From: Craspedostauros australis | Lineage: Eukaryota | NCBI GenBank assembly: GCA_030167865.1 | Contig: JALAGF010006716.1 | Span: 1-50,376, forward strand | Direction: 5' to 3' | Length of the DNA stretch: 50,376 bases | Shown: positions 1-50,376 of the stretch, piece by piece | How the letters are laid out: each line of letters opens with the position of its first letter | How positions within the stretch are numbered: the stretch's first letter is position 1 | Translations under genes and position numbers: made by a program | The notes under the pieces: model-generated | Databases searched by the model: none | The model's input: only the letters and a program-made list of their open reading frames with translations | Told to the model about the DNA's origin: nothing

Positions 1-1670
1 GACTTCTTCGTGACGCGTTTCGAGTCCGACTTGCCGGCCGCCTTCGCTTTGGCTTTCGTCGATGATTTGGCAGTTGCTGCCTGCACCGCCTTGTGCTGAT
101 CGTAGGCCTCCTTCATGCGCGCCATGTTCTTCTTGGAAATCACGGTGTGCTCCACGACAGGGTACGGATAATTCTTGCCAAGCTGAATGCCCGCAGTCTT
201 CAATATCGCCGGCGGTGCCTTCCATGGTTCGTAGATGTACTTCGCGGGGAGCTTGGACAGTACGGGGAGATGGTGCTTGATGTACTGACCGTCGGGATCG
301 TTCTTCTTTTGGAAAGCGACCGGAGAATAACATCGAAAGTACTGGTAGAAGAAGCCGCTGCAGGACAGCCACAGCCAATTGAAGGTGTTCAAGGCGTAAT
401 CGGCGTCGAGCAGCTCGCCCTCAAAGTGTTCCGCGCCCTTCTCCCAGCTCTGCCACAGGTCGCCTCGCGTGAGGAAACAGGCGACGGCGTGGCGGCCCAA
501 ATGGTGGATCCAGCCTTCGTTGCGCAGCTGCGCCATGCAGGCATCGATCCATGGATACCCTGTCTGCCCTGCCTTCCATGCCGCCAGCAGCTCTCCATCG
601 TCGTCCCACGGCACCTGCCGACAGTACTTGTTGTTGACCATGCCGCCCCAGCTCCCGGCATGTTCCTGGTTGGCGGCGTGCGCGATGAGGTTGTTGAAGT
701 CGCGCCACATGAGCTGGCCGTGCAAGCTGACCGGCGGCTTGGACGGCGTAGCGTGCGTCCGCTCCATGGCGTCGATGATGGCATACCAGAAGGTGCGAGG
801 CGACAAGCATCCCAAGCTCATGTAGGCCGACAGGGCCGTTGTGGATGGCTTTTGCACTTCGGTGCAGGAGGTCTTGGGTTTTTCGAATTTGGCCACCCAG
901 CTGGCGGATTTCATGGACTGGATGAGCTCCTTGACGGCCTGCGACTCGCCGCCGCGCACGATGGGTGTGAGGTTGATGCAGTCTTGCGGTCCCCACACTG
1001 GCGTGACTTGGGATTTGGGAATGCTGCGTGGCCATGGCAAGTCGGTTGGTCGTTTTGGTGGCAAGTATTCCGTTTTGTGCGGATCGGTGTCGGCATCCCA
1101 CGCAGGAAACTTGCTGGCTTTCGGTGCAGGCATTGGTTTAGGTATCTCCGGCATCTTCTTGTTGAGAAGGGTCGTGAATGTTCCCATCGTATTGGGCAGC
1201 GACTTGCCGGCCATGGCGACGTAGGTTGCCAACGGATGCAACGTCTCCGTCGCCATGCCCATCATCTCGACATCGTGCTCCTCGGCGAGCTTGCAGACGA
1301 CCGCGTCGCGTTGTGTCGCGTACGGTTCACCTGTCTCATCTTGCTCGTAGCTGACATGCGTGACACCCCATTGCTGCCACAACCGCGGCAGGATCTCACA
1401 CGGATCGCCGGATGCCACGTAGAGACGCGATCCGCGCTTGCGCAGCGACTTGTCCAGATCTTGCAAGGATTCGACGAGGAAGTTGGCGCGCAGAGCAGTG
1501 CAACGGAACAGCTGGTACGAATCGCCATCCATGACATAGACGGGGTAGAATCGGGATGGCGACTTGTCGAGGGCAGACATCAAGGCGGGATTGTCTCGCA
1601 GTCGAAGACCCTTGCGGAACCAGTGCATGGCGATGGTTTTCGTTGCATTCGCGGAAGCTGAGGGCGCCAT
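1..1670 (-). CDS. CPF1: Cryptochrome/photolyase family 1 ((6-4) photolyase / animal-like CRY), intronless; 3' end runs off the window
   Basis: Hand translation from ATG 1670 gives MAPSASANATKTIAMHWFRKGLRLRDNPAL ... WVAKFEKPKT ... STTALSAYMSLGCLSPR ... GQTGYPWIDACMAQLRNEGWIHHLGRHAVACFLTRGDLWQSWE ... DADYALNTFNWLWLSCSGFFYQYFRCYSP ... YPYPVVEH ... NMARMKEAY. HHLGRH carries the two catalytic His of (6-4) photolyases. It is absent from the ORF track because there is no stop inside the window. Confidence 0.93.
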   Translation of the reverse strand, partial: MAPSASANATKTIAMHWFRKGLRLRDNPALMSALDKSPSRFYPVYVMDGDSYQLFRCTALRANFLVESLQDLDKSLRKRGSRLYVASGDPCEILPRLWQQWGVTHVSYEQDETGEPYATQRDAVVCKLAEEHDVEMMGMATETLHPLATYVAMAGKSLPNTMGTFTTLLNKKMPEIPKPMPAPKASKFPAWDADTDPHKTEYLPPKRPTDLPWPRSIPKSQVTPVWGPQDCINLTPIVRGGESQAVKELIQSMKSASWVAKFEKPKTSCTEVQKPSTTALSAYMSLGCLSPRTFWYAIIDAMERTHATPSKPPVSLHGQLMWRDFNNLIAHAANQEHAGSWGGMVNNKYCRQVPWDDDGELLAAWKAGQTGYPWIDACMAQLRNEGWIHHLGRHAVACFLTRGDLWQSWEKGAEHFEGELLDADYALNTFNWLWLSCSGFFYQYFRCYSPVAFQKKNDPDGQYIKHHLPVLSKLPAKYIYEPWKAPPAILKTAGIQLGKNYPYPVVEHTVISKKNMARMKEAYDQHKAVQAATAKSSTKAKAKAAGKSDSKRVTKK

Positions 1671-2988
1671 GCTTGTGCTGATGGTTGCTGCAGGCGCAGA
1701 TATTGATGAATGTTGTGATATCGGGTGTGTGGCGGAGGAAGCGTCGATCGACTTGCTTGTGTCTTGCTTTGGTTGCTTCCGTTTGTGCTTGCGCCGAGGT
1801 TTGGGTTTGGGAATCTCCGACCAATCAAGTTGGTTTGTTCGCAAGTATGTATTCAATGGATCCTGCTGATGCAGCTGTTTGTCGATAACTTCGTCTAGAG
1901 TTGGGCTGATCTCAGGATGCGATTGCGATGCAAATGGAGCAGTTGTATGCTGACGAAATGCTCTCGTTGATGATCGTGGATGATGCACCCAAGGAGCCGC
2001 AACTGGAAATGCTGACGCAGAGAAGTGACTTGTGGCAAAGTCCGAGAATGCGACTAGTGCAATGACGATTGATGCGGTGATGATGCCCAAGATCAATGAT
2101 GGTATTTGTGTCGATGCCAATGCTAACGCCAATGATGATGATGATGATGAGCAGGTAGAGGTGGATCGGTGGTGGTGGTGTGGTCTTGGGGTTTGTTGTT
2201 CCTTTGGTTGCTCCTTGTGTTGTTGATGTTCCTGCTTCAACCAAACTTGATGTTCCATGTGGAGTGACGCAATCCAGAGCCGGAAGGAGGTCGAGAGCAG
2301 TCTTCGCGGTGGTGGCTGGTATGAGTTGAGTGACAGATTCCTCGGCTGCATGTAGAGTGTGAGGATGCTGACAGGTTTGCATCTCAGCTTTGGTGGTTGA
2401 CAATGAAGCTACGCCTTAACCGCAACCATTGGAACTCAAGGGATCGCCTTCTCAGTACTAATACTCTGGAGCACCATCCTGACTCCAAACCATCTTCGTT
2501 CTCTCTGTGTTGTTGTTTTTGTTGGCACCGCATTTGTCGATGTGATGGGTTAGGACATCAAATTCTTCTGACGTGGTGGATCATCATCGATGATGGAGTG
2601 TCACAACATCACACGACAACACAAACACGATGACACACACTCAGCAGTAGAGAGAGCCAACCGACCAACCACGTCTTCGGTGTGTCGTCCATCACCTTCG
2701 GCTCTGCCGCTTGTCGCAATCAACAGTCTGCCGCGCTCCACGAACTTGAATGTAGCAGTGCTCCACTAATATCTTGGTATAGTGAATAACATGGAGTGTT
2801 CCTACTGCTATTATTGGCGCATACGGATGCACACTTCCACACAAAATGACACCATGCTACGATGACCACATTCAAACTTCCTACTCGCCTCCAAGGCTTC
2901 GTTGTTCGCCCGAGTCTTCGGGACGCTCTCCATGCATACGCATTTGCCGGTCGGCACATCCATCCAATTGTTACGCAACGATTCTCAA

Positions 2989-4583
2989 TCACACGTACGA
3001 CGCGGTCTTGGAGAGCGTCAAAAATGCATCCAACGACTCCTGCGCCGAGGTTGGGTGACTGTCGTTGCTGTTGATGGCACCCGACGGCACCGTGATGCAA
3101 TCGAGGGAGATCTTGGTTCCTGTTGGCACGGAGAGGGAAGCGACGCATAAGTCGGCCAATTCAGATCGACTTATCCGCGTCTGTCGTCCGTACCGTGTTC
3201 CCAACCGATCATCCACATCCAATGCGAAGACTCGATCGGTGCTGCCGTTGCTTGTGTCGTTGTGGGTGATGTCTGCAGTTGTTGCTGTTGTAGATTCGTC
3301 ATCGAACAATCCTCCGGGATGCAGAATGACATGGCCCAATCCGGTCTGTGACAAATCGCGACGATGGCATTGATAGATGGCGGACGATGGGGTCATGATG
3401 GAGAGATTGATGGTTGCGATCACATGTAATCGTGGAGAGCAGTTGGATGGATGGTCAATCACACGTCAGGCGAATAGACAAAAGAACAAGTGAGCGATGG
3501 GAATGCGCGTTGCATTGCATTGATACAGCACAGTACACACAGTCCAAATCGCTCGTTCACACTCCATATGTCGCACAAACTCACCTCCACCAGATACTGT
3601 TCCGCCCGGCGTTTCCAAATCAACAGATTGCCGTGGCCATCCATATCATCATCATTGCCATCGCCGTTACGGTTCTTCTTCTTCCACCACCGCCGCGGAC
3701 GCTTGCCCACCGAATTGAGGAAGTTCTTGGGATCCGTGCCACCCATGCTGGAGATGAGAACGACGTTGTTCATGTCGAGCGACTGCGCCAGCTGAAACTG
3801 ATGCAGCTGCCCGTGGTAATCGACCTTTTCGGGATACCCGCCATGCTTCCACTTGAAGCGCAGGGCCTTGGTATCGAAGGACGGCTGTTGTCGGCGCACG
3901 ATCTTGTTCCACGGCGTGGCCAGGACGGCGCTGACCAACGATCGTCGCGACAGGACGGGCACGGCCGATGTGCAGACGATCATGGCGTGCCAGTCGTTGT
4001 CGGGCAGTTCGGAGGCCGAAGGATGGCGCAGACATGATGGCAGATCCTCGTGAAAGGTGGGGCTGGCAATGTCGGAGATGACAATGTCCTCCAAGGGGCA
4101 GTCGATGTCGGGATCCTGGTAGAGGCGTTTGGCGCTGTGCTCGTCACGGACCAATGCTTTTGGGGAGTACATCGGATCCTTGAGCAGGCGCTGCAGCACG
4201 AGCCGGCCGGTCTTGCCGGCAGCACCTGTGACCAGAACTTTCTTGGGAATCATGGGAGCCGATGCCGACGAAGACTGCGACTGTCGTTGTTGCTGCTTGT
4301 CGTTCTTGGACGCGGAATGCGGCAAGTTGAGCTGGAATCGGTTGTTGAACATGGATGATAGAATCTGAAACGGATTCTGCTGTTGCTGCTGCTGCTCTTG
4401 TGGCGACGATGCGACTGACAGAGCCGTCGAAGATGCAAGTGCCTTGCTTGGTCCGTTCCGAGGCATCCAGGCCTGGACCGGTTGCATCAGCCTCGAAGAC
4501 TCCGAGATCAGCAGAGCGACGCAGCACAGATGGATGAGACGCGCGCCGCGTCGCTGCTGGGACGATTGTGAAAGTGAGGACAT
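2989..4583 (-). CDS. NAD(P)-binding Rossmann-fold (atypical SDR, NAD_binding_10-like) protein, probably plastid-targeted; 2 exons (4583-3585, 3345-2989)
   Basis: Motifs VLVTGAAGKTGRLV, IVCTSAVP, YPEKVDYHGQ, VVLISSMGGT, LLIWKRRAEQYLVE. Phase-0 intron GTGAGT (3584) to CACAG (3346) joins to TGLGHVILHPGGL ... RISRSELADLCV. Signal peptide ending VQA|WMP. The start could instead be ATG 4622 or 4664. Confidence 0.85.
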
Positions 4584-6499
4584 GCTCTGCTTGCGTTGCT
4601 GCTGTTGTTGGCTGGAGCTCATTTGTTGGGCGTCCGTGTCTGCGTTGACTCTTGCAGCCGTCATCGTCTCTTTTTGCTCTTGTGCCTGTGCCTGTGCTGG
4701 TGCTTGCGCTGGTGACGATGCTGGTGGCTGTTGAGGAATGTGGAGGTATTCGAAGGTGAATCGACGCTCTGTCGCTTTGTGACAGGAAATCGTCAATCGA
4801 TGCGAGAAAGTGTGGATCCTCGTGCGACCAGTCCGTTCTTGCGTCCTGCGCTTGTGCTCGTCACAGTGGTATCTTTGGATTTGCCCTCTGATGCAGATGT
4901 TGTGCGTTGTATTTGCGTCAGCTTGGATGTCTTTGGATCTTCACGATGCAGCTGCGGAAAGAAAGACACGTCTTTCTCATGTGCGTTCGGCGATCTTCGT
5001 GGTGCGTTGACACACGAGTGCGGTGTTGTGACAACACGTCAACGAATGAGCAGCTGCCCTGTTGTCTCAAATTGTTCCTCAAGATGATTTGCACTCTCCT
5101 CTCATTCGCCAAAATAGCGCCAACCAGATGGCCAAATTAAACAAGCGAAGCTCCTGAGAGGCTGGAATCACGGTGGTGGCGCGAACAGCACGAGTATGAG
5201 CGATGAATGAACGAAAGAACGACCGAAGAAATGGTCACCCTGCTGTCTCCGTTTTTGACGCTGTCTTTCTTGCGGATGTCGCCGACCACGAATGAGGAGG
5301 TCAGATGAATGAACGTTTGTGGTTTCTTTCCTCTCTCTTTCTTCTTCCTTTTGCTCCTTTCCTGCCGTTCCTGTGGAGTCTTGGCGTGCTGTTGCTCTTG
5401 CTTCACTCTGCTCGTTGGGGTACGGAAGTGCAACCTGTTGACACCACCAATGACCAGGCAGTAGATGGGATGATGATCCACTCTGCAGTAGTTGTCCGCG
5501 TAGAGCACTCGTACCGTGGTCTATTTGACACCAAAAGGTCGGTTTACGCTTTCGGGTCTCGTGAACCGCGAAAAGAGAATCGCAGCAGGCTGATGGCGTC
5601 GTTGGGAGAGCAATCAAAATCTCTCTCTCGTCTTGCGTCAAGTTGTCTTCGCCTTTCTGTTGCGATGATCTTGCTTACGTACTCTGGAAGAGGCTGCCAC
5701 CAAAGAATGCACCCGATCTCTTTCCGTGTCGTCGCTCTTTCCTGTTGTTGTTGTCGTTCATCGCCAGAACATGTCGATGTCGCCAACAACCAGAACGACA
5801 ACGCAGACGCAATCAGTCGGCGCAATTGCCTTCACATCTGCTGCGTGTCAGCGCAGAGTGCTGCTTGTTGGGAGATTTTGGCAGAACATGCGTGTCAACA
5901 AGCCGAGAGACACGCAATCGCATCACACGTCAGCCGTTGGTTAACGGCAGTAATTCGAAATATGGATGACGACATCATGCTACAAAAATGAATATAGAGC
6001 GATGCCAACACTCGCAGCAGCACAGACGAGAGCATCACATGCAGGCCAAAGCATGTTGTTTCGTCTTATCGCTAATTTACAAAGATATTAAATATGATCG
6101 AGCAGCAGAGCAGAGTGCTGTTCATCCCCGCTATGGAGACTGGCTGCTCTGTTCTGTTGTGCTTGTGCTGGAATTGCGTGCCGTGATGTTGCAATGTCGT
6201 AGCCACGTTGCATACGCATGCTATGCCATTGCATTGCGTCATGCCGGAGCTCGTTCGTGCAAGTGCCACTTGGCAAATTGCTTTGTTCCACCTCCCTTTG
6301 TTTCCCTCCCGAGGTGCGTTTGCATGTGTCTGTACATTCGCAAGATCCATTGATGCCTGCCTCACCAATGATACCGGAATCTGTCTCCGTTCCATTGCCA
6401 GGGTCTGCAATCGTTGTGGAATTGTCCTCGTCATCCGTCGGTGCGGTGATTATGGTGGTGTTGGTCTCCGTTGCATTGAGATCAACCTCAGACTCCAGT

Positions 6500-8881
6500 T
6501 CATCGATGACGACGACGACCACGCCTGCGCCCGTTGCCATTTGTTGGTTGGGCGGATGGCATCAGGCTCGGAGCCCCTGTTGGTGAATTCGATGGTGCTC
6601 GAGATGGTGATACTGACGGCATTCCGGTCGAGGTGCTGGATGGCACCATTGACGGCAAAACACTCTTGCTTGCCTTTTGAGGGCGTGTTGGCTCGAAGCT
6701 GACGGATGGAGCATACGAGTTGGTTGGTTTCTGGCTGCTTGACGGCTTCTGGCTGACTGTCGGCCTGACGCTGACGGATGGCGCATACGAGTCGGTTGGT
6801 TTCTGGCTGCCCGTCGGTGCTGGCGAAGGTGCCTTGCTGTTGGTTGGTGCCACCGAGGAGGTCGGCGCTGGCGATGGCTTTGCCGAGACGGTGGGGATGC
6901 TGGTCGGTGCCGGAGTTGGGAACTTGAAGATGAGTTCCGGCCCATTGCCGCCGACGTCGTCGCGGCTAAAGAATACGACGGGCGGTGCGCCGTTCGTCGC
7001 CTCGGTCCGTTCCAAGTAGAGGAAGAGGTTGCCCTTGTTCCTTTGGAGATTGCGGGTGCGCAGGTTTCTTCGTCCGCGGTTGCGGCGTTGGGAGGCAAAT
7101 ACCAAATCCGAGACATCCACCTCGACCGTCGTCTGGGTTGGCTGCAGCTCGAAGGTCGGACCAGTCACAAGCTGCGGGGCCGTCGAGAAGTTGGCACCGA
7201 CAAGATCCTCCACCGGCGTATTATCGTCAAGTTCGACCGCGCTAATAGTGATGTTGACTGGTTGGCTGCCAGCCGGAGAGCTAACGAGCCTCAGCACGGC
7301 CTCCAGCTCACGGTCGAAGATGTTTTCCTCGTGCGGCACTTCCGTCGCATTGAACTTCATGAGTGCGACGATATAGTTGGAACCGTCATTCTGGACGAGG
7401 AGGACTGGTTGCGCTCCCAGCGACGAACCATCTCCGCCCTGCAGTTGGATGGAAGTGTCGGCGTCCGATTTGATTTCCACAAGATCCGGAACATCGATGC
7501 TTGGCTTCGACGATGGCATGCTCGACGGCATTCCGGTTGGTGCGGAAGTTATAGCTTTGCTCGTCGGCACGGAGGTTGGTGATGAAGTGGGTGATAAAGT
7601 GGGTGGCGTGATGGGCATGGATGTCGGCGCTGTGGTGTTATCTGCAGGAGGTGGGCCTGTGGGTGTGACAACTGCGGCGGCTGTCGACGAACTGCCGCCA
7701 TCATCCTTCGATAGGACAACCCCCAGTACCACGGCAAGGATGATCAGCAGACAGCAGATGATTCCACCGATGACCATGAACCTCTTGCGATTGTCTGTCC
7801 ATTCTCTTGGTTTGTCGGGATCGTCTTCATCATCTGGAATTCCTTCTTCGATGTTGTCAGCCTGACTGACAAAGGCTCCACGCTCATCGTCGTCTTCGCT
7901 ATCATCATCGTCCTCGTCTTCTTCGCTATCATCCTCATCGTCGTCGTCGTCGTCATCGTCATCGTCATCTTCATCATCGTCCTCCTGCAAAAAGAGGTGC
8001 GCATTATTATATGTACGATGGAGTGAGGAAAGTGTCAGAACATGTCACAAGCACGATGTCCCAAATGATTCGATTGGAGCAGTGGAACTGAATGGCGCTC
8101 GCGCTGATAGTAATCCCATGATCGTTTGATCCTCTCTTTCCTTCGTTTCCATTGCGTTCTGGTCTTACCTCGCTCGAACCTTCTTCATCATTATCATCAT
8201 CATCTTCTTCTTCTTCTTCGTCGTCGTCGTCGTCGTCATCTTCATCGTCGTCATCCTCCTGCATCGAAAGGGCAGAGTGGTGGCAGATATCGTGGGAGGC
8301 GGATAGTTAGCATCAGTTGGAATGATGCGATTGGAGCAGAAGAGCATGACACCGTCGAGATGACAGAGACAACGAAGAGACCAGAATGGAGTACGAGGAG
8401 AGGAAAGTAGCAGAGCGTCACATGTGAGCGAGAGAGAATCTGCCGCAGATTAGCAATTGTGCACATCGCGGAGATACCAAGTTTGCAAGCACCTTGGAGA
8501 AGTTCGTCTGTCACATGATCATTTGCAACAGGAGTTGAATTGTGCTCTCCCAAATGCAGACATGTAACGCACCTCATCGTCTTCATCATCATCATCTTCA
8601 TCGTCGTCAGTTTCGCCCTCTTCATCCTCATCCTCATCATCATCTTCTTCGTCATCGGTTTCATCATCTTCATCCTCATCATCCTCGTCATCTTCATCAT
8701 CGTCGGTTTCTCCATCTTCGTCATCTTCATCATCGGTTTCTTCGTCGTCCTCATCGTCTTCTTCGTCGTCGGTTTCTTCTTCCTCATCTTGATCGGAGCC
8801 GATGTCTACGGAATCCACATCATCGGAAGAGTAGTTCTCATCTTCGTCGTCGAAGCGTTCTGGCTTTGCTCTCACGACCAT
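6500..8881 (-). CDS. Type II membrane protein: D/E-rich N-terminus, one TM helix, P/T/S stalk, DNRLRE-like beta domain with RXL motifs, second P/S/T stalk; 3 exons (8881-8573, 8258-8169, 7984-6500)
   Basis: Two phase-0 GT-AG introns join three acidic ORF pieces. TM FMVIGGIICCLLIILAVVLGVVL follows RKR. PTxxPT/PSxxPS repeats. SDADTSI ... G ... LLVQ ... ALMKFN resembles DNRLRE-type domains (by eye only). RRNLRTRNLQ. The true 3' end may extend to 6088 (see findings). Confidence 0.8.
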
Positions 8882-9690
8882 CTTGGCTTCTGAGTCTTCT
8901 CGGTTGGACGATGCTGCTATATCTGTTATATCTGCTATATCTGCTGTCTTGTGTTATTTGTGACAGACGCCGCCGTTTCCGCGCAATCAAGATGTTGTGA
9001 TGGGCAGGGCCTGCAGAGCATGGCATAGCAGGGTATTGCCAGAGAGCAGAGCGCAGTTGCAAACTCGTCTCTCTGTTGTGGTCCGCGGAACGGATCTTGG
9101 AGTTGGATGCAGCGATGATTGTGCCTCTTGACGAATGCGAGCTTCCGTGTGTACGACTGGTCATTCCATGATCGCCTTTTCGTTCTTGATTCAGGATTGA
9201 TTCGATGTCGCTCAGCGTGTCTCATGTTGGCGGTGTGACAGAATTTGGGCATCCAACCAGACTCAGTTGGTCGTGCCATGCAGTGTACACGAATACATTT
9301 ATCGCTCGTACGACACGCGAAAATGGCATCCGACAACAAACTCGAAACAATTCGATCCAACGGACGCAAACAATCGATACTTCTCGATGTTGAGACATTT
9401 ATTGTGGTATCATTCTCGGTACTACGATGGCGCCATGGTACCTTTGGTTGGAGTCCGACGAATCAACTGGCCGCGTCCAACAAAAAGTGACTCCAAGAGA
9501 TTTGCGCGAAAAGGGCAGGAACAACAACACCAAACAACCAAGAGACAACAAGAAGGGACAAAGGTATCATCCGCATCCATACAACCATCGTAAGCACCAT
9601 CGTCGCCATCATCGCCATCATCGCCATCATCCAACCAGGAAGCAAGAAAACGAACAGATCAACGACATTTGAAATACAAAACACGGCAAG

Positions 9691-10637
9691 ATGAGCAACC
9701 CGGGAGGATCGTCGATATCTGCTGACCAATTGAAGGCTCGTTATGTTGGCACGGGTGAGTGCGAGGGCAGGCTATCAAGAACTCGTACGAATACAATGGA
9801 GGAGTGCGCAGAACAGAAGGATCTGCGCACCAATGGGATGCCAATGGGCGACGGTCTGAGTGATGGATCGGTAGGGCTTCGATTGGATGATGCTGCTCTG
9901 CGATCGTTTTTCTCAACCATTTTGCACTTCCCATTGTTTGTGTCTCTTCATTGCTGTTGCTCCATCGCACTTGTATTTGCCGCCACTACTTCCACACCAC
10001 AACGACGACGGCCACAATGGTCATGATGATTATGATGGTAACTGTCCGACGTCAAACCGCAACTGATCATCACCAGGGCATGCTGACATGAGCAAATAGT
10101 AAGTATATTCGTCAGACGACCAACGTGTTGCGTATGATACGCGCATGCCATCGATTGCCACCAAGCCAAGCAGGTCCCTACTCTGCAAAGAACCGTGCCC
10201 GCCTCATCTCATCTCATTGTTCCGCTTCATCTTCCACCCCCACTCTCTCTCTATCTCTCTGCGCATCCACATCCTTGATTCTGCACATATTCGACGCCTG
10301 CAGTGACTGGATGACAAATCAACACCGAGATACGTACGCCAGCCATGTTTCGCATTACGATCAGCTTTCGTACTTTGCCGTCGCCCAGAATGAATCCGTC
10401 GGCAGAACCCGAGCTCAGTTCCTGGAGAAGATGATACAGCCGTGCGGACCGTAAGTGTGATGATCTTGCATACTGCACTCCACCCGCTATGCTGCGTGCA
10501 GGAGTTGATGCTTGAATCATGATACACACTCACACTCATTGCTTGCTTTTCGTTCCGCACTTCAATCCACCATCTCGTGTCCCGCGCCACACAGTCCACC
10601 TGCGACGAAAGATTACGCAGCGTTGGCTGAGAAATAG
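9691..10637 (+). CDS. SF3B5: Splicing factor 3B subunit 5 (SF3b10/Ysf3); 4 exons (9691-9754, 10077-10098, 10304-10450, 10595-10637)
   Basis: Spliced product MSNPGGSSISADQLKARYVGTGHADMSKYDWMTNQHRDTYASHVSHYDQLSYFAVAQNESVGRTRAQFLEKMIQPCGPPPATKDYAALAEK matches the SF3b5 signature (YVGTGHAD ... W ... QHRD ... ES ... MIQPCGPPP). All three introns are GT(G/A)AGT...CAG with consistent phases. Confidence 0.93.
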
Positions 10638-11087
10638 AATGTGCATGGCATGAACCCCGTTCGATACAATGAGCTGCACACGAACTACGCTACGCTCATA
10701 TGCAACACCAGTGGCTCGTACTTCCAACGGCAACGACTGCCAGCATTCCAAGACACAGTACGTTTGACTGCGAACAATCGTTTCATGGACGCACCCCAAT
10801 ATACAATCTCAGTACTTCACATAGTAGCATCGCGCGACACACGTCTATCTGACTTGTGCGTACATCAACTCAACTACTACGCAATCAGACTCATCACACA
10901 CTACTTCCAATTGATCTGTTTCTATTTTTACATTTTTATTTTGTGGGAATTGCAGCCTGGCCCGCGAATTTAGCGGGCACACCGTGACGTTTGGCCGAGC
11001 CGCTCCTTCCATCTCTTCATTCATCTCGTTGCTGTTCCCCACCTGGCGGCGCCTTCGTCTTCCTTCATTTCTCGCTTGGTGCGAGAC

Positions 11088-12979
11088 TTACACCTTAGCA
11101 AAGGTCATTGGCATCTTGGTCGGGGTCACCATGGCGCAATCGTTCGTGCTGCTCGACATCTCCGTCTTCACTTCGTTCAAGTTGCGGGAGAAATGGAGCA
11201 GCAGGTTCACGGGGTCCTCCTCCGGTCGCAAACCTCCGTTCAGCTGGTGCTGAGTCGGCAGAGACTCCGCTGTCACCTTGCGCTTCTTGACGGGACGGCG
11301 ACTCGCATTGCGCATCGCATACATAGAAGCCGCCGCTTCACTATCCATGGTCGTATCGGAGTCGGTTTCTTCTTGTTTGACCACTCGCGCGCTTGGCTCG
11401 GTGTTCCTGCTGCGTCGGCGTTTCTGCTTGGCACGGGCTGCGACAGAACGTCCGCGTTGCGAGCGGCGAGTGGCATCCTGTGCATTGCGTGCAGGAGAAG
11501 AGCGACCAGACTTTCGCAACGACTTAGATCGAGCGATCGCCTTCTTGCGCGATGGCCCGGCCTTGAGGTTTCGGATACGCTTCTGGTCGGAACTAAGCGG
11601 GATGCCGCGGTCGGTGAGAATCTTCTCGAGATAATCAATGAGAGTTCTGTTGGGGTGGCTGTTGGTGGCACATGAGCAGGCCAAGTCGAACAGAGTCATC
11701 CCATTGTTGTTCGTTTGCGTGAGGCATTTGGGGTTGGCGCTGACCAGCATCCCCATCTTTTCTGGCGAGCAGTGACGGCTGCAGGCGACGTGGGCTGGGA
11801 GGAAGCCCTTCTTGTCGGTCATGAAGCATGCCTTGCTTCCCTTCTCGATCATCATCTTGGTCAGTTGGGGGGACAAGTAGTCTGAGGATTCGCCGGTAAG
11901 ATGCGTGGAATGGAGGAGTGGGGTTCAGAGCATACGACACAATGGAATGGAATGGAATGCAATGACATGGCATGGCATGGCATGGTGCAGGAAGAGGTGG
12001 TAACGATGAGAGTGAGATGGATCATCTAGGATGACGCGGTGAGCAGATGATGAGGCCAACTGTTAGCATGTACCATACGAATGCGTATGAGTACGTGCAA
12101 CTGTTGATATGGACAAAGAAGATGGTGATTCGCCAAGGAAAAACGATTCCGCAAGGCAACGTCTCACTTACCAGTGAACATGATGTGCAATGGCGTTCGT
12201 TCGCCAACACCCCCTGGCTGCACAAGGGCAGGCTCGTGGGCATCAACAAGAGCACGGATCAAGGACTCCTTGGTCTTCGCATCCATCTTCGTGTTGCGCT
12301 GGCAGATCACGTGGAGAGGCAAGGATCCGTACCCGTTCTGGATGCCGGCTGCTGCCGGTGTTCTGGACAGGATGCATCGGATGACCTCGGCACGCAAGGG
12401 GACAGCCCCTTTGCTTGTGATGGCTTGGTGGAGGAGGGTGGTCTTGATGTGATTATCCATGGTCATGGTGGTGTTTCCAAGCCGTGGGTCGTCTTCAAGA
12501 TATTCAAGGACTTCCGCCCACATGTTCTTTCTGCAGAGGCAAAAGACGACGCGCTTGATCTCTTCGGAAATTCCCTGGTCTGGTGCACCTTTGTCATTCT
12601 TTGGATTTTTCAGCTTCGTGTCATCCTTGCTGCCATCCTCCTCCGTTTCGTTGACGGTGTCTTCTTCCGTGTCAGCCTCAGCTTCGGCCTTCACCTGATG
12701 CTGCGATGGAGGCCGCGGTGCCTGCACCGCCGAGGACTGCTTCTGAAGGAGAGGGTGGCGGTGCAACTGCTGCTGCTGCTGCTGTTGCTCTTCGTGACGG
12801 GTTCGATACGCCGAAAGGAAATGATCGTCCATGTTCACGCCTGTAGGGACGTAGTGGGGCGCCGTGGCTACCTGCAATTGCATGCGCGGATGCCATCGTC
12901 GATGCGTGGATGGTTGCAAGGAGGCCTCATCGGGATAGTAGATCGAATGCATCATGCGCGTTGATGTAGGGAATGGCAT
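11088..12979 (-). CDS. Protein with divergent ankyrin-like repeats, Q-rich N-terminus and basic disordered C-terminus; 2 exons (12979-12172, 11881-11088)
   Basis: TTLLHQAI, GYGSLPLHVIC, ERTPLHIMFT|DYLSP, KKGFLPAHVAC and NGMTLFDLA are ankyrin-like motifs. Phase-1 intron GTAAGT (12171) to CTCAG (11882). KKRK NLS-like motif. Confidence 0.8.
11941..11985. repeat. Pentanucleotide microsatellite (AATGG)n/(CATGG)n in an intron; other SSRs: (GA)n at about 18574, 22788 and 24765, (CT)n at about 18906, (GAT)n at about 49445, (GATTT)n at about 50030
   Basis: Directly visible. Confidence 0.85.
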
Positions 12980-14321
12980 CGTCGTGCTTCGTCTTGCTGT
13001 CTGCGCTTTGACTCACTTGTGCTTGCGTGTGTGCGTGCGTGCGTAATGGATAGTTGGTGGTTGACGGAAGTGGTTTGGGGTGCGCTTGCGTGATGTAATG
13101 GAATGTGTTTGCTGGTCGTCTGTATGGTCTCTTGTTTGTGTGAATGTGTGGATCTCAAGATGATGCTGTGGTCGATGGAGGTGAAAGCAGAGGATGGAAT
13201 GATTTTATGAGAAATGACGAAGGGTTGCTACTGGACAGAGGTGTGTACATGTGTGTGCGTGCTGTCTTTGTGTGGCCTTTCTCAAGACTGATGTATGCTG
13301 GCTATGGCGTGTGATTGTGGTTGTGGTTGTGATCGTTGTGGGCGCCCGTATCAACACACGTTGGTGCGAGCGTGTGTGTGTTTGTCCACGGAGGCTGGAG
13401 AAACGAAAATAACGGTGAGCCCATCGAAGGTCTCTTCTTGTGCACGTTAATGGAACGAAGCAAAATCGTGGAATCTCGTCTTATCTTTCGTTGCTCCGAC
13501 CGTGGCTCGCCATCACGACGTTCTCCATCGTGGCGCACCATTCCATTCCCACTCTGCCCTGTCCATGTCCATCAATACAAGTTTCGACCATCTTGTCTAT
13601 GCCACAGGGCACGATTTACATCCTTCTCCACGGTGCTTTGCACCTTGATGGAGCGTGAAAAGAATCGATCGGTTGTGTAGGATCCAACCATCGTCTCGTA
13701 TGTGTGAACTCTCTCAATGTCGAGATTTCGTGTCTCCTCTTGTGTGAATGGAATGTTGCGGATTGTAAACACAGCGTGTGAATTCCAACCCAGCGGACAA
13801 ACGAACGACTCCGGCATCAAAGGCATCGTGTAATTGGTGCGATGGCATGAATCGTCCGATGCAGATTCTTGAATCCATCTGTCTCTTTGCGTGTCAACTT
13901 CTGCATCGGTATCGTGCGCCATGGGGCGGGCCCTGTGATGCCCCGCCCATGTTGTGAGCAGCCACGGCAACACAAAAGAGTTCTGATTCTGCACAAAATG
14001 TGAAGGGGTTTGTTTTTTCAAAATATGGCGTTAAAGGGGCGTTATAGTTCACATTGTTCGAATGAGTCAATGATACTTGTGTTTTGTTGTTCTTTGGCAT
14101 CAGTCGTGACGTCACGCTTTCGCGGTTCATTTGCCCCTTGTCGTCTGTTGTCGTCTCGCGATGGAACGCAACGTCCACCACCATCGGTGTGACCACAACC
14201 TGTCCCTGCCCCCTTCCACGTCCATGTCCATAGTCATACTCGAACCAACATTGGCAACGCCAACACTGCAACAATCTGCTCTCGATACTTTGCCGATCTC
14301 ATGCAAGTGCATGCAGTGAAG

Positions 14322-15341
14322 ATGACCCGTCTCTCGGCATTGTGCGCGTTCGTTTTGCTGCGATCCCATGCGTTCAATTTGGCATCAGCTGCTTCAGCGG
14401 CAGCTTCTGCGAGGAAGAGGATCAACGCATTCACAGGTGCGGCCGCTGGTGTAGATCCATTGGCATTTGCATCTCCGATGCCCGCTCGAAGATATGGTGT
14501 GGCACAATCATCATCTCAGAAGCTATCGCATCGTTCGGGCCAAGTTCCACGAGCGAGAAGTGCATGGGGCAGGATTCAGTCCCAGCACCAGCACCAGCTA
14601 CAACTTCATCTTCACCATAACCGTCCTAGTATACGAGTCGTCAGTATACAACGATCTCACCGATGCCACAGACTATGGGGTTCGTCGTCGGACAGCAATG
14701 AAGAAGACGGCATAAGGTTTGCGTCGGTACCAGGCGATTCGCCGTTGATGGCAATCGCCGCTGACAGGAGTCGAAGGAGCAGCAGTGCGGATGATGCTCG
14801 GCCGGAAAACGACATGCCCTATTTCATCCGCCCCGCCATGATACAGGACATGGGGCCCGCAAGCCGCATCTTGGCGGATGGATTCTTCAAGGCTCAAAAC
14901 AACTTCCTGGTGTACCAGTGGGAACGTCTCGAAACCTACCTCAGCTTGGACTCGGCGTTCCCCAAGCCCAACGCCTTGCACGCTATGTTCGTGGCGTGCG
15001 AGTCGCAAGGCAGTGCCGTCATTGGGATAGTCGAGCTCGATGCGCGTGTCACCAAGAACGGGCGTGGCCAGAACGGACCGTACATGTGCAACCTCGCTGT
15101 CGACGAGAAGTACAAACGGCAAGGCGTCGCCACTGCGCTCGTGGACGTGGCCGAAGAGCAAGTCACGGCGTGGACGAGGGAAGCCGACATCATGAACAGC
15201 CTACGTCTGCAGGTGCGGCGGTCCAATGTCGCCGCCATCGCCATGTATGAACGCCTGGGTTATCAGAGTTACATCCAAGAGAAGAATGAGAAAGGAGAAA
15301 TGATCCTGTCCATGAGAAGAAACTTGACGAAAGCATCATAG
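14322..15341 (+). CDS. GNAT-family acetyltransferase, probably plastid-targeted
   Basis: PYMCNLAVDEKYKRQGVATALV (acetyl-CoA motif A) and LQVRRSNVAAIAMYERLGY. N-terminus MTRLSALCAFVLLRSHA|FNL is a signal peptide plus F, followed by an S/R-rich transit-like region. An upstream in-frame ATG lies at 14301. Confidence 0.85.
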   Translation: MTRLSALCAFVLLRSHAFNLASAASAAASARKRINAFTGAAAGVDPLAFASPMPARRYGVAQSSSQKLSHRSGQVPRARSAWGRIQSQHQHQLQLHLHHNRPSIRVVSIQRSHRCHRLWGSSSDSNEEDGIRFASVPGDSPLMAIAADRSRRSSSADDARPENDMPYFIRPAMIQDMGPASRILADGFFKAQNNFLVYQWERLETYLSLDSAFPKPNALHAMFVACESQGSAVIGIVELDARVTKNGRGQNGPYMCNLAVDEKYKRQGVATALVDVAEEQVTAWTREADIMNSLRLQVRRSNVAAIAMYERLGYQSYIQEKNEKGEMILSMRRNLTKAS

Positions 15342-15656
15342 TACTCCATGCATGCAGCTGTGCTGCAATTGCGATTTCGACGCTGCGATGACCATTGATT
15401 TTGTCAGGCTTCCCGTCTTGCTCCAATCCATGATACGAGTACGCAGCATTCTAATACAGAGAAGGTGAAGTGCATTTGCGCTGGCGCCTCAAGGTCAAAC
15501 GCAAGTCAAAGACAGAGAGATGATGGCACTCAACATCCACAAACTATAGATAGATCGTAGAGAACCACGAGCACATGGCTGGAATTATTGCGATTATCGC
15601 TAGTGCTGCTGGTGCTGCTGAACGCCGCAATTTAGCGGTTGGCATTCCGCCGATAG

Positions 15657-17447
15657 TCATGACGACTTCATAGCGGAATACGCCTTGGATTCCTGTCTCC
15701 ACCTCTTCCAATTCGTCCAGTACGTCAATGGGGATTTGATGCGCTTCCACAGTGCGTGGAGATACGCTGATATGACGATGTACGCAGTGAGATGGCCAGT
15801 ATTTCCTGCAGGGTGGAAGTTGGTTGACGATTGAGTAGTGAACAATGAGCAATCAGGATTCCAAGGAATGCGCAGATCGAGCACCGAAGACGTGACCAGG
15901 TCACCGCGATATCGCACGAGATGTGGTTGTGAGTTGGATTCATGAAGGAATGATTTCAGGGCGAGTACCAGTAATGTATGGTATAATACGATAAAATGCT
16001 CGCACCCATGACCAATGATTTCGCAGTAGCTGTCACGACATCACCCCAAACTCGCACCAACAAGAACGAAATTGCAACAAAAGGCTCGCATGCAATGCAC
16101 AGAGCTGTCACGCATCTGCATGCGTATGCGAATGGCTGAAAACGTACCGTGGAAATACCTGGCGTAGAGATAGCAATGACGTTTCTCGCCGTTGATTGTG
16201 TAATAATCATGGATGAGTTTCACGCGCCAAAACCCAAGCCGTTCATAGAATCGAATAGCGGAGGTGTTCTCGATGAGGACGTGCAAATACAACGCACCGC
16301 ACCGCGGATCTCCGCGCACCTTGTCGATGCATTGCCGAATGAGCATGGTCGCCAACCCCATCTTGCGATACTCCGCCTCGGTCCCCAGCGTCATGATGTA
16401 GAAAGCTCGACTGAAGCAATCCGAATTGGCAAGCAGGAGTTTGCGGCTCGCATGATTCAACCGCTTCGTCGACACCATGGACGCCACGACGCAGGCGACC
16501 ATCTGATCTGACTCCGTATTCGCGGCGATGCTGGTGAAGAGAGGATCGCCGGTGCGCGTCATGCGTTGGTGGACGAGCTCGTCGTAAAAGTCAGATTGGT
16601 ACTCCACAGGGAACCACTCTTCATGCAGGTGCTGCACGCGAACGCGATCCTTGGGCAGAATCGTCCGAAAGACGACCGTCCGGTCCATATTTGTGATCGT
16701 GCGGCCGTGCTGCTCATTCATGTTGGCGATATGCAGCGGATCTCTTGAGCTTCTGTTTGCGATCGTTGACGTTGCATCCGATTGCGCGCTGGAGGGATCG
16801 CGCATGTTCGATTCCAAATCATCCGTCGCAGATGGTCTGTATTCGTACGCATGATCCGACTTCGACTCATCCGTCAGAGACGACGAGGCCGTTCTGGAGG
16901 GAGATTGCGATGTCGATTGCAACGTTGATACCGATTCTGTAGTCGTAGTCGTACTCGTGTTTGTTGGCGAAGATCTGAACTTCATCACATCGCTGCCTGA
17001 TCGATTCGATTTCATTGCCAGCAGCGTGTGTGCATGGCGCGCAAACAAGTCATCGGGCCGCCGCTGCTGCTGATTCGCTGCTTGGTTGGTGGTGCGGTGG
17101 ATGCCTGAATTCTGCCCGCTTTGACCCATCTGCGGACTTCCCAACTCCATGCAATGCAAAGTCCTCTGCTGGTCGAGCGGTTGCTGTTGAGGATATCGAT
17201 GCTCGTGCATGGAAATACCTCCAACTTCGATGTTCCCCCACGAGTCGTTTCCATTTGCATTCAGCGACTGCATCTTCGAAGACTGGGAATACTCGTATGG
17301 CTGCTTGTTGTGGCCGTTCATTGTAGCCGTGGTGCCAATGTTGATATCGTAGATGATCCCGCTGCTGGTTGCGTTCCCACCATCATCTGCGAAAGCTTCA
17401 GTCGACCCTGCGCCACCGTCCCCACACAATCCGAATGACCTCTTCAT
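15657..17447 (-). CDS. NAA60: N-alpha-acetyltransferase 60-like GNAT with long disordered N-terminal extension; exons 17447-16148 and 15805-15657
   Basis: LHEEWFPVEYQSDFY, FYIMTLGTEAEYRKMGLA, ALYLHVLIENTSAIRFYERLGF ... DYYTING ... CYLYARYFHG. Intron GTACGT (16147) to TGCAG (15806) continues GNTGHLTAYIVISAYLHALWKRIK, an amphipathic tail as in NAA60. An acceptor-like CTAACAG at 17484 suggests a further upstream exon. Confidence 0.82.
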
Positions 17448-20400
17448 TTGGCTTCCCTCCGTTCGTGTTTCCAAAACCAAATCCTGTTAGGAAGCAAACA
17501 TGTGGGAAGCAGGCATGTGATCTCTGCTGATGGTATTATAGAATAGAATACTTCCAATCCACGAGTATTGCACGTGCAGTGGTATTGTACTAGTGTAAGA
17601 CTGTACTTCCACAAATAGTACGAGCGAAGGGTTGAGTGCGGCGCTCGTCCTGGTTTCTGCCCATTCAGGGTGCTGTCTGTGCGATGATTGACGTCGTATC
17701 CTTCTCGTGTTTGCCATGCACTGTTATCAAAGGCAATGATGGTTGGATGCTGTACTATAGAAGCTTGAATGGCGCACTACTAATCGCATGGATGACAACG
17801 GCAGCAAAGTCATCAGTACTGTTGGTGCGCGTGGACATGTGGATGCAACTCGGAGACAGAAAAACAGAGAGACGGAGAAACACGGAACAACGCGCAAACA
17901 GCACCGAAGTCTTCGCCTACCGTCGCCATGGTCGCGAATCGCTTCTTTCGCCTCTTGGTGTTGTTCGTTTGCATTGTGCATGTTGTGGTCGATGAAGTCA
18001 ACATGACTCGATGGAATGAATGGCATCACATTCGTGTTCGGCAGTCCCGTCACGTTCGCAACTTTTGGGGCGCGAACCCCAACCAAAACCAAAACTGCAG
18101 ACGTGCAACACGACAACAGACATCCACGCCACAAAATGAAGGACACTCGTAACAAAGTCGTCTACAAGAGCGCGGCACAGTAAGCTGAAACGGCGTCAGC
18201 GCATCGCGATGGATTCGATCGCGCTCGTACGGAGCCATGGTGCCTTTGCAATAGGTCGTAGTTGGATGATTCCGTGAATGGTCGTATTTGTGCTCGTATA
18301 ATATGAATAATTCTTGTGACTTCAACCTATCCAATAAACATAGGAGTATAGTATGCTCAATAGTCAAATGATCTGTTGCGTTCTCTTGAGCCAATTGCTC
18401 TTGTGGGAGATCATTGCGATCCCTCTCGATCCGTCGGAAGAGTGATCATGTCACACGATATTCCGACAGGTTCGTACTTCATGTGTTCGGCATCTCCATT
18501 TGGGAAGAGTAAAGTTGGCGTTCCGTGTGAAGCCCATCCGGCAACATTTTGCTCCATCCTCGACCCACCAAAGCGAGAGAGAGAGAGAGAGAGAAGCCTC
18601 AGTTTGCGGTCATTGCGATTGGCATTGGTCTGGTCCAACGAAACAGAGCACCCTTCCAATTTCAGGACAACCAATCGTTCCGGTGAGCGATTGCGACCGC
18701 AACACTCGTCACAAGAGTCTGATGCAGGTCCACGAGCACAATGTCTTTGTGAATGGACGCGCTTGTGTGGTAATCGCCCGCTGTGCCCAAGGCACGAATG
18801 AGGAGAAGAGTACGAGTACATGACCGTTCTTTGCTCAAGCTCAGTCGGTCTTTTGGGTAAACAATCCTCGCCTGTTTCGCTGAAGACTCGAGCTGCTTAC
18901 AACGGCTCTCTCTCTCTCTCTCTCCAGAAAGCACTCGTAGTCCGAGCACTCCGGGCAATTCGTACGAGCAACGTCGCTGATCCCTGTCTGTGTGTGTTTG
19001 TCATCATCGGCGCTGGATGCATCTTCTTGCGCCGTCGCTGTCGTTGTCGTTGTCGCTGTGGCAGGTGGCAGGTGACATGTGACATTGTCGTGACTGCGAC
19101 CAGAGGACAAAGCCAGCACGAGCATGCTACGAGCATCGTACGAGTAGAGTGGAGAGGATCGGACATGCCCGTATTTCGTGATCATTCACGAGGACACCTG
19201 GAATCTGATCCCGAACATGCGCGTCCATATGCTAACCGTACGAGCAGGTGCCATACGTGACAACGAGACCAGCAGAAGACACGTCTCTCCGGAGCGTCAG
19301 CATCTGATTTGGTTTGGTTCGCGTCCTATTGTGAACGCTTCCGAAGACTTGTTCATCCAAGTTGTTGTTGCTGACTCTGCTCCGGCTTCTCCTGTCGTTG
19401 GTCCCAGATCAAAGGAGTGCCGAGCAACCATGCCATCATTTCCATCCACAGAGAGACCTCAGGTCATCCCCGACATCTGTATGTATATGTATATGTAGAA
19501 TACGATCTACAGAGAAGTACGAATGCGAGCAAAAGTGCGGCACGAGCACGTACCATACGAGCACGAGAGCGCAAGATGCATCACGAGAACGCACACTTAC
19601 GGAATGTCCATGCATCGAAATGTCGGCAATGTCGTTGCGATAACGTCAGCAACGATCTCTGTACCAACTTCAATCGATAGTATAGTGTCTTCTTACGTGA
19701 CCCGCTGCAACCAGACTGCCGCAGCGATGTCCTGTCCTGTCCTGTCCTGCGGAATAGAGTTGGTGTGGTTCGTGTGGATGGTACAAAGTATGAGCGGCTG
19801 GGTGGCTGGCGGAGGTCCGACGAAGCTGGCACCGACACTGTCGCAACACACCCCCACTCACACAATCTGAGCCGAACCAAAACGAACTGTACGTGGCGGA
19901 CTATTTCCCCCCTCCAGGTACAACGAAAGGATGACGTTGACGACAGAAGCCCCCCAGTCAGTCCTCTTCCGCAACCAGTCATAAAGAACTCATCAGCCGC
20001 ACCAGCCAATTGTTCTGTGTGACGAAGACGAGCAACTTTGGTGTACAGCCATCCACTCTCGAGTACACATACTCCATTACTATTGCATTTGCGGCATTCC
20101 AGACGATGTAAGAATGGTGGTATGAGTGGGTCCATGAGTTTATACTCTTGAGAGCACCCCGACCCTACCACACGCGAGTCTTTCTTGATCGGCCTTTGTG
20201 TGCCTTCGATTCGATTGTTGTACCTGCGGCATCTTACGACCAACGATACACCGGACCTGCTTCCAACATTCGTTTGCAACCATCATCGGATCCGGCTGCG
20301 ACTTCAGCGAGGGGCTGCCTTCTCTCCTCTGCAAGAATTAGTCGAATGTATAATTGGAAGTGAGCCGTCGGCTTCACATCGATCATGAGACTTTGTGCTA

Positions 20401-21578
20401 TTCCTCCTTCTTGGAACAGGTACCGGCCTCGGCCTCTCTCCCCTCTCCCTCTCTGCTCGTAGCGAGGGAACACGAGCAGGAGCAGATGCAACACTACGAT
20501 CTACGTATGTTGAGATTGGGCCCTTGGAGCTTACTGTGCACAGGCGACAACGCCAAACACACCGGCAAGGGGTCTGTGAGGAATAGTCACGCAGAATGCA
20601 ACCATTGCAACTCAGACAGAGGATGGCACGGGTATAAAGAAACGTGGCCAACAATGACCACACAGACAGGATAGGGCAAGCATTCATGCCGTCAACAAGC
20701 AAGCGAGATCCAGAATCGCAGACTGCCAATAGGACTTGGACGTTGGTCGAATGCCCACTTGTGAGATCAGATGCCGTTTGGCGACTGCGATACGGCCTGC
20801 AGAACCTTCCCGGTTTCGCTGCCAATCTCTTGGATCATTGCATAATACCAAACAACGAACCATGATCTCACTAACCAACGTTTGTCTTACTACCGCGCAA
20901 TGGTATTGTCGATGTGGAGGCGCGATGCTAAACATGCTGATGGAACCTGCAGCGACAGCAATAATCGGAGGTCATTCCCCACCAACCCATGTCTCGGAGC
21001 GTCTTTTCATCACGTGATTTGTCGTGGGGAATAGGGACACGGTTTTGTGACAGAGAAAATGGCCCAAAGCTGTATGATTAAGTGGTGCTGTGACATCTTG
21101 TGAGTCATTGAGAGTTCGGGAAGAAGTCGTGACAAAGGGACAACGGCAGCATAATCACTCGTTCGTTCGACTCTCAGAGAACATCTCCAAAATCATGAAA
21201 GCGTCTTGGACCTCTCACAATGACCTCTAAGAAACACAAATGACCGGTCACGCCGTCAAGGCAAACAGGTCCAACGCATTTCGTGTCACGCCTCACAAAA
21301 CGTCAAGAGCGCAACACACAAAGCCAAAGGACCCAGAGTGAGAAAAGCAAGTCCAAAACGGTAAAGCACGTCAGAACACATTGCGAGCAAGCACATGCAA
21401 GCACGATAGCTCACACGAACGCAATCAAAACGACACTCGCTCTCGTTCCAGTGCTCACAACCATCACTTTCATAATTTGAAACGAAGCTCCAACCACACC
21501 CAAGCCAACGCAGCCACTCCCACACAGATCAACACATACCACATACTACACGCCACAACCTCCCCTCCACCAGCAGAC

Positions 21579-22085
21579 ATGGTTTCCGTTCAATTCCCCA
21601 ACACATCCCAACAATCGCAGTTCGAAGCAAGGGTGCCAAACGTCCCCGACTGCTGCGACAACAGCAACGCGACTTCGGCGCTGGAGTACGCGATGTCACC
21701 TGCAGCATCGTCCTCGTCGTTGCTGTCATCGACACCATCGTCGTCGTCGTCGTCCGGAGGAATGAACAAGAAAGTCATCCCCCACAAGCGATCCTCGCGA
21801 AACATTTCCTACCAGCAGGCCTTCTCGATGCTGTCCTTTGCATCCATCAGCCCAAGGCCGGCACCGCAGCCAAGTCGCGATGACCATCTCCAATCCACCA
21901 ACAAGCGCAGACGGTACCAACGCAGAGGATCCAGAGTGCCCAGCATGCTCCTGCTCAAGCTGCCCAAGATCTCGCTGGAGCTGTCATCCGATGTGATGCA
22001 GCTCGATTCAATGCGCATCAGCGTGAACCGTACAGCCACGAAGGAAGATATCGAGGAGGACATCATCGAATCGACAACGAGCTGA
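21579..22085 (+). CDS. Small S-rich hypothetical protein with KRRRYQRRGSRVPSM motif
   Basis: 168-aa ORF with C/G-ending codon bias, preceded by a CA-rich leader like those before the other genes here. No recognisable domain. Confidence 0.55.
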   Translation: MVSVQFPNTSQQSQFEARVPNVPDCCDNSNATSALEYAMSPAASSSSLLSSTPSSSSSSGGMNKKVIPHKRSSRNISYQQAFSMLSFASISPRPAPQPSRDDHLQSTNKRRRYQRRGSRVPSMLLLKLPKISLELSSDVMQLDSMRISVNRTATKEDIEEDIIESTTS

Positions 22086-23061
22086 AGCCAGAACGAAAGC
22101 AAGGCAAGGCAAGGCACAAATGCACGCCTCTCATTGACAGTTGGAGCACGAACAAGCCGCTTGATACTCCAGCGAATGCATGAGAAAGGAGGCACCAGCG
22201 CGATCGAAGCATCTGGGGCGAGCAGCAGTACCCCACACAACAGCGCCAAGCACGAGCACCTCTTGATTGCAAGCACCACGCACCGCTTTCGGGTGTAGGA
22301 CGGCCGCGTGAAGAACATTCCGCGACAGGGCAACCAACAGCGAGCCAAACAGGCGCACGATTACCAATACGCAAGCCATCATCCGCATCCAAACGATTCA
22401 CAAGTTGGTGACTTGATGCCGATACGGCGGTGTGCGAACAAAGACTCTTGATTGGAGACTCGTGGATGGTCGTCGCTCGCACGATCGAAACACATACTGA
22501 TGTGAGGCATGAAAGCAGTCAACGCCCATGGCGCAACAGGTAGGGGAGAGGCGTTCCGTTGCCCAGCATTGATTCCTTTCTTAATTGCACCTCCCCGACC
22601 ACTGCTTTTGAAAGGCGGCATGCGAGGAGACATGACGACAGGCCTGCAAAGAGAAAGGCACCACGGTGCAACAACTCAGAGACTTTTCGGGCAGCCAACC
22701 AGATCGATGAACCGTACGCTCTCCAAGCCATGCATTTACGATGCTGTTGTGGTACTGTCCAACTATCCTCTCCATTCCTCTTCGGAAGAGAGAGAGAGAG
22801 TGATACACACAAAAAGTAAAGAAGTACTATATTATAATCAAATAGAACATGACGTACGCATGTGGAACAACTACGCCTGCAATTCGACTAGTTGTGGACT
22901 TTGCGGCTCCCTCGCAGCAGTACTCGTGGGTTGCTCCTCGCCGTGGTTGACCGTGATCCTTCACGACGATGTACGAGTTTGTTTGCTTTCCTCGTCTGCC
23001 AGTGCGTTTGAGTTTGCCCTAACGAAACTCTGATTGCATTGCAATGAAGGTTCTATAGCTC

Positions 23062-23699
23062 TCATGTGACGGCATCCGCCTCCTCGACGTAGCGGACGGA
23101 GTCATGGGCGATCATGCACTTGTCCACGGTGTGGTAGCACTCATGCGGTCCGTTCTTCAACGCATCGCACCATGCGGTCTCCCAACGGTGGGCCTTGTGC
23201 TCGGTCGATGCCGCCTTGAACTTCTCATCGCCCGACTTGTTCGCTTTGGCGTTGACCTTGCTCTCCCCGAGGCGATGGTGGAAGAGACGCTTGCGGCACA
23301 GAAGGCATCACTGTCGACATCAACGAAGATGCAGTAGAGTCACAGAATATCGGCCACAAAGTTGTGGCTCCACGGGATGCGCTGATGAGGCCAGTGGACG
23401 CTCCACTCAGGCCGGGGGCGTCATCCTTCTTCATGGAGGCGACCAGACGCTTCTATTCGGAGATGGTCATGAGAGCGACCCCCGTCCATGGATAGGTCTG
23501 GGTACGCATCGTGGAAGATCTTCATGAACATTGTGCGAGAGAAGTTGAGTTCCTCGATGGTTGGTTTGTGAGCATGGTCGACTTCGCTGTTGATGCCGAA
23601 GTGGTCGTGGACGCCCCAAGTTGATCCAGCGGCGTCGACGAATGGAGGCAAGGCAGATGCCATCACGGAGATGAGAGCGGTGGCAGCGATGAGCTTCAT
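23062..23699 (-). pseudogene. Disrupted gene for a small secreted Cys-containing protein
   Basis: The 5' part MKLIAATALISVMASALPPFVDA... is a signal peptide. The 3' part is in another frame: CLLCRKRLFHHRLGESK ... HRWETAWCDALKNGPHECYHTVDKCMIAHDSVRYVEEADAVT*. The middle needs frameshifts and contains TGA stops, with no clear intron to explain them. Confidence 0.55.
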
Positions 23700-25037
23700 G
23701 TTGGGACATCGGAGTCTTTGGGTGTTGTTGCAGTTGCAGAAGTTTCTCACAGGAAATCCCGCGGAATGCATCTTCTTGGAAAACTGAGACACGTTGATGA
23801 CATCGCTTGCCGCAAGAATCGGATGCCATTATCAGCAACAGAGATGACGATGAAGTGTCTGATGACTGTTGCGGTGTATTGACTCGCAGACGAGCTGGTG
23901 TGAAGGGTGTGGAGGCTGTCGCTTTTCGTTCTTCGTTGCCATGAGTCGCGCCCACTGGTCCTCAACCAAGATCGATGCATCAACATCGGATGAGTGATGG
24001 AGCGCCGGAGTATGTGCATGCGGAAGCAGGGGCGTCCTTGCTCATCCCTCCATCATCAGGAGCGTGGATGAATCGCTGGCCAAACGTGTTGAGACCACGA
24101 TCGTTCAACCCATTGCCTCCATTCACGGAGAGGAGACGTAAAGCATCGCGCATCGTCCAGGTGCGGTGCTCAACGAGCCACACCACGGACTGGACTTCCC
24201 ATGGGATACCTCATGGCTTCCAATGAATGCGGTTGTGATTGTCCTTGTGACCCGGGTTGATGAGCAAAGATCCGTCACCCTGGAGAGGAAACTGATGAAG
24301 TGTTTCTTCGACACGCGGATTCAGCGCAGCGAGGCACATCTTGGCGTGCTCAAATACGGCGAAGTCATACTTTTCAAAGTGGACCAATGAAACCACTGTA
24401 CGAACAACTCGAATCAACTCGGTTCTTCCAATGAGATCTGTCACATTCGATGTGCTTCTTTTGTACAACACATAATGGTCGTACTAGTCGACTATTTCCT
24501 TTCCTTGTTGTGTCCTCTCGATCCACAAAAATGGTTCCGCTGAGAATTCTCGCGGAGGTCGTCGTTCTTCCCTTTCGCATCTTCGCTTGACATTCAGCCC
24601 AACAAAACCTGAACACAACAACAAGGACATGCGCCATCTTTCCACAACACTATCTGACACTGTGATGGTCCTCCTTCATGAGCGCATGACATTGGTATCG
24701 AAACCAGGGAACGGTCGAGAGACGAAGACAAGGAGAGAAAGCAAGCGCAGAAAAGTCTGAAGAAAGAGAGAGAGAGAGAGAAAGCGAGACAACCATGGAA
24801 TCGAGACAACAGCACAAGCTCAAAATCCAAGGTGCATGCGTGCGAGTGCTGGCGAAATTGGACCATAAAATCAACACGTCTTCCATCTCATACAGAGAGG
24901 CACAATATCATACAGTACCATAGACTATCAAACCACTCAGCCAATATCTGCGCAACATCCGCTCAACACCTGCCCGACCACCATTCAACATTCATCCAAC
25001 TCGCAAAAATCCAACAACCACCCATCATCATCTCAAC

Positions 25038-26774
25038 ATGCCGGTTGTTTCGAAGAAACAGCTCCTTGATGCTGCCAAGGAGGGTGATCTTTCGGTTTTG
25101 AAAGCATGGAAGAAGCAAAAACAAAGAGGTGATGTCAACGAGGTCAAGGATTGGTTAGGCTCAACTCTCCTTCATTGGGCATGCATGCACGGCAAGCTGG
25201 AGTGTGTCCAGTACCTCATCACATCATGCAAAGCTGATGTTAGCTGCATCAACGACGGATATTACACTCCCCTTCATTGGGCAGGTATTGGTGGTCATTT
25301 GGAGTGTGCCAAGTATCTCATCAACTCATGTGGGGCGAACATCAACTGCCAAAACGACTATGGTTCCACTCCCCTTCATCTGGCATGCCACAACGGCAAG
25401 CTGGAGTGTGTGAAGTACCTCATCGAACCATGCGGGGCGAACATCAATGGCAAAGACAACGATGGTTCCACTCCCCTTCATGTGGCATGCTACAGTGGCG
25501 AGCTGGAGTGTGCGAAGTACCTCATCGAATCATGTGAGGCCAATATCAACTGCAAAAACAACCGTGGTGCCACTCCCCTTCATTGGGCATGCATGCACGG
25601 CAATCTGGAGTGTATGAAGTACCTCATCGAATCATGTGGAGCGCATATCAACTGCGAAGACAAACATGGTGTCACTCCCCTTCACGTGGCATGCCTAAAT
25701 AGCAAGCTGGAGTATGTGAAGTACCTCATCAAATCAGCCAATGCTGACATCGACATCCAAAACAACGACAACCAAACACCCCTCCATTTGATCGATGCAG
25801 ACCATTACACTGAAATCAAGAGATTCATCATGAAGCATCGCAGTCACCGCAACCCACAACTATAACAACGCTTACAACAAAACGAGCAAGTGAATGAACA
25901 ACCAAAAGAACAGTCGGAGCAACAGTTGAAGCAAAAGAAGCAAGAGAATGACACAAACACAGTGGCCACAAGAGGATCAACATCAACATTGGAGAAGATC
26001 GGCCCAGATCCTTCCAAACCGAGAACAGGACAGACACCATCTTCCTGTGCGGAGGAGGCGACGAACAACAGCCGATCAAGGCAAGCAGCGGAGTCCTCAT
26101 GGTCACCGTCCCATCCATTCAAACGTTGATCGACTCCGGAATCCAACACCAGCACGTGAAGGATGGCACTGAAGACGGCGCGGCCCCATGCAAGTAACTG
26201 TCTCTCTTCCAAACTTTTAACCCAAACATGCCCGACATGTCCTCCAATGCATCTACACAGGCGAGATGAGATATCCTTTGATGACAGCGCTCGTGACAAC
26301 GGTGCTGCTCACGTCGGAGCTTACGCCGGCGCCCACCACGATGTAGATGCCTCTCACCAGCCAACTCCCACCCTCACTGGACAGGACGATCTGCGACAGC
26401 TGATCCTTGTGGCCAACGAGTTCGGCTTCTGGCGACTCAAGCTTGTTCTTGAAGCAGAGTTGGCCCACAAGCATCTCACAGAAGACACCATGATAGATGC
26501 ATTGATATTCGCCGATCAGCATATCTGCGCACTGCTGAAAGACGCAGCAATGAGAATGGCAGCTGAAAATGAGAAAAACATGTTCATTCATCCAGATTTC
26601 AGCAAACTAATTCTACAACCCCAACTGATGGGAGACATTCATGTCCTCCGCAGTGGGGGAGCGGAGAGTGATGGTATCGATGATGAGTACAGCCGTATGT
26701 CCATGATGGAGCTGTACAAGGTTGTCGATGAGGATGAGGGTACAGCACAAATGGATTCATACAAGTATCGATGA
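25038..26774 (+). pseudogene. ANK-CC-BTB copy 1: open 275-aa ORF with 6 ankyrin repeats (25038-25865), then disrupted coiled-coil/BTB part truncated by a deletion
   Basis: TAA at 25863. 1-bp deletion in GAGAATGA-CACAAAC (about 25951). Another CAA-to-TAA at 26218. BTB remnant DDLRQLILVANEFGFWRLKL. It joins spacer sequence at about 26765. It could be expressed as an ANK-only protein. Confidence 0.85.
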
Positions 26775-28010
26775 ACTCATCGCGATGACTGCCATCATCG
26801 CGGCGACAACGAACATCCGGCAGTTCGGATGATGCGAACGCAGCCTCACGTTCAGGCGAAACCAACTCAAATGCGCACTCCACCGGTACTGGTTTGCACC
26901 AACGCAAGGGCTCACCTCCCCGAACGCATGTCCGAGGAAGTTCGCGAAGACCAAATCAACGTGACTGTAGCCAATCGACACCATGTGGCGAAGATCGGCG
27001 AAGGAAGTCCTCCGATGAACGATCACCATCGGCACGACAACGAAACAGATCAGGAGGATATCGAATTGACAGCATCGAACGGCACAGCAATGAGCGAGGT
27101 GAAAATGGACGGCATTGCAAACAACAACATGGCAACAAACGTTCGTCATCACGCGGGGCCCTTCAATCAAATCGTTGTGGACGAAGCAGATCGTCGACTC
27201 GCGATGCTGTCTACCATGAGAAGCTGTCCGGCACAAAACCACTGCAACTCATACCAAAGAAAGCAGTCAGGAACAAGAGAGCGTCTCAGTGCCGCCATCC
27301 CTTGCCGAATGGTACCAAAACTCCCACCCCGTGATGCATCACGACACGATGGGATGGAATGAGATGGATGGGCCGCTCCGTATTTGTATCATACTCCTGA
27401 AGGTATGGTAGATCCACATCCCTGTAATGTAATACACCTACGAATAAACTGTAATGCTCTGTTATATATAGGATTGGAACAGTACCGCATGCACTATATC
27501 TGCTTGTGCAATAGAACGCTGTGATGAAGTCACCAGATGTTTCAAGATATTGAAGGGTTGGATACTGCTCCCATACTGCCTCCACCTTGTCTACGACTAC
27601 TCTGGTCCACTCTCTGCGGTACAAACGCACACAGGAATGTTGCCGATGTCATTCACGAGCAGATTGGACGTCCGTGGTTCCATCCACGCTCCGCCACGTT
27701 GTTGGTTCGTTGCTCAGACAAAGGACGCATGGCAGCAACATTTTCACAAGCCGTGCGGTCGTCACCGTGCGGTCGTCACCATGCCACCGGATCTACACAC
27801 AGAACACTCCAACTCACACTGCCAAACAGATTGAAAGTGACAGTGCCGATGCCAGTCGATCCAAGTTTGTGGAAGAGACGATCTACGAAGCCTACCTGGC
27901 GAACAAGGCAGAGGGAAATGGTGAGAAGCCGCGAGGAGCATGGTTGCAGCGCAGTTCCATCGACCGTCTCGTATCGCGCTATTGTCCTCATCTCACCAGG
28001 AGTTGCACTC

Positions 28011-29033
28011 TCACCATTCTGCCAGAACTGCAGTCGAGACCCTCACCAAGTCCCAGGAGGAGCGATCACTCGTTGTTGGAGCAACAAATGCCGGGGTCAC
28101 CATCCATTCCATTCTTCGAAGCGACCAGTGCCAGTGTGGCAGAAAGACAAGAACCGACGAGCTAGCACAGTCCAAACATCCAGAGAGCTTGACGAGCAAC
28201 AGAAGAAGCCAACGAACCAACCAACCAACGAGCAACCCCATGCAGAGCGCGAGTACTGTATTGCGGATCATGGTTGACACAGAGTTCCATACAGCACAAG
28301 AAGCACACGGCCAGCGATCCATGGCCCATTCGCACCGTACACCCACATGTCCTCCTTTGTGGTGCTCCCAACTTCGTTCGTGAGGCGGAGGTTCTTGTCG
28401 ATCGCCTCGGTTGAGCATCGATGCTCTGGGAGTCACGAGCCAAGACGGCGGCACTCATGCCTATTGATAGAATGCGCATGGTATTGTATGTTGGTGGTCC
28501 GTGTGGCAGGAACAGTGGAGGCGGCACGGTATCACTCCGCCTGTTGGTTGCTGGACGTGTCAACTCATCCCAATACGCAATGTGATGTTGGTTTGATGTT
28601 GGTTTGATGTTGAGGGCTCTTGTTGCCTGCGCGGATGGTGATGCTTGCAATGCGGTGGGATGGCAACCAGTCAAGTCCAAATGAGATGGGTCGCAACGAA
28701 CAAAGGCAGTCACATTGGTGGCTTTCTCAGTGGCTTCATGGTTGTTCGAGGCATCGGCTCACACCTCAAGTTGGTGCTTGCGATGGCAGGCGGACGAGCG
28801 TCAGCGGTCTTGCAGATGCCACGATGACGCAAGCAAGCGTGGGCCATGGTGCACATGGTGGTGGCGGCGGTGGCGGCGACGATGACAGCTNTCTNTGTTT
28901 CCGAAGACTTTNACGTTGTTTGCTTCGGATTGGTGTTGCNTTGATTGTGGCCAAACGAGAACTCTGTTGTGGTGCTTCTTTCTTGTTGTTGGTCGCACGC
29001 ATTTTCGTGATGGATGGGAACAGAAAGATCCAA
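28011..29033 (-). pseudogene. Possible passenger gene E relic, divergent from the ANK-BTB gene (also about 34770-35156 and 41950-42918)
   Basis: The same ATG and N-terminus MDLSVPIHHENACDQQQERSTTTEFSFGHNQ occur in three spacer copies. Interrupted downstream, with no recognisable domain. Confidence 0.3.
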
Positions 29034-29134
29034 TCCGCGCGAACCAGACGGGTGCGATCAAGGGAAGGAGACAAACACAGGCAAACAGAAGGAGGAGACC
29101 ATGCGAACAAGACAACAGCACACACATCACTCGA

Positions 29135-29194
29135 CCCCATACTCAACCCCATACTCAACCCCATACTCAACCCCATACTCAACCCCATACTCAA
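29135..29194 (+). repeat. 12-bp tandem repeat (CCCCATACTCAA)x5 upstream of copy 2
   Basis: Five perfect units. The homologous sites before copies 3 (about 35258) and 4 (about 43020) have a single unit. Confidence 0.9.
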
Positions 29195-29397
29195 CCGCGT
29201 GAACAACAGACATCGAATTGCCACTCATATTCATCACACAGCGTATGGTACTCATACTCATACTCATACAAACTGTTGCATACACAAACATCGATATCTC
29301 TTCCATAGGCAGCTCCGACCACAGACATCCTCGACAGCCAATCCAACGCTAATCGTCCAACGTCTATCGTCCAGCGACCATCCACCATACTCTCAAA

Positions 29398-31209
29398 ATG
29401 CCGAGTGTTACCAACCAACAACTCATTGATGCTGCCTCTGCAGGTGACTTGTCAGTGTTGAAGGAATGGAAGAAGCAGAACAAGACGCAGAATGAAGGAA
29501 ATGGTGTCAACTTCAAAGACCATGATGGTTGCACTCCCCTTCATTGGGCATGCTGCTACGGCCAGCTGGAGTGTGTCAAGTACCTCATCGAATCATGTGA
29601 GGCGGACATCAACTGCAAAAACAACAATGGTCGCACTCCCCTTCATTGGGCATGCTACAACGGCCACCTGGAGTGTGTCAAGTACCTCATCGAATCATGT
29701 GAGGCGAACATCAACTGCAAAACCAACTCTGGTTGGACTCCCCTTCATCACGCATGCCGCTACGGCCACCTGGAGTGTGTTGCGTACCTCGTTGCATCAG
29801 CCAATGCCGATGTCGACATCCAAGACAACCACAACAAAACACCCCTCGATGTGATCCGTACGACACTTCCAATCAAGATGATAACACGTCTCGATCATCT
29901 GAGTCACCGCAACTCACAACTGCAGGAGGAGAACGAACACCTGGAACAGCAGCTGAAACGGGAGAAGGAAGCAAAGAGGCAGAAGGAGCAGGAGAATGAA
30001 CAACTGAAACAGCAGTTGGAACGGGAGAAGGAAGCAAAGAGGCAAAAGGAGCAAGAGAATGAACAACTGAAACAGCAGTTGGAACGGAAGGAGGAAGAGA
30101 AGACCCAGAAGGAGCAAGAGAATGAACAACTGAAACAGCAGTTGGGACGAGAGGAGGAAGAGAAGAAGCAGAAGGAGGAAGAGAATGAGCAACTGAAACA
30201 ACAGTTGGAACAGAAGGAGGAAGAGAAGACCCAGAAGGAGCAGGAGAACGAACAATTGAAACAGCAGTTGGAACAGGAGAAGGAAGAAATGCATCGCTTG
30301 CTCTCGAAAAGTCAACAGGAGAACGAACAACTGAAACGGAAGTTGAAACAACATCTCAAGATCAGCATCGACCAAGATCGTTGTGCCGCTGTTCATGCTG
30401 AGGCCATCGCAGACATTACCTTCCTGTGCGGACAAGGGGACGAACAACAACCAATCAAGGCAAACTCCGGAGTCCTCATGATCACTGTCCCACCCATTCA
30501 GACACTGATCAACTCTGGAATCCAACATCAATGCGCTCACGATGGTGCCCATGATGGCGCTCAAGATACAACTGAACCCATCCAAACAACCATCCCTCTT
30601 CCCAACTTTCAACCAAAACACGTCCGATACGTCCTCCAATGTATCTACAGAGGTGAGATATCCTTCAACAACAACGCTCATGACTACGCTGGCAATGATG
30701 ACGCAAACCAGCCAACTCCCGCCCTCACTGGACAGGATGATCTGCAACAGCTGATCCTTGTGGCCAACGAGTTCGGCTACTGGCGACTCAAGCTTGTTCT
30801 TGAATCAGAGTTGGCCCGCAAGCATCTCACAGAAGACACCATGATAGATGTGTTGATATTCGCTGATCAGCACAACTGTGTGGTGTTGAAGGATGCAGCA
30901 ATGAGGATGGCAGCTGAAAATGAGAACAAATTGTTCAGTCATCCAGGTTCCAAGCAGCTATTTCATCACCCTCACCTAATGGGAGTCATTCATGACCTCT
31001 GCCATGGTAGAATGGAGAGTGACGGACTTGATGATGAGTACAGTGGCATGTCCGTGATGGAGCTGTACAAGGTCATAGATGAGGACAAGGGTACAGAACA
31101 AGTGGATTCATACATGGATTGTGCGACATTGGTGGACTTCGTCCGCTCTCTGAGTACCAAATCATCCATAGTGATTGAGACGGACAGTGCTGCTGCAGAA
31201 GAAGAGTGA
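29398..31209 (+). CDS. ANK-CC-BTB copy 2 (intact, 603 aa): N-cap + 3 ankyrin repeats + C-cap, 21-aa-repeat coiled coil, BTB/POZ-BACK (SPOP-like), short SAP-like tail
   Basis: GxTPLHWACxxGHLECVKYLIES repeats. (KQQLE...EQENEQL)n. ADITFLCG ... IKANSGVL ... LPNFQPKHVRYVLQCIYRGEI ... LILVANEFGYWRLKLVLE ... DVLIFADQHNCVVLKDAAM (BTB-BACK pattern). YSGMSVMELY ... ATLVDFV (SAP-like, by eye). Confidence 0.9.
   Translation: MPSVTNQQLIDAASAGDLSVLKEWKKQNKTQNEGNGVNFKDHDGCTPLHWACCYGQLECVKYLIESCEADINCKNNNGRTPLHWACYNGHLECVKYLIESCEANINCKTNSGWTPLHHACRYGHLECVAYLVASANADVDIQDNHNKTPLDVIRTTLPIKMITRLDHLSHRNSQLQEENEHLEQQLKREKEAKRQKEQENEQLKQQLEREKEAKRQKEQENEQLKQQLERKEEEKTQKEQENEQLKQQLGREEEEKKQKEEENEQLKQQLEQKEEEKTQKEQENEQLKQQLEQEKEEMHRLLSKSQQENEQLKRKLKQHLKISIDQDRCAAVHAEAIADITFLCGQGDEQQPIKANSGVLMITVPPIQTLINSGIQHQCAHDGAHDGAQDTTEPIQTTIPLPNFQPKHVRYVLQCIYRGEISFNNNAHDYAGNDDANQPTPALTGQDDLQQLILVANEFGYWRLKLVLESELARKHLTEDTMIDVLIFADQHNCVVLKDAAMRMAAENENKLFSHPGSKQLFHHPHLMGVIHDLCHGRMESDGLDDEYSGMSVMELYKVIDEDKGTEQVDSYMDCATLVDFVRSLSTKSSIVIETDSAAAEEE
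29929..30345 (+). repeat. 63-bp coding minisatellite (21 aa, 3 heptads) forming the coiled coil of copy 2
   Basis: GAGAA(T/C)GA(A/G)CA... recurs at 29929, 29992, 30055, 30118, 30181 and 30244, then with a 12-bp insertion at 30319. Confidence 0.9.
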
Positions 31210-31365
31210 AGTGTCAGACCATTTCATACCATGCCATACCGTACCAGAAATCTTCCACAAGTGAACGCATGACGGAATTGAGTTGATTGATAAAAATAGT
31301 CGTCAGAATAGTCATTAGGATAGAATCTGTGTGAAAGGAGCTGGAGCAATTAGTGATCCAATCAT

Positions 31366-32436
31366 TCAATGGTGAGTCCGCCATGACTTGACCGTCGCCT
31401 TTGGTGATGTGCACAGCATGCTCCTCCATGCACTCCCGTATCGTTTGGAGCGCGGTCTGGCTGGGCCGCGAGATACGCATGATCTTCTGTGCATGAATTG
31501 CAGATGATCCCGGTTGGCGTATGGCACGTTGGTGTGCAACATCAGTGGCCAATGCGACATGAAGACGATGGTTCAGCCACCGCTGTCATTGCTGTGGTCG
31601 TCATTGCCGATCATATGGTTTCCGCGTTCGTTGGTGTCGATGATGTGAGCGGAGTTTTTGTGGGAAACGATGGTGGACCCTGCGGGTGTCATGCATGGCT
31701 TGTTGGACTGGAATCCAACTTGACGAGGTGGAGCGTATTGCGACAGTACCTTGTTGTTGTTGGTGGTGGTGGTGCTGCAGTTCGAGCATGATGTCGCGCA
31801 GGGCACAAGCGCATGCCAACAGCTGCTGCATGGTTTTCGATAGGTATGGCCGACAAAGATGACGAGCAATGGGAGAAGTTGCCAACGTCATTGCACACGA
31901 TTTCAATAATGGTGGATCCAAGGAGACAGTGCCTCTGTCTCATCGTTTGCGGTTTGTGGTGGCGACGTATCGTTTCGAGCATCGGTATGAACAGGCGTGG
32001 CTGGTTGTGGTGCGTGTTGTGGGGACTGAGGAACATCTCCAAACTGATGGCTCTGTTGGTCTCGGGAAAAGTCGCTGCGTCCGATCTCACGGATGTACCT
32101 GTCCAACATGTGCTGAATCTCCGTTTCCGACAGCTCATCGGACGTTTCTGCGCGTGCACGCTGCTGCTGATGACTTGAATCCAGACCGCACCATGGGCCA
32201 TGACATGTCTTGCCATCGTAGTTGGCTCTGTTGTTGGTGCTGTGATTTCACATGTCCCAAGCTCTCCTCTACTCCGGAGCAGTTGGTGTGATATCTTCCT
32301 TTCTGATGTCGCTGAGCGATGCGACACGTTTGATATCGCTGTTCATCACCGCTTGCCATTCATCATCGGCATGATCATTGGCATCATCATTGTCTCTTGC
32401 AATGGTCGCCTTCGTTGATTCTGGTTAGCGTGCCAT
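31366..32436 (-). pseudogene. Passenger gene B relic (unknown protein), tail-to-tail with copy 2
   Basis: One reading frame from ATG 32436: MAR*PESTKATIARDNDDANDHADDEWQAVMNSDIKRV ... ELSETEIQHMLDRYIREIGRSDF ... PWIHHY*NRVQ*RWQLLPLLVIFVG..., with scattered TAA/TAG/TGA stops. Confidence 0.5.
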
Positions 32437-32742
32437 ATTTTGCGCAGCCGCCGCTTGCTTCATTGCTTCATTGCTTCATTGCTTTGCTGCTTGACAGACA
32501 ATGTCTCATTGTTGGCTGATACCTCTATTAATGCAAACATAGTCATGCCATTTCATCTCTCTCTTTTGTGTTGATGTTGTTTTGATGTTGTTTGATGGAT
32601 CATGGGTGCAAAATCGAAGATTCGTTGGTTTGGGTGACATCAAGAATTTTTGGCGCGTTTGGCGAGTACTCGTCTGTCTGCCATCCGTCGTTCATTCAAC
32701 CAATGACACACGCGCACACTCGCGACGAACATCACCAATGCG

Positions 32743-34768
32743 TTGTCTTCGTGCAACGCAACTCTGTTCGACGATGACGATGGCAATGGCAACCACTCCA
32801 ATGACGCCGCATCCCTCCACATTGGTACCACCAACAACACAAGCACAAACAATCAGACAATCAGACAAGATGACAAAGCATCGACATCCAAGAGGAACTG
32901 TGGGAAGCCTCGCCAGTTGCTCCGCACCTTGACCCACCCGTCCTACGACTATGAGTATGGAACCTTTCATGAGTACGATCTACTCTCTGGGAGTTGCCAC
33001 AGCCAAGCGTCCAGCCTGATACTCTGTTCAAACCTTTGTGCGGTCATGAGGTCGTGACGATCAAAGTTGCTGGAAGAGGACGGTGTCAGACTGATAGCGG
33101 AGAAACAAACGGAGACCAAGCAACCACAACAGACTGACACGAAATTGAAGGCGAGCAAGCCCACAAGCGTCGCCAAAGAGGCCAAAGCAGCTGCAAAATC
33201 AGGTCGTCGTGCGAGTGTCAGCACAGATACACCAAGCAGCGCCAATAGAAGTACAGCAAAAGATGCAAAAGCTTCAGCTGTGAAACCATCATGTGCGAAG
33301 AGTCTGGACATGCTCGACATGCAAGATCACGAGATGTCATTCAGCTCCCTTGATCAAAGCAAGTTCATCAACAACGAATCCATACCGTCGCCAAACACCC
33401 CAGGTGGACTCAGCTTCGCCACAGCCCCGGCACTTGGCGCAACCAGCGAACGGAGCAGCCAAGACAAGACGAAGCTTGCCCAGAGTCGGAGACGCAGGCC
33501 AAGGCCAAGAACGAATTCCAACGGAACGACCAGCAGCGCCAAATCGAGGAGCAAGAGTTTGGAATGCTCGAAGGACGGACACAACATGCCAGGCACACCA
33601 GACACATCAGATACAACAGGCGCGATGAGCGCAGCCAGCACCCCGGCTCTACCTCGAGTTGCGACAACGGAGACGTCACGCAGCAAGAGCCTGGAGTCAC
33701 TGATCAATCTGCCAAGTCTCTACGACGACGACGACAGCATTGGCGTTGCTACAAGTGCTGCTGCAACGAACGGTGGGAGAAGCCCTGTGGCCCCTGTCAC
33801 GCCTGGAGGTCGGAGTGCGGCATCTACACCAGCCCCGTTCAGCCACATACATGAATAGAGACAACAGTCTTTGTCGTTGAACAAGCGCAGGTCGACGTTG
33901 GCAAGCATCCTCAAGACCAAACGATCATCATTACGTGAAGTGTCGTCAACCAATCCTGCCAAATCGAAGCAACGACCATCTCTCGAATGTCGACCATCGC
34001 NNNNNNNNNNNNNNNNNNNNNNNNNNNNNNNNNNNNNNNNNNNNNNNNNNGATCTTGCCTTGACTGAAGCATCCGCAAAGGCGTCATCATCGCCATCATC
34101 ATCGCCGTCGCCACCGTCATCATCATCATCATCACGGTCCAAATCCAATCTCAATCTTCAACAGTTCCAACACAAGCATGGAGGTGTCTCGGCCAAAACC
34201 CCAAGCCTCATCCAGTCCTGGAGCCTTGAGTTTGGGAATCGAATTGCAATCGAGCAAGAAGGACCGGGTGGCTCCTTCTCGCAACAGATCTGCATGTAGT
34301 TCGTTGCGCCCAAGTGAAGACTCAAAGCAACGACGTTCACGCGGACGAAGCACGGGTGCTCTGGGCGATGAGAAGCGATCAAGGAAAGGAAAGGATCTCC
34401 AAGGTGCTTGGCAATGGGCCCCGACATCACCACTCCAGCAAAACATGAGGTGTGTCATCACCATTGATATTACCATCGATATCACCGTCGCCACGGCATC
34501 GGCAGAGAAGCGCACAGCACACCAGTGGCAAGCTGCACTCGACATCGTCAAAATTACAGAGTGTGGAGCGTTCGACATCATTGTGCCATCGTCGTGACGG
34601 AGCAATTCACACTTGCTCCTCTGGAAGAAGCCGCTGCTCGTCATCGGCGCAGAGTCGTCGAAGCCTGTCCGATCGCGATCACAGAAGACTGCGCAACTAT
34701 CGATGGACTCATCGCCATCATCACGGCGACAACGAACATCTGGCAGTTCGGACGATGTGAACGCAGCC
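32743..34768 (+). pseudogene. Passenger gene C relic: long S/R/K-rich disordered protein, 3' part deleted
   Basis: Consecutive same-frame ORFs 32743-33057, 33067-33858 and 33871 onward, separated by single TGA/TAG codons (MRS*RSKLLEEDG; SHIHE*RQQSLSL). Confidence 0.55.
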
Positions 34769-35499
34769 AGTCACATTGGTGGCTTCATCGGTGGCTTCAT
34801 GGTTGTTCGAGGCATCGGCTCACACCTCAAGTTGGTGCTTGCGATGGCAGGCGGACGAGGGTCAGCGGTCTTGCAGATGCCACGATGACGCAAGCAAGCG
34901 TGGGCCATGGTGCACATGGTGGTGGCGGCGATGGTGGCGACGATGACAGCTGTCTGTGTTTCCGAAGACTTTCATGTTGTTTGCTTCGGATTGGTGTTGC
35001 GTTGATTGTGGCCAAACGAGAACTCTGTTGTGGTGCTTCTTTCTTGTTGTTGGTCGCACGCATTTTCGTGATGGATNNNNNNNNNNNNNNNNNNNNNNNN
35101 NNNNNTTGTTGTTGGTCGCACGCATTTTCGTGATGGATGGGAACAGAAAGATCCAATCCGCGCGAACCAGACGCGTTTGATCAAGAGAAGGAGACAAACA
35201 CAGGCAAACAGAAGGAGGAGACCATGCGAACAAGACAACAACACACACATCACTCAACCCCATACTCAACCGCGTGAACAACAGACATCGAGTTGCCACT
35301 CATATTCATCACACAGCGTATGGTACTCATACTCATACTCATACTAATACAAGCTGTTGCATACACAAACATCGATATCTCTTCCATAGGCAGCTCCGAC
35401 CACAGACATCCTCGACAGCCAATCCAACGTAAATCGTCCAACATCAATCGTCCAACGCCAATCATCCAGCAACCATTGACCATCCACCACACTCTCAAA

Positions 35500-37205
35500 A
35501 TGCCGAATGTTACGAACAAACAACTCCTTGATGCTGCCTGGGAAGGTGACTTGTCGGTGTTGAAGAAGTGGAAGAAGCAGAGCAAGACGCAGAATGAAGG
35601 AGATGGTATCAACTGCAAAGATAACAATGGTGACACTCCCCTTCATGTGGCATGCTTCCGTGGCCACCTGGAGTGTGTTGCGTACCTCATTGAATCATGT
35701 GGGGCGAACATCAACTGCAAAAACAACTATGGTTCCACTCCCCTTCATCTGGCATGCTGCGACGGCCACCTGGAGTGTGTGAAGTACCTCATCGAATCAT
35801 GTGAGGCGAATATCAACTGCCAAGACAGCGATGGTTGGACCCCCCTTCATGCGGCATGCTCCTACGGCCACCTGGAGTGTATCGAGTACCTCATCGAATC
35901 ATGTGGGGCGAACATCAACTGCAAAGACAACGATGGTTCCACTCCCCTTCATGAAGCATGCTTCAACGGCCACGTGGACTGTGTCAAGTACCTCATCGAA
36001 TCATGTGAGGCGAACATCAACCGCAAAGACAACAATGGAACCACTCCCCTTCATGACGCATGCAACAACAACCAGCTGGAGTGTATCGAGTACCTCATCG
36101 GATCATGTGGGGCTGACGTCAATTGCAAAGACGGTGAAGGCTCCACTCCCCTTCATTGGGCATGCAACAACAACCAGCTGGACTTGGACTGTATCGAGTC
36201 CCTCATTAGAGGACTTTCGCCTTCAGCTCACCCACAACTGCAACAACTACAACATCGCTTACAATAACACGAAGAAGAGAATGAACAACCACAAGAACAG
36301 TTGGGACAGCAGTTGAAGCGAAAGAAGCACGAGAATGAACACAAACACGGTATGCACAAGAGGACCAACATCAGCATTGGAGAGACCGGCTCAGATCATT
36401 CCAAACCGAGAACAGGGCAGACACCATCTTCGTATGTGAACAGGGCGACGAACAGCAACCAATCAAGGCAAACGCCGAAGTCCTCATGATCACTGTCCCA
36501 TCCATTCAGACACTGATCAACTCTGGAATCCAACACCAGCACGCGAATGATGGCACCGAAGACGGCGCGGTCCCCATCGAAACAACCATCCCTCTTCCCA
36601 ACTTTCAACCAAAACACGTCCGATACGTCCTCCAATGTATCTACAGAGGTGAGATATCCTTCAACAACAACACTCATGACTACGCTGGCGATGATGACGC
36701 AAACCAGCCAACTCCCACCCTCACTGGACAGGATGATCTGCAACAGCTGATTCTTGTGGCCAACGAGTTCGGCTTCTGGCGACTCAAGCTTGTTCTTGAA
36801 GCAGAGTTGGCCCGCAAGCATCTCACAGAAGACACCATGATAGATATGTTGATATTCGCTCATCAACACAACTGCTTGGTGTTGAAAGATGCAGCAATGA
36901 GAATGGTTGCTGAAAGTGAGAAAGACATGTTCACTCATCCAGATTTCGGCAAGCTGATTCTACAGCCCCAACTGATGAGAGACATTCATGCCCTCCGCAG
37001 TGGGGGAGCGGAGAGTGATGGAGTTGATGATGAGTACAGCTGCATGTCCATGGTGGAGCTGTACAAGGTTATGGATCAGGATGAGGGTACGGCACAAGTG
37101 GATTCGTACATGGATCGGGCAACATTGGTGGACTTCGTCCGCTCTCTGAGTACCAAATCATCCATAGTAGTTGAGACGGACGGTGCTGCTGCAGAAGAGG
37201 AGTGA
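35500..37205 (+). pseudogene. ANK-CC-BTB copy 3, split: 255-aa ORF with 6 ankyrin repeats (35500-36267) and an open 239-aa BTB-BACK ORF (about 36486-37205)
   Basis: CAA-to-TAA at 36265. 1-bp deletion at about 36384 (GGAGAGACCGG vs GGAGAAGATCGG in copy 1). Both halves are otherwise uninterrupted. Confidence 0.85.
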
Positions 37206-37300
37206 AGTGTCGGACCATGCCATACCGTACCAGAAATCTTCCACAAGTGAACGCATGACAGAATTGAGTCGACGGATAAAACTAGTCGTCAGAATAGCCA

Positions 37301-38445
37301 TTAGGACAGTAACTGTGTGAAAGAAGCTAAAGCAAGTAGGGATCCACTCATTCGATGGTGCGTCCGGCATGCCTTCACCGTCGCCTTTGGTGATCCATGC
37401 GGCATGCTGCTCCATGCACTCCCGTATCGTTCGCAGCACGGTCTGGCTGCACCGCGAGATATGCATGATCTTCTGTGCATGAATTGCAGATGATCCCGGT
37501 TGGTGTAAGGCACGTTGGTGTGCAGCATCATTTGCCAATGCGACATGAAGACGATGGTTCAGCCACCGCTGTCATCGCCGTGATCGTCGTTGCCGATCAT
37601 ATGGTTTCCACGTTCGTTGGTTTCGTGGGTGTGGAAGGAGTTGTGTGAGAAACGATGGTGGACCCTGTTGGCGTCATGCATGGCTTGTTGGACTCGAATC
37701 CAACTTGACGAGGTGGAGCGTATTGTGACAGTTAGCTTGTTGTTGGTGCTGCTGCTGCTGCTGCTGCAGTGTGTGCATGATGTCGCGCAAGGCACGCATG
37801 TATGCCAGCAGCTGCATGATTTTCGATAGGTATGGCCGACAAAGATGACGAGCAATGGGAGAAGTTGCCAACGTCATTGTACACGATTTCAATAATGGTG
37901 GATCCAAGGAGACAGTGCCTCTGTCTCATCGTTTGCGGTTTGTGGTGGCGACGTATCGCTTCGAGCATCGGTATGAACAGGCGTGGCTGGTTGTGGTGCG
38001 TGTAGTGGGGACTGAGGAACATCTCCAAACTGATGGCTCTGCAGGTCTCGGGAAAGTCGCTGAGTCCGATCTCACAGATGCACCCGTCCAGCATGTGCTG
38101 AATCTCCGTTGCCGACAGCGCATCGGACGTTTATGTGGGTGGGCGCGGCTGCTGATGACTTGAATCCAGACCGCACCATGGGCCATGACATGCCTTGCCA
38201 TTTCTGTTGGTTCTACTGTTGGCGCTGCGATTTCCCATGTCCCAAGATCTTCTCTACTCCGGAGCAATTGGTGTGACATCTTCCTTTCGGATGTCGCTGA
38301 GTGATGTGACAAGTTTGGGAACGCTGTTTGTCGCCGCTTGTCATTGATCATCATTGGCATCATTGGAATCATCATCGCCATCACCATCAGAATCTCCATC
38401 ATCTCTTGCCATGACCGCCTTCGTTGATTCTGGTTGGCGTGCCAT
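37301..38445 (-). pseudogene. Passenger gene B relic, second copy
   Basis: Colinear with 31366-32436. It starts MARQPES (CAA where the other copy has TAA) and shares the downstream stops. Confidence 0.5.
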
Positions 38446-38885
38446 ATTTTGCGCAGCCGCTTCCTGCTTGATTATTTCATTGCTTCATTTCTTCATCGCT
38501 TGACAGACAATGTCTCAGTGTTGGCTGATACCTCCATTAATGCAAACATAGTCATGCCATTTCATCTCTCGCTCTCTCTCGCTCTCTCTTGTTGTGTTGA
38601 AGTCGCTTGATGGATCATGGGTGCAAAATCGAAGATTCGTTGTTTTGGATGGTGTCAAGAATTGTTGGCACGTTTGTTGAGTACTCGTCTGTCTGCCATC
38701 CGTATTTCATTCAACCAATGACACGCATGTGCACTCACAACCAACATCATCTCGCTGTTGTCTTCATGCAACGCAACTCTGTTCGATGATTGTGAGGGTG
38801 ATGGCAACCACTCCAACGATGCCGCATCCCTTCACATTGGTACCACCAACGCAAACACCAACACAAACACCAACCATCGGACAAG

Positions 38886-41208
38886 ATGATGAGTCATCGA
38901 CATCCAAGAGGAACTGTGGGAAGGCTCGCCAGTTGCTCCGCATCTTTACCCACTCGTCGTACGATTATGAGTATCGAACCTTCCATGAGTACGATCTACT
39001 CTGGGAGTTGCCACAGCAAAGCGTCCAGCCTGATACTCTGTTCGAACCTTCGTGCGGTCATGACGATCGAAGTTGCTGGAAGAGGACGGTGTCAGACTGA
39101 TAGCGGAGAAACAAACGGAGACCAAGCAACCACAACAGACTGACACGAAATTGAAGGCGAGCAAGCCCACCAGCGTCGCCAATGAGGCCAAAGCAGCTGC
39201 AAAATCAGGTCGTCGTGCCAGTGTCAGCACAGATACACCAAGCAGTGCCAATAGAAGTACAGCAAAAGATGCAAAAGCTTCAGCTGTGAAACCATCACGT
39301 GCAAAGAGCCTGGACATGCTCGACATGCAAGCTCACGAGATGTCATCCAGCTCCTTTGATCAAAGCAAGTTCAATACCAACGAATCGATACCGGTGCCAA
39401 ACACCCCAGGTGGACTCAGCTTCGCCACAGCCCCGGCACTCGGCGCAACCCGCGAATGGAGCAGTCAAGACAAGACGAAGCTTGCCCAGAGTCGGAGACG
39501 CAGGCCAAGGACACAAACGAATTCCAACGGAACGACCAGCAGCGCCAAATCGAGGAGCAAGAGTTTGGAATTCTTGAAGGATGGACACCACATGCCAGGC
39601 GCAACATACACATCAGACATACCAGGCGCGAAGAGTACAGCCAGCACCCTGGCTGTATCTTGAGTTGCGACAACGGAGATGTCACGCAGTGAGAGCCTGG
39701 AGTCACTGACCAATCTGCCAAGTCTCCAAGACGACGACGATGGCAGCGTCGATGTGTGTGACAAGTGCTGCCGCAACGAACGGTGGGAGAAGCTTGGCGG
39801 CCCCTGTCACGCCTGAAGGTCGGAGCGCGGCATCTACACCAGCCCCCTTCAGCCACATACATGAATAGAGACAACAGTCTTTGTCGTTGAACAAGCGCAG
39901 GTCAACGTTGGAAAGTATCCTCAAGGCCAAACGATCATCATTACGTGAAGTGTCGTCGACCAATCCTCCCAAATCGAAGCAACAACCATCTCTCGAATCT
40001 CGATCATCGCAATTGGCTGATCTTGCCTTGACCAAAGCATCCGCAAAGGCACCATCATCGTCGCCATCATCATCACAGTCCAAATCCAAACTCAATCTTC
40101 AACAATTCCAACGCGAACATGAACACAGAGGTGTCTCGGCCGCACCCCAAGCCTCATCCAGTCCTGGAACCTTGAGTTTGGGAATCGAGTTGCAATCGAG
40201 CAAGAAGGAACAGGTGACTCCTTCTCACAACAGATCCGCACGCAGTTCGTTGCGCCCAAGTGAAGACTCAAAGCAACGACGTTCACGTGGACGAAGCACG
40301 GGTGCTCTGTGCGAGGCGATCAAGGAAACGTTCTCCAAGGTGCTTGGCAATGGGCCCCGACATCACCACTCCAGCAAAACATGAGGTGTGTCATCACCAT
40401 TGATATTACCATCGAAATCACTGTCGCCACGGCATCGGCGGAGAAGCGCACAGCACACCAGTGGCAAGCCGCACTCGGCATCGTCAAGATCAAAGAGTGT
40501 GGAGCATTCGACATCATTGCGCCATCATCGTGACGGAGCAATTCACACTTGCTCCTCTGGAAGAAGCCGCCGCTCGTCATCGGCGCGGAGTCGTCGAAGT
40601 CCGTCCGATCGCGGCCGCAGAAGACTGCGCAAGTATCGATGGACTCATAGCCATCATCACGGCGACAACGAGCATCTGGCAGTTCGGATGATGCGAACGC
40701 AGCCTCACGTTCAGGCGAAACCAACTCAAATGCGCACTCCACCGGTGCTGGTTTGCACCAACGCAAGGGCTCACCTTCCCGAACGCATGCCCGGGGAAGT
40801 TCGCGAAGACCAAATCAACGTGGCCATAGCCAATCGACACCATGTGGCGAAGATCAGCGAAGGAAGTCCTCTGATGAACGATCACCATCGGCGCGACAAC
40901 GAAGCAGATCAAGAGGATATCGAAATTGCAGTGTCGAACAGCACAGCGATGAGAGAGATGAGAATGGACGGCATTGCAAACAACAACATGGCCAACAACA
41001 GCATGGCAACAAACGTTCGTCATCACGCGGGGCCCTTCAATCAAATCGTTGTGGACGAAACAGATCATCGACTCGCGATGCTGTCTACCATGAGAAGCTG
41101 TCCGGCACAAAACCACTGCAACTCATATCAAAGAAAGCAGTCAGGAACAAGAGAGCGTCTCAGTGCCGCCATCCCTTGATGAATGGTACCAAAACTCCCA
41201 CCCCGTGA
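38886..41208 (+). pseudogene. Passenger gene C relic, full-length copy (its 3' remnant is also at 26765-27334)
   Basis: Colinear with 32870-34768. It continues into HQRKGSPSRTHARGSSRR ... ARQRSRSRG ... NGTKTPTP*, with stops and indels. Confidence 0.55.
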
Positions 41209-43253
41209 TGCATCACGACACGATGGGATGGAATGAGATGTGTCGGCCGCTCCGTACTCGTATCATACTCATAGAGGTATGGTAGATCCACATCCCTGTA
41301 TGTAATATACCTACGAATGGATTGTAATGTTCTATGATATGTAGGATTGGAACAGTACCGCATGCACCATATCTGCTTGTGCAATAGAACACTGTGATGA
41401 AGTGACCAGATGTTTCAAGAGATTGAAGGGTTGGATACTGCTCCCATACTGCCTCCACCTTGTCTACGACTACTCTGGTCCACTCTCTGCGGTACAAACG
41501 CACACAGGAATGTTGCCGATGTCATTCACAAGCAGATTGGACGTCCGTGGTTCCATCCACACTCCGCCATCATCCTTGTTGGTTCATTGCACAGACAAAG
41601 GATGCATGGCAGCACCATTTTCACAAGCCGTGCGGTTGTCACAGGGCGGTCGTCACCGTGCCGCCGGATTCGCACACAGAGCACTCTACTCCAAGTCACA
41701 CTGCCAAGCAGATTGAAAGCTACAGTGCCAATGCCAGCCGATCCAAGTTGCTGGAAGAGGCGATCTACGGAGACTACATGGCGAACAAAGCAGAGGGAAA
41801 TGATGAGAAGCAGCGAGGAGCATGGTTGTTGCACGGTTCCATCGACCGTCCCGGATCACGCTATTGTCCTCATCTCACCATGAGTTGCACTCCGCCATTG
41901 CGCCCAAACTGCAGTCGAGACCCTCACCAAGTCTCAGGAGGAGCGATCACTCATTGTTGGAGTAACAAATGCAGGGGCCACCATCCATTCCAATCTTCGA
42001 AGCAATCAGTGCCAGCATGGCGGAAAGACAAGAACTGACGAGGTAGCGCAGTCCAAGTATCCAGAGAGCTTGACGAGCAACAGAAGAAACCAACGAACCA
42101 ACGAACCAACAAGCAACCCCATGCAGAGTGCGAGTATTGTATTGCGGATCATGGTTGACACAGAGTTCCATACAGCACAAGAAGCACACGGCCAGCGATC
42201 AATGGCCCATGCGCGCACCGTACACCCACATATCCTCCTTTGTGGTGCTCCCAACTTCGTTGATGAGGCGGAGGTTCTTGTCGATCGCCTCGGTTGAGCA
42301 CCGATGCTCTGGAAGTCACGAGCCAAGACGGCGGCACTCATGCCTATTGATAGAATGCGCATGGTATTGTATGTTGGTGGTCCGTGTGGCAGGAACAGTG
42401 GAGGCGGCACGGTATCACTCCGCCTGTTGGTTGCTGGACGTGTCAACTCATCCCAATACGCAATGTGGTGTTGGTTTGATGTTGAGGACTCTTGTTGCCT
42501 GCGCGGATGGTGATGGTTGCAATGTGGTGGGATGGCAACCAGCCAAATCCAAATGAGATGGGTCGCAACCAACACAGGCAATCGACAAAGGCAGTCACAT
42601 TGGTGGCTTCATTGGTGACTAGATCGTTGTTCGAGGCATTGGCTCACACCTCAAGTTGGTGCTTGCGATGGCAGGCGGACGGGGGTCAGCGGTCTTGCAG
42701 ATGCCACGATGACGCAAGCAAGCGTGGGCCATGGCGCACATGGTGGTGGCGGCGGTGGCGGCGACGATGACAGCTGTCTGTGTTTCCGAAGGCTTCCACG
42801 TTGTTGGCCTCGGATTGGTGTTGCGTTGATTGTGGCCAAACGAGAACTCTGTTGTGGTGCTTCTTTCTTGTTGTTGGTCGCACGCATTTTCGTGATGGAT
42901 NNGAACAGAAAGATCCAATCCGCGCGAACCAGACGCGTTTGATCAAGAGAAGGAGACAAACACAGGCAAACAGAAGGAGGAGACCATGCGAACAAGACAG
43001 CAACACACACATCACTCAACCCCATACTCAACCGCGTGAACAACAGACATCGAATTGCCACTACTATTCATCACACAGCGTATGGTACTCATACTCATAC
43101 TAATACTCATACTAATACAAGCTGTTGCATACACAAACATCGATATCTCTTCCATAGGCAGCTCCGACCACAGACATCCTCGACAGCCAATCCAACGTAA
43201 ATCGTCCAACGTCCAACGTCTATCGTCCAGCAACCATCGACCACACTCTCAAA

Positions 43254-44789
43254 ATGCCGAGTGTTACCAACCGACAACTCATTGATGCTGCCGAGGCAGG
43301 TGACTTGTCAGCACTGAAGGAATGGAAGAAGCAGAACAAGACGCAGAATGAAGGAGATGGTGTCAACTTCAAAATCTACGATGGTTGGACTCCCCTTCAT
43401 CTGGCATGCTCCAACGGCCACCTGGAGTGTGTCAAGTACCTCATCGAATCATGTGAGGCGAACATCAACTGCAAAAGCAACTATGATTACACTCCCCTTC
43501 ATCATGCATGCTACAACGGCCACCTGGAGTGTGTCAAGTACCTCATCGAATCAGGTGAAGCGAACATCAACTGCGAAGACAACAATGGTGACACCCCCCT
43601 TCATTGGGCATGCTGGAACGGCCACCTGGAATGTGTGAAGTACCTCATCGAATCAGGTGGGGCGAACATCAACTGTCAAAACAACAAAGGTGAAACTCCC
43701 CTTCGTTGGACATGCACGCGCGGCCACCTGGAGTGTATGGAGTCCCTCATTAGAGGACTTTCACCTTCAGTTCACTCACAACTGCAACAACTGCAGCAAC
43801 ACTTACAACAAAACGAACAAGCAAATGAACAACCACAAGAACAGTTGAGACAACAGTTGAAGCGAAAGAGGCAAGAGAATGAACACAAACACAGCAGCCA
43901 CAAGAGGATCTAATCAGCATTGGAGAAGACCGACTCAAGTCCTTCTAAACTGGGAACAGGACAGATTCCGTCTTCTTGTGTGGACAGGGCGACCAACAGC
44001 AACCATTCAAGGCAAACTCTGAAGTCCTCATGATCACCATCCCATCCATTCAGACACTGATTGACAAAGGAATCCAACATCAGCGTGAATGATTGGACCG
44101 AAGACGGCACGGTCCCATGCAAGTAACCATCCCTCTTCCCAACCTTCAACCAAACACACGTTCGATACGTCCTCCAATGCATCTACACAGGCGAGATATC
44201 CTTCAATGACAGCGCTCGTGACAACGCTGCTGCTCATGTTGGCGCTCATGCCGGTGCTCACGCCGGCGCTCACCACGATGCAGATGCCCTTCACCTGCCA
44301 ACTCACATGCTCACGGGACAGGACGATCTGCAACAGCTGATCCTTGTGGCCAACGAGATCGGCTTCTGGCGACTCAAGATTGTTCTTGAAGCAGAGTTGG
44401 CCCTCAAGCATCTCACAGAGGCCCCCACGATAGATGCGTTGATATTCGCCCATCAACACAACTGCGTGGTGTTGAAGGATGCGGCAATGAGAATGGCAGC
44501 TGAAAGGGAGAAAGATATGTTCACTCATCCAGATTCCAGCAAACTGATTCTACAGCCCCAACTGATGGGAGGCATCCATGTCCTTTGCAGTGGGGGAGCG
44601 GAGAGTGATGGAGTTGATGATGGGTACGGTCGTATGTCCATGATGTAGTTGCACAAGGTTGTAGATGAAGACGAGGGTGCTGCGCAGGTGGATTCGTACA
44701 TGTATCGCGTTGCGCTGTTGCGCTTCGTGCGTTCCATCACATCTTCCAGGGTGGCTGAGAGCGACGGCGCTGCCGAGGAAGAGAAATAA
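43254..44789 (+). pseudogene. ANK-CC-BTB copy 4: open 219-aa ORF with 4 ankyrin repeats (43254-43913), then a frameshifted, stop-containing BTB part
   Basis: Stop/indel at 43911 (AGGATCTAATCAGC vs AGGACCAACATCAGC in copy 3). Further indels before the BTB remnant 44307-44648. GAG-to-TAG at 44646. The original end ...DGAAEEEK* is at 44789. Confidence 0.85.
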
Positions 44790-47199
44790 AGCAACAACAA
44801 CAGCAGCAGACTGAGGAGCAAGCATGTCATGGAATGAAGAAGATGAATTAGATGAGGAGTCAGAGTAGTACTAGTAACTATGATTCAAGCAGATGATCAG
44901 TGATCCATTCAATGCCGCGCCGCGCATGTCGAGCCATTCATTAGTTCAACCCTTTTGCTTGCATTCAGTGAAAAGGCGTAGGTTGATCTACACGTTGTGC
45001 TCGCTTTGCAATTGTTGTGCTTTGTGTTGTGTTGTGGATGGTATCATGCTGCATACCAGAATCGCCAGAGCTGATGTGTTGGTCCGGATTTGTGACGCCT
45101 CAACCTGATAGGAAGATCCGATTGATGCTGGTGTGATGGTGAACAAGCGAGGAGTACGGAACGTCAGCACAGCCAAGCTTTGAGCAGATCAATTGCCAAC
45201 GTCTCTGGCTGACGTACGTACAGTTGAGCAACTGATAAAGCATGCGTCCCTTCCACTCGAAATCAAGTCCAATAGTGTTGCCTGATGCCACTGCCGCACA
45301 GTTCACGCAAGCCAATTCTACCGCAACCGCCTGGGTAAGCAAAGAGTGCATGGGGAGGATGCGAAACGCAACACATGCCCTCCAAAGGTAGAGCAGGAGC
45401 ATTCATTCCAGCCCGCTACGTTCCGGGCAGCGCGTTGGAACTTGTGTCGCGAATCTGCTGATGTCTTGACGGCTACAAGCCTCCACAACGCACTGCTGTG
45501 CCCTTCACTTGAGGAAGTTCATTGGGAATGACTCGTCGAACATGCTGTATGGTACTCATGACATCGGTTGCCTGATGTTTTCATCTACATCGGATGTAGA
45601 TTGCGGGGAAGAAGTTGGTCATTTTCGTCAATCCTCTCCTTCATCGTCGCCTGGCATGCAATGATTGCCTCCATGGCAGAACTGATGTTGGATTCATCGG
45701 CAACGGCAATCATTGCTTTCGTAAATCCTGATCTGTGTGTGCGTGTTGTCAAACCCATGACACTTGATCAAGTGCCGAGTACGAATACTGGCGTTGGCAG
45801 TTGCGAGCTGGCCATGTGGAAGCATCCTCCATCCATGGATGCTCGACATGCAGGCACGCATGCAGAGCTTCTCCGCTTCGTGCAGCTGTGTTATTTTCTG
45901 CTCTTGAGCATGTCGAGCAATCGCTGTTGCCGAAGCTTCGCCGACGACCTGCGTATGTGGTGCGCGTTGCGCATGCGTGGTCTTCTTGGATACTGCGATG
46001 TCGGTTACTGATCGTATCCTGCGATGCTGCCCCGACCATCGATCCTCGTGGTGCAATAGCTGGTATTGATGATACCGCTGACCATGGTGGCATGATCTGC
46101 ATCCGTGGACGTTGACATCATGATCATCGTGATCATCGTAACTTCATTCGTGGTGATGGAGTCGTCATGAGATTGTTGAATGCGCTGCTGGCATGCTTGG
46201 AGTAGCAATGGTGTGTTCTGCGTTTCTCCATCTCTCTGTCTCGCGTCACCTTCTCTTGATCATGGCCGTCGCTTGCCGTCCCATCACGTCTCGTCATGTC
46301 CTGTCATGCTCGGTTCCGTTCATGCCTCATCTCTTCTCTCTTCACTACACGGATGGATCTCTGTCAACGCGATTGTCATGTGGTCATCATTGGCAACGCC
46401 GCGCTTCATCGGCGCTCATCAATAGCAGTGGCACTTCATTCCACCTTCATCTGCCTTCCTCGTCCCACATCACGCCACACCACACGACCATGTCCATTCC
46501 TCTTCATGCCATCCCCACCGCCGTAGCCTTTGTCTCGTCTCATGTCTGCCATTCTGGCGAACAAGAAGAGCAATCACAAATTTGGTGATGTTGCGCGCCA
46601 TTTTTGTTCTTGTTTGATCGTGTCCAAATGAGTCCCCCACGTCCACGATCGAAGTGCGTGATCCATTCAGATGAGTCGATAAAAGTATCCACAAAGATCC
46701 GTCACAACCATCAGACCGCGTCTCCAACTCCTCTCTCTTGTGCGTATTTCATCCGAGCAACATCATTGAACCACTGGATGAAGCATGTTCGAAGGCATCC
46801 ATCAAGCTGAAGTATTATGCGCTACCAATGCAGTAAGCGAGGCAGCATCCAGCTTCGAATCAACGGATGCAACGATGGAGTTGAATTGAGTTGAGTTGAA
46901 CATTCCTGTGTGATCATGGAATGGGCCAAAACGAAATGGTGTCAAATCAGGATCTCTGCCGTCCACATGAGTGCGGTGGACGCATCGACTATTCTCATTC
47001 GTACACTCATGGTATTCTCTTGTTTGGTAATCTATTGTAGGGTATTCTATTATATGATATGTTTGTGTATGGTGAAAATTGTGTGTCCGTGTGCAGACGG
47101 GCAGTGTAGGTACTGCAGATGGTATTCATGGTTGCCTTCTCGCTCGGCGATTGGCTGCAACCGCATCTGCGACTTCAAGTCTAAGCGCAGGAAAGCAAG

Positions 47200-48533
47200 T
47201 TACTGAACCATCATGGCTGGCAGCACCTTGTGCAGAACAGGACTGAACCATTGCTGGACGATGTCCTTCGATCCGTACCATCTCGATTCCAAGGCTTCGG
47301 ATGTGGAAGATGTGTGTTGATCGTGCTCATGTTGATGCTGGTTCTGCAGCATGGAGGTGTGGTACACGTTGTCCAAGGTGATCTGGAGATTGGAACCCTC
47401 CAGGTGCGCAAGCGGGACAGGGACGATGCCATCACCGTCCTGGTGTCCTTGACCAGATAGCAACTTGTACGACTGGTACGCAAGCATGTGATCAGCATCT
47501 GGCTGTGAGGTGATGGTGTTTGGAGAAGGGATGTGCGCTTGCTGCTGCTCGACATTCNNNNNNNNNNNNNNNNNNNNNNNNNNNNNNNNNNNNNNNNNNN
47601 NNNNNNNNNNNNNNNNNNNNNNNNNNNNNNNNNNNNNNNNNNNNNNNNNNNNNNNNNNNNNNNNNNNNNNNNNNNNNNNNNNNNNNNNNNNNNNNNNNNN
47701 NNNNNNNNNNNNNCCGAGCGTGACGATTCCCAGAATGCTGTCGATGTCAATCTGCAGATCCTTGCCGTTGGTGTCATCCATTCCGTATCCGACAGCGGCT
47801 CTGTTTGTTGGATGGAGGCGAATGATGAATAGTGAATGTGATGATGTGTGGAGGGAGAACGCGAGTGTTGATAGTGTGAGTGAAATGAATGGAGTAGAGC
47901 ACAGTAGCAGTCGCACAGAAGCAGTTGCACAAGAGCAAAGCCGTGCCAAACTCACCTTGCGAGCCAGCCACCGGCGGAGTGTCCCACCAGGATAATCTTG
48001 GCGGTCGTGCCTTCCTCCTTGGCGACATCCTGGATTCTCTTGACCTCCTTGGCCACCTTCTGAAGGTACCATCGGTACGCCCACTTGGTCGCTGGTGCCT
48101 TGAAGGTCATGAAGTCGAGATCGCACATGCCGAACGCGATGGTCTGTGCCCAATCATGTCGCTGGAGTGGCAGGACGTGAATGTGATCCATTGCGTTGGT
48201 CATGTCGTCGTTGGTCATATCGTTGTCGTTGTTGTTGTTGTCATTGCCCCACCATCCAGCGTCGATGGCTTGCTGTGCGATGTTGGGAACAAGGTCATCG
48301 ACGTAGTCGCTGGCTGCGGTTGCGAAGCCTGGNAGAACGAGGACGTGCGTTTGCTGTGGATTGATGTGAGTTGCCGTGGCGGCTGGCGGCGGTCCTTGTC
48401 GTGTGTGTGTGGTTGATGTTTTTGACGCCGATGGAGTGTTGTGTGTCACCCACGCTTGGCAGTTTGTGATGGAGTTGCACAGACACAGCAGCGTGAGTGC
48501 GATGAGTGCCGTCGTGTTGTTGTATGCTGTCAT
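47200..48533 (-). CDS. Alpha/beta-hydrolase (lipase / PGAP1-like), probably plastid-targeted; 2 exons (48533-47956, 47800-47200) spanning an N gap
   Basis: VLVxPGF oxyanion motif, IILVGHSAGGWLAR nucleophile elbow, GIVTLG, GDGIVP (acid), DNVYH (His), WYGS. Intron GTGAGT (47955) to AACAG (47801). Signal peptide ending CQA|WV. Confidence 0.85.
47558..47713. other. Assembly gap (others at 34001-34050 and 35077-35105)
   Basis: Runs of N. Confidence 0.99.
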
Positions 48534-50376
48534 TGCGGTTGCTGTTATTGTTGTTCTTCTTCTGCGTTGGGTGCCCTTGTTGGATTGTGTTGTGTGTGTG
48601 GAGCGGATGTATTCTCTTGATTGTTGTTGCTGTTGTTGTTGTTGTCGCGGTTTATGGAGTGGATGGATTTGTATTTTGTGAGAGGAAGGTCGAGCCGCTT
48701 TGTTTTGCTTTGCTTTCCCACAGACACCACAAGAGGATGAAGAAGATGCCAGCTTGCCGACCCAAGAGCGGCAACCTCCGCAATCTGTCATACAGGTTCC
48801 AGTCATGGAGTGCAGAGAACACAACACCCTGGAGCAGTCTCAACCACACTTCCATCCCCAAGCATTGGTCTTGTTCGGCACACAGGAAATAGAGGTGGGA
48901 CCACAAGCAGCGAGTACCGCAAAACACACGAAGTTGTGGCGTCGTGTGGTGAAAGTGAGCTTCACTGGACGTTTGGAAACATGAACACCGGTTTGTCATG
49001 AATTCGTTGCCACGTCCATCCTTGATGGCCAATCAGAAGCCTCTATCAGTCTTCCGTCAACACAACTTCAATGGTCTCACACGCAACCACGAATAGCACG
49101 TTACGAAAGACAACATGGCCTTCTCCCCACACAAAGAACAACAACAACCCGAGATGCACAGTTGGGTGTGTTGGTCGCGAATGACTTATCCTGCCCATAC
49201 TAACTGATAATTGGTTCTCGGAGAAACCCCATAAATCCGCAAATATCATCATCATTGCGCTACGAGTACTCAAGAGAACAAGAACAAGACAACAGGTCCT
49301 TCACGACTCAACCAGTTCACATTTTCACCAAACAAGATGGAGCAAACTGGTTGCAGAGCAACTGCAGAGAGGAGGATGGATCGCCTGCATGGTATGCATG
49401 GCGAAGATGGTGTTGGTCTGTATGATTGGATCCGTATCACCTTGATGATGCTGATGATGATGATGATGATGATCAGAAGCACGCAAGATGAGGCATTGTC
49501 GCCAGTCTATCACTGTGCGCGGGTCTGTGTTCTCGCATTTGCAGTTGCGGATGCTTCCGCAGTCGCCCGTCACGACTGTACGTCATACTCGGACTCAAAT
49601 AACGAAGCACACAGAGTAGCTGGTCTTCAAGTGTCGCACGATTGGTGATGGTGCTCAAGTTGATGTTCCCTGTCAATGCTCCCTCATCACGAAAGCTGCT
49701 GGACTACTGGGTTGCATGTGCATGCTTCGACCATGTGTCGGTCGTCTGTGTGGATGATGAGACGTGCGCATCTGTCGGAGTATGAATACATGGTGAGAGA
49801 GAAGAGGAGGAAGGATGGCACGATCAGGAGGATGTCCATGGTTCGGACTTGCAGCACTCGAGTATCGTGCTGTTTTGTGTTGCTTGGTGTGATGGCGCCC
49901 ATGGACTGGTCTGTATGGTATTGCATTGCCTCGTGGCTTGGCGTTGCCGGTGTCTGTAGCTGTGTGATCGCTGACGAACATTTCACCATCCCTCACTCTG
50001 CCTTTGCTTGCCCGAAGTATGTGGTGTGTGATTTGATTTGATTTGATTTGGGATTGGGATCGCCACACAAGACCAACCTCTCCCCACTCACCGGTGTTGT
50101 TGCATCATTGCTCTTGCCTTGTTCGGGCCTGGTTGAGTGTTTGTGTGTGGGCACCAATTGTTCGCCGTTGGTATGAACTGTATGGACTGATGGATGATGT
50201 GTTTCGGCAACCAACCAGATCACTCCTTCACATTTCGGGATTGGCAATCGAGTTTCGTGGGGAGAACGGAGACGATAAGTAACGATTGGTCGAACTGGTG
50301 GCGTTGCTGTGAATGGCGATTCTGCATGGAGTATCATGACTCCAACACCCACGTGTTGTTCTTCTCCCTCTGTACA

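Follow-up and report, generated by a model that had tools for sequence, protein, structure and literature searches.

An ankyrin-BTB-BACK gene cluster with diversifying ankyrin surface codons in the pennate diatom Craspedostauros australis

Organisation of the cluster

The window (the whole 50,376-nt stretch that was analysed, contig JALAGF010006716.1 of assembly GCA_030167865.1) contains between positions 25038 and 44789 four tandem paralogs, copies 1 to 4, with 6, 3, 6 and 4 ankyrin (ANK) units, respectively, each unit being 102 bp or 34 aa long (Table 1). The preliminary description of this DNA had counted 19 such units, and anchoring on the TPLH motif reproduced all of them in frame (6 + 3 + 6 + 4); a degenerate C-cap unit is additionally present in copy 1 and in copy 2, which brings the unit listing to 21 rows. 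Tandem Repeats Finder placed the 102-bp arrays at 25164-25736, 29507-29780, 35608-36165 and 43363-43750. The Pfam Ank E-values were 2.7e-62, 1.1e-37, 1.8e-68 and 1.8e-45 for copies 1, 2, 3 and 4, respectively, and the ankyrin class (Pfam PF00023, PF12796) was assigned from matching profiles and from paired helices in every unit of the copy-2 model.

Table 1. Features of the ANK-BTB cluster and its flanking blocks (window coordinates)
Feature	Position	Strand	Remarks
Copy 1, ankyrin ORF, 275 aa	25038..25865	+	N-cap, 6 units, degenerate C-cap; Pfam Ank
Copy 1, six 34-aa units	25161-25772	+	TPLH anchoring
Copy 1, stop TAA of the ankyrin ORF	25863-25865	+	
Copy 1, broken linker and BTB-BACK remnant	25866..26774	+	
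Copy 1, lesions			1-nt deletions near 25950 and 26184; TAA 26218; 5-nt insertion 26258
Element X, first copy	26791..28640		non-coding by Pfam; 93.2 % identity with 40650-42525
Block Y upstream of copy 2	28650..29397	+	92.8-95.0 % identity with the Y blocks of copies 3 and 4
Copy 2, sole intact gene, 603 aa	29398..31209	+	N-cap, 3 units, C-cap, long helix, BTB-BACK
Copy 2, ankyrin array of three 102-bp units	29530..29835	+	
Copy 2, 63-bp tandem repeat	29929..30287	+	5.7 copies; E/K/Q-rich 21-aa units
Copy 2, BTB-BACK, probable SPOP type	30412..31209	+	profile and predicted fold
Block Z, first copy, downstream of copy 2	31210..34650		90.0 % identity with 37206-40600; N run 34001-34050
Block Y upstream of copy 3	34711..35499	+	N run 35077-35105
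Copy 3, ankyrin ORF	35500..36267	+	N-cap followed by 6 units (35632-36243)
Copy 3, linker and BTB-BACK	36268..37205	+	frame shifted by 1-nt deletion at 36382
Block Z, second copy, downstream of copy 3	37206..40600		
Element X, second copy	40650..42525		
Block Y upstream of copy 4	42535..43253	+	
Copy 4, ankyrin ORF, 219 aa	43254..43913	+	N-cap, 4 units (43386-43793, last truncated), partial linker
Copy 4, broken BTB-BACK remnant	43914..44789	+	
Copy 4, deletions			1-nt 43912, 2-nt 44083, 1-nt near 44113
Copy 4, other lesions			TAA 43946, 1-nt insertion 44155, TAG 44646

An uninterrupted ANK-BTB ORF is found only in copy 2. The 63-bp repeat of this gene lies inside a predicted helix (residues 159-318) and is missing from copies 1, 3 and 4. 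The latter three copies carry 13 stops or frameshifts, every one of them downstream of unbroken ankyrin ORFs: the 2867 nt that follow these ORFs hold all 13, and the 2112 nt of ankyrin ORF are free of them, with a probability of (0.576)^13, about 8e-4. The 3' end of copy 1 is cut off at about 26776, at the start of element X. The last unit of copy 3 is truncated into the 'ESLIRGLSPS' linker and its ORF ends with TAA at 36265-36267, a place through which copy 4 and the related protein P0001 continue; the ORF 36486-37205, 3' of the deletion, is clean. What had been called a gene array thus consists of one intact copy and three broken after the ankyrin part, and with three copies out of four interrupted downstream, most of the supposed library may yield no ANK-BTB protein.

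The C-cap type groups copies 1 and 2 against copies 3 and 4, whereas the BTB insert type groups copies 2 and 3 against copies 1 and 4. These groupings conflict, so that all four combinations occur, and the copies are recombinant mosaics. The synonymous divergence between the BTB-BACK domains of copies 2 and 3 (0.235, with a dN/dS of 0.46) exceeds the 7-10 % divergence of the flanking non-coding DNA, an excess not accounted for by a simple duplication history. The cluster, with one intact gene and three damaged copies, is in birth-and-death flux. The non-coding flanking blocks are 90.0-95.0 % identical between copies; isolated N positions were noted at 28891-28940 inside block Y of copy 2. Searches of the window flanks by blastn and tblastn revealed no extra copies or remnants. 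Between the flanking photolyase/cryptochrome gene and its counterparts in raphid pennate diatoms the identity is 63-66 %, and no named match came close to full identity.

Variable slots of the ankyrin unit and selection on their codons

The internal units are nearly identical in DNA, both within and between copies, with the framework identity between units reaching 98.7 %; unequal crossing-over or gene conversion has probably kept them alike. At the protein level the identity between units was 0.53-0.76 on average per copy and 0.79 at most, in comparison to 0.22-0.50 in homologues from other organisms. An 84-nt frame given in the preliminary description was found 6 times at up to 3 mismatches, versus 0 expected from 100 shuffles. 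Its characterisation as nearly fixed held for 10 of the 19 units (0-6 mismatches over 75 specified bases) and not for the rest, which showed 8-18 mismatches in 7 units and 42 and 26 in the truncated units that end copies 3 and 4, respectively.

The variety of slot residues was confirmed as 10 before TPLH, 7 after LH and 12 then 7 after AC: 9/7/11/7 come from 17 units, with E, T and N contributed by the two truncated end units. Hypervariability was said to be confined to these slots, and this had to be corrected, as 3-6 different residues also occur at each of positions 12, 16, 17, 21, 23, 24, 30 and 34. According to the copy-2 model, unit positions 3-9 make up the inner helices, which puts slots 6 and 9/10 a single helical turn from each other; slots 33 and 1 are located in the loop preceding the inner helix. 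The variable codons sit at the tip of the hairpin, immediately ahead of the inner helix and on a single face of that helix. Predicted secondary structure, the alignment with designed binders and textbook ankyrin geometry together suggest that the slots lie on the concave ankyrin face.

In the alignment, repeats of the DARPin 6mol_A differ at positions that correspond to 30, 32, 33, 1, 9 and 10 of the cluster unit, and those of ANK-N5C-317 (4o60_A) at 30, 32, 33, 1, 6 and 9. The proposed coincidence of the slots with DARPin-type positions was thus borne out, the shared sites being 1, 9, 10 and 33 with the former and 1, 6, 9 and 33 with the latter. As in DARPins and ANK-N5C, a constant framework is combined with diversity at hairpin and inner-helix positions. 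Unlike the designed libraries, the cluster is natural, has 19 units in total, which do not make a library, and is built of a unit one residue longer; positions 30 and 32, varied in the designed binders, are only mildly variable here.

The fast codons are 1, 6, 9 and 33, with codon 10 weaker, and their rates are far above those of synonymous sites and intergenic DNA. The Nei-Gojobori method applied to 13 internal units gave a slot dN of 0.91 against a framework dS of 0.19 and dN of 0.065. Overall, slot dN (0.81-0.91) was 4.7-6.3 times the framework dS (0.13-0.19) and about 10 times the intergenic divergence, and the framework dN/dS was 0.34-0.48. In 8 disjoint pairs of nearest-neighbour units the slot bases differed at 62 of 120 positions and the non-slot third codon positions at 32 of 232 (Fisher p 1.4e-13). 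A fixed-site codon model yielded an omega of 9.3-13.5 at slots picked partly post hoc from the data, with omega = 1 rejected, and of 3.4-4.2 (p at most 6e-7) for a DARPin-position set that was picked to follow the DARPin design after the per-codon variability was known. In the comparison of M1a with M2a the LRT was 66.4 and 92.1 and sites 1, 6, 9 and 33 had posteriors of at least 0.99. All codon models were run in our own implementation with a fixed topology. Recombination inflates their LRT, since 27 of 71 null replicates simulated with free recombination between codons exceeded 5.99; none of the 71 reached 66.4, the maximum being 39.1. Counting by Nei-Gojobori, unit pairs, codon models and null simulations agree that the ankyrin surface codons are under diversifying selection, with dN/dS above 1 at the variable slots as the preliminary description had anticipated.

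Slot changes hit all three codon positions and 64 % of them are transversions. CpG decay as the cause of slot variation was ruled out, as CpG-type transitions make up only 152 of the 1138 slot differences. A dedicated mutator (e.g. a diversity-generating retroelement) was also considered; a Pfam scan of five ORFs from elements X and Z gave no match.

The BTB-BACK domain and its relatives

The C-terminal domain had been taken for a SPOP/BPM-type BTB-BACK, and both the sequence profile and the predicted fold were in keeping with this. Pfam BTB (PF00651) passed marginally, with 22.3 bits against a cut-off of 20.5, and BACK_BPM_SPOP remained under its cut-off of 27.4 with 20.1 bits. The BTB-BACK model had a pLDDT of 87.2, and its best fold match was the BTB-BACK of SPOP, 4j8z (E 1.8e-7, target TM 0.81); 53 solved chains were retrieved at E up to 1e-3 and all 27 among the matches listed are BTB proteins. 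The family profile, which contains MATH-BTB rows, also matched 4j8z (E 6.6e-27). The top sequence and fold matches were SPOP followed by KEAP1, KBTBD2/4, KLHL3 and KLHL11, all of them Cul3 adaptors. In SPOP the Cul3 contact is made by the BTB alpha3-beta4 loop, with its hydrophobic-x-Glu motif, and by the 3-box. The counterpart of this loop is longer than that of SPOP by about 9 or more residues in the alignment; a hydrophobic residue is kept, the Ile of SGIQHQ opposite SPOP Met233, and the Glu two residues on is not evident. According to Pfam, MATH is absent from all copies, with ankyrin repeats in its place, and NACHT and NB-ARC are absent from every copy.

A phmmer search with BTB-BACK returned 134 proteins at E up to 1e-3. 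Among the 28 matches scanned the closest relatives are ANK-BTB proteins and the next are of the MATH-BTB-BACK_BPM_SPOP type, in agreement with the idea of ANK standing in place of MATH. ANK plus BTB was found in P0005, P0006, P0008, P0009, P0010, P0011 and P0017 of these 28, and in P0002 according to precomputed domains. The relatives display a common diatom ANK-linker-BTB plan consisting of the N-cap 'QL..AA..GDL', 34-residue ANK units (a spacing of 34 in most), the C-cap, the 'QDRL' linker and BTB-BACK. P0001 and P0142, which belong to Craspedostauros by their source names, share the framework and carry other slot residues; P0142 in addition bears an MMETSP transcriptome label, and the family is apparently transcribed elsewhere. 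None of the five window proteins had an exact match in the protein collection, and no relatives were found in metagenome contigs with copy 2 or a five-sequence C-terminal alignment as query.

MATH-BTB families are rapidly evolving BTB adaptors that combine a conserved BTB with a fast-changing substrate-binding domain and often include pseudogenes, a pattern that the ANK-BTB cluster resembles; expanded MATH-BTB (SPOP/BPM) families were reportedly described by Thomas in 2006. The cluster shares with the nematode and grass MATH-BTB Cul3 adaptors a homologous BTB-BACK type and expansion via local tandem duplication (PMC4091423). Unlike in these families, the substrate-binding module is an ankyrin stack, and the diversity resides in shuffleable repeated cassettes, not in one domain. 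Ankyrin and BTB also occur in one protein in animal ABTB1/BPOZ, ABTB2, BTBD11 and IBTK and in plant NPR1 and BOP, IBTK being described as a Cul3 substrate receptor (PMC5133848). These genes are conserved, single or few in copy number and not described as diversifying; NPR1 has the reverse domain order and is outranked by SPOP in the fold search, where it takes place 48 (E 5.9e-4).

The closest parallel in repeat evolution is offered by fungal NLRs, whose ANK repeats are described as undergoing concerted evolution with positive selection of surface positions (PMC4986451); in a Podospora ANK locus five positions per unit, on the concave ankyrin surface, are positively selected. The same paper defines repeats of high internal conservation as those sharing 85 % identity or more along a stretch of 100 aa or longer, and the resemblance asserted earlier on this point did not hold, the maximum unit identity being 79 %. 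The cluster is similar to the fungal repeats (PMC4986451) in that its units are alike, concerted evolution is suggested, selected positions are few and on the concave surface, and the repeat number differs between copies (here 3-6 units). It differs in the BTB-BACK partner without NACHT or NB-ARC, the diatom host and units of 34, not 33, residues. The statement that no such system had been described stood in so far as no description of ANK-BTB families in diatoms was found in a full-text literature search, which covered few of the subscription journals; the fungal NLR ANK domains (PMC4986451) are a precedent for the repeats themselves, and the MATH-BTB families are one for rapidly evolving BTB adaptors.

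Interpretation of the cluster

The explanation favoured here, with a probability of roughly 60 %, is a lineage-specific diatom ANK-BTB-BACK tandem cluster with a diversifying groove and a putative Cullin-3 adaptor role. In each member a linker connects an N-terminal ankyrin stack, whose units are unusual in having 34 residues, to a C-terminal BTB-BACK of probable SPOP/BPM type. The ankyrin groove would bind variable protein targets, and BTB-BACK may deliver them to a Cullin-3 ligase by analogy with the MATH-BTB adaptors. Candidate targets are viral, bacterial, or mating and self-recognition proteins.

The source of selection in the same family could instead be sexual reproduction or self-recognition between mates, with ankyrin surfaces co-evolving with proteins of conspecific partners and not with pathogens. 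In the benthic pennate Seminavis robusta BTB/POZ families count among those with strong expression during sexual stages and also among genes of high piN/piS (PMC7335047); these families may or may not be of the ANK-BTB type, no pointer to mating lies within the window, and this origin seems rather unlikely. Similar doubt applies to BTB-BACK acting only as an oligomerisation or scaffold module, so that the proteins would be multivalent ankyrin scaffolds without Cullin-3 recruitment or ubiquitination. Such a role would fit the marginal BTB score, BACK below its cut-off, the long insertion in the counterpart of the Cul3-contact loop of SPOP and the description of animal ANK-BTB such as BTBD11 as synaptic scaffolds. 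It is opposed by the best sequence and fold matches, all of them Cul3 adaptors, and by the MATH-BTB-BACK proteins being the closest non-ANK relatives.

That young, mostly pseudogenised copies decay neutrally, the slots tolerating any residue (omega = 1) and the rest being young or constrained, is very improbable. Three copies are indeed broken, the framework dN/dS is not very low and the site-model tests are inflated by recombination; against this stand the excess of slot dN over both framework dS and intergenic divergence, the rejection of omega = 1 and the location of all 13 lesions outside the ankyrin ORFs. Least credible of all is an assembly artefact in which near-identical repeats were mis-joined or collapsed, so that chimeric units and spurious lesions arose. 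The array does contain N runs and isolated N positions, and comparison with the contigs of run X1, whose RNA origin is a guess and which say nothing on expression or strand, revealed that some contigs join copies and that the 1-nt insertion at 44155 is missing from them, which points to possible errors in the assembly or to X1 representing another allele or a paralog. Yet all 19 units are in frame with N-cap and C-cap in order, 541 of 1232 X1 contigs compared with 28941-44900 match at 99 % or more, and the independent Craspedostauros transcriptome peptides repeat the framework with different slot residues. Over the same interval X1 word depth was high over genes and element X and 0-34 in the other intergenic bins.

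A bolder idea, advanced by analogy and held to be a long shot, is that the broken copies could be donor cassettes that feed the intact ANK-helix-BTB gene by gene conversion or unequal exchange, together making a diversity generator of ubiquitin-ligase receptors. Its logic is likened to that of the pseudogene V donors of bird immunoglobulin loci and of silent VSG copies. The ankyrin arrays stay open though the downstream parts decay.

The diversifying ANK-BTB cluster is real and lineage-specific, and it joins two known themes, the repeats of fungal NLRs and the expanded MATH-BTB adaptors. Its slot pattern is as expected for a receptor family chasing variable targets. To our knowledge, the means by which diatoms recognise viruses, bacteria or one another are poorly established, and the cluster, in which an ankyrin surface under strong diversifying selection is fused to a Cullin-3-type adaptor domain, would be a candidate recognition system in major marine primary producers. 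It would show that the recipe seen in fungal NLRs, hypervariable surface codons set in homogenised repeats, arose independently on a ubiquitin-ligase adaptor, and the intact gene and its relatives are defined reagents for target pull-down.

Layout of the cluster and its neighbours

The ANK-BTB region comprises four paralogs (copies 1-4), all on the + strand and arranged head-to-tail. Anchoring on the TPLH motif gave 6, 3, 6 and 4 in-frame 34-codon units in copies 1-4, respectively, and a degenerate C-cap unit is additionally present in copy 1 and in copy 2. The order of blocks is copy 1 - X - Y - copy 2 - Z - Y - copy 3 - Z - X - Y - copy 4. The region is a segmental duplication throughout, and the non-coding blocks X, Y and Z recur between the copies. 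Searches of the window flanks by blastn and tblastn revealed no extra copies or remnants of ANK-BTB. Ambiguous bases (N) within the array fall in non-coding blocks only; the repeat cluster was evidently difficult to assemble.

Both copies of element X (~1.85 kb) are 93.2% identical and their ORFs gave no match to Pfam. Word depth over X in the X1 contigs (one sequencing run, presumed to be RNA) was 130-750, well over that of other intergenic DNA, which could mean that X occurs in several copies or is transcribed. Copy 2 is preceded, ~200 bp before its start, by the 12-bp tandem repeat ACTCAACCCCAT (5.7 copies, 98% matches), which sits in a block otherwise common to copies 3 and 4.

Among the neighbouring genes, the photolyase/cryptochrome gene has a long low-complexity N-terminal extension; PF00875 and PF03441 were found in its relatives, and its best named matches come from raphid pennate diatoms (63-66% identity). 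The Ser/Pro/Thr-rich protein matches CBM96 weakly and contains a PT repeat; it is possibly a glycoprotein that is secreted or displayed on the cell surface. Two adjoining ORFs show weak ankyrin similarity (Ank_5, 20.6 bits, below cut-off), and tblastn detected no relation between them and the ANK-BTB cluster. The two GNAT acetyltransferase genes are on opposite strands, pointing apart.

Coordinates of the features in the window
Feature	Position	Strand	Remarks
Photolyase/cryptochrome gene	3-2351	-	
Ser/Pro/Thr-rich protein gene	6500-7777	-	
Two adjoining ORFs	11088-12979	-	
GNAT acetyltransferase gene	14301-15341	+	
GNAT acetyltransferase gene	16041-17447	-	
ANK-BTB cluster	25038-44789	+	
102-bp array, copy 1	25164-25736	+	Tandem Repeats Finder
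Element X	26791-28640		
N positions	28891, 28895, 28912, 28940, 34001-34050, 35077-35105, 42901-42902		
12-bp repeat	29129-29196		
102-bp array, copy 2	29507-29780	+	Tandem Repeats Finder
63-bp repeat, copy 2	29929-30287		
BTB region compared, copy 2	30412-31209		
102-bp array, copy 3	35608-36165	+	Tandem Repeats Finder
BTB region compared, copy 3	36420-37205		
Element X	40650-42525		
102-bp array, copy 4	43363-43750	+	Tandem Repeats Finder
Frameshift insertion, copy 4	44155-44156		

Ankyrin units and selection at the variable codons

The counts of 10, 7, 12 and 7 residues in the variable slots, given in the preliminary description, were reproduced exactly on the unit alignment. The DNA frame around the slots, described there as nearly fixed, deserves that name in about half of the 19 units: scored against 75 specified bases, 10/19 units had 0-6 mismatches and 7/19 had 8-18, while in copies 3 and 4 the last unit is truncated and had 42 and 26, respectively. 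The 84-nt frame occurred 6 times at no more than 3 mismatches vs 0 in 100 shuffles. Since synonymous Cys codons differ consistently between positions (TGC at 8 and 29, TGT at 15 and 23), the common frame reflects identity by descent and not codon bias. The most diverged units are the first and last of each array, and clustering follows position: unit 6 of copy 1 groups with unit 3 of copy 2, unit 1 of copy 1 is isolated, and internal units of different copies are mixed. Such a grouping would be expected from unequal exchange homogenising the array interior.

The Nei-Gojobori estimates for the 13 internal units were dN 0.91 at the slots (codons 1, 6, 9, 10 and 33), with dS 0.19 and dN 0.065 in the framework; with copies 2-4 alone (9 internal units), the values were 0.81, 0.13 and 0.052, respectively. 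In 8 disjoint nearest-neighbour unit pairs, differences were found at 62/120 slot bases and 78/696 of all non-slot bases, and at 32/232 non-slot third positions (Fisher p 1.4e-13 vs slots). The non-coding blocks between copies, taken as a neutral yardstick, diverge by 5.0-10.0% only. A fixed-site codon model (our GY94-type implementation on fixed iqtree topologies) gave omega of 9.3-13.5 for the slots, which were chosen post hoc, and 3.4-4.2 for six DARPin positions, a set taken from the DARPin design after per-codon variability had already been seen; omega = 1 was rejected (p <= 6e-7). The comparison of M1a with M2a gave LRT values of 66.4 and 92.1, with ~12-13% of sites at omega 9-12 and a posterior of at least 0.99 at sites 1, 6, 9 and 33, site 10 being excluded.

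Because exchange between units breaks the single-tree assumption, the fitted null was simulated with an independent genealogy for each codon (71 replicates). The LRT exceeded 5.99 in 27/71 replicates, which makes the nominal p-values unreliable. The highest simulated LRT was 39.1, and 0/71 replicates reached 66.4. Decay of CpG was ruled out as the source of slot variation, since just 152/1138 pairwise slot differences are of the CpG-transition type; 732/1138 are transversions.

The AlphaFold prediction for copy 2 (pLDDT 77.6 overall, >90 over the ankyrin part) has helix 1 at positions 3-9 and helix 2 at positions 13-21 of each unit. These helices would place slot 1 directly before the inner helix and slots 6 and 9/10 on that helix, separated by one turn and displaced from the conserved L4-A7-C8 stripe, with slot 33 in the predicted hairpin loop. 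In the alignments, the repeats of DARPin 6mol_A differ at unit positions 30, 32, 33, 1, 9 and 10 and those of ANK-N5C-317 (4o60_A) at 30, 32, 33, 1, 6 and 9. Since together they cover 1, 6, 9 and 33, all four strongly selected sites are positions varied by protein engineers, in agreement with the likeness to DARPins noticed earlier. Designed binders also vary positions 30 and 32, whereas the window units are only mildly variable there.

The BTB-BACK domain and the state of the copies

In the C-terminal part, Pfam placed BTB just over and BACK_BPM_SPOP under the cut-off. A phmmer search with copy 2 residues 320-603 against 1.84 billion representatives gave 134 proteins at E <=1e-3 and 19 at <=1e-10. 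Among the 28 of 134 matches covered by the Pfam scan, with P0002 classed by precomputed domains, eight relatives combine ANK and BTB (P0002, P0005, P0006, P0008, P0009, P0010, P0011 and P0017). All eight fall in the best 16 matches, mixed with BTB-only proteins, fragments and a few MATH-BTB proteins; the weaker scanned matches consist almost entirely of MATH-BTB-BACK_BPM_SPOP proteins, many of which carry a SAP domain at the C-terminus. The domain model (pLDDT 87.2, pTM 0.83) matched best the SPOP BTB-BACK chains (4j8z, E 1.8e-7, target TM 0.81), followed by KEAP1, KBTBD2, vaccinia A55 and KLHL3, with NPR1 at rank 48. The family profile matched SPOP at E 1.8e-39, of which only the BTB-BACK part (4j8z, 6.6e-27) counts because the profile includes MATH-BTB rows. 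These results together support the proposed SPOP-type BTB-BACK domain with ANK in place of MATH. The domain may bind Cul3. In SPOP the Cul3-contacting motif sits in a loop of the BTB domain, and this loop is longer here. Between copies 2 and 3 the BTB-BACK dN/dS is 0.46.

Only copy 2 has an uninterrupted reading frame (603 aa). Copy 1 carries 2 stops, 3 frameshifts and a truncated 3' end, copy 3 carries 1 stop (36265) and 1 frameshift (36382), and copy 4 carries 2 stops and 4 frameshifts. The related protein P0001 has a linker of the copy-3/4 type that is read through, and shows the intact form. As all 13 lesions lie in the 2867 nt past the ankyrin ORFs and none in these ORFs themselves (2112 nt; probability about 8e-4 under a uniform rate, by our own arithmetic), the ankyrin parts seem protected, via selection on ankyrin-only products or conversion from intact genes. 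The base inserted at one of the copy 4 frameshifts (44155) is missing from the X1 contigs; the assembly may be wrong, or X1 may represent another allele or paralog, so some lesions are possibly assembly errors or allelic differences.

In the copy 2 linker a 63-bp unit is repeated in tandem (5.7 copies, 87% matches) and encodes E/K/Q-rich 21-residue units inside a helix predicted over residues 159-318 (about 150 residues, one short break). The expansion is absent from the other copies, where one short remnant occurs. Between ankyrin stack and BTB, the helix may serve as a spacer of the single-alpha-helix or coiled-coil type.

The C-cap type unites copies 1 and 2 vs 3 and 4, and the BTB insertion copies 2 and 3 vs 1 and 4; these groupings conflict, so all four combinations are present. 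Identity between copies is 78.5-87.6% in the BTB region, below that of the flanking non-coding DNA (90.0-95.0%), and for copies 2 and 3 the BTB dS is 0.235 vs 7-10% divergence in blocks Y and Z. For coding divergence above that of the flanks, exchange with paralogs beyond the window would be a likely cause, and recent homogenisation of the flanks a possible one. The small cluster is in birth-and-death flux.

Relatives and comparison with known systems

The closest named relatives are P0001 and P0142 of Craspedostauros australis. P0142, a transcriptome peptide according to its source label, has the same framework, yet other slot residues. In the ANK-BTB relatives the units are likewise 34 residues long, and N-cap, C-cap and 'QDRL' linker are shared as well. 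Since their units are ordinary (mean identity 0.22-0.50 vs 0.53-0.76 in the window copies), the homogenised frame is specific to this lineage.

For MATH-BTB adaptors, Thomas reportedly made a case in 2006 for adaptive evolution against pathogens. Grasses have expanded, tandemly duplicated MATH-BTB adaptor families (PMC4091423). Fungal NLRs are described as carrying homogenised repeats (ANK, TPR and WD) that are polymorphic in number and have a few positively selected positions on the concave surface (PMC4986451). The likeness drawn to them holds for homogenised repeats with few selected positions and fails for the identity of at least 85% between repeats; fungal NLRs have both this identity and a NOD domain, whereas the cluster has neither. 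Given that Seminavis robusta is reported to have BTB/POZ families whose expression is sex-biased and whose piN/piS is high (PMC7335047), a mating-related function would also be conceivable. A full-text literature search, with most subscription journals outside its scope, turned up no account of an ANK-BTB family diversifying in diatoms.

Diversifying selection on the predicted binding surface of the homogenised ankyrin array is real and statistically well-supported, and this array is joined to a SPOP-type BTB-BACK domain; the biochemical function and targets are putative. The cluster varies known themes, the repeats of fungal NLRs and the MATH-BTB adaptors, and is not a wholly new type.
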